Shown piece after piece: positions 1 through 64,000 of a DNA stretch of 64,000 nt. The translations under genes and the position numbers were made by a program. The DNA is from Eledone cirrhosa. Its lineage: Eukaryota. The stretch lies in the NCBI GenBank assembly GCA_964016885.1, contig OZ024742.1, forward strand, positions 319,362,001 to 319,426,000, given 5' to 3'. The first letter of the stretch is position 1. Every line of letters starts with the position of its first letter. The notes under the pieces were generated by a model. The model was given only the letters and a program-made list of their open reading frames with translations. It was not told the origin of the DNA and made no database searches.

Positions 1-3000
1 GGTGATAGTAAGCTGAACATTAACATAAGAGATAGAAATAACCGATTTTTGGTGTTCAATCCATTGAACATTGTTAAATTAGGATGTAAGTACTTAGCAT
101 TCCACAGGTAGCTGTAGCCTAAACATAATTCTCAGACTATATTTGCATGACAATATATAAGACCAGGCCTCTGAATTACAGGTACAATACCTCCAATAGG
201 CCTTCATGTATTTTCCATCTGCCCAATTTCACTTGCAAGGCTTGAGTTGATCTGTGGGATTGAACCTAGTAGCTCAATATTGTGAAACTGACTTAAGGTT
301 TACTGAAGTTGAAAAAGCACCAGCACATGATCTGATGGAACCTGACAAAAAGCTTCTGATCTGTTATTAGGGATAAAACTGTGAAGCCCATTGGCAGATA
401 GCTTTATCAGAAAAGTTCTCAAGTGTCAGATACAATTGAAAGCTTTGCTAGTTTCAAAAACTAATTTACTTTCAAATTTTTCAAGATAAAAGACCATTGA
501 ATGTAAGCCATCTCATGGATTTGGCTCTACTCAAACCATATTGCAGATCACTGAAGTGATTTTAGGTGATAAGGTCATATCTATCATGCTAGAAATGTTG
601 ACTGGCTCAATGGCCTAGCTGCAGAAAGAACGAACTAGTATTTATTAAGGATATGTCAAAATCCAACAGATGTCCAGTACTGCCCTACCTAATGATTGTA
701 TGCACATCTTGGTATGGAGAGTAGACTGAAGATTTGCTGTGTGCATGAAAGAGAGGTAAAAAATGTGAGTTTCGTCTGCAGGGGTTATTTTCGGCGCCAA
801 TTGGATTGAGGAGTTTCTTGACAATCATCTTTTGTAGCTAACAGCTTCCTAGTTGACTGATTGCTAACAAATATTGTAGACAGTATTATTTTGTTGATAC
901 AGCTACTTCTCGTTGCATTGTGGAATTTAACTTATGGAGAGATGTAGTTACAAGAATAGACTTAGCAGAACTGAATCACATTTACGAAACGAGGCAGTCC
1001 AAACCATTTAGCTTATTTGAACTACCAAAAGCTTTAGAGTATTGCTGAAACAGGTCGTGATCAGATAATCCTAGAAGATTGATCACGAATATTTTTATTA
1101 TCTTTTCCTTCAGTTCTATCCTAATTTAGATGAATCTGCAGTATCACATCGACACATTCGAGACATTTTCTCTGGATATCAATTAGAGGACTTGTCTCAT
1201 CATTGATTTTTGAAATAATTCAAGTTAAGCGATGCTCCAGTATGACCATATTCCTATGAAAAAATAGAGATTAAATAATAAACACTAAATATATATAAAG
1301 GGACCAAACATACCAGTTTATTTGCTGCACTTCACATTTATCATAGTAGCAGTTGACATAGCTGAATGGACAAAAAATCCCCTATGGACTGCTTACTTTC
1401 ACAGATAAGGTACTTAACTGCTTGAGTATCTTATTTCCGCAAATTATTACCCGAAAAACATCGGTTACCGTTTTTGCAGCTTCGCTTGCGATATAAAAAG
1501 ACTAACGGAAATTAGGATTTCAGATTTGAAGAGTAAAATCGCTTTCTTCATCTTTATGCTATGATGCAATGTATGAGCATTGTCTTAAAAGTAAAATCTC
1601 CGTACCTGCTCTAATTTTTTTTAGATTAAAAGCTGAAAAAAAAAGAAAAAGAAAGAAATATAATCCATTATATTTCTTGGAGAAAATGTTCTTAAAATTT
1701 TTCGAACAGTTACATACACACATACATACATAAGTTGTAAAGTACGAAGCAATAGGATTAGGCTTAAATTACTTGTAAGTAATTTATCGATAAGATAAAA
1801 TGAAAGAAAATACAAACAATGGAGAAAAATGGAAATTTAATTTAAAACGTTAACACAATAGGAATACAAAATATGAATACCATGAAGAGTTAAAAAAAGT
1901 ACATATAGATTATTGCCTTAAGATTTATTAAATAAAATCTCAAATACATTCTTAAGTAAGTTATTTGAATAACTTTTTTTTTAAATGAAGGTAAAATTTA
2001 TAAAATGAAAAATAAGCTTAAATATCTAAGTGTACTTTAATTAGCAAAATAAAAAGAAGCAAGTTTGAATGAAAGTATCTTTAACTTGCTATTATTGAAA
2101 TGTAATGAATGCTGGGAAAGAAAGAGTAAATGGAGAAGCTGGGATGACCCCGACAATTTATACTTTATTTCGAGGTTTCTTTATTAATCAATACTTTATC
2201 TTAATCATAACTTTACAATTAAGATGAAATTATTTATGAAACAATTACTTCATATACATACTCTCAAACACACATACAATTAATATTAAATATAATAGCT
2301 GCGTTATTCGAGACCTCGTGAAACCACTGTTGATTAAAGTATTAAAAAAAAAAACCCCGCAGCAATGAGGAATTCTTATTATCAAGCACATTTCCTTGTT
2401 CTGTTTGTAGCACAATTTTCTCAAGTGCAAATTCAAACAACATTGCATGGAGATAAATTTATAACCATTGCAGTAAAACCCTTACGAGAAAAATAAAAAT
2501 TTTAACTAGCCCCGCCTTGCTAATAATTGCAGTCGTGGTCTAGTTTTTGAGAGAGAAAAATTACTATTTTCAGGTGCCTCTCAGCATTCAGCTGGATTAA
2601 TGATCGGAGAAATACAGTGTAATCAATTTTATCAGGGCTGTTGTAAATGACAAAGCTATTTTCTATAATAAACTCTGTTCTCGTTTACATTCAAGCCCAC
2701 GCCACCAAACTCTCCCCCCGCTCACCAATAGAAGACAATTTCTCCTAAATTAAATGTTCCAACATACATAACTACCATATCGTATCGTGATCATCTGGTG
2801 TTCCGCTTCGGCAGTGCACTAGCTTCTACAAGTTACAAAATCTACTCTACAGAGTTAGTGTTATAAATAACCACATTTTTAGAAAAATAACAACAACTAT
2901 ACTGGATATTATATACTATATAGAGAGAAGACCTCGTGCATTTTATAGCCGCATTTTCATTTTCTTATTAAAATTTATATTTCTAGCTGATGGCTGGCAT

Positions 3001-3927
3001 GGCTACAGTCAATGAAGGTCAAAATTATTGGAATGGTGTAAAATAAATTCACGTTTGTTGCCCACAAAATCTTCTAGTTGTCCAAATAGGACAAACAATA
3101 AGATGTTTGGTCACATGCTAAACTCGAGAAAATATTTATGAATTTCCTTTTTCTCGTTCCCAAAATGAAACATGAAAATATTTTCGATTATTTAATTTAC
3201 TGTGTTAATCAATCATTATTACCTTGTTTTTGTTTTGTCCTTTTTCTGGTATAAAATTTAGTGATTTAAAATCTTCAAAATGAACAAACGACTTAACTGC
3301 ATGAACGTATTAACAGTTTTATGACACATCCATAGAGATAAGTGACTAAATATTGTACTGTACTAAGCTAAAATTGAAGAGGTTTAGATAAGAAAATCAT
3401 GAAACGTTATAGTAATTTTCCCCAAAGCTGAATGCTATTTACAGGGGACAATTTCCTTGTAATAAAAAAAAAAAAAAAATAACTACACTTGTTCTTTGCT
3501 AACCTTTATATTTTGCTTTAAATATTTAGTTAAACGCCATTTATTATTTACATTTCGTCACGGTAGCCATTTTTCTAATACATCTTAATTCCTTATCCAA
3601 AGTCTCTCATTTAGTCTCAAACATGAAGCGACCGGAATGCTAAACATCTCTAAATCTTTCTGATTAATTAGATAAGGAAATGGGGCAATAAGAGATAAAA
3701 CGTTTAAATAAATGGAGTTTTTAAATATTTAGATATTCATGAAAATAACCATCCACGACACTTAATTTTAAATCAACCAAACTAGTGAAAATATTAACTT
3801 TTGTGTGTAATAGGTTAGTACTAGTAATCGACCTCAGAAAGTTAAATGGCAAAGTTGGCCTCGATAGGATTTGATCTCAGAACGTAATGGGCAAGTCATT
3901 TTTGTCCAACGTTTTACATACAGACTT

Positions 3928-4022
3928 GCCATGTAATTAGTGAAGGGGATAGCTAACAATCTTATTAATAGGCAGATCTGCCATGTAATTAGTGATGGGA
4001 ATGGCTAACAGTCTTATTAATA
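3928..4022. repeat. Two-copy ~51-bp direct repeat
   Basis: TGCCATGTAATTAGTGA.GGG..T.GCTAACA.TCTTATTAATA occurs twice in tandem. Confidence 0.7.
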
Positions 4023-4472
4023 AGAAAAGTTAAAATGAATTATAGTTCAGCCCCGTTTTACAAGCTTATACATGCACACACACACAAATACAACTAGAGT
4101 GAATTTGCTCACACAAGTTGCTCATATTTAAGGGAGGGGTACTGCAGAGATCAACCGAATAATCGGAGCACAATGGAAAAAAAAAAGGGCATGAGAGAAA
4201 CTCATTTCTTTCTATTTATCATGGTTCACTTCTGTGATATGAAATTTTAAAGAGGGAAAATAAAGTAAAGTCTTGAACTTAAGTTATGTAAAGGAAATGA
4301 GGGGGTATAAACAGTGCATTGTAACCAAATATCCACGCACTGTTGTTTACAATAATACTATATGGTTAGTGCTACAAGTCAAACCTTTAAAAAGATTTTT
4401 TAAATAAGTTTGAAGTTCAACCCCCATCCACTCCTAATTCTATACACCTCGGAATTACAGATGTCTATTCGG

Positions 4473-4475
<3 letters not shown>

Positions 4476-4514
<39 letters not shown>

Positions 4515-4524
4515 CTGATGAAAG

Positions 4525-4556
<32 letters not shown>
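4476..4556. repeat. Interrupted (TA)n microsatellite
   Basis: Two TA runs separated by a short spacer. Confidence 0.9.
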
Positions 4557-4558
<2 letters not shown>

Positions 4559-5002
4559 TTAACCACGAACTTAAGACTGCTGATACGAGTGTGAATATGC
4601 ATTAGTGTGAGGTTAACACGTAAATTGCCTGTGTTAAACCACAGATAAAATGGTCCCATTTTAAAATCCACATCGTCATAATCTAGTAAATAAAAATAAA
4701 ACAATACAAATTAATTTTTTTTTTAAATGAACTGATAATATACAGTTAGTTAATATTAATTATAAAAAACATCCAAAGTTATATTTTTTCTTTTCTTCTA
4801 TATCTTTTAATTTTTTTTTAGATTTTTTTTTCCTGTTTTGAAATTTCTTCTTTCTCCTATTTTGTTTTCTTTTCTTATTTTTTTTCTTAAATCCACGGGA
4901 GTTGTTTGAGGTGAGGAAATAGAAAATGAAAATAAAAAGCCCACCCCCCCGCTACACAATGTTGTTTTGTTTGTTAGTTTTCTACCTCACTCCTCCCAAA
5001 TT

Positions 5003-6028
5003 TCAGTCGCGGGCCTGTTTATCGTAGTTTCTCTTAGAAGAACGTATCAGGTCTTTATTGCCATAGCTGGAGCTAACACGACCCAAGCTTCGTTCACGGT
5101 GGTAGTTGGCGTTGGTGTGATCACCAGCCCTTTCTTGGTCGCGGTAATTGTAGCTTGATGTGTGACCATTGCTCCAGTTCTGGTCACGGTTGTACTTGGG
5201 GCGATTATTCCAGCCGTAATCCCGCTGGTAACTTGAGCGTGCTTGACTGCTGCTGCCGCTCCAGTTGTTATCGCGCCGATAGTTTGAACGCGAGTGACTA
5301 TTGCCGTTTCTCCAAGCCGAGTCACGACTGTAATTCGAAGAACTGTTGTGACCACCACCACCACCACCACTACTACCACCACCACCACCGCCGCCGCCGC
5401 TAGGCCAACCCTGGTCACGGCGGTAATTAGACGAGTTTGAATAGCCGTCTTTATACCCACCTTGTCGATATGTGATGCGTCCTTGTACATCCTGTTTTCT
5501 ATCTTTCTGCACCCATACGTCGCGGCCGGCTACGGAGAATCTCTGCTGGATCACACACTTATCAACGCTGTCGTAATCATCAAAGGTAACGAAGCAGAAG
5601 TCCTTCTGTTGTCCAGTTCGATGATCCTTCGGCATTTCTATATCTTCAATGATACCGTATGGTGAAAACGCTTGTTCGATGTCTCTCTCAGTGGTATCCT
5701 CGCTGACTCCTTTGATAAACAACTTGTAGATTTCAGCATTGTTTTTGTTCCGGGAATTAACCCTCCGCGTGGTTATCTGTTGCTCACCGATAGAGTGAGG
5801 CCGCGCACTTTGAGAGTCGTCCAGATGTTTTGGATATCGGAAAGTTATGAAACCGTACATTTTAGATTCATTTGAGATTGAGTCTCTAATAATTTTAGCT
5901 TCGGTCACTTCTCCCCAGTTTTCAAAGTATGATTTGAGAATACTTTCATCGATATCTCGGCTTAAATGCCCAACATACAATTTACACCAATCTCTATTGT
6001 CCATCGCTACAAACCTGCGATCTGCCAT
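5003..6028 (-). CDS. Intronless hnRNP A/B (A1/Hrp)-like RNA-binding protein, 341 aa, with two RRMs and a Gly/Ser/Asn/Arg-rich low-complexity tail
   Basis: RRM1 has RNP2 KLYVGHL and RNP1 KMYGFITF, followed by the ARPHSIG linker typical of hnRNP A1. RRM2 has KLFIKGV and KDFCFVTFDDYDSVDK (hnRNP A1: RGFAFVTFDDHDSVDK). The ORF is uninterrupted. Confidence 0.88.
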   Translation of the reverse strand: MADRRFVAMDNRDWCKLYVGHLSRDIDESILKSYFENWGEVTEAKIIRDSISNESKMYGFITFRYPKHLDDSQSARPHSIGEQQITTRRVNSRNKNNAEIYKLFIKGVSEDTTERDIEQAFSPYGIIEDIEMPKDHRTGQQKDFCFVTFDDYDSVDKCVIQQRFSVAGRDVWVQKDRKQDVQGRITYRQGGYKDGYSNSSNYRRDQGWPSGGGGGGGGSSGGGGGGHNSSSNYSRDSAWRNGNSHSRSNYRRDNNWSGSSSQARSSYQRDYGWNNRPKYNRDQNWSNGHTSSYNYRDQERAGDHTNANYHRERSLGRVSSSYGNKDLIRSSKRNYDKQARD

Positions 6029-8876
6029 TTTTCTTTTCTTGTTTTTCTTTTAAAATATTTTCGAAGCGTAATTTCCAATTGTTAAACGGACATACTTCTT
6101 CAGCTTCACACTAATAAAAGGAATATATAAAAGGAAAATAGCTAGTTAGCAGTTTTCGATGAAATTCTATTTCGTTCGACAATAAATTTCCCGACAAAAT
6201 ACAGACAAGAGCTAAACGAATAATTGAGAAACAGGCTAGCAATGACTGCCTCTTCTTCGACCTCGTAGTTATCTTCTCATTGGTTGCTTTTATTATCAAA
6301 TTTAGGTCATCCTTTACATACAGCTTCACTTTCTTACTCTTTCACACTCTCTCTCATTCTTCTCCCCTTTCTTTCTCACACTCACTTTATATATCTTTAG
6401 TTCTCTCTCTTTGTTTTTCTATCTCTTTTTCTACCACTTCCTTCCTCTCTATGTCTTTATCATACTCTCTGTTTCTCTTTCTCTCACACTCTTTCTTTAC
6501 CCCCTTCTTTCTTTCTCTTTAATGTTTGGTTTTATAAACGGGAGAAATAGAACTCCATACAAGCTGAATATATATATATATTAATTAAAATAAAATATAT
6601 ATATATATTTGCACTTATCAAAACGCAGTACATTGGCACGTCGGCTAGTAGTAATAATAATTCATTCACATACATATATATATATCCCTTCTCTACAAAT
6701 GTTGAGATTGAACGATGTATGTAAAAGGGTTTAATCTCTGTTGGTATTTTTTGTAAAATTCATCTGGATGATGCTTTTCCCCCATGTTATTTGCACTAAT
6801 AAATAAATCATTAAAATACAGCTAATATATTAAAACAATAAAATTTTTCTGCTCATATTTGCTTCCTTGTCTTCTCGCGATAATGTGTACTTATTCCCTC
6901 TATCCAACACTTGTATTCCCTATCCCTCTCCTAAATTTCTATGCGTTCTATATATTTTTCTCGTCTTTAATCATTTCCCCCCTCCAAACATTCCTCTTCC
7001 GCTCATTTTTTACCTCTCCTTTTATGTATACAGATATATATATATATATATATATATTTCATTATATTCTACCTTAAATTAGTTATTGGTTTCTTTTTTA
7101 ATCTATTTTTATTTGTTACCATTTTGTTAACCTGTATGTAGTCTTTTCGATCTACTTTCATACTTCATTATCTACACTGTCCTAAATATAGATGTTTCTG
7201 AATATGTTAGACGGTTTGACTCAATTTAATGGTGATTTTTCAAAATTAGAAATATATACAATTGTAATAAATGAGGGAGCCGTCCAGCTTCACGGGCGGG
7301 AGAGAATTTCATTCTTGCGTTTATTTGTCTGTGAAATTAATTATATACAGTTCATTTATCGATCTAATTTTCCATCGGATATATTTTAACTTAATTATCG
7401 TTTCTCTCTGTATTCTTACTCTACGTAATTCTTTCGTTAAATTGGGATACTCTACATTTTATAACAGGTAACATACACTGTTGGGTGCCATTTAGTGCTG
7501 TAACCGGTGCCAATGGCTTCAATCAAGTGTGAATATATTTCGATAAAAACGAATGAGAGAAAATAAGTTTAACGTAAACAAACGATTAGAAATAAATAAC
7601 ATAAAATTAAAGGTAACGAACAATTTATGAAATCCTTTTAAAAAAAAAACAAACAGCAAGATTTCCGGTGTTGATATAAAAAAAATCTGTCAGCCGTGTT
7701 TAATAGTAGTCTAATGATATTTTTTTCTGGACATCCGTCAACTTATATATATATACATACATTAATATGCATATAAATTATATATACATATAAGTATATT
7801 TCTTTGTGGAATAACGGTCATTTTTTTTATTATCTCCATTCGTAGCTTTTATGTCTTATCTTATCATCTAAAAATATTTTTTTAGAAGGTAAAGGGAGGT
7901 AACTGTTAGAAGTATTCTATTATTAATATGAAAACGTTTCCGGTCACTATTTAATAGCTACACGACTATCTTCCCTCAGTCAGTGATATAGTATCGCTGT
8001 TATGCTAATATCTCTTTGGCGTTGCATACTACGTAACTGTTTAAGATGACCACCTGTTCGATGTTCGGAACAACAACAGTTTTTTTTTTTACTTAGCGTT
8101 TGCATAACGTTGGTGAACAATGACAATCAGTTATAGCAGACGTCTAAAATTTTGAACTTGTAAGACTTAGTAATTATCTTAAACGCGGCACTAGTGTAAT
8201 AATAGGTGTCCTTTACTTCACAGTTCAAAATAGAATATATGCCGATAAAAATATTCGGACCCATTCAGAGCGCAGGCGCCAAGGAATTACAAGTAGATCC
8301 CATCCTATAGTGACCATCCACATTTAAAATTAACGGCGTTCCCGCTGCGTCCATTCGGCCATTTTCAAAGGCGTTCCAACTGTATGCAGTAGGCCATTTT
8401 TTAAAGGCATTCCATCCATGACCATTCTTTTTTCTTTTAAGCTTTTAGCTTTTTTGTAAAATCTTAACTTGTGTTTGGAAAACAAAGGGACAAACATTGC
8501 AATGTTTTTTTTTGGAGGTGGAGTTATTGCAATGTCTTGTGGAGGCAAGTAGTGTATTTGATAGAGGATAGAAATCGCGTCATAGTCACTCAGCTTGCCA
8601 AAAGCTTGCCTCTTAATCTACGACATTCAACACTTGATATTTTAAATAATAGCGTTTCTGTGTCCAACTTTTCCAGACATCCAGTCGAAATAAAAAATTT
8701 AGAACGTTTTTTACCGACTGTATTGTTTTTTTTTTGTCTTTTTATGTCCTCATCAAACTTGATTGTTATTTATTAAAACCGTGTATAATGACACAAAAAT
8801 ATAAAATCATGAACAAAAATGATAAAGGAAAGCAAAAAGGAGTGTGGAAATTTACCACCATTTGCGATAATCGGCA

Positions 8877-9890
8877 ACACCTCACACCTTGGGGGGTTAC
8901 GCTCGCAGCATTACCACGGGTGATGGCGAAGCTAAGGCGCTGAAATAACCAGGCATCACCTGACACCTCAGTAAGGCAAGCTGCCAGTGAGGACAAGAAC
9001 TTTGCTGTCAGTGGCCCAATTTCACCGACCGAACGTCTCAGGCTGGAAAAAAATAATTGTTTGATAAATCCTGGTATTTCCGAATTTTATTCCGTTCGGC
9101 AGCGGAAGCAGTGACCCCCCCCCCCCAGCTCTCACATTCACTGCGGCATCCATGATGTGAGAGGGGACAAAAGAGTCACTGACTGTGACGTCCCAGACAT
9201 CTACCTCTCACCCAGGGACAAAGAGTAAGAACGTCTGGTCTCTTCCCATCACTTCTGGATAAACCAGAACTGTGGGGATATTAACCAGAGCCTGTTTGAT
9301 GATCAGGTGTGACTGGCAAAACGACCAGCATTCAGGCGGCAGGACAAACCATACAAACCTATGGAGTTGTGGGATCTACCATAGCGGCATTTCACACCCC
9401 CAACAGATGTTTGCTCCCACACGAAGTGCAATGGAGATACAGAGTTTGTCCTGACTGAGAAGGCCACCAATGTTGGCCACAGGTAGGGCATCAATCCAGT
9501 CCCCCGTATTGTTTGTGTGATAGATGGACAAAAAAGCTATACAGTAATTATGATATATCAACCAATGAAAGGTTGCATGTTCTTTCATTCATTTGATCTG
9601 TCTTTCTGAAGTGCAAAAGCATTACCCAGGAGGATAGTGATGGAGATACACTGAAAGAGCCAGTCCAACTTATGGGTCTTGTTTTTGCAGGTAGCTGTTT
9701 CCATTGTGATTGCAGTAAATAGGAAAATAGTTCAGAGACCCAGGATGCCAGATGTTTCCACTCCAATAGGTTCAAAGATAAACCTATTGGAGAGTGGCTG
9801 GCGTTTTGACATCGTTCATCAACATGTGACTGCTTCTATGTCTGGTACTTTGCTTGTTGGACTCTTTCTGCAAGACATACATTGAGAAGA
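8877..9890 (-). mobile_element. Degenerate CRE-like non-LTR retrotransposon 3' part (restriction-like endonuclease)
   Basis: Minus-strand fragments RSDGKRPDVLTLCPW..WDVTVSD (PD-D endonuclease), DWIDALPVANIG, CISIALRVG and WLFQRLSFAITRGNAASV, with frameshifts. Boundaries are approximate. Confidence 0.65.
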
Positions 9891-10049
9891 TGGGATGGTC
9901 ACAGCTAGAATGCTTTTAAAAAACGATGGAGTGGTTGATTGAAATCTTCGTCCACTTAATCCTGGGAGGGTTGCAGGGGCAGAGTCTTCAAGCACACCTT
10001 ACAGTGGATCCTGTCAGAAGCAACTGTCTCCAGTTGATAGGGCAGTATT

Positions 10050-12530
10050 GAAGAACAGATAGAGACATTTAACGTAGAAGAGAACTGGGAGTTCCTAAAA
10101 AATAACTTACTAGAGGCGACGGATGAGGTTTGTGGCTGGAGTAAGACCTCAAGCAGGAGGAGAGTGACTTGGTGGTGGAACAATAAGGTAGATGAAGCAG
10201 TCAAGGCCAAGAGACAGGCATGGAAAGAATGGAAGAACGGGGGGAGCAGGGTACATTACATAGAGACCAAGAGGGAAGCTAGGCGACAAGTATACTTAGC
10301 TAGGAGGGAAGCAGAGGATAGAAAATTCAAGCATGTTTTACAACGTGAGGACCAGAAACAGGAGGTATTCAAGATTGCGAGGCAGTGTGTCAGAGATAGT
10401 TGTGATGTCATTGGAGAGAAGTGTATCCAGAATGATAAAGGTGAGCTTGCCCTCACAAGTGCTGAGAAGAAAGATGCATGGAAGAGTCATTATGATAGAT
10501 TACTAAATGAGGAGAATGCATGGGAAGAAGAGACCCTACCCCACGTAGACCCTATAGAGGGACCAGCAGTACAAGTCAGCGGCAGCGTAGTAAGTAAGGC
10601 AATCAGAGATATGAAGATAGGGAAGGCAACCGGTCCATCGGGTATAGCTGCCGAGATGCTGAAGGCATCTGGGTCTGTAGGTCACACTATAATCACACGT
10701 ATCGTTAACCAGGTAATACTAGAGGGGGCCATACCAAAAGATTGGTGCAGTAGCATCATTGTCAACTGCTACAAAGGTAAAGGCGATGCACTAGATAGAG
10801 GAAACTATAGAGGTATAAAGTTGATGGACCAGGTCATGAAAGTAACAGAAAGAGTTATAGCACAGCTGATTAGGGACTGGGTGAATATAGACGAGATGCA
10901 ATTTGGGTTTGTACCAGGGAAAGGCACCACTGATGCCCTCTTCCTTGTGAGGCAATTACAGGAAAAGTACCTAGCTAAAAGTAAGCCACTCTACTTGGCA
11001 TTTGTCGACCTTGAGAAAGCCTTTGACAGAGTTCCACGTGCAGTAATCTGGTGGGCTCTTAGAAAACTAGGAGTAGATGAATGGCTTGTGAAAGCGGTAC
11101 AAGCCATGTATAGGGGAGCAGTCAGCAAAGTTAGGATTGGCAATGAGTATAGCGAGGAATTTAGCGTACAGGTTGGGGTCCACCAGGGCTCTGTTCTTAG
11201 CCCTCTCCTGTTCATCATAGTCCTGCAGGCAATAACGGAGGAGTTTAAGACCGGATGCCCATGGGAACTCCTGTATGCTGATGACCTCGCACTCATAGCT
11301 GAATCTATGGTAGAACTAGAGAATAAATTCCAAACCTGGAAGCAGGGACTAGAGAGAAAGGGCCTCGAAGTCAACATGACAAAGACTAAGGTCCTTATAA
11401 GTAGACGAGAAAACAGAACCCAGATCCCCTCAGGGAAATGGCCTTGCTCAGTATGTAGGAAAGGTGTAGGTAGGAACTCCATTCTTTGCCCCAAATGCAA
11501 ACAATGGGTACACAAGAGATGTAGCGGGATCTCAGGAAGCTTAATTAAGAATGTAGGATTCACATGCAGCAGCTGTGCTGAAACGGCAAGCAAACAGCCA
11601 CAGGAAACAAGTACCACCAATCTCTGGGAGGGCCCTGTAGAAACAGTAGACAGCTTCTGCTACCTAGGTGACCGAATTAGCAACGGAGGTGGGTGCTCAG
11701 AAAGTACAATAACTAGGGTAAGAACGGGATGGAAGAAGTTTAGGGAACTACTACCACTGCTAGCTGCAAAAGGCTTCTCCCTCAGAATGAAAGGCAGACT
11801 GTATGATGCGTGTATCCGAACAGCGATGTTGCATGGTAGTGAGACCTGGGCGCTGAAGGTGGAAGACTTACGTAGATTAGAGAGAAACGAAGCCTGCATG
11901 CTCCGATGGATGTGTAACAGTAATATACGTGAACGACAAAGCATAAAGGAATTGAGAGAGAGACTGAGCATAAGAGGAATCAAATGCTGCGTGCAGGAGA
12001 GGCGGTTACGCTGGTATGGACATGTGATGCGTATGAAGGATGACAGCTGCATAAAAAGGTGCAGAGCACTAGAAGTTGATGGAAACCGCGGAGTGGGGAG
12101 ACCCAAGATGACTTGGGATGAGGTGATAAAAGCCGACCTTACCCAATTACACCTCTCAAAGTCAATGACACACGACCATGACTTCTGGCGTCACGCAGTA
12201 ATACAGGGTACCCGACCTCCCATGGGTACATGCTGAAGCATATAAACAATATGTCCCCCCCCCCCCCACCGCAAGGTGGTCGTGGAGGTGCCACGGCAAA
12301 AAAGCACCCAGCCCACACTGTAAAGTGGACGTGTAGGCGCCACGAAAAAGCACCCAGCACTCACTGTAAATGAGGTTGGTGTTAGGAAGGGCATCCAGCT
12401 GTAGAAATCAAGCCAGATCAGTTCCTGTATGAGCAAGGCATGGTCAGCCGACCAGACACTGCCCACAACAGGACAACCCGTCTAACCCATGCTAGCGTGG
12501 AAGAACGGACGTAAAACGGTGATGATGATG
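10050..12530 (+). mobile_element. 5'-truncated RTE-clade LINE (RT + PHD-like finger + 3' UTR + (GAT)n tail), nested in a Rex3-like remnant
   Basis: ORF 10164-12236 has QFGF, FVDLEKAFDRV, GVHQGSVLSP and LLYADD. It is nearly identical to 53820-56312. The flanks (9955-10038 and 12531-12600) are consecutive parts of another repeat. Confidence 0.95.
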
Positions 12531-12975
12531 TCAAGCAAGCTAAGCTAAGGGATGTTATCCAACTATCTTGCTTGGAGTCTCCTGCCCATTGGTTTTGCCA
12601 ATGATTAGAATAATAAAAAAAAAAACAGGATAGTCACAGTTGGAACATGAAATGCTTACAATTTCTCAACGAATGTGCACTGAATTGGATCAATTTTTCT
12701 TTTGTTTTTTTGAAAGCTATCTATTTTCAAATGTAAAACAAAAGATAGCCATAATGATTGTTTCTCTCACAGGCACAAGGCCAGATATTTAGGAGGAAGA
12801 GTTAGTTCATTAAATTGACCCCAGTGTTTGATTGGTACATTCTTTTACTAACCTCAAAAAGATGAAAAGCAAATTTGACCTCAGATGAACCATAAATAAA
12901 TACCACATGATTTTGTCTAACACTAACAATTCTGCTTTTAAAACACTCTAATAATGGTTTCTAATATAGGTGTGT

Positions 12976-13211
12976 CCTGTCAGAGGGAACCATCTCTAAT
13001 TCATCAGGCTGGATCCCCAAGCTCATAGATGTTATCCGACCATCTTGCCCAGGGTCTACCTGTGGGTCTCCTGCCAGTTGGTTTTACCTGTAAGATCTTT
13101 CCAGCGATTCTTGAGACATTCTAACCACATGCCTGTAATATTGGAGCTGTGATCTCTCAATTCAGAGAAGTCGTGGTTCTAACTAGAGTGACTCTCTGAT
13201 CTCCAAGTTAT
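12976..13211 (-). mobile_element. Rex3/Expander-like RTE remnant, left part of the element interrupted by the CR1
   Basis: Reverse complement resembles 42045-42300. The sequence resumes at 18501. Confidence 0.7.
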
Positions 13212-13486
13212 ATAATAATAATAATGAAATTATTGTGTACAGTGCTCAGGTGCACCACAACTCATCAAAGGTGCATGTATAGTACATAGAATAATGTACA
13301 AATGTCAGGAAAATAAACAGTGTATGAGTCATGATATAATAACAATAACAATAATGAAATATTGTGCACAGTGCCCAGGTGCACCACAACCCATCAAAAA
13401 AGTGCATGTACAGTACATAGGGCAATGCACAAACATCAGTAAAATGAACAGTGCACACATGTGTGCATGTGTATGGAAGGGGCACA

Positions 13487-16252
13487 TCAGGTGTAGTTTT
13501 GGCGTATTTCGGGAAGCATGGGTGTCTTAAAGGATGCAGTGTCTCGGCAGCTAACAATTGACGCAGGCAGTTTGTTCCATGCTTCAGCAACTCTGAGCGT
13601 GAAAAAATGTCTGCGAAAGTCATGGGAGCTGTGCTGTTTTCTTATCTTGTAGGCATGTCCACGTGTGTTAGACACATGGAGATCAAAGAGGTGCTCAGGG
13701 TTGCAGTTGGCGAGATGGTTAAAAACTTTGTGGGTATTCACCAAGTCCATTGCCAGACGTCGGAGCTTCAATGAATCCATGCCCAGGGAAGCAAGGCGTT
13801 CAGAGTATGGTAGGTGTCTGATGGAGGGTATGCGCTTGGTTGCACGTCTCTGAACAGTTTCCAGGAGGTCAATGTTCCGAGCAAGATAGGGGTTCCAGAC
13901 TGATGATGCGAATTCCAAGTGTGGTCGCACCATAGCTGTATACAGTTTTAAATAGATGGCTGGAGAGCGGCTAACAAAGGTCTTGCTGAGTGATGCCAAG
14001 ACACCCTCGGCCTTCTTGACAATCTTAGAGACATGCTTTGTCCAACGCAAATCGTTGCTGACAGTAATGCCCAGGTCACGTTCACAAGAGGACTTTTTGA
14101 TGTCAGTGTTGTGGAGGGAGTATGTGGACGCTGGATTTTTCCTTCCAAAATGCATGGTGGTACACTTGTCCACAGCCAGCTTCAGTTGCCAGTCTGTGAT
14201 CCATTGCTGCATTGTGTCCAGGTCTGATTGTAGGAAAGAGTTGTAAATTTCAGGATCAGTCCTTTTGATTTCAAGGTACAGCTTGATGTCATCTGCATAT
14301 TTTAGTACCGTGGCATTCTGTAAGTTGGCATCTATGTCATTAATATATGCCACAAACAAAAGAGGACCAAGAACAGATCCCTGTGGTACACCAGATGACA
14401 TCTCATATGGTGAAGAATGCTGTCCTAGAACCGTGACTACTTCCTTTCGGCTGAGAATGAAGGATTTCAGCCAGTCGAAAAGATCATCCCTCACACCCAT
14501 TGCAGAGAGTTTTGCCATAAGTCTTTTGTGTGGCACAGAATTAAAAGCCTTAGCAAAGTCAAGGTAAACAACATCCACCCATGAGCCGCTGTCAGTGATC
14601 CGGGTGATGTCCTCAAGGAACTCGATAAGCTGATCACAGCAGCTGGAGTTGGGGATAAATCCAAACTGTGAGGGCCGGATGAGGCTGTGAGAGCTCCAGA
14701 AGTTCCAAAGTGTTTCTCTGACACAGGATTCCATCAGTTTGGCCATACAGCTAGTAAGACTGACTGGATGATAGTTGACAGGTGACATGCGGTTGCCCTT
14801 TTTGAACAGGGGAATGACACTGGCAGTTTTCCACTGCTCCGGAGTAGCACCATTGCTGAGACAGTATTGAAAGAAAAAAGAAAGCTGGCGCAAAAGGAAA
14901 TCCCCGCCACGTTTGAGAAGCAGGTATGTCACACCATCAAGACTAGGGGAGGCATAGTTGCGCTTATTCTTAAGGTGACGTCGCAACATTGCAGGTGTAA
15001 ATTTCATAGTTGTTATGGAATTTGATGTTAGAGATGGTGGAGATGGTACATTCTGGTTTTCAACAGTAAAAATACTTGCATAGCACTCAGCAATGAGTTC
15101 TGCGCATTCCTTGGGATCGTCAGTGATCTGGCTTGTGTGGGGATTGCGAAGAGGACCAACTGGAGAGTGAGGTCTCTGCTTTGAATGAACATATTTCCAG
15201 AACACCTTACTGTCAGGATTGGTTGCGATGCACTGTTCAAATTCAAGCACTGCCTTCTTTGTCACTTGCTTGAGATGGTTAGAAGATTTATTCCGCTTTT
15301 TTCTGTTGGCATCTGATCTATGCAGTTTATATTCCCGTTCAGCGTTCCGACGTTCTTTCCTGGCAAGTCGGACTGCTGAAGTTTCCCAGATTGCACTTTT
15401 GGGGTGGTTATTTTTCCGCTTCCGTGGCACTGATGCTGCACACGCTATCCATATTGAGTCCAGGATGCTCTAGAGTATAGAGTTCACATCTCCAGAGTTA
15501 TACATCTCATGCCAGTTTGGGCGCTGTAGCTCAGTGCAGTACAAGTTCCAATCCGCCCTCTTCCAGTCAAAGCAAGCAGATTGAAGATGGCTCTGGTTTT
15601 TGTTGCTGCCCTCAAGTGCCAGATTGGCAATGATCATAGCATGATCAGAGTCGCCTAGAGGTTCCTCAGTAGTACAACTGATAACCACTTCAGGAGTAGT
15701 GGTGAAGATCAGGTCCAAAGTGTTGTCACCTCTTGTTGGAGAGGTGACTACTTGTGACCAGTTTGAGTCCAGCACTAGTTCAAGGAAATCGTTTGCACCC
15801 TGTGGCCAAAGAAAGGTTTCCCAATCGATCTCAGGATGATTGAAGTCACCTGCAATAAACACATAAGTGGCTGTTTTCTTGGCAGCAACTCTGAGGATAT
15901 CGCAAAGCTGTGTGTCCTGATGGTAGTTTGGGGGGCGATAAACAACACCAAGCAGAAGTGTTGACATGGTCATACGTATGTCACAGAAAAAAACTTCTTC
16001 CTGTGATTCGTTCAAATCAACGCAAGGAATTACCGAAAAGTTTGAACGAACGTAGACCATCACACCACCACCACGGCGGTTAATGCGGTCCTTGCGGAAA
16101 AGGTTGTACCCAGTAATGGTGAAAACCCCATCACAGAGTAAGGAATGTGCCCATGTTTCCGTGACTGTGATGAAGTCAGGGTCGATGCTTCTGACGTAGG
16201 ATTCGAACAGATGTATCTTGTTGCATAAACTGCGAGCATTTAAGGACAACAA
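13487..16252 (-). pseudogene. CR1 ORF2 (APE endonuclease + reverse transcriptase) with one in-frame TAG at 15470-15472
   Basis: ORFs 15470-16252 and 13487-15430 are in the same frame and separated by a single stop codon. Confidence 0.9.
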
Positions 16253-16309
16253 TTTGTACCCTGCTCGCAGTTTATGATGGTGTGTAGAGGGTGGCAGGTT
16301 GTTCTGGTT

Positions 16310-17697
16310 TAGTTTCCCAGAGTTGTAGCAGTTTTTACATTGCCAGTTATTGTGGGTAGATCACACTCAGACCAGCTGGTATCTCTCTTCCACGTTTCAC
16401 CAGCCTTGACAAACCTCCAGATCTGCCCATCATCACGCAGACTGAAACTTTCATCTTGTGCTGAGTTCCGATTCAAGGAAGCTGCAGCACGTAGTTTTGG
16501 ACGTACATGGGGTGGTAGGCCTGGGCGTGTTCGGAAGGTAATCCGATTTTCACGCCCAGATGATATGAGGTTGCCTCTGCGGGGTCCGAGAAAGACAGCC
16601 TGATGAGTCTGGGTTTTGGACCAGGTCGACCAAGGCGGAGGGCACCCTTTGGGGGAACACAGCCTAGGTCTTTGGCTGAGCTGGCAGCAAATGCCTGAAG
16701 ATCGGCCTTGTCCTCTGGTACCCCAATGGCAATCACTTCATGGGTGGGTAGCAGATTCCGCAGTCTTTTCAGTCTTTCCAGCAAGAGGTACAGGGAGATT
16801 CTTTAGCAAGGCATTCCGATAAGACCCCTCATTGTGGGGTCCTACCCGAATGCTTGCCTCTATTCCTGCAACTTCCCTTCTCAGAGCAGAAATCATTAGT
16901 TGCAGTTCCGCAAAATCTGTACTGGTCGGTTGTTGTTGTTGTTGTTGTTGCTGCTGCTGCTGCTGTCGTTGTTGGTGATGATGATGTTCCTCCACGGGAA
17001 TGGCAGGGGAGGACACAGTCGCAGGTTGTTGCTGTTGTTGTTGTTGTTGGTGATGATGATGTTCCTCCACGGGAATGGCAGGGGAGGACACAGTCGCAGG
17101 TTGTTGCTGTTGTTGTTGTTGGTGATGATGATGTTCCTCCACGGGAATGGTAGGGGAAGACACAGTCACCAGTTGTTGGTGTCGAAATGTACTGGGAGTG
17201 GAAGACATGGGTTGTTGTTGTTTCTGATGTTCTCCCACAGGAATAACAGTAGAAGCCAGTGTCATAGGTTTTTGCCGTTGTTCAGTAACAATGGTAGAGG
17301 AAGACACAGTCATTGGTTTTTGTTGTTGTTGTTGTTGTTTTTCAATAACATTAGTGGAGGCAGGCACACAGGCCAGACACTGAAAGGACCAGGATTTTAG
17401 CTGGACCATCTCCCATATTCCATCCATCATAGCATTATGATGTCTCTTTTTTTGGCCTGGGATCCTCCGGAAGCCTGTGGCGCATTGAAGGCAGACAGAG
17501 ATGCGACAAGTTCCACATTCGACCCAGCGATTACGGAACGAGTTTTCGGGTTCCGCACAGATATGGCAGATGTGATTTTCTGGGCAATGTTCTATCTTGG
17601 GACATCGGCCGGTTTTGTCGCATATTTCATCGATGGATATCACCATGGCAATTTTGTTATTTCTACCCATCCGTAGAAAAACACAGAATGTAAACAA
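16310..17697 (-). pseudogene. CR1 ORF1 (PHD-like Cys cluster, polyQ/His tandem repeats, coiled coil, RRM-like region), frameshifted
   Basis: CHIC..WVECGTC..CLQC..FQCLAC, then repeats ATVSSPAIPVEEHHHHQQQQ. VIAIGVPED..LRLGRPGPKPRLIRLSF follows in a second frame. The 3' limit is approximate. Confidence 0.75.
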
Positions 17698-18500
17698 TAT
17701 AGGTTTAGCGCACTTGATTACGATAGAAATAAAATGACTGTTTTTTTGTGTATTTTGTTTCCGTTTTCCTAAATGTTGTGTGTGTACAGAAGAGTCTGAA
17801 TTACATTACATGTAAACAAATAAATATGCTGCGTAAGTTAAATGAAACGTACTGTAGAAGGCAGTTGTTTATTAACAGCGAAATAAGGTTTTTTTTGTTT
17901 TTTTTTTTCCCTGATACTGCTTCTTTATAGTAAACTTTCAATAATATTTTTTTTCAAATTATTAACTTTCAGCTGCTAGTATATATATATAATTAAAAGG
18001 TGTATGTGGGTTAGAAGCGAGGTCAATGTTAAGAAATATTTTACCAATGTAAATTGGTAAAATTGGCCGGTATAGTGTCTCACACGAAATAGTGTGGTTT
18101 CTTTTCACGTGTGTATATGCATATGGTATGTATCTGTATATAAATCTGTGTGTATATTGTTGTTTATATGTTTTGTGGAGTACTTACTGCGATCCTTAAG
18201 GGACGTAGTGATTTGTTTTGTTTTTTTCCCCTTTTTTCCCCGTCCATGTCCACACGTGGTTTGTTGGCGAAAATCAAGTCAAATTATATATACTTCGTTA
18301 AAATAATTCTATCTTGAAACTGGTACTAGTTGTCAGGGAACAGTGAAAGTAATTGTGATAATGAATATTGTAATCCATCTGACATGTGTTTAAAGGGCAG
18401 TTTTTGGTGAAAATATTATATTTTGTTCGGTCAAGACGTGGTCAAGCGACCTTCCTTGTCGCCATGTTTTTGTATATATGTTATATAAATTTTGTATATA

Positions 18501-18760
18501 AAGTTATGCACTTTATCAAGTAATGTTACTCCAAAGACCCTTCACTGCTTTTATTCGCAATTGTACACTTGTGGTCATTACCCAATAGGTAAGGGTTGGC
18601 ACAAATACCGAATTGAAGATAGTGAGTTTGGCTTTTACACCTACCTCCCTTTTGATTACTGAATGTTGAAGCTGGCACATTACTGCACTTAATTCAGCCT
18701 CCTACCTTCCATTACTCATGAACAGGACCCTGAGACACATGAACTTCTCCACTGATCCTA
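18501..18760 (-). mobile_element. Rex3/Expander-like RTE remnant, right part
   Basis: Minus strand reads VEKFMCLRVLFMSNGR..SAVMCQLQHSVIKREVGVKAKLTIFNSVFVPTLTY, resembling the Rex3 RT C-terminus. Confidence 0.7.
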
Positions 18761-19074
18761 CGCCTGCCAGTCATGATATCACTTGTCACTGATCATTTGC
18801 TGTCAACTGCCTCCATAGTACTACCACTAAAATTTCAGAGCACTGTCTCTGATCCATTGCTGTTGGTCACCTGCAGCCAACTCACTGTAGTACTAGTGCC
18901 CAGTGCCCAGACATTGTCTTCGATCACTCTCTATCAGCTCCCTCCAGACCATTTCCATGGTGTTAGAGCTCAGTGTTAGGACATTGTCCCTGATCAGTTG
19001 CTACAAATCTCACAACAAATATTATTCTAACCGTATAAGGAAAAAATAACATTGTAAATAGTAATAACGTAATG

Positions 19075-19540
19075 ATCTTGATCCTGTGTCATCACCTTTG
19101 AGAAGTGCAATTGTGCAAGGTCAATTTTATCACCTCATCCCAAGCCTTCCAACTCTATAGATCTATCAACTTTGAGTGTCCTGCATCTTTTTATACAACT
19201 ATCATAAGTCATATGCATCACATGTCCATACCAACACAATCTTCTCTCCTGCACACTGCATCTGATTCCTCATATCCCGTTTCTCAGTTGATTTACGCTT
19301 TGCTGTTCATGTATTACACATCCATTGGAGTATTGATGCTTCATTTTTTTCCAATTGTAGGTCCTCTGTACACAGCACCCAGGTATCACTACTATGCAAC
19401 ATTGCTGTTAGTGTACACACCTCATACAATCTGTTCTTTATTTTGAAGGGAAAACCTTTTGTATCCAGCACAAATAGTAGCTCGCTGAACTTTTTCTATC
19501 CCGTTCTCACTCTGGCTACCGTACTTTTGGAACAGCTTCG
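19075..19540 (-). mobile_element. Old diverged RTE 3' remnant (same family as 52881-56006)
   Basis: Reverse complement resembles 55470-55960. Confidence 0.7.
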
Positions 19541-19734
19541 TTCAGCTGTTTCCAAATGATTATAATTTTTTGACAGATCAAATGAAAGCAAAGAGTTTTT
19601 AATGAATGGAGAATAGACATTTAAAGGGACAAAAGAGGATGAAAAATGTAGAGAAAAGAAACAATAACAAATGAATTATTTATTTACTAGAAATAATTTT
19701 TTAAATCTTTTGAAATTGTATTATTGAAATATAA

Positions 19735-19890
19735 AGTAATAATTGTTTCTACTTTTGGCACTAGGCCAGCAATTACCCAGTGCATTACTGGTACTTTATT
19801 TTATCGACCCCGTAAGGATGAAAGGCAAAGGTCGTAACTCTATGCGTCAAAGCATAGCATCCAACCCTCTACCGATACTGCCAATCCACC
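19735..19890 (-). mobile_element. Nin-type tRNA-derived SINE, partial copy
   Basis: TTTATCGACCCCGTAAGGATGAAAGGCAAAG core, shared with 32909-33143 and 21080-21185. Confidence 0.7.
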
Positions 19891-21302
19891 ACCACCGAAA
19901 TATAAAGTAATAATGGTTTCTGATTTAGGCAAAAGGCTAACAATAATAATGATTGTAGATAATTGCTGATTGGAATTTCTTGTCAGTGAAAGTTGGTAGA
20001 TAGAAAATGAGCAGACGACTATTGTATCATTATCATATACAGCTGTTTTCCCTGCTGACATTGTCTTAGTCAGTCCTTATAGAGAGTTACTGTCCTTGAC
20101 AAGTCAGGTGACGATGTCTCACTTACACATTTCCTTTTTGGAATGGTTGCTGCCATAAGTAATCACTCAATGCTTGCTTTTATCTTGCTTAATCTTTACT
20201 GATCACAGTTATAAGATCAAGCACCAAATCTTCAGATTTCATTTCATCCTAAATATTTAGCTGATAGAGATGTATATTTAGGATTTATAACATGATGCAT
20301 TACAAGCCATTTGTCGGTAATATTTTAAAATGTGTTTGTTAATTCCAAATATTTACAGTATCTTTACTAGTGGACAGATAATTGTGATGGACATTGTAAT
20401 GTTTTGAATTTCTCAGTCATACTACTATGGTTTTATGTGGAACAAAATGTTACGAGTTAAAGTAATATGTAAAAGGTAAGTAATTGGCAGAATCATTAGA
20501 AAGTGCTAGATAAAATGGCTAAATATATTTAGTTACAACCTTTTATGTTCTGAGTTCAAATCCTGCTGAAGTCAATTTTGCTTCCCTTTTTGGGGTGTGT
20601 GTGTGTTAATAAAATGAAGTATCAGTCAAATACTGGTGCCGATTTAACCCATATAAATATAAAAATATAACCACTAACCCCTTCTCCTACCAAATATTAA
20701 CCCTTTTGTGACTATAATCCTAGTGAACACTATATTCTAATTAATTAATCAAAAATTTAGAGGGATTTACACAAAATATTAATCATTTCATTATTGAGAT
20801 GGTATTTGTAACATAATTTTATATAAACTTCTTAAATTAAATTAAATTATGAAGATTTTAATGTGAAATGGGTGCTTTTGTTTCATAGCACCAGAAGTGG
20901 TTTTAGCCTGGTTGGTATCAAAAGGGCTTCCTCTCCCAGAAACATTTGAAGCCCTGGTCAACATTAATAATCAATATTAAACTGATATGTGATATTGTTT
21001 GATTGATTGATAAATGTTCCATTCATAAATAAATAAATAGTTTTTAACACAACTTTATAACAGACTTTATAAATGTCATAATAATTGTTTCTACTTTTTG
21101 GCACAAGGCCAGCAATTACCCAGTACATTATTGGTACTTTATTTTATCAACCCCGTAAGGATGAAAGGCAAAGTTAACCTCAGCACCCAGCAAGGTTCAC
21201 ACATTGTATCTCCCTTATTAATTATTCATTTAAACTATGTATTGTAGTGCAATTATCACACAAATTAGATTGTATGCTTCAGTAGGGTTTCATTTTTAAT
21301 GA

Positions 21303-21488
21303 TCACCAGAATGAATTGGAAAAGTAATTAGCTGCAGTACGTAACCAACTTCCAGAATAAAAACTGTTATTTGAGGTCCCGTTACGGCAAACAGCCTTTT
21401 CATCAGGCTGTGGGCTTTCAATATCATCTAAATACTCAGGTCCTTCAGTACTAGCATTGGCTGGATCACTATTACATGGCAAAATAAC
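21303..21488 (-). CDS. ARMC1: ARMC1 last coding exon (8/8): VILPC...PEYLDDIESPQPDEKAV...SWLRTAANYFSNSFW*
   Basis: Matches the recalled ARMC1 C-terminus (PDYLPEDESP..KAVSR..SWLSTAANFLSRSFYW). Acceptor TTTACAG, phase 0. Confidence 0.9.
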   Translation of the reverse strand, partial: VILPCNSDPANASTEGPEYLDDIESPQPDEKAVCRNGTSNNSFYSGSWLRTAANYFSNSFW

Positions 21489-22544
21489 CTGTAAATATAT
21501 ATAAAGAAAACAGACATTTATATACTGTATAGACTTGTATATAAGTTGAGAAATATGTGACAAAAAAAAAAGATGGTAAAATGATAGGGCTGGCTTATAT
21601 TTGAGGTCAATATTTTACTGATTTTCATCAACTTCAAAATCCTACGTAAATGAGGTTCTAAAATATTTTTGCTTTGGAGGTAAACATACTGGTTTCACTT
21701 TGGAGGTGAATATTACATTGGTTTCACATTGGAGGTGAATATTACACCGGTTCATTTTCGTTGTGAAATTCATATTTCCCATTGTTTTTTTTTATGTTTT
21801 GAATGAATATATCCTTCAAAATGGTTGGAAATTGTAATTGTAAAAAAATTGTTACATAATGGAGTTGTGAAACACAAACTATACTCTAAATGATACTTAG
21901 AACATTTTAAATATCAAAATATCAAAACTTCACAAATATATTCTCCACTCATGAGAATTTCAAAACCACACCATCTAAACATAATGTGTTGATTACCTGC
22001 CTCTGCATATACAAGGGGTTTGGGTTTTTGCCTATTTCTCAGACATAAAATAGTGGGGTAGACTTGTATTTGAGTTTATATAGTAATTTGAAAAGAAGGT
22101 CTTTTCCTTGAAATATGATGATGAAATATATAGGGAAAAACGTTTTGTTTTGTCATCTTTTACCCCAGTTCCATCTTTGTATTTCTATCTGCATTGTTAT
22201 GGCTTTATCAATACTCACTCTGTTATCTATTACATATATTGATATACATTTTTGTGTGCATACTCACACACACACACAAATGCACATATTTAGGAATACA
22301 AACAGAAAAAAATTTCTCTATTCAAAACTAAAGCTTCTTTCTGGTGTTACCCAGTTTCCTGTTCTATAGCTGTTTGACAAAGTGAAATTATATACTCATC
22401 TGCTTTAGTCTCGTCAGTCAGTTATATACAGAGGCTTAAAACCATTATCTCTGTAACATGCATTAAGCAATACAGTGTTACCTAGCCCCTACTGTCACAC
22501 ATCTCAGCTGTTCTGTAATATTGAACATGGTAACAGAAAGCATG

Positions 22545-22695
22545 CAACTGGTTGGTCATGTCTTGTGGTAGTCAGATTATTGATAGGCAACTGGTTGGTC
22601 ATGTCTTGTGGCAGTCAGATCATTGATATGCAACTGGTTAGTCATGTCTGGTGACAGCCAGATCATCACATCTGGTTGCATCCAGATCATCATGT
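22545..22695. repeat. ~43-bp degenerate tandem repeat
   Basis: GCAACTGGTTGGTCATGTCTTGTGG.AGTCAGAT.ATTGATA repeated about three times. Confidence 0.75.
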
Positions 22696-22852
22696 CTGCT
22701 GGGTGTTTTATCATGATATGACTGGGGACTTATTAAAATATTTGAGAAACCCATGAGGTACAAATGCATAGGAGGCCACATAGGTGTAAGCTGTAACAAC
22801 ATGAAATGTATCAAACAAATATAAAACCTTTGAATTGTATGTTATACTATAC

Positions 22853-22927
22853 CTCTTCTCCAAATTCATTTTTTACAATCTGCTGAGCTGACATAGTTTG
22901 AGACTTTGCTATTGCTTCTATTAATAC
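22853..22927 (-). CDS. ARMC1: ARMC1 coding exon 7: VLIEAIAKSQTMSAQQIVKNEFGEE
   Basis: AG/GT bounded, 75 nt. Compare human [25 protein letters not shown]. Confidence 0.9.
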
Positions 22928-24319
22928 CTGCAAACAAATGAAACATGAGTAAGACAATAAAAATACAAACAACAAATGATTTAACCCTTCAGCATTTAAA
23001 CCGGCTATATTTGGCCAGAATTTTCTCACCTCTTTCTGTTCAAACCGGCCGTAACTTGCTACTCATACTAATGTTAAGGTATTGTTCTCAAAATAGGTAA
23101 TATCAAAATCTCATAGATTTGATATTATGTGAGATAAAGCCTTTACTTCGAAAATACAATAGTATATACAGAATAATGGGTTACGGCCATTTTCCTTGCT
23201 AAAGCAGAGGTTAGCCTAGTAGAGCCCCATGATAAGCTTTTCCATTTTGCCTTATGATATGCATTCCTTTTCGTTTCCTCCTCCATGTCTTTCTTGGCCT
23301 TCTTCTTCCTCTACATTCATTTCTATCACTTTTCTTACCCAGCCACATCCATCCTTCTTCAATACATGATCCAGCTGTCTCTTCCCAACAGCCACTAAGA
23401 CTGATGTATACAGATAATTCAAATTTGTTATTCTTAAGCATTAACTTACTTTTACCCAGAAACTGAGGCATTTAATAGTTAATAAACAAACTATTCTAAA
23501 TGTATGTTTATTATACATAATCATATTGTATATGGGTCTATATATGCTTTTATTCTGAATCATGCTGTGTTAGTGTTATTGTTAATATGTATACACACAG
23601 ACACACTTGTGTAAAAGTGTACTCCCTATTATTTGCCAAATATATTTGGATTTTCCCATGACACTCATGTAAAAGTCGACTCTAGTTTTTCACAGAAAAC
23701 AGATTAACATTTGTGATTCAAGTTATTATCTTGAACATAAATCTTTTCGTAAAAGAATTAATTTTCTTGCAAGGAAATATAAGAGCTATGTTGCCTTACT
23801 TATGTATTGGTTGTAGGAAATGTGTTTTGATGCATAGAAACATTGATATTATTATTGTACTTGATTCTTTGAGTTTTTTATTTATTTAGAGTCTATTTTG
23901 GCTTCTGCTTATCCTCCTCCTCATCATTATCACTGTTTAATGTCATTTTCCATGCTAGCAGGGGTTAGATAAATTGTTCTGTTGTGAGACAAGTCAGATC
24001 AGGTGACAGTCTTGTTCATACAGAACTGTTTCTAGCTTGGTTTCTATAACTGGATGCTCTTTCTAACACCAACCACATGGACTGGGTGCTTTTTGTGGCA
24101 CTAAAACGACCAACAGACAGGTTGGACTGGGTACTTTAGCTACACAAAAGCAGAATCCATGTAATAGGCAACTGCATAAATTTAAGATAAAAAGTAGTAA
24201 CAAAATATCTGACTTTTACATAATATACGGAATATGTATGTGTGTGTGTTTGTGTTAAAAATAACAACAAAATGAACTGCAATGTAAATGAAAGAAAAGA
24301 TTCAGCATGAAATACTTAC

Positions 24320-24436
24320 CTCAGGTTGTACTTTGGAAAGGGCTCTGATTGTGCAACGAGATTTGTTCATATCAAAGATTATACTGACAACACCTTTGAC
24401 TTTTATAAGGAGACAGGTACATAATTCACGATCATG
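24320..24436 (-). CDS. ARMC1: ARMC1 coding exon 6: HDRELCTCLLIKVKGVVSIIFDMNKSRCTIRALSKVQPE (HMA-like fold)
   Basis: TAG acceptor, GTAAGT donor, 117 nt. Compare human [33 protein letters not shown]. Confidence 0.9.
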
Positions 24437-24704
24437 CTATAATAGATATAAATATACACATTGATTTTCTACTAATTTTGCAAGATTCTTAATGGGAAAT
24501 CATGTGTTGAAATTGGAGGATCATGTTGCCACAAGAATACTCATTGAGGTAGACACAGAATATGTGACAAAAGAGCATTGGCAATTGATTAACCATCTCA
24601 TTATTAAACTAACCAAGGAGTGGATCAGTTACCTGACTAATAATAAAAGTGAAGTAAAACTCAACTGATCCAAGTTCTTTTATTAGCAGTATGATCCTCC
24701 TATA

Positions 24705-27700
24705 TAATAATAATAATAATGATTTCTTTATTGGCCACAAGGGTTGACATCAAGAAAAACATTACAGACGGCACAGGACGGTACGATGTGGGTTTTGTGC
24801 GTGCAAAAATTTTTATTATTTATATAAGAAACGAAAAAGAAAAAAGACATAGAAACATATATATAAACAATAAAAAATTCCCCAATAGAGGGGAAACCTC
24901 CGAGGGTTACTTGTGGCGTAAACCACACAAAAGACCACGGCCACCCTGACCACCAGGGCAAATGCCCTCTCTCAATTTTTCCATTCCTCAAACTACAAGC
25001 ATATATTCAGAGTGGTCCCGTTTACTCGGTCCATTCTCACTACATTCACTCACCTTTCATCAAACTTGTTAGAAGATAGCACTTGCTTCTCCACCCTGAT
25101 TTTCCTCTTCAAGTGAAACTTGAAAAAGTTAATCAGGGATTCGCTGAAGAGGAAAGTGTCTGTCTTTAACCCTTTCAACCTTGTCCACCTCACAATCTCT
25201 TTCGCCATGGTCACCAGGAAGATGAAAACTGCCTGGAAGACGGCGAGACCATCTGCACAATGGACTTAGTCGATAATCGGATCGATCCTACACGCGACAG
25301 CAACTGTTCGACATAGCTCCACAAGTCAGCAATGCTCGGGTACTGAATGAGTGCGTGCACAACGGTTTCGTCGCTCTGCGCGCATCTTGGCTGACGACAC
25401 TTCCGTGCCTGTAGAGCTTATCTCGAACCGGCAATGCTCCCCGGTAGCACTGCCAGGCCAGGGATTTCTGGAAGTTATCCATAGGTCCTGGGCTGAAAGT
25501 TCTCCAGAAGAGAGCAAACAGCTGATCTTCTTCGACGCCCAGGATCTCTCTGAGAACGTCGTTGCTCTTCCCCTCCACTAGTCCTTTATAGAACGCCGAG
25601 GTGGATGTTCCACTGATACTGGTGCCCAGCTGGCAGAGGGGGGTGAGCGCCTGGAGACATTCCAGTTTCCAAGCGCTATCCCTCGGTCTTTTCCTGACCC
25701 AGGACTACAGCTCCGTGGCAAATGGCGACCACACCTGTTCACCGTCAAGGAAGCACCAGAGATGTCGCAGCCTCAGCGCATCATCAGCCACGGCATGCCC
25801 AGTCCTCCACGCAACGGGTGTTGACAGCAGATGGATCGTCTGACCATGGGAGTGCGTCCTTTCCACAAAAAGTGGGGCAAGGGACGATGGTGAGGCGGTA
25901 GCAGATGACGGATGCGATGAACGCATTGGCCACCTCCGCCCGGCCTTTCAGGGACAGCTTCCTCTCGGCCCATTTCTGGGAGAGGGAGGCCACTTTGCTC
26001 ATCACTTCGCTCCAGTTTTTCTCCATCTGGAGGTCTGGTCCGAACCAGACGCCTGAGCAATTTAACCGGTCCGTCCGTCCAACGCCCCACAACGCTGTCG
26101 GACGGCATGGACTTGCCTCTCCAGGTGCCGAGCTGTAAGCTCACCAACTTTTCCTGGTTTATCTTTGCTCCTGTCAGCGCTTCGGATTCCTTGAGAGCGG
26201 TGCCGAGCATCTGGACGTGTCTGGTGCTTGACACCACCACGGTGACGTCGTCGGCGTAAGCTGAATCGGATTTCCCGCATCCTAGTTCGCGTGGGACACC
26301 CCTCATCGCCCCCAGTTTGTGCAGTAACGGCTCGAGAGCCAATACGTACAAGAGAGACGAGAGGGGACAACCCTGATGGACCGAGCACATGATGCTGAAC
26401 AGTTGCAACAGCTGACCGTTCACTCTCACAACCGAGCAGATGTCGCTGTACATCGCAGAGATCCAACCCCTGAAAACGGGCCCAAAACCGGCTGCCTCAA
26501 GGACCGCCGTCAGGTACCGATGGTCGACCCTATCGAATGCTTTGGATTGTTCCAAGTTGATCAGGACCCCACCCATGCCAGGTTCCTTAACCACCCTCTG
26601 TATGATGTATCGCATGAGGTGGAGGTTGTCGTGTATGGATGTCTGGAATGGCGCATGTCTGCGCCTCTCCCACCAGATCCTCGACGACAAGCGCCAACCT
26701 CGTTGCTAACACCTTCGCCAAAATCTTGAGCTCTGCGTTTAGCAGAGTTATGGGCCTGAAGTTATCGATAACATCCCCTTTGTTCGGGTCTTTTCTCAGC
26801 AGCGCCACTGCTCCCCAGCTCACAAAACTGGGAATGCTCCCGTTCTTCTGCCAGTTACAGTAGACGTCTGCCAAGAGGTCACCGAACAAGTCTGGCATAA
26901 ATGCATGAAGCTCGTAGAGTAGACCATCCAAACCTGGCGATTTACCCCTTGTGCAGTTAGCCATCGCTTCCTGTATTTCACCGGCTGTTATTGGCTTTTC
27001 GCAACACTGTGCTGCGGTCGTCGAGAGCCGAGGCAGTCCATCGAGGTATGCACTGAAGTCCATACCCCGATCCGGCTTGCCGCTGCTCCCGAACAGTTCA
27101 GCAAAGTGCTGCTGAAAAGCCTCACACATCTGCTCGGGTTCGAGCAACACGCGCCCGTTTTGGTCAGACAAAGACTGAATTGTAGATTTGTTGCCACGTC
27201 ACGCCTCTGCCACCCAGGCCCATTGGACGGCTTTTGTCCCCTCGTGTTTCAGAGCACGCGTTCTAGCTCTGATAACGCAGCCTTCGTGTTTTGCGTTGAA
27301 GAATTGGTCGAGTGCCAATCTCGCCGCAAGCACGTCGGTTGCGATGCCTGTCCTAAATGCCTCTTCTAGCTTTCTGACTAGCTCTCCCTCTACTCTATTT
27401 TCCTCTATCACTAGTCCTTTGCTAAACCTAATCGACCCTACTTTAATTGCCCTTTTCAGGGCAAACCACTACCTGTTGTTGACGACCGCTCTCGTCAACG
27501 CCCGCTTAATACGCTAATCCGGTCTCTGTAGGCTTTGCGCGCCGGGAAAGATGCGTTCAGCTTCCAGTAACCGGGTCCTTGTCTATGAAGTCTGTCTATG
27601 TTGATCTCACAGATCACAAATTTGAGCTCTGTGTAGTCGACTATTTTAAATTGTGGACAACTTATACTAGCCTTATCTAGTTCTCTGCAGAATACCCTAT

Positions 27701-30480
27701 TGAGATACGATCTGGATGACTCGATGCGGTTTGTCCATGTCTACATTGGCACATTCGGGTGATCCAGTCGATACCTGTCAGACAGTTCAAAACGTTTGAG
27801 CAGGTTGGTGAGGCTCTTGCACCCTCCTCCCCTATCCACTAGCCCCACACAAACCCAGCGTGCATCCAAGATACCGTTCCAGTCGCCCACTAACACTAAA
27901 GAGCAGGACGTTCCAAGAAAGGTCTCTAGACATCTGAAGAAATCTGGCCGTCCTGCCCCATTTGGGGCATAGACGGCTACTAGCCTGAAAGCATTGCCGG
28001 TCATGTCCAGCCTCTCCGAAAAAGGACTGCAACTCCTCCCTCCAATCCTGGATGGCTGGGAGATGCGTATACATCGTAGCCGCCGAAGATCGGTGCGAAG
28101 GCTCGTGGTTCGGAGATTCTGGTCTCGCTGATGGCCACCACATCTATGTTTAGTGACCTGAGGTCATTGAGCAGGTGACCCTGCTTCCAAGATGAGCCCA
28201 GGCCACGTACATTTATACTGCCTATTCTAAGTACAGCCATGTTGGATGAGAAACGGGGCAAGTGAGAAAGGGTCACTTACCTTGATCGTGTGGTGAAGGG
28301 ACAGTAGAACTGTCCCTTTGGCTGGTCATGGGTGTTTCCAAGAGGATGTCAGTGTATATTCTCTTGGTAACCGACCCTCTGAAGTTTCCAACTGCGTTGA
28401 GGAATTTTTGTTTTAAAAGTTTGTACTGTTCTATTTTGATATCAATGATGCTTATGTTTGTTGGGAGAGTTCTTGGTGTTGGTGGGGTGTAGTAGTTTTT
28501 TTCTGTGATGGTTGTGTGCTGCTTTATATGTTGTGTGAGTTCTTTATTTGCCATGTTTATGGCTGTGTACTTTTGGGGGGAGGGGTGATTTTGTTGCTGT
28601 TGTGTGTGTGTGTTTTGTTGTTGGTGTTTTTGGTGATGCTGGTGGTGGTGTGGTTGTTGTTGGCGGTGGTGCTTGTGATGGTGATGGTGGTGGTGTTGCT
28701 GCAAGTCTCCTTGCAGCCTTTACCCCTCTTTGTGTACCTTCGCTTTTGGAGAGTGAAGCTAAGGGTTTTTTTGTTTTTTGTAGCAGACCGTTTGTCACTT
28801 CACTCCCGCATCAGACTCCATGTCGAATTCCGTGGCGTTTGGGAGGGGTATGTGCTCTACGGCTGTTGGTGGTGGTAGTGGAGCCCTCTCCAGCGATTTT
28901 GTTGCTGCTACCGATGCTGCTGCTTTAGTTGTCCGTCGCCTTGGTACGGGTGCCACGGACGTTGCCCTCCTACTCACGGTGGAAGGGGCTTCTGCGTTTG
29001 TTGCCTGCCCTGCTCTTGGTAGAAGTGGACCAGGCATTGGAAGGAGAGGGGCCTTCTTCTTCGGACAAAAGACCCTGAGGTGACCCTTTGACCCACAGAG
29101 ATAACATTTTGGCCATCCTCCTTCCACGCTTATAGGGAGTTGGAGTCCTTCCTCGAGGTCTATGATATTGGGGATAGCGTCGATACACTCCTGGTCAGTT
29201 TGTATAAGCATTTGCATGCCTATACCTGACCAGTTCTCTTTCCCTACTTTCTCTATTTGCAGCATGGTCGTCCTGTCCTCAATTCCAGCAAGGACAGACA
29301 CGGCCAGCGATGGTATGGGCACGTTGGGTGGGACCAGGGTCAATTTGACCCTCACAATTTTCTGCCTGCAGTAGGAGGGCACCAAGACTATCTCCTCACT
29401 CTTTAGGGTTTCCAAAGAGTGAGACTTCGCTTCTTGGGGGGGGGGGGGGGGGGGGCGAAAAGTACGTCTACTGTGGCGTACTTTCTGCCTCGGGTGATGT
29501 GGGTTTTGCGCGCCCAGACGCATCCCAAGGCCTTTTAAATTTGAGCCTCCGTGGCTCTCTCCACCCGATGTGACATTTTGCTTACAGTGCGGTAAGTCAC
29601 CGTCCGTAGCTGCTGGTCCTTGAAAAAAATCGGGTGGAAGTTTCAGGGTAACTCTATTGGCGTTTCTTGTCACCATGGCCCTTGCGACTACCATCTCCTC
29701 CTCTGTGACTAACACAGTTTCCATATTTCGGGCCACACCTGCAAAAGAAGTAGTCCCTTTTTCAGTGGCACCACTATTGCTGCTGCTACTGGTCTTGCTG
29801 GTGGTGCTGAGATTGCTGTTACTGGTATTGATGTCATTGTTGATGTTTTCGTTGGTACTGTTGTTGCTGTTGTTTTCGTTGATACTGTTGCTGTTGTTAC
29901 TGTTATTGTGGCTGTTATTATTATTGTTGTTTTTGTTGATACTGTTCCTACTATTATTGTTGTGACTGTTGTTATTGTCGTTCTCGACCTTACCGCTGTT
30001 ATTTTTGTTATTGTCGTTCTCGACCTTACCACTGTTATTTTTGTTGTTGCTGTTGTTATTGCAGGTGTTGTTGTTGGTGTTATTGTTGGTGTTGTTTGTG
30101 TTAGGAATATTTGGTAATTTTAAATCTGTAACAATATCATTAAAAATGATATTGTTCCTCTTTTCCTTTGTAATATTTTCTTTTATATTTACCTTCGCTA
30201 GAACACTGTCTTGTTGATATGTTGACAAAGTCTCCCTCCGCTCTCTCTCTTTCTTGTGTTATCCATGTTGAAAGAAATTTTTTTCAAATAATATTTTTAC
30301 ATAATACGACACCCCGTAAAGGGGTGCCGTATTATTTACGAGTGAACCCCTGTATTGGGTGGATCACTTCTTCTAAACTTTTATCAAGTTTAAAACTTGA
30401 ATAAAAGGTTTAGAACGGTTGAAAACGAGGTAAACTGTCGAAAAAAAAAACTTGAGGCGATAAGAAGCGTGGCTTCACCT
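24705..30480 (-). mobile_element. Near full-length, degenerate Tx1/L1-clade LINE (ORF1 with CCHC knuckle, ORF2 APE-RT, AATAAA + (ATT)n tail)
   Basis: ORF1 28795-30228 has an Asn-rich tract and CYLCGSKGHLRVFC. ORF2 fragments: IGSINVRGL..ISETR, VYAPN, GDWN, GKSPGLDG, FRPITLLNAELKILAKVLA, KAFDRVDH, QGCPLS, AYADD, GGLGMP. Many frameshifts. Confidence 0.9.
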
Positions 30481-30488
30481 TCAATAAC

Positions 30489-32908
30489 AATAATAATAAT
30501 AATAATGGTTTCTTTATTGGCCACAAGGGCTAACATGAAGAAAAACATTAGACACGGCACAGGACAGTACAGGACGATACAAAGTGGGTTTTGGTCGCGT
30601 AAACAGGTTATAACAAAATCGGGCTAGAAATAAAAAAAATTCAAACAAAAATTCCCCAAAAAAGGGGAAACCTTCGAGAGTCACTCGTGGCAAAAACCAC
30701 ACAAAAAGACCACGAACACCCTGACCACCAGAGCAAGCGCCCTCTCTCAGTTTTCCCATTCCTCAGTCTACAGGCGCATACTCAGAGCGGGCCTGTTCAC
30801 TCGGGCCAGACTCGCCACTTTCACCCACCTTTCAACAAACTTACTAGAAGACAGCACTTGCCTCTCCACCCTGATTTTCCTCTTCAAGTACAACTTGTAA
30901 AAGTTAACAGGGATTGGCCAAGAGGAAAGTGTCCGTCTTCAAACCTTTCAACCTTGTCTACCACACAATCTCTTTTGGCATGGCTACCAGGCAGATGAAA
31001 ACTGCCTGCCCTTCCTCCTCTTTAAAGGAGGATGGCGGGGCTATCTGCACAATGGACTCAGTCGATAACCAGATCCATCCTACACGCGACAGCAGCTGTA
31101 CGACATAGCTCCACATAGCAATCCTCGAGCACTGAATGAGTGCGTGCAGGACGGTTTCGTCGCCCTACACGCATCTCGGACAGATTTGGCTGATAGCACC
31201 TCCGTACCTGTAGAGCTTACCCTGAACCAGCAACGCTCCCCGGTAGCACTGCCAGACCATGGATTTCTGGAAGTTGTCCATAGGCCCCGGTCTGAAAGTT
31301 CTCTTGAAGAGAGCGAACAGCTGATCGTCTTTGACGCCCAGCATCTCCCCGAGAAAGTTGTCATTCTTTCCCTCCACTAGCCCTCTATAGAACGCCGAGG
31401 TGGATGTTCCACCGATACTAGTGCCCAGCTGGTAGAGGGCGGTGAGCGTTTGGAGACATTCCAGCTTGCAAGCGCTGTCCCTCAGTCTTTTCCTGATCCA
31501 GGACTGCAGCTCCGTCAAGGAGACGAGCTGGGGAAAAGCGCGTCTGGCAAATGGCGACCACACCTGTTCACCGTGAAGAAAGCACCAGAGATGTTGCAGC
31601 CTCAGCGCATGTTTGCGCATCATCAGCCACGGCATGCCTAGTCCTCCACGCAACGGGTGTTGACAGCAAATGGATCATCTGACCATGGGAGCATGTCCCT
31701 TCCACAAAAAGCGGAAGAGAAGGCGCTCCATTTTGGTCAGAGGCAAGGTACGACGGTCAGGCAGTAGCAGATGATGGACGCTATGTACGCATTCGCCACC
31801 TCCGCCCGACCTTTCAGGGACAGCCTCCTCTTGGCTCATTTCTGCGTGAGAGAGGCCACCCTGTTCGTCACCTTGCTCCAGTTTTTCTCCATCTGGAGTT
31901 CCGGACCAAACCAGACCCCGAGCAATTTAACCGGTCCTTCTGTCCAGCGCCCCACGATGCTGTCAGACGGCATGGACTTGCCTCTCCAGGTGCCGAGTTG
32001 CAAGCCCACCAACTTTTCCTGGTTTATCTTTGCTCCTGTCACCACTTCGTATTCCTTGAGAGCGGTGTCGAGCATCTGGACGTGTTTGGTGCTCGACACC
32101 ACCTTGGTGATGTCGTCAGCGTAAGCTGACACAGATCTCCCACATCCCAGTTCACATGGGACCCCCCCCTCATCGTTTCCAATTTGTGCAGTAACGGCTC
32201 GAGGACCAGTACATACAAGAGGGACGAAAGGGGGCAACCCTGGTGGACCGAGCGCATGATGCTGAAAGGCTGCGACAGGTGACCATTCACCCTCACAATC
32301 GAGCAGATGTTTCTGTGCATCGCAGCGATCCAGCCCCTAAAAACGGGCCCGAAGCCGGTCGCCTCGAGGACCACAGCCAGGTACCGATGGTCGACACTAT
32401 CAAATACTTTAGATTGATCCAAGTTGATTAGGGCCGCACCCGTTCTAGGTTCCTTAACCACCCTCTCTATGATGTATCACATGAGATGGAGGTTGTTGTG
32501 GATGGATCTGTCTGGAATGGCGCATGTCTGCGCCTCTCCCACCAGATCACCGACAACAAGCGCCAATCTCTTTGCTAACACTTTGGCCAAAATCTTAAAC
32601 TCTGCGTTTAGCAGAGTTATGGGCCTGAAGTTGTCTATAATGTCCCCCTTGTTCGAGTCTTTTCTCAGCAGCACCACCGCTCCCCGGCTCACAAAACTGG
32701 GAATGCTCTCATTCTGCTGCCAGTTGCAGTAGACATCTGCCAAGAGGTCGCCGAACAAGTCTGGCATATAATCATAAAGCTTGTAGGGCAGACCATCCAA
32801 ACCTGGCGATATACCCCTTGTGGAGTCAGACATCGCTTCCCATATTTCACCTGCTGTTATCGGCTTTTCGCAGCACTGCGCTGCGGTCATCGAGAGCCGC
32901 GGCAGTCC
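30489..32908 (-). mobile_element. 5'-truncated second copy of the same Tx1/L1 family
   Basis: Collinear with 24705-27040, with the same RT motifs and the same 3' end CCAATAAAGAAA.CATT(ATT)n. Confidence 0.9.
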
Positions 32909-33143
32909 TAATAATAATAATAATAATGATTTCTAGTATAGGCACAAGGCCAGTAATTTCGGGGGAGGGGAAAGTCGATTAAATCGACCCCAGTACGTAA
33001 CTGGTGCTTTATTTTATCGACCCCGTAAGGATGAAAGGCAAAGTTAACCTTGGCGGGATTTGAACTCAGACCATAAAGGGCCGTAACTCTTTGCTGCAAA
33101 GCATGGTGTCCGACCTTCTACCGATACTGCCAATGTACTGCCC
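32909..33143 (-). mobile_element. Full-length tRNA-derived SINE with Nin-like core and (ATT)n tail
   Basis: Minus strand has A box TGGCAGTATCGG, B box GAGTTCAAATC, core GCCTTTCATCCTTACGGGGTCGATAAAATAAAGCACCAG and tail GGCCTTGTGCCTATACTAGAAATCATTATT. Confidence 0.85.
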
Positions 33144-33148
33144 TATAT

Positions 33149-34180
33149 ATAATAATAGTAATAACAATTTCTTTAATCAACACAAAAGGTCAACATTAAG
33201 AAAAAATTTGGATTGCACAAGATGAAAACATAGAGTGTATGTGTGTTGGTGCGTGGGGTTAATATGACACAGGCTTAACAATAAAAAATGTTAACAATGG
33301 GAATTCCTCAATACGAAGGAAACATTCATTGAAAAAACCCCATAAAACCACAGGTGCCCTGAACTCTAGGGCAAGTGCCCTGTCCCACTCATCCTCCTTC
33401 AATCCACAGGTGCACACTCTGAGCAGGCCATACTCACCACTCTCACCCAACTTTCAACAAACTGCTTAGAAGTCAGCACTCCCCTCTCTACCCTGATTTT
33501 ACTCAAGCGAAACCTAAAAAAGTTAATGAGAACTTTGCTGAAGAAAAAATTGCCGGTCTTCAAACCTTTCAGACTTGTCAACCATACAATTTCTTTCGCC
33601 ATGACCACCAGACAGAAAATAAAACAGTCTGCCCTTCCTGACCAAACGAAGGCGGTAGGGTGATCTTCACAATGGACTTAGCTGATAGCTGGATTTGTCC
33701 TACACCCGACAGCAGGTGTTCAACATAAACCTACAAGTCAGCAATGCTCAGACACTGGACAAGTGCGTGCAAGACAGTTTTGTCACCCACTGTGCATCTC
33801 AGACAGGCCTGGTTGATGCCACTTCCATGCCTGTAGAGTTTAAGAGAATCTCAAACTGGCAAAACTCCTTGGTAGCACTGCCAGGCCAGGGATTTTTGGA
33901 AATTATTCATGGGCCCCAAACCAAAAGTCCTCCTGAAAAGGCTAGAGTCAATGTTTAGAGTTTCCCTAAGATCGTTGTCATTTTCATCTGCCACTAACCC
34001 TCTATAGAATGCCATGGTGGAGTTTCAACTGATCATACTGCTCAATTAGTAGAAAGCTGTGAGCGCTTGAAGACATTCCAGTTTCTAAGCACTTTCTCTC
34101 AGTCTCTGCTTGACACAGGACTTCAGCTCCATCATGGAAACACTGGGGAAACATGTCTAGTGAACGGCAACCACACCCGT
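33149..34180 (-). mobile_element. Third, older Tx1/L1 3' fragment
   Basis: Diverged match to 30500-31570 (MAKEIVW, GTAGCACTGCCAGGCCAGGGA). Confidence 0.75.
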
Positions 34181-34764
34181 CTCTCTGTCCAGTGCCTGAC
34201 ATATGCATAAGAAATGAAAATGCATAAGGATGAGGCCCCCTTTGGTCATGACTGACTATGAAGTTGCACCTGGAAAGTTCCTCTCCAGGGTGCAAACCTG
34301 GACAAGGCATTTTGTGGAAAACCAACAATTGCCCATGATTGCTAGTCTTCCCTGTCCATGCCACCGATGCTAGCCAAGGGAATAGGTACCAGTGTAGTTA
34401 CAACTAATCTTTTCCAGCTGATTGGAGTAATGTGAAATACACAATGTACCACTCAGCTCAGGAATCAAACTCATGACTTAAAATAAAATACAACTTACTC
34501 ATGTTAGGTTGCTAATTTATATATAATTAGTCAATGTTGTCTATATTATATTATATTCTTTATATTTTGTTTATTTGTGGTAGGTTACAAGCAAGTCACA
34601 TGTATAATCAATCAAGTAGTACAATTTGATAATGAGAAGGTTTATTACAAAATCCTTATTTTCTAAATTATTTAAAAAAATCATTGGCTGTGCTTTAATT
34701 AGAAATATGATAATGAAAGGATTAAAGAAACTTTCTTTAAAAAAAATCAACAACTTTTGCTTAC

Positions 34765-34858
34765 CTTATCAAAGAGGCCTTTTAACTGAAATAGTAATGT
34801 TTTGTATTTACTGTTGCGACTACTGTTTGACTTGTCAGTATTTTGTTGGTTGCTTCTT
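34765..34858 (-). CDS. ARMC1: ARMC1 coding exon 5: RSNQQNTDKSNSSRNSKYKTLLFQLKGLFDK
   Basis: TTTTCCAG acceptor, GTAAGC donor, 94 nt, phase 2 to 0. Compare human KRAKTVVLHIDGLDD. Confidence 0.85.
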
Positions 34859-36119
34859 CTGGAAAATACAAATATTTCCCAGTATTTTGTTTAGAAATTT
34901 TCTAAGATTTTAATTTTTGTAAACTAGCTTGATGTAGAAAGTTACTGTCCTTAGCCTAATTAATTCCTTTGGTGCCCAACCATTTGAAACTGCTGCTGGG
35001 TCCAAGATATAAAGCTGTTTATATTTATTTAAAAACCTTCCATTATAATTTTACATCAGAAATATTAAGATATGCTCCAAAAAAAAAGATCAATAATGAG
35101 AAAGTTATATTACTAAATCCTTCCAAATTACAGACTATTTTCAAAAATATTTGAAATGTATAGGCCATGTGTTTCATTTGAAATATGGTAATGAAAGAGT
35201 TAAGTATCATCATGAACTGTGGTGAAGAGGAATATGCATAATGTAGTGGTTAGGGTGTTAAGCTTATGATAGTAAGGTCAATGGTTCAATTCGCAGACTG
35301 AGCAGCATACTGTGTCTTACTCAAGCTCACAATGCACCCCCAGTCCAGGAATAGAACTTACGACCGTATAAACCCTGTACCCAAACTAAGTCACATGCCT
35401 TCACAATATAGCAGACTCTGGTGTTAACTTCATACCAACCCAGCCAAAACCAGCTCTGGTTCTATGAAATGGAACCACCCATTTTAAAGTGTTCCTATTT
35501 AAATTTTCTAACATTATTTTATATAAGAACCATATGGTAAGTTACTAGCTTAGTAATTAGATGATTAATAATCTTAGTAAATCTATCAAAATTTCTAATT
35601 CTTAATTGAAAGGAAGTGTATTTTATTGGAAATATGGTAATAAAAGGATTAAACTGAGTGATGAAGTCAGCCATTCAAAAATAGGTACAGCCTATCTAAT
35701 GATCTGCAGTTTCCAGTAGAAATATGGACAATGATGATGACACATGCACTCACAGCTATGCAGGTTTAGCTAGCTTCCTACAAGATTGCATCTTGAGGCT
35801 TCTCATGTGTTTTAATAATAGTGGGCCCCATTCCTGGACTGGATACCAATTTATTGTGAGGGTCAAAGCGGGTGATGTTACTTTTTTTTTTATCTGAGTA
35901 GACTAGAGCACCATGAAATGAAATATCTTACTCAAGAACACAATGTGCAGCTCAGTTCAGGAACCAAACTCATGACCTCATGATTATGAGTTCAACACAC
36001 TAACCATTGGGTGTTTTTTGTTTTTTCTACATATATTACAGAAATATCTATATCCCTGATCTATCAGAAGCTGTTTTAAAATATAGTAGGATGGTAAAAA
36101 TAAAAAGGAGCCAATCATT

Positions 36120-36530
36120 CATCTGATCAGACCAAGAAAACAATGTTTCTATGGCTGATACTATCTATTGGTCACAACTCTTGGTAGAAGAATGGAGCTG
36201 ATTATCAAATCAGACCAAGGAAACAATGTTTCCATTGATCTTTCCATTGCTGATACTATCTACTGGTCACAACTCCTGGTAGAAGAATGGACTTGATTAT
36301 CGGATCAGATCAAGAAAACAATGTTTCCATTGATCTTTCCATGGTTGATACTATCTGCCAGTTACAATAAGATAAGAATGGACTGATTCTCAAATCAGAC
36401 CAAGGAAACAATGTTTCCATTGCTGTTACTATCTACTGATCACAACTCCTGGTAGAAGAATGGAGCTGATTACCAGATCAAGGAAATAATGTTTCCATTG
36501 CTGATACTATCTGCTGTTGCAACTCCTAAA
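36120..36530. repeat. Degenerate ~70-95-bp tandem repeat (about 5 units) in an ARMC1 intron
   Basis: Recurring CAGA(C/T)CAAGGAAACAATGTTTCCATTG..GATACTATCTA..GGTCACAACTCCTGGTAGAAGAATGGA. Confidence 0.85.
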
Positions 36531-36580
36531 GTTAAAAGAGAGAGAGAGAAAGAAGGAAAACTCAAAACAAAATTAAATAC

Positions 36581-36691
36581 CTCTTATTTTTAGGAGTTTG
36601 ATAAATATTAGTTGTGACAGGGTTAAGAGGAACGGTCTGTAAAGTTTCATGTAGTTTCATTGATTTGCTACAAATATCTTCATTTGGAGAT
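36581..36691 (-). CDS. ARMC1: ARMC1 coding exon 4: SPNEDICSKSMKLHETLQTVPLNPVTTNIYQTPKNK
   Basis: AG/GT bounded, 111 nt, phase 2 to 2, open frame that links exons 3 and 5. Confidence 0.8.
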
Positions 36692-37112
36692 CTATATAAA
36701 TAAATTATGGATATAGACAGATGGGTCGATAAATACATATATAGACATAGCTATCAATATAGACACAGATAGATAGATGAATCAAGTTGACTGTACTACA
36801 AAAGACTCGGCCACCCGAATGAGCAAGTGAATGAAGATTACAAGGAGTGGAGAGGGCTTTAGCCTACAGCAGATGAGATAACATTAGCTCCATAATAGAA
36901 TGCACTCAGTATAGCCTGTAATGGGGTTGGCGATGAATATAGGGTAGATATTTAGTTTGGTCATGCATATGACAACCTCTCTAGTGATTGTGCTGGTACC
37001 ACAATAAAATACACCCTGTAAAATGGTAAGGCTAGTTAGTGCTCATGCCATAATAAAATGCACCCAGTATGCCTGTCAAGTAGTAGTGCTGGTGCTATGA
37101 CAAAATGCACAT

Positions 37113-38232
37113 AATGCCACGGTACTAAAATATGCTGATTACATCAAGCTGTACCTTGAAATCAAAAGGACTGATCCTGAAATTTACAACTCTTTCCTAC
37201 AATCAGACCTGGACACAATGCAGCGATGGATCACAGACTGGCAACTGAAGCTGGCTGTGGACAAGTGTACCACCATGCATTTTGGAAGGAGAAATCCAGC
37301 GTCCACATACTCCCTCCACAACACTGATATCAAAAAGTCCTCTTGTGAACGTGACCTGGGCATTACTGTCAGCAACGATTTGCGTTGGACAAAGCATGTC
37401 TCTAAGATTGTCAAGAAGGCCGAGGGTGTCTTGGCATCACTCAGCAAGACCTTTGTTAGCCGCTCTCCAGCCATCTATTTAAAACTGTATACAGCTATGG
37501 TACGACCACACTTGGAATTCGCATCATCAGTCTGGAACCCCTATCTTGCTCAGAACATTGACCTCCTGGAAACTGTTCAGAGACGTGCAACCAAGCGCAT
37601 ACCCTCCATCAGACACCTACCATACTCTGAACGCCTTGCTTCCCTGGGCATGGATTCATTGAAGCTCCGACGTCTGGCAATGGACTTGGTGAATACCCAC
37701 AAAGTTTTTAACCATCTCGCCAATTGCAACCCTGAGCGCCTCTTTGATCTCCATGTGTCTAACACACGTGGACATGCCTACAAGATCAGAAAATAGCACA
37801 GCTCCCATGACTTTCGTAGACATTTTTTCACGCTCAGAGTTGCTGAAGCATGGAACAAACTGCCTGCGTCAATTGTTAGCTGCCGAGACACTGCATCCTT
37901 TAAGACACTCATGCTTCCCGAAATATGCCAAAACTACACCTGATGTACCCCTTCCATGCACATGCACACGTGTGTATCATGACTCGTGCATTGTTCATTT
38001 TACTGATGTTTGTGCATTGCCCTATGTACTGTACATGCACTTTTTTGATGAGTTGTGGTGCACCTGGGCACTGTACACAATATTTCATTATTGTTATTAT
38101 ATCATGACTCGTACACTGTTCATTTTCCTGACATTTGTACATTATTCTATGTACTATACATGCACCTTTGATGAGTTGTAGTGCACCTGAGCACTGTACA
38201 CAATAATTTCATTATTATTATTATTATTATAT
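37113..38232 (+). mobile_element. 5'-truncated CR1 copy, near-identical to 13212-14317
   Basis: ORF 37218-37796 matches the RT C-terminus almost residue for residue. The 3' UTR and (ATT)n tail are shared. Confidence 0.93.
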
Positions 38233-38537
38233 TATACCTTATAAGGTAGTTGGCATTTGGAAGGGCATTCAGCCATAGAAACTATGCTGATATGGAAGAT
38301 ATGGGTAAGAAAAGGTCTCTCTGACCTGTTGAGTCTCGGACAGTGAGAAGCTATTCAATCCATGCCACCATGGAAGAGAAATGTAAAACGATGATGAAAG
38401 GAAAGAGAAAATAAGAGAAAGAAAAAAACATAAAATAAATAATAAAAATAAATATGAAGAAGGATAAATGAAAGGAAGAAGAAATAAAGGAAAAATAGAC
38501 CATGAAAATATTGGTAAAATGTTTAATAAAAACTTAC

Positions 38538-38626
38538 TGAAGAATTTCCTGAAGCTGCATTTGTAGGTAATTATTGTCGCTAAGTAAGGTTTTACCTTCT
38601 GGACATTCCGACAACAGAAGAAAGAT
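38538..38626 (-). CDS. ARMC1: ARMC1 coding exon 3: IFLLLSECPEGKTLLSDNNYLQMQLQEIL
   Basis: TTTCTAG acceptor, GTAAGT donor, 89 nt, phase 0 to 2. Compare human ALRYLAECRANREKM..SLQNVIQ. Confidence 0.85.
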
Positions 38627-38674
38627 CTAGAAATATAAGAGTAAATCAGTGTCATCATCATTATTATTAACATT

Positions 38675-39267
38675 TTACAGCTGCATAAAAAGGTGCAGAG
38701 CACTCAAAGTTGATGGAAACTACGGAGTGGGAAGACCTAGGAAGTCTTGGGATAAGGTGATAAAAGCTAACCTTGCTCAATTGCACCTATGAAAGGTGAT
38801 GACACAGGACTGAAATCTGGTGCTATGCAGTAATACAGAAGACACACCTTCCCATATGCAGAGACTGAGGCATACATCTAGTATGCACCACCTTCCTTCC
38901 CACGTTGTAATCACCTACCCAATATCCCCATGCATCTCCCTTATCAAAGTCCCCAATCCACACTGTAAAGTGGTCATGTTGGTAACACGACAAAAGGTGC
39001 CCAGCCCACACTGTAAAGCAGGCATGTAAGTGTCATGATAAACCGTACCCAGTCCACACTGTAAAGTGGTTGCGTAGGTATCATGACAAAAAGCACCCAG
39101 TACACACTATAAATGTGGTTGGCATTAGGCAAGGCATCCAGCCATAGAAACCAAGCCAAAATCAGTTCTGTGTGAGCAAAACATGGTTATCCAACCCGAC
39201 TTGTCTCACAATGGGACAGCTCATCTAACCCATGCTAGCATGGAAATGGACGTTTAATGATGATGAT
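38675..39267 (+). mobile_element. RTE 3' fragment with (GAT)n tail
   Basis: ACAGCTGCATAAAAAGGTGCAGAGCACT..GATGGAAAC matches 55813-55860 and ends CCATGCTAGCATGGAAATGGACGTTTAATGATGATGAT. Confidence 0.8.
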
Positions 39268-40908
39268 CTGCTTTTCGCACAGGCATGGGTTGGATGGGTT
39301 GGGATGAACTTATCTTGCTTATACAGTCCATATTTGGCATGGATTCTACAGCCATTCTTAATACCAACCACATTCCATGATGCATTTTTTTTATAGCACC
39401 ACCACTACCACTTTACAGAATGTACTGGGTAGATTTTTTTTATGGCACCAGAACTACCATTTTACAGAGTATACTGGGTACATTTTTTTGTAGCACTAGC
39501 ACTTTAAAGAGTGTACTGGATATATTTTATTGTGGTACCACTATCACTTTACAGAATGTACTGGGTATAATTTATTGTGGCACCACCACTACCACTTTAC
39601 AGAGTGTACTGGGTGTATATTTTATCATGGCACCAATATGGTGAAAACAAATTTAGACAATGATATCAGGCATAGCTATGTGGTTTACAACCACATGGTT
39701 CTGAATTCAACTCCATTGCATGACATCATGGCTAAGTGATAGCTTCTACTATAGATTCAAGCTGATCTATGTTTTGTGAGTGTATTTGAAAGATGGATAC
39801 TGAAGGCCCACCTGAAAGTCAGGGGCTCTGCTTGAGTACTGACTGGTCAATGACAACACGTTCAACCTTTGCTAGCAGGGAAAATGGATGTTAAGTGATG
39901 ATGATATAAACATGTATGTATGTGCAAATTGCTACATGCATACCAACATCATATAAAAGGAAAATCATGATTTTTAGTTATGTCCTTCATAAAGATATGT
40001 GCCACAGCTTAGAGGTTCAATGAATGTCAATAATAAATACAATATCATCATCATTATATCTGTTTTCTATTAAAAAAGAGAGTATGAGATGCCTTCAGCA
40101 AGGGCATCTGTCCAACAGCCCAGAAAAGAGGACATAAAAATGCTGCTGCTGTTGAAGCTGTTGGTAAGACTGTTTAGAGAAGGACTTTCAGACTTTAATA
40201 GAGACCCATACTCTGTAGCATAGTGAGAGCTGTTCAGCAAAAAAAAAAAAAGTTAGGTTTTGCAGCAAGTTCAGTGAAAAGTTTTGTGTTGCAGATATTC
40301 ACCAGGGGGCTCTATCGTCAACCCCTTGTTACTCATTATAGCTAGTGACAATAATGCAAGACCTGAAAACTACAAGTAACTGCAATTATATATACAAGGT
40401 TTCACATTCTGAGGCTAGACTGGTCAGGTGACCAAATCTTGCTAATATGTTTTGTTTTTGTTTTCGTCTTGGTTTCTATGGCTGAATGCCCTTCCTAACA
40501 CCAACAACATTACAGGGTGTACTGGGAGAATTTTATTGACTCCAGCACTACCAATGACAGGTTGTGGATGGGAGGGAAAACCTTTAACAATGTGAAAAGT
40601 ACTGGGGGAGGGGATCACTGGTGTGTCAGGGTTTAGTGGTGTGATCGAGGGGAGGATGGGTGGGCAGTGACTCTGGGTGGAGTGTACATTAACATTTATG
40701 AGTGGAAGTGATACTGAGAATAGCTACTAGAGGAGCAGGTTTGAGAAAGAAGGGTGGGAGTACAGTGATAGTGGGGAATGGCGGTGTGATATGTGGATGA
40801 GTCAGGCCAGGTCAAGTTTTAAGCTAGTAGCCGTGTCTTCACCAGCACAGTATAGTGTCAGCTCTCATGGTCCAGAGAGAGAGAGAGAGAGAGATGAAGT
40901 TAACTGAC

Positions 40909-40983
40909 CTCTAAAGTTGAGATTATCACAGTTTCTGATTCATTGCTAAGTAGAAGAACAAGTCCATCAATCAAAGTGTTGTC
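40909..40983 (-). CDS. ARMC1: ARMC1 coding exon 2: DNTLIDGLVLLLSNESETVIISTLE (ARM repeat)
   Basis: CAG acceptor, GTCAGT donor, 75 nt. Compare human [25 protein letters not shown]. Confidence 0.88.
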
Positions 40984-41032
40984 CTGTGTAGAAAAATACA
41001 AGGAAGAAAATGAAGTTTTGTAAACCTTTATA

Positions 41033-41710
41033 GACATGTAACAGAGATGTATGCACAGCCACCTCATGTAGCAGATATGTATGCACAATGCACAGTCATC
41101 TCATGTAGCAGAAATGTATGAACAGTCACCTCATGTAGCAGAAATGTATGAACAGTCACCTCATGTAGTAGAAACGTACACACAGTCATCTCATGTAGGA
41201 AAGACATACACACCCATCTCATGTAGCAGAAATATATGAATAGCCACCTCATGTAGTAGAGACGTACACACAGTCATCTCATGTAGCAGACATACCCAGC
41301 CACCTCATGCAGCAGAAACGTATGAATAGCCACCTCATGTAGCAGAGACATATGCACAGCCACTTCATGTAACAGGGACGTATGTACAGCCACTTCCTGT
41401 AACAGAGAAGTATGCACAGCCACCTCATGTAGCAGAGATGTATGTACAGTCACCTCATGCAGCAGTAATGTTTGCACAACCACCTTATGTAGCAGAGACA
41501 TATGCACAGCCACCTCATGTAGCAGACGTATGTACAGCCACCTCATGTAGCAGTGATGTTTCTATAGCCACCTCATGTAGCAGAGACGTATGACCAGCCA
41601 CATCATGTAGCAGAGACACACACAGTTACTTCAGCAGTGATGTTTGTACAACCACTTCATGTAGTAGTGATGTTTGCACAGTCATCTCATGTAGCAGAGA
41701 TGTATGCACA
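41033..41710. repeat. ~30-bp minisatellite (roughly 22 units)
   Basis: Consensus CACCTCATGTAGCAGAGA(C/T)GTATGCACAGC. Confidence 0.92.
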
Positions 41711-41874
41711 AATCCAGAAAAAGTAAATGAAACAAATTTGATTAAAATAACTGTTTTTATCTATTTTGAACAATTTGTTTTGAATAATGCAAAAACTAAT
41801 AAGTTACCCTAGCAAGGAACAGGGAAATTTTAGAAAAGATACAAACACTCAGAGTTGATGATGAACAGAGCAGA

Positions 41875-42372
41875 AGGTAGGTAGGCGTAAAAGCTAAACT
41901 CACTATCTTCTATTCAGTTTTCGTGCCAACCCTTACTTATGGTCACAAATCTTTGGAAATGACCAAAAGAATATGATTGCGAATACAAGTGGTCAAAATG
42001 GGATTCCTCCGAAGGGTTTTGGAGTAAGGTTACTTGATAAAGTGCGTAACTTGGAGATCAGACAGTCACTCAAGGTAGAGCCACTACTTCTCTGAATTGA
42101 GAGATCCCAGCTCCAATATGATGGGCATGTGGTTAGAATGTCTCAGGAAAGAATCGCTGGACAGATTTTAAAGGCAAAACCAACCGGCAAGAGACCCAGG
42201 GGTAGACCCCCGAGCAAGATGGTTGGATAACATTCATGAGCTCGGCTAGTCTTGCTTGGGGATCCAGCCGGATCAGTTGGAGATGGTTGCTTCTGTCAAG
42301 ACCCGCTGGAAGGAGTGTTTGAGGACTCTGCCGCCACGATCCTCTCAGGAATAAGTGGGTGAAGAAGAAGAC
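41875..42372 (+). mobile_element. Rex3/Expander-like RTE 3' fragment with (GAA)n tail
   Basis: KAKLTIFYSVFVPTLTYGH, GHVVRMSQE, GKRPRGRPR.RWLDNI; ends GTGAAGAAGAAGA. Confidence 0.75.
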
Positions 42373-42485
42373 ATTGAAGTTAAACAATAACAACAACAAC
42401 AACAAACATGGAACAATGTAAAAATCGAAGTGGGTGGAAGAGGAGATGAAAATATAATAACTAAAATGAGTGAATTAGACAGTAC

Positions 42486-42560
42486 CTGAAGAAGAATACT
42501 TCTCTGTTTAGGATCAACAGCAAATAACTTGAGTGAGTCGAGAGAATCAAGAGATATCAT
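42486..42560 (-). CDS. ARMC1: ARMC1 coding exon 1: MISLDSLDSLKLFAVDPKQRSILLQ
   Basis: AAAAATG start with an acceptor TTTCAG 13 nt upstream and a GT donor. Compare human LRDLAADPLNRRAIVQ. Confidence 0.88.
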
Positions 42561-42727
42561 TTTTGTAGATTTGCTGAAATGTACAGATTAAGAATAGAGT
42601 AGTTACTTTTAATGATAGAAACTATAAGAAAAACCATCAAGTGTGTAATAAAACATTCAACTAATGCCAGGATCGAAAAGTGGGCATAAAAACGATGATG
42701 ACTGATTATATAAATATATATATATAA

Positions 42728-44270
42728 CACTGGTCAACAGCCAAAATGGTTCTTACATGTGAATATGTGCATCTTACTAATTTCATAGCACTAAATTCAG
42801 TTTTGATATTCATTTTTTGCTATCGGACCAGAATGCCTTAATATGAGATCGAAAATATGTTCCTCGTATTGCATTATTTATCCATTGTGTATATGACTTA
42901 GATATAAACATATTTTTATTTATTTTTTTAACACTTAGTATATAGAACATAACAAAATATTTCAAAACATTTCTAAAAAAATTTCTGGATTTTGCTTTTA
43001 CGCGTTTTGCTGGCTCTCCTCACATTGCAGTGTCCAGCACCAGTCGCCCATCATGTTGGGATTGAACCGACCCTGATACCTACTCTCCATTATGGCAATG
43101 TCCTGGTGAAACCTCTCGCCATGTTCATCACTGATGTCTCCTAGATTACTTGGGAAGAAATCCAGATGAGAATGGAAGAAATGAAGCTTCAACGACATTC
43201 GTGAACCCAGAACGCGATAATTTTGTATCATGGTTTCAACAATTTCTTTATAGGTGTCTGCACGGTGGTTTCCAAGAAAGTTCTGTGTCACATCTACAAA
43301 TGATTTCCATGCATTAGTCTCCAAAGGGTTTAGTGTTTTCGTAAACTCACTATCATTAACCAGCATACGAATCTGAGGACCATTCAAAACCCCTGCTTTT
43401 AACTTTGCTTCAGATACCACTCTACCCAATTTCTTACACAAGTACTGAAACCCATTACCTGTATGATCCATGCTTTTAATGAAGTTTTTGGCCAAGCCTA
43501 ATTTGAGATGTAATGGAGGGAGGAATACTTTTTCTGGATCCACAAGAGGTTTGTACAGATAGTTGAATCTACCGGGTGCATCCTTTGGTCTTGTTGGCCA
43601 ATCCTTCTTCATGTAGTGCTCCGCATCTGCTCTACTATTCCACAAACATAGAAAACATATATGCTTTGTGTAACCAGTCTGAAGACCTAGAAGTAGACTA
43701 ATTAAGTTGTTTATGACGATGACGAACGGTTGTAATACGGACGCCAGGTTCCAGCAGGTTTCGTTGCTTCAGTCTTGATCCCAGGAGCTCTGCCTTTTCT
43801 TTAGACAAATGTAGGTCTCTAATGAGATCGTGAAGAGCTTCCTGGTTAAATGGTATGGGTTCACTTGTCTCATGTTTGTCTTGATAGTCATCATCAATAG
43901 GGGTGCTACTGGAATCAGAATCAGAGATTAGCTCGTGTTCAGCAGGTGGAACTGGAACAGGTAATTCGTCACTGTGAGGTGCTGGTCGGATTGCTGACGA
44001 GATATCGGGGTATTGAAGTGTAGTTCGTGTCTTCACAGTTATTCCTTGGCTGTTTATATGGCAGAAGTAGCAATCGTTATTGTGGTCTTTTGGTTCTCGC
44101 CACACCATTGGTACGGCAAATGGTAAACCAGAGCTTCGTTTCCCATTCTTCCATTCACTTAAGTGATTAACACATGACCTACACGCTATATGAGGCGCCC
44201 ATTTCTTGTCCTGGTCTCCTAACGGAGATTTGAAGTAGCATTTGTAGTTTACTCGAACTGATGCCTTTAA
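42728..44270 (-). mobile_element. Chapaev3 (CMC superfamily) DNA transposon, internally deleted and lacking its 5' end
   Basis: Transposase motifs LGDQDKKWAPHIAC, FAVPMVWREPKDH.NDCYFC, LGLQTGYTKH.CFLCLW, LPPLHLKLGL.KNF, GPQIR, MSLKLHF.HSHLDFF, SDEHGERFHQDI. The terminus CACTGGTCAACA is preceded by TAA. Confidence 0.8.
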
Positions 44271-44274
44271 CAAA

Positions 44275-44935
44275 GTACATCATCTTCTATAGGGTGTCAC
44301 AGTTATATCCTTGAAACGAAAGTTGAAGTTTATCCTGCAGTGGTACTGACAATACTTTTATATGGCTCAGAGTCATGAACACTTTATTGCACCCACATTT
44401 ATAAGCTTGGTGTCTTCCACAAACACTGTCTTCACTCTATCTGTGGTTATGCACTTTCTGACTGAATCTTCAATGCTGATATCTTCACAAGGTACAACAT
44501 CAGTGGGATCGAGTAATATCTGATGCAATACCAACTCAGATGGGCTGGTTATGTCCTATGGATGACTGAGGACCACACACTGTTATACAGTCAACTTCAA
44601 AATGGTGCAAGTCATGTAATCAGTCCATTACTCAGATATAAAGATAAACTGAAGTACAATCTTAATTCTGTGAGCATACCTCTTACTTCTTTTGAAGCCC
44701 TACCTGTTTGTCATGAAGGTATAAATAACTTTGAAAAATCTCATCTGGTCCATCTTTGTTATTTAAGATCTAACATCTAATCAAACATTTCATTCTGCTC
44801 TGCTCAAAATTCTGTCATCTGCATTAAATGCAGCCCGATGTGTAAATCCGCAGCTGGACTGAAGTGCCATTTAAGGCATAACCCTAAAAAATTGAACTGA
44901 GAAGACTGTTGAAACCTTCATATATGATGGGAGAG
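44275..44935 (+). mobile_element. Degenerate RTE/BovB-like LINE 3' fragment with terminal C2H2 finger
   Basis: LLYGSES.TLY, QLRWAGYVLWM, LLYSQL, LRYKDKLK, CIKCSPMCKSAAGLKCHLRH. Confidence 0.7.
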
Positions 44936-45064
44936 TCCATCATATCATCATCATCATCATTTTACGTCCGCTTTTCCCTGCTTGCAAGGGTGGGACTAAA
45001 AAAATTTGTTGCTGTGCTGATAAGCGTTTTGGCATTGATACACTGGTTGGATGCCCTTCCTAAC

Positions 45065-45096
<32 letters not shown>

Positions 45097-45100
<4 letters not shown>

Positions 45101-45363
45101 GCCAGATTTAGACCGGGGGGGGGGGGTACTTCAGGTTTGGGCGGGCGGGGGCTTCATACATAAAAAAAATTAGCATACACTGCAAACCCCCAATTTTACA
45201 TATCAAAGTCAGCTTGGCACAAGTAATTGGAATTGAAAAGTTATGCATACAGGTATTAAGTTAAAAAAATCTAACCATACTAAAACTAAAAAGCCCAGCA
45301 GAGGGCACAAATAAATTGCTACAGCCAACACTTTATTGCAGGGGCCCAGGAAATTCGGCACTG
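45097..45363. mobile_element. hAT-like MITE
   Basis: Imperfect TIRs CAGAGCCAGATTT / AAATTCGGCACTG. The 8-bp flanks are TATATATA and TAGATATA. Confidence 0.65.
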
Positions 45364-46129
45364 TAGATATATCATAATCCTTTTACACCCTTTTGCAAGG
45401 GTTGGATGGATCCTTTCCTGCACACCCTCCCTTCCACTCATTGCATTCCTTTGTTAACTCCCCAGTGAAGTTTTTTTCAATCTTCTTCTACTGCAGCTTC
45501 CTTCCACTGGCATATCCTGGCACTTCTTCATCCAGTGTTCATTCTTTATACACATCACAGAGCCATACCAATGCAGTTTTCTCTTTTGCACCCTACATCC
45601 GATTCCTTATACACATAGTGTTTCTCTCAGTTCCTCCACACCATGTTGTTCATGTAATGCTTGCTTCAGTTTTCATTAACCTCTACATACCCAAGTCCCG
45701 ACACGACAAAAAGCGCCCAGCCCACACTGTAAAGTGGTCGTGTAGGTTTCATGACAAAAAGCGCCCAGCCCACACTGTAAGTGTGGTTGGTGTTAGGAAG
45801 GTCATCCAGCAGTAGAAACCAAGTCAAAAACCAGTCCTGAATGAGCAAGACATTGTCATCGGACCTGGCTTGTCTCACAACGGAGCAACTCATCTAACCC
45901 ATGCTAACGTGGAAAAATGGACGTTAAACGACGATGATATCCTCTGCATTTACAACCCATGTCTTACTGCCATGCAACATCACACTTTTCATGTAGGCAT
46001 CATGCAATTATTAAGTACAATACTATAAAATAGCAGTTATTTGTGGGTAAATAATTCGCGGCTATCCAAAAATTTCAAGACCGGGGGTAAAGAAAACATG
46101 TCCACCTTTTATCTAAGAATGGCGATTAC

Positions 46130-46983
46130 CTACACAATTTAAAACGAACCATTATATTTTATTTGATAGATTTATCAGTAGCAATAAGAGCATATAAGTA
46201 TATATTTACAACAGTAGAAAGAACTTGAAAACAAAACCCTGAATACAGCAGCACACTTTCAAACGAACTGTATCTAGATAAATGTGTATGTTATGTAAGA
46301 AAACGAGGACGATCCACTTTACAAAAGTATACAACAGGTTAAATCTATTGCATAATCAAACTGAAATTATTTAAGAGAAGCAGGAGTTACAAATATACCA
46401 ACGCACTAGCCTTTCTATTCGAAACTTTACAAAAGACATGAATAATTAAATCATTTCTCCCAGTTATTGTTTTGAGACGAATATAGCATACATACCACGT
46501 TGAAAAATATTTAGAAATTTGTTGACGAAAATCAACTTTCTTCTTTCACTTTGCTTCGATTAGAATTTGATTACTTGGACAATATATTAATGGCAAAAAA
46601 ATACAGGAAACAGAGATAAATAAACAACAATTATATTAATTAAAACTTCTTAATATAATTACTTAATAGAAAAGCAAGGATAACATGAAATTGTATGTAT
46701 TCTTGTTTGGGTGTAAATAATTTTGCGTATTTTGATTGGCTAATTTCATCAACGGTCACAATTTCTGCTAATTTAATTGGTCAATTTCTTTACTTGTCAT
46801 TAGCGCTAAATTCAACAGTACTCCCAATTCAATTGCATTTCACTTTCTATTTTTATTTATTTATAAATACTCGATCAAAATGGCTTTTAATCGATAATAT
46901 TATATTATAATTGTCTCAGCATTGTGTTTTTCTGATGTTAAACACATAACGAAACATCAACAACATATATAGTTATATAATAG
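46130..46983. promoter_or_regulatory. Putative bidirectional promoter and first non-coding exons of ARMC1 (-) and MTFR1-like (+)
   Basis: Repeat-free island between the divergent genes. CCAAT boxes: ATTGG at 46735 and 46776, CCAAT at 46824. TATAAAT at 46862. Outward-facing donors: AG|GTGAGT at 46983/4 (+) and AG|GTAATC at 46130/29 (-). Confidence 0.6.
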
Positions 46984-48299
46984 GTGAGTAACTAAATATT
47001 TATAAGTAATTGCACGTGTTTAAAAACTCTTCCTTATTCTTTAATAATATGTGACAATTATTTAAGGCCGATATATGTAATAATAACAGTTATATATGTG
47101 TGTATTTTAAATAGGTATGACTCTTCTACGATGCAGTTATTTTAGTTTCAACACACGATCTTACTCATTAATGTTTTTGCTTAGGCAGACTAAGTAACTT
47201 TCTTTACATTTTTGTTTTAAGTAAAATTCAGAATCCTAGGAAAGTGATAATGGTCTGCACAGGCAACAATTAATCCAATGTAAAGTTTTCGAAGTTCAAT
47301 AGCTATGATGAAGTAAAGAATCAAATATATTTAGTTTGGGTCGACCTGCTTAGTCCCTCGCCTGTTTCTTCTGAAAATACACCCACATCTCTTAAAATAT
47401 TATTTTTAAATAACACACGACAGGAAAGATAAGATGACACATGCCTAAAGATATAACGAAATGTTCATGTTTTGGAAAGTCTTTGATCATAGTTCCGCCT
47501 GATCAGCAATGGTCGATTTACGTTTGAAGTGTGTACGAAAATGGCATTGATATTAGAAGAAGCATTTTAGAAGAGGCTATGACGCCGGTAAGAGTGTCAG
47601 ACACTATGAGTTGCGGCCCAAGTTAAGACAATTTGAAATCTTTTCCCCCATCAATTGTTAAAAAACAAGTTGAAATCATTAAGTCGTCCATTCGTAACGT
47701 ACGTTACGCTTTAGTTACATACACATACATCTACACGTAAATACAGATACAGACAACAGAAGGAAGGGCCTGGTGAAACGCTATAGCGATGTGTGTTGTG
47801 TCCCTTTAGGGTTTACCGGCTACATAGCCTATTCGTTTAATTTTCTTTTTCTTTAAGCGTCGCAGTAAAGAAGCATTTCTCCTCATAAAACAATGAATTA
47901 GAAGAAATTTAAAATACATTTCCTTACTTTAAGGATAGTAAAATATTCTTTCAGTTTTGTCACATTGTTACTAAATCTGCTTGTAATTAAGCCAGTTATT
48001 AATTTAACTAGCCTGACGTTCAGTTGATCAAACAACTGAATGCTTTTATTTATTCGACAAATTTCAATTCGGTTATATAATGTTTGCAATAACAACAAGA
48101 AAAAGAAAGAGGGAAAAAATTAAATAACGAAAGTAAGGAAAAGGTTTAGGGGACGGGAGAAAGGCAATGTTTAAATAAAAGAAGAGAGGGAAAAAACTGG
48201 AAACTTAAGAAGGAATACCAAACAGTACTAAAAAAAAAAACAAACAAATCCTCGTTTAAAACAGTAAAGAAAATGTAAAGGAAGAGGTGAACAACCGAG

Positions 48300-49200
48300 C
48301 CAACACCAGAGCAAAAGACAGCAGCGAGGGGTACTGGGCGACCTCTCTAATGACTTTTGAGGCAAGCCAGCACGCTCGCAGCGTTGATTCGAATGATGGC
48401 GAGGCTAATGCGCTGGAACAGCCAAGCGCCCTTGCGAGATTCGCCAGTTACCTCTATTAGGCGAGCCGCCAGTGAAGAGATGAACCTCGCAGTCAGCGGC
48501 CAAACGTTTCGAAAGCCACAGGCTGAAAAAGGTAGCTGGCCGACAGATCAGAGTATTTGAGGGTCTTACTCCACTCGGCTGCAGAAGCTGTGGCCGCAGC
48601 ATCTAGGATGTGGGAGAGAGAGCAAAAGAGTCACTAACAGTGACGTCCCAGACAAGGCACCTGCCTCTCGATCAGGGGCACAGGGTAAGGCCGTCAAGTC
48701 TTTTGCCGTCACTTCTGGACAACCCAGATGGTTCCAAGACTGAGGGGGTGTTCGCCCGGGCTAAAGCTCTCTTGAAGATGAGGTTTAGCTCTGTGTGACG
48801 TGCGAAGTGGCCGGCATTCAGGCGGCAAGAAAGACTGTGGAGTCGAGGAGTTTACCGCATCGGCACCTTAAACCGAGTAGGCCACCGACGTTGGCCACGG
48901 GCAGGGCATCAACCCAGTCACCTGAGTATTTGGCGCTGGCAGATAGTAAGCGGCATCTTGCAAACTGATCTGACTGGACGAAGAAGGAGTCGAAGGGGGC
49001 CTTCGAACTTATGCTGTCCCAAGTTCTCTGACTTCAACTGTCCTCCATCTTCTCAGGAAGAGACAAGCCCAACTCACTCCATTGCTGGAGAGCTTCACCC
49101 AACTCCCTGTTGGAATGCTTATCGTCGAATCCGACGGATAATACAGCTGTTGTAGTATGGACTTTGTCAACCATCCGATTTAACTGCTGCCTACGATGTT
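48300..49200 (-). mobile_element. Degenerate CRE-like non-LTR retrotransposon 3' part (second, diverged copy)
   Basis: [61 protein letters not shown] further fragment lies at about 49366-49800. Confidence 0.65.
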
Positions 49201-50139
49201 TATATTGTTCGACACTGATAATTTAGTGGGAAACTTACAGCATCGCCGCGAATGATAGCGGGGCTAAGATGGTGCAATAACCACCACCCTTGCTGATATA
49301 ACCTGATACGTAGGTAAGGCAACCGTCAACAATGACAAAAAATAATAATAATAATAATAATGCCCTGATAATTCCTGGTATTTTAGAATTTTATTCCTTT
49401 CGGTTACAGGTCTAGTGACACTCCACTTCGCCGCAGCATCCATGGTGTGGGATGAAGCAAAATAGTCACTAACTGTGGCGTCCCAAATGAGACATCGGCA
49501 TTATTATAGAAAAATGGCCGTTTCATCCTTCTCCAAGGGTTAAAAATAACTCAGGAAGGGGGTACAGGTCCAAGAGTTTTCTCCCTTCCCCCTCACTTTT
49601 CCGAAAAAAAAAGTATTTTGCTGAGGTAGGTTTAATTGATAACACACGACAAAACCGAAGAAAAAAATTATTTCCTTCTGAAATAGGTGGGAGTGTCTTT
49701 CTATAAATTTATCGAGACATCTACCTCTTGCCCAGGCGCAAAGAGTAAGACTATTTGGACTCTTCCCAGCTAATTCAAACCAGAGCCTCCTTGATAATTA
49801 GGTTGTTGTTCAGATCCGGGTCGGCTGGAATTCACTATGGTTTCGATGCATCACCGACCTGTTTTCCTCTATTCTTCCTTCTTACCTTTTCTACACATCA
49901 GTGACTTCCTTTGTTTGCCCGTTGGACTGCAGTCTTTATTATTCTCTTCTGTTTTACTATTTCTCTCCTTTCTATATATTTTTCCTTTGGCTAAGCCCTT
50001 GCACACTCTATATTTGTGTAATTTGCCTCAAGGCATAGCTTGTCTCTATATGTTTTATGTCCCAATATGCAAAAGAATGAATGGTATCAACCTTAATATA
50101 CTGAAACTGTAGTGATTTTCAGAGGTTGTCCGAGGAGAT

Positions 50140-50968
50140 AGGACTGGATGTCCTTCCTAACGCCAGCCACATTTACAGTGTGTACTGGGTGCTTCTTATT
50201 GTGGTACCAAAACGAACACTTTACAGTGTTGACTGGGTGTTTTTTGTTGTGATACCTACATGACCATTTTATAGTGTAGACGGGCGTGTTTTGTCATGGC
50301 ACCAGAAACGACCGAGTAACAGAGTAGACTGGAGTGGGGGAGGTGTATGGGGATTGGAGAGGTAGATCTAGAGTAGGGTACATATCAGGTGAGGGGTGGA
50401 TAAGGAAGGGGTGTTAGGACGTTGGAGGTGTATGGAAAGAGGTAGGTGAGAGTAATATATACTAGATGTATGCTTCAACCTGTGCACATGGCAAGGCGGG
50501 TCTTCTGTATTACTGCATAACACTAGAGATCTCGATCCTGTGTCATCGCCTTTGAGAGGTGTAATTGTGCAAGGTCAGCTTTTATCACCTCATCCAAAGT
50601 TTTCCTAGGTCTTCTTACTTCATAGCTTCCATCAACTTTGAGCACTTGCATATTTTTATACTGTTGTCATCTGGCATATACAACACATGTCCATATCAAC
50701 ACAATCTCCTCTCCTACCCAGTTTCTCTTTCAATTCAATTAAACTTTGCTGTTCATGTAAATTCCTATTACACATCCATCAAAGCATGGAAGCTTCATTT
50801 ATTTCCAATGTTCACAGGTCCTCTGCACACATCACCTAGGTATCACTACCATGTAACATTGCTGTTCATATACACGCATCATACAATCTACCCTACATTT
50901 TAAGGAGAAAATCTTTCGTAGCTAGCAGCGGTAGTAGCTCGCTGGACCTTTTCCATCTCGTTCTCATT
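50140..50968 (-). mobile_element. Old RTE 3' remnant, antisense to MTFR1-like transcription
   Basis: MRTRWKRSSELLPLLATKDFLLKM corresponds to VRTGWKKFRELLPLLAAKGFSLRM, and the 3' UTR repeats are inverted. Confidence 0.75.
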
Positions 50969-51016
50969 GTTTTATGGATCGAATCTGATTTTAATCGTTT
51001 TTTTTTTCCAGCAACA

Positions 51017-51082
51017 ATGTTCCTCGCATTTGGCAGTTTTGTATTCAGCTGGCTTTTCGAAGTCGCAAACCAACAGAACACT
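51017..51082 (+). CDS. MTFR1: MTFR1-like coding exon 1: MFLAFGSFVFSWLFEVANQQNT
   Basis: Strong acceptor (T)nCCAG at 51011, ACAATG start, GTGAGT donor, phase 0. Confidence 0.65.
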
Positions 51083-51302
51083 GTGAGTTTTGTTTTTAAT
51101 CTTTATTCATTTATTTATTTTAAGGAGATTTGTGGTGTATGTGTTAACCTAAGAACGGTTAAGAACTTAAAAGTAGAAATAATTATTTTAATGTCTCCTA
51201 ACAAACCATGTAGAATTATCTCCCTTGCAGTTGTATTGTTATTACGCTTAAAATGTTGTAAGCTTAATTAAGTGTTCTCCAATTTCCAAATCCACCATTC
51301 CA

Positions 51303-51790
51303 ATGAGGAGTGGCTGTGTAAAAGAACAATTCTTGTCCCCAAAACATCACAGTGAATGCCATCAACAAAATCTCTCACAAATGATCCCTGGAGCTAGCCA
51401 GACTAATAAGTCTATCGACAAAGTTGTCGATAAGGACAAAGCTGTTCATTATTCTGTTGAATTTCTCAACAGTCTGGAACCGTCCGTTATGTTGCCGCAC
51501 AACCTTGAATTGAAGGAGTGCATTGTCACCATGCTTCTCAGAAACCAAGATCAGCCAAGATTGTGCAATGGGATGCATATGGTTATGACTGAACTACAGC
51601 CTCACATTATTGAAGCCCAAATCTTCACTGGATGTGGTAAAGAGGACATCACATTTATACCTAGAATGCCGCTAATACCAACAGATGTCCCTTTCGTTTC
51701 AAACGATTTTGTAATTCCCAGTGAAAATCAGTTATGCAATGACCATCAAAAAGTCCCAGGGTCAAACACTGCAGGTTATATGTACCATCT
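51303..51790 (+). mobile_element. Helitron Pif1-helicase fragment (pseudogene)
   Basis: VEFLNSLEPS.M.PHNLELK, MLLRN..QPRLCNG, IIEAQIFTG, FIPRMPLIP, then SYAMTIKKSQGQT after a frameshift. Confidence 0.85.
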
Positions 51791-51969
51791 AGAAGATGGC
51801 ATATGTGTATGTATATATATATATGTGTGTGTGTGTGAGGTTGAAATCAGGAATGTTATCAGGCCACAGAAAAAAAAACAGCTTGAAATAAAGGGCTCAT
51901 CCAACCCATGCTAACATGAAATGCAGAACATAAGGATTTTCACCACGCCACTTTGTTTTCTTTTTGTAG

Positions 51970-52077
51970 TTTACTTCCCTGGTTAAAAGATTGTTCAGTT
52001 CTCTTTCCACCTCAAAAAAAGTGAAAGCACTTAAAGCACATTTTCACCCAAAGACAGTTTATAAAGTACTTCAAGAG
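51970..52077 (+). CDS. MTFR1: MTFR1-like coding exon 2: FTSLVKRLFSSLSTSKKVKALKAHFHPKTVYKVLQE
   Basis: TTTTTGTAG acceptor, GTAAGA donor, 108 nt, only frame 0 open. SLVKRL resembles MTFR SIVR.I. Confidence 0.7.
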
Positions 52078-52477
52078 GTAAGATCATTTTTTTCCCTGTT
52101 GTTTTTAAGGAGCTTGTGTGGTTAAGTTGTTCACTTTACAACCATGTAGTTTTAAGTTCTATTCCATTGTGTGACATTTTCAACAAGTGTCTTCCATTAT
52201 AGCCTCATGCTGACCAATGTCTTGTGAGTGAATTTGATAGACAGAAACTGTTCAAAGCCTGTCATCATTATCATCATCATTGATCAGCATCTATCTTCTA
52301 CGCTAGCATGGCTTATAATATTTTCATTCAATCTGAAAATATTGAAGAGATAAGACACTTTCCCATTCTTCTCTGCTAAAATGTATCACTAGAGTTGATT
52401 CCAATTGTTCCAGCCATCCATTCTCACTAATCTCCGAAGGTATTTTAGCCTACATATTGTTGGTAATATTAATGATG

Positions 52478-55400
52478 TTCCCTGCTGTATTAGCGATAAA
52501 TTTTCGAGGGTTTTTCTTAGTAGTTTTCATGACGTTATTATTGTTAATCTTACTGATGTAGTATTAACTTGGATATTTACCATGCGGTATTCTAATTCTA
52601 TTGTATCTCTCTCAGTTATTTACCATGCGACTCTCAGTTCCTACCTCACAAGCTCCCTCTCCCCCACCCCCACACACCACCATAGTCTATTCGACCAATC
52701 AAACCTAGCATGCCATTTCCACTGCTGCTGCTACTACCTGCCTAACTAACTCTCTCCTCCTCTGGCGCATCCCAACACACCCTGCCATTACCCCACCACC
52801 ACTGTTCTTCTAGCCCTCAATTTTCCCACCGTTATGGATGGATGAGCTGAGAATACATTTGAGCAACTCTGAATCAATAGATGAAATATGAATCTGCGAG
52901 CTACCAGCACCCACGTGAAGCGCCAACCCAGAGACCCTCCCCTACGAGTGTCGACAAATGCCCAAAACTCCGAGTTGGTACCATCAATGTAGGCTCAATG
53001 AAAGGAAGAGCAGGGGAAATCGTAGAAATGCTAGAGCGAAAGGAAGTTGATGTATGCTGTGTGCAAGAGACTAGATGGAGAGGAGGGTCTGCTAGAGTCC
53101 TTGTAGGAAAAAGCCAGTGCTACAAATTTTTCTGGGTGGGAAATGACGATGGGATGGGTGGTGTAGGTATACTACTAGCTGACAAGTGGGTAGATAAAGT
53201 AATCTCAGTGTACAGGGTAAATGCAAGAATCATTAAACTCAGACTAGTCCTGAATAAGACAATTACAACAATAATATCAGCTTACGCACCCCAATCGGGG
53301 CTGCCAGACGAACTTAAGGATAGGTTTTACGAGTCCCTAATACACACTACTGCTCTAACAGACGACAAGGACTTCCTAATCATTGCAGGAGATTTTAACG
53401 GACACGTAGGTAAACACTGCGACGGCTTCAATAGAGTACATGGAGGCCATGGAGTTGGCACAAGGAATGAGGAAGGATTCAGACTTCTAGAATTCTGCGA
53501 CGCCAATGACATGTCGATATGTAACACAAACTTTAAAAAACCCGACAACCACCTGATCACCTATAGATCAGGGGAGCACTCTAGTCAGTTAGATTTTATC
53601 CTCATCAGAGGACGTGACAGATGGACGGTCGTAAACACAAAAGCCTTCCCTAGTGAGGAATGTACATCCCAACATAGCTTAGTTGTCAGCGACCTCACGG
53701 TCAGAACTAGACGAGCCCTGAAACAGAGGCCAACCTGGAGAAGAAAGATCTGGAAGCTGAAAGTCCCCTCAACCAGTAACAGATTTAAAGATATTTTACT
53801 CAACGCCTACGACAGTAAAGAAGAACAGATAGAGACATTTAACGTAGAAGAGAACTGGGAGTTCCTAAAAAATAACTTACTAGAGGCGACGGATGAGGTT
53901 TGTGGCTGGAGTAAGACCTCAAGCAGGAGGAGAGTGACTTGGTGGTGGAACAATAAGGTAGATGAAGCAGTCAAGGCCAAGAGACAGGCATGGAAAGAAT
54001 GGAAGAACGGGGGGAGCAGGGTACATTACATAGAGACCAAGAGGGAAGCTAGGCGACAAGTATACTTAGCTAGGAGGGAAGCAGAGGATAGAAAATTCAA
54101 GCATGTTTTGCAACGTGAGGACCAGAAACAGGAGGTGTTCAAGATTGCGAGGCAGTGTGTCAGAGAGAGTTGTGATGTCATTGGAGAGAAGTGTATGCGG
54201 AATGATAAAGGTGAGCTTGCCCTCACAAGTGCTGAGAAGAAAGATGCATGGAAGAGTCATTATGATAGATTACTAAATGAGGAAAATGCATGGGAAGAAG
54301 AGACCCTACCCCATGTAGACCCTATAGAGGGACCAGCAGTACAAGTCAGCGGCAGCGTAGTAAGTAAGGCAATCAGAGATATGAAGATGGGGAAGGCAAC
54401 CGGTCCATCGGGTATAGCTGCCGAGATGCTGAAGGCATCTGGGTCTGTAGGTCACACTATAACCACATGTATCGTTAACCAGGTAATACTAGAAGGGGCC
54501 ATACCAAAAGATTGGTGCAGTAGCATCATTGTCAACTGCTACAAAGGTAAAGGCGATGCACTAGATAGAGGAAACTATAGAGGTATAAAGTTGATGGACC
54601 AGGTCATGAAAGTAACAGAAAGAGTTATAGCACAGCTGATTAGGGACCGGGTGAATATAGACGAGATGCAATTTGGGTTTGTACCAGGGAGAGGCACCAC
54701 TGATGCCCTCTTCCTTGTGAGGCAATTACAGGAAAAGTACCTAGCTAAAAGTAAGCCACTCTACTTGGCATTTGTCGACCTTGAGAAAGCCTTTGACAGA
54801 GTTCCACGTGCTGTAATCTGGTGGGCTCTTAGAAAACTAGGAGTAGATGAATGGCTTGTGAAAGCGGTACAAGCCATGTATAGGGGAGCAGTCAGCAAAG
54901 TTAGGATTAGCAATGAGTATAGCGAGGAATTTAGCGTACAGGTTGGGGTCCACCAGGGCTCTGTTCTTAGCCCTCTCCTGTTCATCATAGTCCTGCAGGC
55001 AATAATGGAGGAGTTTAAGACCGGATGCCCATGGGAACTCCTGTATGCTGATGACCTCGCACTCATAGCTGAATCTATGGTAGAACTAGAGAATAAATTC
55101 CAAACCTGGAAGCAGGGACTAGAGAGAAAGGGCCTCAAAGTCAACATGACAAAGACTAAGGTCCTTGTAAGTAGACGAGAAAACAGAACCCAGATCCCCT
55201 CAGGGAAATGGCCTTGCTCAGTATATAGGAAAGGTGTAGGTAGGAACTCCATTCTCTGCCCCAAATGCAAACAATGGGTACACAAGAGATGTAGCGGGAT
55301 CTCAGGAAGCTTAATTAAGAATGTAGGATTCACATGCAGCAGCTGTGCTGAAACAGCAAGCAAACAGCCACAGGAAACAAGTACCACCAATCTCTGGGAG

Positions 55401-56312
55401 GGCCCTGTAGAAACAGTAGACAGCTTCTGCTACCTAGGTGACCGAATTAGCAACGGAGGTGGGTGCTCAGAAAGTACAATAACTAGGGTAAGAACGGGAT
55501 GGAAGAAGTTTAGGGAACTACTACCACTGCTAGCTGCAAAAGGCTTCTCCCTCAGAATGAAAGGCAGACTGTATGATGCGTGTATCCGAACAGCGATGTT
55601 GCATGGTAGTGAGACCTGGGCGCTGAAGGTGGAAGACTTACGTAGATTAGAGAGAAACGAAGCCTGCATGCTCCGATGGATGTGTAACAGTAATATACGT
55701 GAACGACAAAGCATAAATGAATTGAGAGAGAGACTGAGCATAAGAGGAATCAAATGCTGCGTGCAGGAGAGGCGGTTACGCTGGTATGGACATGTGATGC
55801 GTATGAAGGATGACAGCTGCATAAAAAGGTGCAGAGCACTAGAAGTTGATGGAAACCGCGGAGTGGAGAGACCCAAGATGACTTGGGATGAGGTGATAAA
55901 AGCCGACCTTACCCAACTACACCTCTCAAAGACAATGACACACGACCGTGACTTCTGGCGTCACGCAGTAATACAGGGTACCCGACCTCCCATGGGTACA
56001 TGCTGAAGCATATAAACAATATGCCCCCACTCCCCCCACCGCAAGGTGGTCGTGGAGGTGCCACGGCAAAAAAGCACCCAGCCCACACTGTAAAGTGGAC
56101 GTGTAAGCGCCACGAAAAAGCACCCAGCACTCACTGTAAATGAGGTTGGTGTTAGGAAGGGCATCCAGCTGTAGAAATCAAGCCAGATCAGTTCCTGTAT
56201 GAGCAAGGCATGGTCAGCCGACCAGACACTGCCCACAACAGGACAACCCGTCTAACCCATGCTAGCGTGGAAGAACGGACGTAAAACGGTGATGATGATG
56301 ATGATGATGATG
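52478..56312 (+). mobile_element. Full-length RTE-clade LINE in an MTFR1-like intron (5' boundary approximate)
   Basis: Intact single ORF, a 3' UTR with internal repeats, and a (GAT)n tail at 56289-56312. Confidence 0.9.
52881..56006 (+). CDS. RTE ORF, 1041 aa: APE endonuclease + reverse transcriptase + PHD-like finger
   Basis: GTINVGSM, CVQETRW, SAYAPQ, GDFNGHVG, LDFIL, SQH; QFGF, FVDLEKAFD, YADD; CSV(Y)..CPKC..HKRC..CSSC. No stops. Confidence 0.95.
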   Translation: MKYESASYQHPREAPTQRPSPTSVDKCPKLRVGTINVGSMKGRAGEIVEMLERKEVDVCCVQETRWRGGSARVLVGKSQCYKFFWVGNDDGMGGVGILLADKWVDKVISVYRVNARIIKLRLVLNKTITTIISAYAPQSGLPDELKDRFYESLIHTTALTDDKDFLIIAGDFNGHVGKHCDGFNRVHGGHGVGTRNEEGFRLLEFCDANDMSICNTNFKKPDNHLITYRSGEHSSQLDFILIRGRDRWTVVNTKAFPSEECTSQHSLVVSDLTVRTRRALKQRPTWRRKIWKLKVPSTSNRFKDILLNAYDSKEEQIETFNVEENWEFLKNNLLEATDEVCGWSKTSSRRRVTWWWNNKVDEAVKAKRQAWKEWKNGGSRVHYIETKREARRQVYLARREAEDRKFKHVLQREDQKQEVFKIARQCVRESCDVIGEKCMRNDKGELALTSAEKKDAWKSHYDRLLNEENAWEEETLPHVDPIEGPAVQVSGSVVSKAIRDMKMGKATGPSGIAAEMLKASGSVGHTITTCIVNQVILEGAIPKDWCSSIIVNCYKGKGDALDRGNYRGIKLMDQVMKVTERVIAQLIRDRVNIDEMQFGFVPGRGTTDALFLVRQLQEKYLAKSKPLYLAFVDLEKAFDRVPRAVIWWALRKLGVDEWLVKAVQAMYRGAVSKVRISNEYSEEFSVQVGVHQGSVLSPLLFIIVLQAIMEEFKTGCPWELLYADDLALIAESMVELENKFQTWKQGLERKGLKVNMTKTKVLVSRRENRTQIPSGKWPCSVYRKGVGRNSILCPKCKQWVHKRCSGISGSLIKNVGFTCSSCAETASKQPQETSTTNLWEGPVETVDSFCYLGDRISNGGGCSESTITRVRTGWKKFRELLPLLAAKGFSLRMKGRLYDACIRTAMLHGSETWALKVEDLRRLERNEACMLRWMCNSNIRERQSINELRERLSIRGIKCCVQERRLRWYGHVMRMKDDSCIKRCRALEVDGNRGVERPKMTWDEVIKADLTQLHLSKTMTHDRDFWRHAVIQGTRPPMGTC

Positions 56313-56404
56313 CCTCAAACAATTCGATTGGGATCTGCTATACTGTGGCTACAACTTCGATTTATACCTATTATTATTATTATTATACATATATATCTTC
56401 TTTA

Positions 56405-56682
56405 CTCACTTATTCCTGAGAGGGTCGTGAGGGCAGAGTCCTCAAACACTCCTTCCAGCGGGTCCTGTCAGAAGCAACTATTTCCAACTGATTCTGCTGG
56501 ATCCTCAAGTGAGACCAGCCAAGCTCATGGATGCTATCCAACCATCTTGCCAGTTGGCTGTGCTTGTAAAATCTGTCCAGCGATTCTTTCACCTGAGACA
56601 TTCTAACAACATGCCCATCGTACTGGAGCTGCGATCTCTCAATTCAGAGAAGTAGCAGCTCTACCCAGAGCGACTCACTGAT
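56405..56682 (-). mobile_element. Rex3/Expander-like RTE 3' fragment
   Basis: Reverse complement of the 42055-42360 family. Confidence 0.7.
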
Positions 56683-57266
56683 ACTATCAACATTTCAATT
56701 AACAAACCTATTTTTAGACATTTTCTGTTAAATCATTACAGGACATTAAGAGTTAAATGAACTTCCTATCAGAGGAATTAAGTTTTGTATTTAGATTAAA
56801 ATAATTAGAAATATTTCAAGCCAGTGGATTGGTGAAATTTTTAGAACTTTGGACAAGAAGCCTTGCAATATTTGTTCTTACTCTTTACGTTCAATGTTTA
56901 GATTCAGTTGTGGACTTGAATCTATCACCTGGTTTAACACCACCACTTGATGCCTGAGTGCAGTCAGCAGAGTTCACTCTATTGCAAGCATCCGGGCCAA
57001 GTATCTGGAGACTATGAAAAGGATCATGGACACTGTCCTTCCCTCCCTGACTAAACAGCAAAAAAAAAATGAAAAAGAATCTTCAGTGCAAAATGTTTAC
57101 AGAATTTCTTTTCATATTACTTCTTCCATTTGCCAGGAAGGTCACCCTGCCCTAGAACAGTCTCAAAAAGGACTCCGTGATGAGTTTGATGAAGACTGTC
57201 ATGGATCCTGCCAGGCTAACTTCTACTTTAGCCTTAAAACACTTGTATTACTTTTTCCATTTGCAG

Positions 57267-57355
57267 AGTTATGGTACTGATTCTGATTCTGGACTTTCTG
57301 AATCTGAAGTTACTTGGATAGAGGAAGACCTTGGTGATAACTGCATAAAAATAAG
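57267..57355 (+). CDS. MTFR1: MTFR1-like coding exon 3: SYGTDSDSGLSESEVTWIEEDLGDNCIKI(R)
   Basis: TTGCAG acceptor, GTTAGT donor, phase 0 to 2. Resembles the MTFR motif S.ADV.WVA.EEGE..ARLR. Confidence 0.75.
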
Positions 57356-59200
57356 GTTAGTAATGTTTTTGTTCAATGATAAAACTGGAATGTATGTAAG
57401 CAAGGCATACCTTCTGGGCCATCTAGCTCAGATTAAGTAATGTAATGATCTGTCCAACCTTTGTCAGCATGGAAAAACAGATGTAAAATGATGAGGAAGA
57501 GGATTATCTACAGAAAGCAATGGACAATAGAAGTATTAAAATAATTTTTTTAACCCCACTGATGTCAAATCCCCCCATGCTTTTGTACTACAGAAATGTT
57601 TATTTTAAAGTATTTATATTTAAATTTAAACTTTCCATCATGATTTAAAGTAAGAAACTTTATGAAATTATGTTCCTGACACCAGTTTAATAATGAGAAA
57701 GTTAAATCCCTACAAACTGTCAATTATTTAAAAAAATTATTTTAAATTAATAGGCAGTGTCTTTTTGGGGAAATATAATAACAAAAGGGTTAAAGTGATA
57801 ATATTTATCTAAAAAAACCTATCAATTTTTTGTAAGAACCTTTAAGTTGTTCCAAATATTAGCTTAATAATTAGAAAGTTAATTATATTACTCAATCACT
57901 ACAAAATTCTTAATTATTTTCAAAATGATTTGAAAACCATAGGTAGTCTTTCATTAGAAATATGGTAAAGAAAAGGTTCATGACTTAGTCAAATGAGGAC
58001 GGGTAGTACCTATTAACATTTTCAGGATCTCTACGATTGGCAGATAAAAGAGATGATGTTATTTTCAGCTGAGAAGCTGGACCAAAATGCTTACAATGGA
58101 GTAGATTTTGTTAAAAATCACCGAAAGCTGAGGTGGTGTTTATCATCATCATCATCATCATCGTCGTCGATTAACATATATCTTCCACGCTAACATGGGT
58201 TAGATGGGTTTGTCGCAATTAGAGGCAAATTGGATTGGGTGACCGTGTGTCGCTCATATAGGAGAGTTTCTGGCTGGTTTTCTATGGCTGGATGCCGTTC
58301 CTAATGCCAACCACATAGACAGTGTGTTTATGTTGATAAATTTGCCTTTTTGATATACGAAACTACCTGATACCACACCTGGTTCTATGCTATACAACTA
58401 TTTATTTTTAAATGTTTGTATTTATATGTAAAAAGAAAAAACCTCCATCATGATATTATGTAAGAACGTTTGTTATGTTCCAAAAGCCAGTTTAATAATG
58501 AGAAAGTTATTTGAAAATCATGGGCAGTTTCTTTAATTAAGAAATATGGTATGGAAAGGTTTACGTCTACCACTCAAGAACAGAAATAGTCCTTCCTATA
58601 GACAGGGAATGAGACCTGGTTATGTAGTAAAATAATTCTACTACACAACAGGTGTTCATTTCATCCTTACTAAACAAAACCTCACCAGTTTGAATGGACC
58701 ACTTGTGAAAAATATTAAAATTTTACTGAACACATTTGTGGTCAAGATAATCACTGTTCTCTTCTCAATTTCATTTTGTATTTCCTATCCATATATACTT
58801 TCTTTTACTGTTACCGGTTTCAGTCATTGGACTGCAACCATGCTGGGACATTGCCTTCATAACATTTAAATAACCATATTAACTCTAGTTCTTTCTTTTT
58901 TTAAGTTTGGTACTTATTTTATTGGAACACAAAGAATGTTCCAAATTGTACAGTTTCATCGCCATGTCCTATGCGTAGTTGATGCCTTAGGAAAACATCA
59001 CACACGGAAAGCACATGTTATTTCCCCCAAAAAAATTCAAGAAAGTTTGCATAGTCAGGACCGACGGGGCGAATTTTCAACGGTGTTCAGACGCAAATTC
59101 TAGTTGTCAGTCTGATATCCATAACTAACTGTAAAACTCATTTCATCCTTTATAATTTATGTAATAAATACATTTTTTTTTTATTGTTTGTTTATTTTAG

Positions 59201-59391
59201 AACTCAAGTGAATAATCGTGGAAATTTACAATTTAATGAAAGTGTATTGTCATCAGTTAACCTCATGGACTCATTACGGACATCAACTCCACTTAATCCT
59301 TTTGAGGAAAGTGTTAATTCCTTACAAAAGATCAATGAAATGCAATCTGAGATTGAAAAACTAAAGGAACAAATTGCTATGATGTGCAAAA
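59201..59391 (+). CDS. MTFR1: MTFR1-like coding exon 4: ...SVNSLQKINEMQSEIEKLKEQIAMMCK (coiled coil)
   Basis: TTTTAG acceptor, GTAACG donor, phase 2 to 1. Compare MTFR1 [24 protein letters not shown]. Confidence 0.82.
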
Positions 59392-60177
59392 GTAACGATT
59401 TTTTAAATTAATTTTATTTTAACTCTTTTGTAAAATTTGTTGTAAAAATGATGGTGTTGTTGCTGATATATATATATAGAATAAGAAAATATGAAATAGT
59501 TACAGATCTTAAAGTCCTTTATTGATAAGGCTGTGCATATTTCAATGACGATATTAGCCACACGATTCTGCTTAACCAGTGCTATGATCTCATCAGACAG
59601 CTCTATTACATAATAAGGTTATGTTCTCGAGGCAATCCAAATTAAAATGACAAGGGAACAGACAAAGATGATGTTTTTGAAGCCTTTGCTTGTTCCCTTG
59701 TGAGCCCTAATTCACCTTCACAGCATTGCGCAGGTGCAAATGTGATATATATATATCAGCAACGCATTGGATAACATTTGCATAACAACCTTTTGATGCC
59801 TTTGAAATGTACCCAGTACTCTCTAGCGTGGTTGGGGATAAATATGAGAACCTCCTTACTATTGTTGATCTACATGATAAACATATCTAGTACACTATGT
59901 AAAGTGGTCGGTAATAGGAAGCGCATCCAGTCGTAGCAAACCTATCAAACAAAGGTTCTGTAGGACTCTTCAGCTGTGTTGAAGACATTACTATTTCTCT
60001 AGTGTTGGTGCCATGATAAAATGCACTCCTGGAAGTCTGAGGTTTTAGTTGAGTACTGACTATTCTGTGATGATCTATCCAACTCTTGCTAGCAGGAAAA
60101 ACAGATGTTAAATGATGATGATGACACCATATATAATATATATATTGTTTTATGTATATTCTACCTCCATGTTTTAG

Positions 60178-60422
60178 GTGCAGCTTTCAAACCAGAAGAA
60201 ACTTGCTCAAATAATTCATCAGTGACACCAACAGTACCCACCACACCACAAACTTACTTACCAAGAACTACAGTTCCACCACCACCGCCCCTGCCATCAC
60301 TGCTGCGAGCACCAGTGCCACCGCCTCCTCCACCACCACCACCTCTATCTACTTCAAAGACGAGTGATTCAAGTTCTGAACCAACTAAAAAATGTTTGTC
60401 TCTTGGAGATATACTTAAGCAG
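60178..60422 (+). CDS. MTFR1: MTFR1-like coding exon 5: polyproline tract and SLGDILKQ; gene continues beyond this exon
   Basis: TTTTAG acceptor, GT donor, phase 1 to 0. PPPPPLP..PPPPPPPPP then LGDILK (MTFR1: NMLEILK). Confidence 0.82.
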
Positions 60423-60695
60423 GTATTTTTGTTTTATATACGCAAGCACACACACACATATGTATATGTATTCTTTTATACTTTTACTTGTTTCAGTCAG
60501 TAGATTGTGACCATGTGGGGGTACTAGCTTGATGGGTTTAGTTGATTATATTGATATCATCATCATCATCATCATCACAGTATTTATTTTTTCAGGCCTG
60601 GTACTTATTGTCAGACTGTTACAGGGCATAAACACAATTACAAACGCAGGCACGCATACATATGTGAGTGTGTGTCTCTCTGTCTATATGTATAT

Positions 60696-61010
60696 CAGTG
60701 GTTCCCAACCTTTTGTGCCCCATGCCCCCACCTCAACATCTCAAACATTTTAAAGCCCTACTTTGATATAAAAACCGATGATCAACTACAAAGTGTAAAC
60801 AAATTGGCATATGGGTGATGCCAGATGCTCAATAACGTGTGGAGGAGGTGAGACAGGAGTTTCCGACCATAATTTGTTACAAAGTTGCCTTGGTGTAAAA
60901 GAAATAAGATAAAACCTGAAGTTTGATCTCATTAACATCATTTTCAAATTGCCTCCTTGAATATTCAAATTGCTCCCCTGTGGGGCATGCGCCCACGTTG
61001 GGAATCACTG
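60696..61010. mobile_element. hAT (Charlie-like) MITE
   Basis: TIRs CAGTGGTTCCCAAC / GTTGGGAATCACTG. The 8-bp flanks are ATGTATAT and ATATATAT. Confidence 0.8.
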
Positions 61011-62539
61011 ATATATATATTAGTTGAGTCAATGACAACAACCCATCTAGTACTGGTGCCATAATAAATGCCCTCGGTACACTCTTTAATGTGGTTGGCA
61101 ATAGGGAACATACCAAACAAAGTATCGAGATGACTCTTCAGCTGTGTCAAAGATATGGCAACTTCCCTAGTATTGGTGACTTGATAAAATGCACTTGGTA
61201 GAGTGCAGGATTGTATGTCAAGTCACAGGCCCACCTGGATGTCGGTAGCTTTGTTTAACTAACTGATCTATGGTGATGCATCCAAACTTTGCTCGCAGAA
61301 AAATGGACATTTATGATGATTATGATTGTGTGTGTGTCTATACACACACACATATACTACAGGTTTCTGTCTGCAGTTCCCATTGGCTAAATTTCATTCA
61401 CAAGGCACTGTCAACCCATGGTTATAGTAGAAGATACTTTTCCCAAGATGCCATGCAAATTCTTTTATTACTTTATTATTTTGAAAATAAGAATTTGGAA
61501 GGATTTAGTAATATAACTTTCTCATTACTAAATTGATATTTGGAACATAACAAAGGTTCTTGCATAAATTCTGATGGAAGGATTTTAGATTAATGTAAAC
61601 ATTTTAAAATATGCAGTTTTGTAATGTAGAACCAGTAGTGGTTTTGTTTTAAAAGTCTTAATAATATATTTTTTAGGTTAAAATTAAGATTGTTTATCTA
61701 ACTTTGTAGTTGTGGATAGTATTTAAGTGTTGATGTGTTGTTTCCTTGAGCAAGACACTTTATTTCACATTGCTCCAGTTTTCTCAGCTGTAGAAATGAG
61801 ATGATAGGGACAGGGGTCCATATCATTCCACTGCAAAGTGGTCGTGGAGGTACCACGGCAAAAGAGCACCCAGCATTCACTGTAAATGAGGTTGGTGTTA
61901 GGAAGGGCATCCAACTGTAGAAATCAAGCCAGAATCAGTTCCCGTCCCACCCTTGCAAGCAGGGAAAAGCGGACGTAAAATGATGGTGATGGTGGTGGTG
62001 GTGGTGATATCTCCCCTCTTCTGTGTTCCACTTATATATCAAGTGCACTTACAAGCCTTGCTTATACTTCACAATGATAGTACTTGACCTACTAGAGATA
62101 GCAGCCAAATCCTTATCAAATTATGTTGTCCAAGGTATGTGTGTGTTGGTTGGACCAGTTCCGAAGATGAGTGTTCCAGTTCGATCAATGAAATACTCTG
62201 CTCTTAAAATTAACCGGCAAATTATTGAACATTCCACAGACATGTTCACCCTTAACTTCGTTGTCAGGGAGATCCAGCGTGATATAATGTGTGACAAGGC
62301 TTACTCTTTGAATTATAGGTACAACTGTTTTTATGGGGGGGTCTGCGGGAATATGAAATAAAGTGTTTTACTCAAATACACAGCACACACCCTGGAATCG
62401 GACTCACATCTTTACGATCATGACCTGAACACTAACCACTAAACCACGCTCTTTTGCAGTCCGAGTTACACTATATTTCTGCACAAATAAAATAATTATG
62501 AGATTGTTTCTACTGGAACGGTTTTGATTATATCACAAA

Positions 62540-64000
62540 CGCTCTTTTCCTTGTACGACAACTACAGGAGAAGTACCTAGCTAAAAGTAAACCCCTCTAC
62601 TTAGCTTTTATAGACCTGGAGAAAGCCTTTGACAGAGTCCCCCGCTTCATTATCTGGTGGGCTCTTAGAAAACTAGGTGTAGATGAATGGCTTGTGAGAG
62701 CTATACAAGCCATGTATAAAGAAACAGTCAGTAAGGTTAGAATTAACAATGAATATAGTGAAGAATTTAGTGTAAAAGTTGGTGTTCATCAAGGCTCTAT
62801 CCTTAGCCCCCTCCTATTTATTATTGCCCTTCAGGCTATAACAGAGGAGTTTAAGACCGGCTGCCCATGGGAACTCCTATACGCAGATGATCTAACGCTC
62901 ATAGCTGAATCTATGGCTGAACTAGAGAAAAAATTCCAAACATGGAAGCATGGCCTTAAAGTTAACTTGTTTAAAACTAAAGTTCTAGTATGTAGAAAAG
63001 AAAATAAGGCACAGGTGCCCTCTGGGAAATGGCCATGCTCAGTGTGTAGGAAAGGAGCAGGTAGAAATTCCATTTTATGTCCCAAATGCTAACTATGGGT
63101 GCATAAAAGATGTAGTGGTATCACAGGTAAACTATCTAAGAACGAAGATTTTATATGTGGCCAATGCTCAGGTGCAATAAGTAGCAAGTGCCCACAGGAT
63201 ACTATCTCCTTCTATTGCCCAGATGGTTCTATAGAAATAGTGGACACTTTCCGTTACCTGGGTGACGAAATCAGCAGTGGTGGAGGGTGTTCTGAAAGTA
63301 CAGTAGCCAGAGTCAAAACGGGATGGAAAAAGTTCAGAGATCTTATACCGCTGTTGGCCACAAAAGGTTTCTCTCTAAAAGCGAAAGGCAGATTGTATGA
63401 TGCTAGTATACGAACAGCAATGTTACATGGCAGTGAGACATGGCCATTGTGTGCAGAGGATCTGCGCAGACTGGAGAGGAACAAAGCATCCATGCTCCGT
63501 TGGGTGTGTAATAGTAATATACACGAACGGCAAAACATAAATGAACTAAGTGAGAAATTAGGAATAAGAGGGATCAGATGTTGTTTACTTGAGAGAAGAC
63601 TACGTTGGTATGGTCACGTGATGCGCATGAAAGATGACAGCTGTATAAAAAAGTGCAGGGCGATCAAAATTGATGGTAGTTACGGAGTAGGTTAGACCCA
63701 GAAAAACATGGGACGTTTGATTAATTCCGACCTTACACACTTGCACCTCTCTAAGACAATGTCACTGGACCGAGATCTTTGGCGCTACGCAATAATATAG
63801 AAGACCCGCCTTGCCTATGTACAAAGCGAAACCTAGTTAGTAGGCACTTCTTAACCAAATATACACACCAACCCACTACCCCTACTCCATCCTCCCAACA
63901 CCACCCTTTCTCTGTAAAGTTGGTACCACAACATCCAGTCCAAATTAATGAGATAATGAGATCGAGATCGTGTAGGTGTCACAACAAAAAAGACACTCAG
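62540..64000 (+). mobile_element. 5'-truncated, stop-containing copy of a related RTE subfamily, running off the window
   Basis: QLQEKYLAKSKPLYLAFIDLEKAFD, YADD and the PHD-like finger are present. Stops occur near 63090 and 63693. Confidence 0.9.

What the first reader, a model, noticed from the sequence alone, without database searches (positions are those of the whole stretch)
21303..60422. ARMC1 and an MTFR1-family gene are head-to-head in an invertebrate, as in human
Seen: eight phase-consistent minus-strand exons give a 273-aa ARMC1. Five plus-strand exons carry MTFR motifs (V.WI.E....K.R, the LQKI..M..EI..LK.QIA coiled coil, polyproline, DILK). Both genes point away from a shared island near 46.5 kb. 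Known: human ARMC1 and MTFR1 are divergent neighbours on 8q13, and ARMC1 has been reported in a complex with MTFR proteins and MIRO at mitochondria. Inference: the pair may be an ancestral bilaterian co-regulated module of interacting mitochondrial-dynamics proteins, retained in a lineage known for heavy genome rearrangement.
Basis: partly seen in the sequence, partly recalled or inferred. Interest (0 to 1): 0.8.

Follow-up and report, generated by a model that had tools for sequence, protein, structure and literature searches.

The report
Ancient head-to-head ARMC1–MTFR gene pair
This octopod keeps two genes back to back whose human proteins work together to position mitochondria; the same arrangement occurs in a likely coral, so it predates bilaterian animals and is likely held together by one shared promoter.

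Summary
Confirmed, and older than proposed. The minus strand encodes a 273-aa ARMC1 (8 exons). The plus strand encodes a 351-aa MTFR: 5 exons in the window, 3 beyond it. The start codons are 8.5 kb apart, around a single-copy, CpG-undepleted island at 46.0–47.6 kb with outward-facing splice donors 487 bp apart. An unrelated animal contig (L042, likely a stony coral) has the same divergent pair with start codons 325 bp apart and two CCAAT boxes between them. O. bimaculoides accessions are consecutive. The linkage is already in print, unremarked: block 7418 ('Planulozoa novel') in the supplement of Robert et al. 2022 lists both genes in 8 species, including the squid Euprymna, without orientation. 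Here a third block member, ARFGAP1, lies 4.6 Mb away while the pair stayed together. Human ARMC1 stabilises MTFR (McKenna 2025), so a shared promoter matching their dosage is the likely constraint, but co-expression was not tested. The human orientation is recalled, not checked. The octopod MTFR lacks the Miro-binding L/F-A-D-I/V motif. This is a new, well-motivated example of a known class (HSPD1–HSPE1, HADHA–HADHB). The scan had not noted it before.

The parts
42486..42560 (-). ARMC1 coding exon 1 (ATG at 42560; acceptor 12 nt upstream, so a 5' UTR exon likely lies further up)
40909..40983 (-). ARMC1 coding exon 2 (begins with D26, inferred equivalent of human D37)
38538..38626 (-). ARMC1 coding exon 3
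36581..36691 (-). ARMC1 coding exon 4
34765..34858 (-). ARMC1 coding exon 5
24320..24436 (-). ARMC1 coding exon 6 (HMA-like domain)
22853..22927 (-). ARMC1 coding exon 7
21303..21488 (-). ARMC1 last coding exon (C-terminal domain, stop)
45958..47613 (.). Single-copy, AT-rich, CpG-undepleted island; likely shared promoter. Candidate 5' UTR-exon donors facing outward at 46496 (-) and 46983 (+); CCAAT/ATTGG at 46735, 46776, 46824
   Evidence: transcription starts not mapped
51017..51082 (+). MTFR coding exon 1 (ATG at 51017; acceptor 6 nt upstream, so a 5' UTR exon likely lies further up)
51970..52077 (+). MTFR coding exon 2
57267..57355 (+). MTFR coding exon 3 (W-I-E-E block; lacks the L/F-A-D-I/V Miro-binding motif)
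59201..59391 (+). MTFR coding exon 4 (coiled coil; Pfam PF05308 E 6.9e-4 on its own frame)
60178..60422 (+). MTFR coding exon 5 (polyproline). Exons 6-8 lie outside the window: L001:7861-7988, L001:9117-9297, L002:228-275

Best explanation
ARMC1 and the MTFR gene face away from each other across one single-copy island in this octopod and across 325 bp in a likely coral; the pair is inherited from the cnidarian-bilaterian ancestor and is likely kept together by a shared bidirectional promoter that would match production of a stabiliser (ARMC1) to its client (MTFR). Shown here: both genes, their orientation, the island, the same orientation in a second distant animal, and displacement of the neighbouring block gene ARFGAP1. 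Taken from papers: linkage in 8 species; human ARMC1 binds MTFR, protects it from proteasomal degradation and assembles it with MIRO. Inferred: that transcription starts in both directions inside the island, that the genes are co-expressed, that the octopod proteins bind, and that dosage matching is the selective reason. In the octopod, transposons expanded the 5' UTR introns, pushing the start codons 8.5 kb apart without entering the island.
For: Gene models. ARMC1: 8 of 8 genome matches at this locus; MTFR: 7 of 13 matches here, including the four strongest. Island CpG o/e 0.93; best AT-rich window outside it 0.62; single-copy amid repeats; outward donors 487 bp apart with CCAAT motifs between. 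L042: ARMC1 ATG 8177(-), MTFR ATG 8502(+); spliced contigs L016 and L018 reproduce its MTFR exons and start at 8392-8397; two full CCAAT boxes at 8306 and 8337 and a CpG-undepleted patch at 7.5-9.0 kb; 4 of its 6 ARMC1 introns sit at the same column and phase as the octopod's. O. bimaculoides MTFR2 XP_014781003/5/6 and ARMC1 XP_014781008, both with a 110.5-Mb contig. Block 7418: ARMC1 and MTFR in 8 of 8 listed species, ARFGAP1 in 5, TAF2 in 2, the CSPP1 orthogroup in 2. ARFGAP1 4.6 Mb away here. Cattle order ARMC1, MTFR1. Both genes are among 30 found in bee and vertebrates but not in three dipterans, Tribolium, Bombyx or C. elegans. Biochemistry.
Against: No RNA data for the octopod; start sites and co-expression are untested. 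No sequence similarity between the octopod and L042 promoters beyond 8-13-nt chance words. CCAAT clustering is weak evidence in the octopod: 4 such triplets occur in the window and only one of the three sites fits the full consensus. The pair is absent from Li et al. 2006 human and mouse head-to-head tables while HSPE1 is present, in line with my recall that the human starts are about 10 kb apart, so a compact promoter is not needed in mammals. Block 7418 lists only 8 of 49 genomes (3-gene rule; file cut when stored). ARMC1 also has MTFR-independent roles. The third acidic residue of the human interface is Ser in the octopod, and its MTFR lacks the Miro-pocket motif.
Confidence: 0.65

Rival explanations
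1. The pair is ancestral and shares a promoter, but the lock is mechanical: a breakpoint in a shared housekeeping promoter is harmful whatever the products do. The protein partnership is incidental or arose after the linkage, and dosage matching plays no part.
For: Many ancient 5'-5' pairs exist (54.8% of human CAMPs). MTFR level is buffered after translation by degradation, which lessens the need for transcriptional matching. Vertebrate MTFR2 and MTFR1L also depend on ARMC1 although they lie elsewhere in the genome (recalled).
Against: Of all possible neighbours, the locked partner is the protein most specifically dependent on ARMC1. The two are the constant core of block 7418 and are missing together in several ecdysozoans.
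Confidence: 0.25
2. Slow decay of an ancestral block, or a bystander relation with another gene, with separate promoters and no co-regulation.
For: ARFGAP1 and TAF2 are still listed in the block in the squid and in Saccoglossus, so neighbourhoods here decay slowly. Mammalian starts are not in the close head-to-head tables.
Against: In the octopod ARFGAP1 has left and only one promoter-like island lies between the start codons. In L042 about 215 bp separate the MTFR transcript 5' end from the ARMC1 start codon, leaving little room for two independent promoters.
Confidence: 0.08
3. Chance or independent re-creation of the adjacency in octopods and vertebrates.
For: None found.
Against: Linkage in 8 species across cnidarians, spiralians and a hemichordate, the same orientation in L042, and cattle gene order.
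Confidence: 0.02

Closest known systems
Microsyntenic block 7418, 'Planulozoa novel' (Robert et al. 2022, PMC8851819, supplementary file 4)
   Same: The same two orthogroups (ARMC1 OG0005453, MTFR OG0003303) linked in Aurelia, Nematostella, Exaiptasia, Acropora millepora, Crassostrea, Lingula, Euprymna and Saccoglossus.
   Different: The table gives no strand, distance or promoter, and the main text never names the genes. No octopod is listed, and here ARFGAP1 has left the block.
Conserved ancestral microsyntenic pairs, co-regulated 5'-5' class: HSPD1-HSPE1, HADHA-HADHB (Irimia et al. 2012, PMC3514665)
   Same: Ancient head-to-head pair of non-paralogous mitochondrial genes; the named examples encode partners in one complex (established knowledge).
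   Different: For those, co-expression is measured (r about 0.8) and HSPD1-HSPE1 has a shown bidirectional promoter; here neither is shown. ARMC1 and MTFR1 are not in that paper's main text, and its supplement could not be read.
Human ARMC1-MIRO-MTFR-TMEM11 complex (McKenna et al. 2025, PMC11980836; Covill-Cooke et al. 2024, PMC10897228, first-author name recalled)
   Same: Same two protein families; ARM plus HMA-like plus C-terminal domain architecture; two of three acidic interface positions kept.
   Different: One MTFR locus found instead of three paralogs; third acidic position is Ser; Miro-pocket F/L-A-D-I/V motif absent. The McKenna text has 0 hits for synteny, chromosome or head-to-head.

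Membership tests
ARMC1 | [quoted passage not shown] | tested here: met
   Model of the 83%-identical O. bimaculoides protein: helices 4-97, block pLDDT 67-91; matches armadillo repeats at E 7e-4 to 5e-3.
ARMC1 | HMA-like domain without the metal-binding cysteine motif | tested here: met
   Beta-alpha-beta-beta-alpha-beta at 136-207; top match PacS N-terminal domain, target TM 0.88. No CxxC in the strand-1 loop; a CxC lies in the next helix.
ARMC1 | Short conserved C-terminal domain | tested here: met
   Aligned W...W tail in all full-length rows; helix 260-269 at low confidence.
ARMC1 | Best match to ARMC1 families outside cephalopods | tested here: met
   Atlas scores 0.96-0.97 to chordate ARMC1 clusters with the O. 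vulgaris protein; 31% identity, E 7e-39, to the L042 protein. No vertebrate sequence was retrieved for a direct reciprocal BLAST (5 hits, all cephalopod-like).
ARMC1 (MTFR-binding form) | Acidic residues D27, D37, D49 of the human interface | tested here: inconclusive
   Mapped by spacing only: L042 has D16, D26, D38; the octopod has D16, D26, S38. The human sequence was not fetched.
MTFR (Pfam PF05308) | Pfam score above the 26.3-bit cut-off | tested here: met
   The 79%-identical P0001 scores 70 bits. One window exon frame alone scores 20.3 bits, under the cut-off, and the family search of the genome found nothing. The spliced window protein was not scanned.
MTFR (Pfam PF05308) | Coiled coil, polyproline tract, SPGG and A-L-x-x-K-F blocks | tested here: met
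   All align from choanoflagellates to vertebrates.
MTFR (Miro-binding form) | F/L-A-D-I/V motif entering the Miro pocket | tested here: not met
   Absent in the window protein and O. bimaculoides; a relaxed pattern found it in 14 of 30 proteins. It defines the known binding mode, not the family.
MTFR1 versus MTFR2 orthology | Grouping with one vertebrate paralog | tested here: inconclusive
   The tree groups it with cephalopod proteins (100/100) outside the vertebrate clade; no jawed-vertebrate MTFR1 was in the set.
Co-regulated ancestral gene pair (Irimia criteria) | 5'-5' orientation, conserved across lineages | tested here: met
   Octopod and L042. Human orientation recalled; the eight species of block 7418 have no strand data.
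Co-regulated ancestral gene pair (Irimia criteria) | Very short intergenic distance (under 1 kb) | tested here: inconclusive
   Met in L042 (325 bp between start codons). Inferred in the octopod (487 bp between outward donors, no start-site data). Not listed in human or mouse head-to-head tables.
Co-regulated ancestral gene pair (Irimia criteria) | Correlated expression | not testable with these tools
   No usable RNA run was available to me.
Co-regulated ancestral gene pair (Irimia criteria) | Conserved intergenic sequence | tested here: not met
   Octopod island against L042 promoter: only 8-13-nt matches, E 0.4 or worse. Close relatives were not available.
Co-regulated ancestral gene pair (Irimia criteria) | Few insulators between the genes | not testable with these tools
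   Needs chromatin data.

The most novel reading that the evidence does not exclude
ARMC1 and MTFR form a stabiliser-client module encoded from one bidirectional promoter since before cnidarians and bilaterians split, kept together or lost together across animals, and unnoticed by those who described the complex. Octopods and many shelled molluscs have rewired it: their MTFR has lost the residue that enters the Miro pocket and would reach Miro only through ARMC1.
Probability: 0.3. Interest if true: 0.65.

Novelty: new member of a known kind. Interest (0 to 1): 0.45.

Why it matters
It joins two literatures that have not met: a 2022 synteny table that lists the pair without comment, and 2025 biochemistry showing that MTFR survives only with ARMC1. 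If the shared promoter is real, the partnership is as old as the cnidarian-bilaterian split. Coral or anemone would then be a one-gene-each model with a promoter of about 300 bp, free of the three human paralogs. The case also suggests that the most persistent pairs in synteny tables can predict obligate protein partners. The class of arrangement itself is well known.

Tried and rejected
Complex prediction of O. bimaculoides ARMC1 1-216 with MTFR 118-325: no verdict (scores 0.15 and 0.01, mark 0.34, alignments not used); not used as evidence. RNA: no RNA holder listed; the three runs behave as DNA of one sample and gave only repeat depth. Pfam genome search for PF05308 found nothing, exons being short. 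A wide ARMC1 homolog set could not be had (3 hits, 5), so accession-adjacency checks were limited to O. bimaculoides. Of 42 metagenome MTFR loci only L042 gave ARMC1 hits; the other 41 hold at most 2.5 kb upstream of the match, so they say little either way. Exact look-ups of five coral-like MTFR ORFs found none on record. The MTFR tree places the L016 group beside vertebrates (90/96), which does not name its phylum. The CMITE core is not in L042 itself, so the coral assignment is indirect. No ARMC1 chain in the PDB by sequence. The L042 ARFGAP1-like exon had no Pfam hit and no match in 160 kb of flank around the window. Supplements of PMC13508932, PMC9023564 and PMC2812507 (3 of 15 files not searched) had no ARMC1/MTFR hits; those of PMC3514665 were unreadable and may list the pair. 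Earlier scan findings held nothing relevant.
Full report
1. Observation. The window is G000:C3:319,362,001-319,426,000 of a 3.0-Gb genome; its proteins are closest to octopods. Eight minus-strand exons splice with GT-AG ends and consistent phases to 822 nt, 273 aa plus stop. The product is 83% identical to O. bimaculoides ARMC1 and 78% to the Argonauta protein. A model of the O. bimaculoides protein shows an armadillo-like helical domain and an HMA-like domain, the architecture described for human ARMC1 (PMC11980836; abstract, sections 7 and 10 and passages read). The five plus-strand exons are real, but the gene continues through three exons beyond the window to 351 aa, 79% identical to O. 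bimaculoides MTFR2 isoform X2, which scores 70 bits on Pfam PF05308 against a cut-off of 26.3. All 8 genome matches to ARMC1 lie at this locus. For MTFR 7 of 13 do; the other 6 are weak (E 4.6e-6 or worse), overlap the low-complexity middle and were not examined.

2. The region between the genes. The start codons are 8,456 bp apart and each follows a splice acceptor closely, so both genes likely have an upstream untranslated exon. DNA read contigs laid on 40,500-51,000 show repeats in most of the interval and one single-copy contig at 45,958-47,613. That stretch has GC 0.30 and CpG observed/expected 0.93, against 0.28, 0.31 and 0.39 in three gene-body stretches; the best AT-rich window outside it reaches 0.62. 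It holds seven donor-like sites; two good ones face outward, at 46,496 (minus) and 46,983 (plus), with CCAAT words at 46,735, 46,776 and 46,824 between them. Two weaker plus-strand sites lie left of that pair, four CCAAT triplets occur in the window, and only the first site fits the full consensus. The promoter reading is therefore an inference.

3. Outgroup found directly. A scan of metagenome contigs with an MTFR alignment returned 42 loci. One, L042, held 10 kb upstream of the match, and it carries ARMC1 on the opposite strand (tblastn E 2e-14; seven exons, 270 aa). The start codons are at 8177 (minus) and 8502 (plus), 325 bp apart. Two spliced contigs, L016 and L018, reproduce the MTFR exons (L016: 2 mismatches over the coding sequence) and begin at 8397 and 8392. 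Two full CCAAT boxes lie at 8306 and 8337, in a CpG-undepleted patch. Four of the six L042 ARMC1 introns match octopod introns in column and phase, and a fifth is three columns off; two MTFR introns match exactly. The animal is likely a stony coral. A 320-bp element in its MTFR intron gives 77 matches, most at 74-89% identity, in assembly G001, which also holds 16 copies of the core of CMITE, an element described from two Acropora species and not found elsewhere at the time (PMC2872659; first quarter and passages read). This is indirect, and the tree does not settle it. The other 41 loci have too little upstream sequence to test.

4. What is in print. Supplementary file 4 of Robert et al. 2022 (PMC8851819; rows and passages seen, file cut when stored) lists block 7418, 'Planulozoa novel', with ARMC1 and MTFR in Aurelia, Nematostella, Exaiptasia, Acropora millepora, Crassostrea, Lingula, Euprymna and Saccoglossus. 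ARFGAP1 is in 5 of these 8, TAF2 in 2 and the CSPP1 orthogroup in 2. Blocks need three genes and ignore order, so absence of the other 41 of 49 genomes does not show loss, and the pair could be older. The main text has 0 mentions of either gene. O. bimaculoides accessions are consecutive. Cattle gene order reads ARMC1, MTFR1 (PMC7601430, passages), and a human deletion on chromosome 8 lists just these two (PMC4074351, passage). Human strand and a gap of about 10 kb are recalled; the pair is not in the human or mouse tables of PMC1487180 under four names, while HSPE1 is. Both genes are among 30 found in bee and vertebrates but not in three dipterans, Tribolium, Bombyx or C. elegans (PMC2656531, section 5); that screen used TBLASTN and may miss diverged copies. 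I found no paper that states the orientation or links it to the complex (searches; passages of PMC3514665, PMC13508932 and bioRxiv 10.64898/2026.08.26.747330). The supplement of PMC3514665 could not be read and may hold the pair.

5. Rearrangement. The octopod ARFGAP1 (best PDB match human ARFGAP1, E 1e-24 and 1e-19) lies on the same contig at 324.08-324.09 Mb, 4.6 Mb from the pair. In L042 an exon that I label ARFGAP1-like from recall (no Pfam hit) lies about 3 kb past the ARMC1 stop. The block has thus dissolved here except for the ARMC1-MTFR core.

6. Mechanism. In human cells MTFR1, MTFR2 and MTFR1L are degraded without ARMC1, and ARMC1 assembles one MTFR with one MIRO to oppose retrograde transport. 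The interface uses ARMC1 D27, D37 and D49. By spacing, L042 keeps all three and the octopod the first two, including the equivalent of D37, whose reversal breaks the complex. A shared promoter that supplies stabiliser and client together is the most economical reason for the persistence; I give it 0.65. The main rival (0.25) is a promoter lock with no dosage benefit. Against a strict reading: mammals seem to have relaxed the distance, the promoter sequence is not conserved, and expression was not measured.

7. A difference from the known system. The F/L-A-D-I/V motif that enters the Miro pocket (PMC10897228, passages) was found by a relaxed pattern in 14 of 30 MTFRs, including choanoflagellates, a sponge, L016 and vertebrates. 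It was not found in the window protein, O. bimaculoides, or 6 of 6 named gastropods and bivalves; two unnamed cephalopod-like proteins keep a variant. The pattern also missed three arthropods, a jellyfish, two ctenophores, one nemertean and one unnamed protein, and such motifs are known to be plastic, so this is a lead only.

8. Verdict. The linkage is already tabulated; the conserved orientation, the compact promoter in an outgroup and the link to the 2025 biochemistry appear not to be stated. New member of a known kind; interest 0.45.

Noticed in passing
window 5006-6049, minus: Uninterrupted frame of about 340 aa with two RRM domains (Pfam RRM_1 E 2e-29) and an Arg/Ser-rich tail, in its own CpG-undepleted region; possibly a retrogene.
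   Followed up: partly
window 52881-56003, plus: Open 1,041-aa LINE frame (endonuclease, RT, PHD-like finger) inside MTFR intron 2, with near-identical copies nearby (about 10.0-12.2 kb and past the window end), suggesting recent activity.
   Followed up: partly
window 43001-44279, minus: Two overlapping frames without Pfam hits in an element with about 25 times single-copy read depth, in the likely ARMC1 5' UTR intron; looks like a DNA transposon (label recalled).
   Followed up: partly
window 51252-51911, plus: Pif1-helicase 2B fragment (E 2e-9) in MTFR intron 1, probably a Helitron remnant.
   Followed up: no
window 41050-41700: Degenerate 30-bp minisatellite in ARMC1 intron 1.
   Followed up: no
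window 25000-33000, minus: GC-rich non-LTR retroelement remnants, including a 487-aa frame with a zinc knuckle, fill the 10-kb ARMC1 intron 5.
   Followed up: no
L002, about 6.7-7.8 kb (17 kb past the window end), minus: Actin-like frame (label recalled) converging on the MTFR 3' end.
   Followed up: no
G001 (behind L055-L075): A 12-Mb assembly titled as a bacterial MAG contains many copies of coral-type repeats, so it is at least partly animal host DNA.
   Followed up: partly
P0043, P0061, P0058, P0089, P0099: MTFR-family proteins in choanoflagellates, a sponge and ctenophores, so the family predates animals; whether ARMC1 does was not tested.
   Followed up: partly
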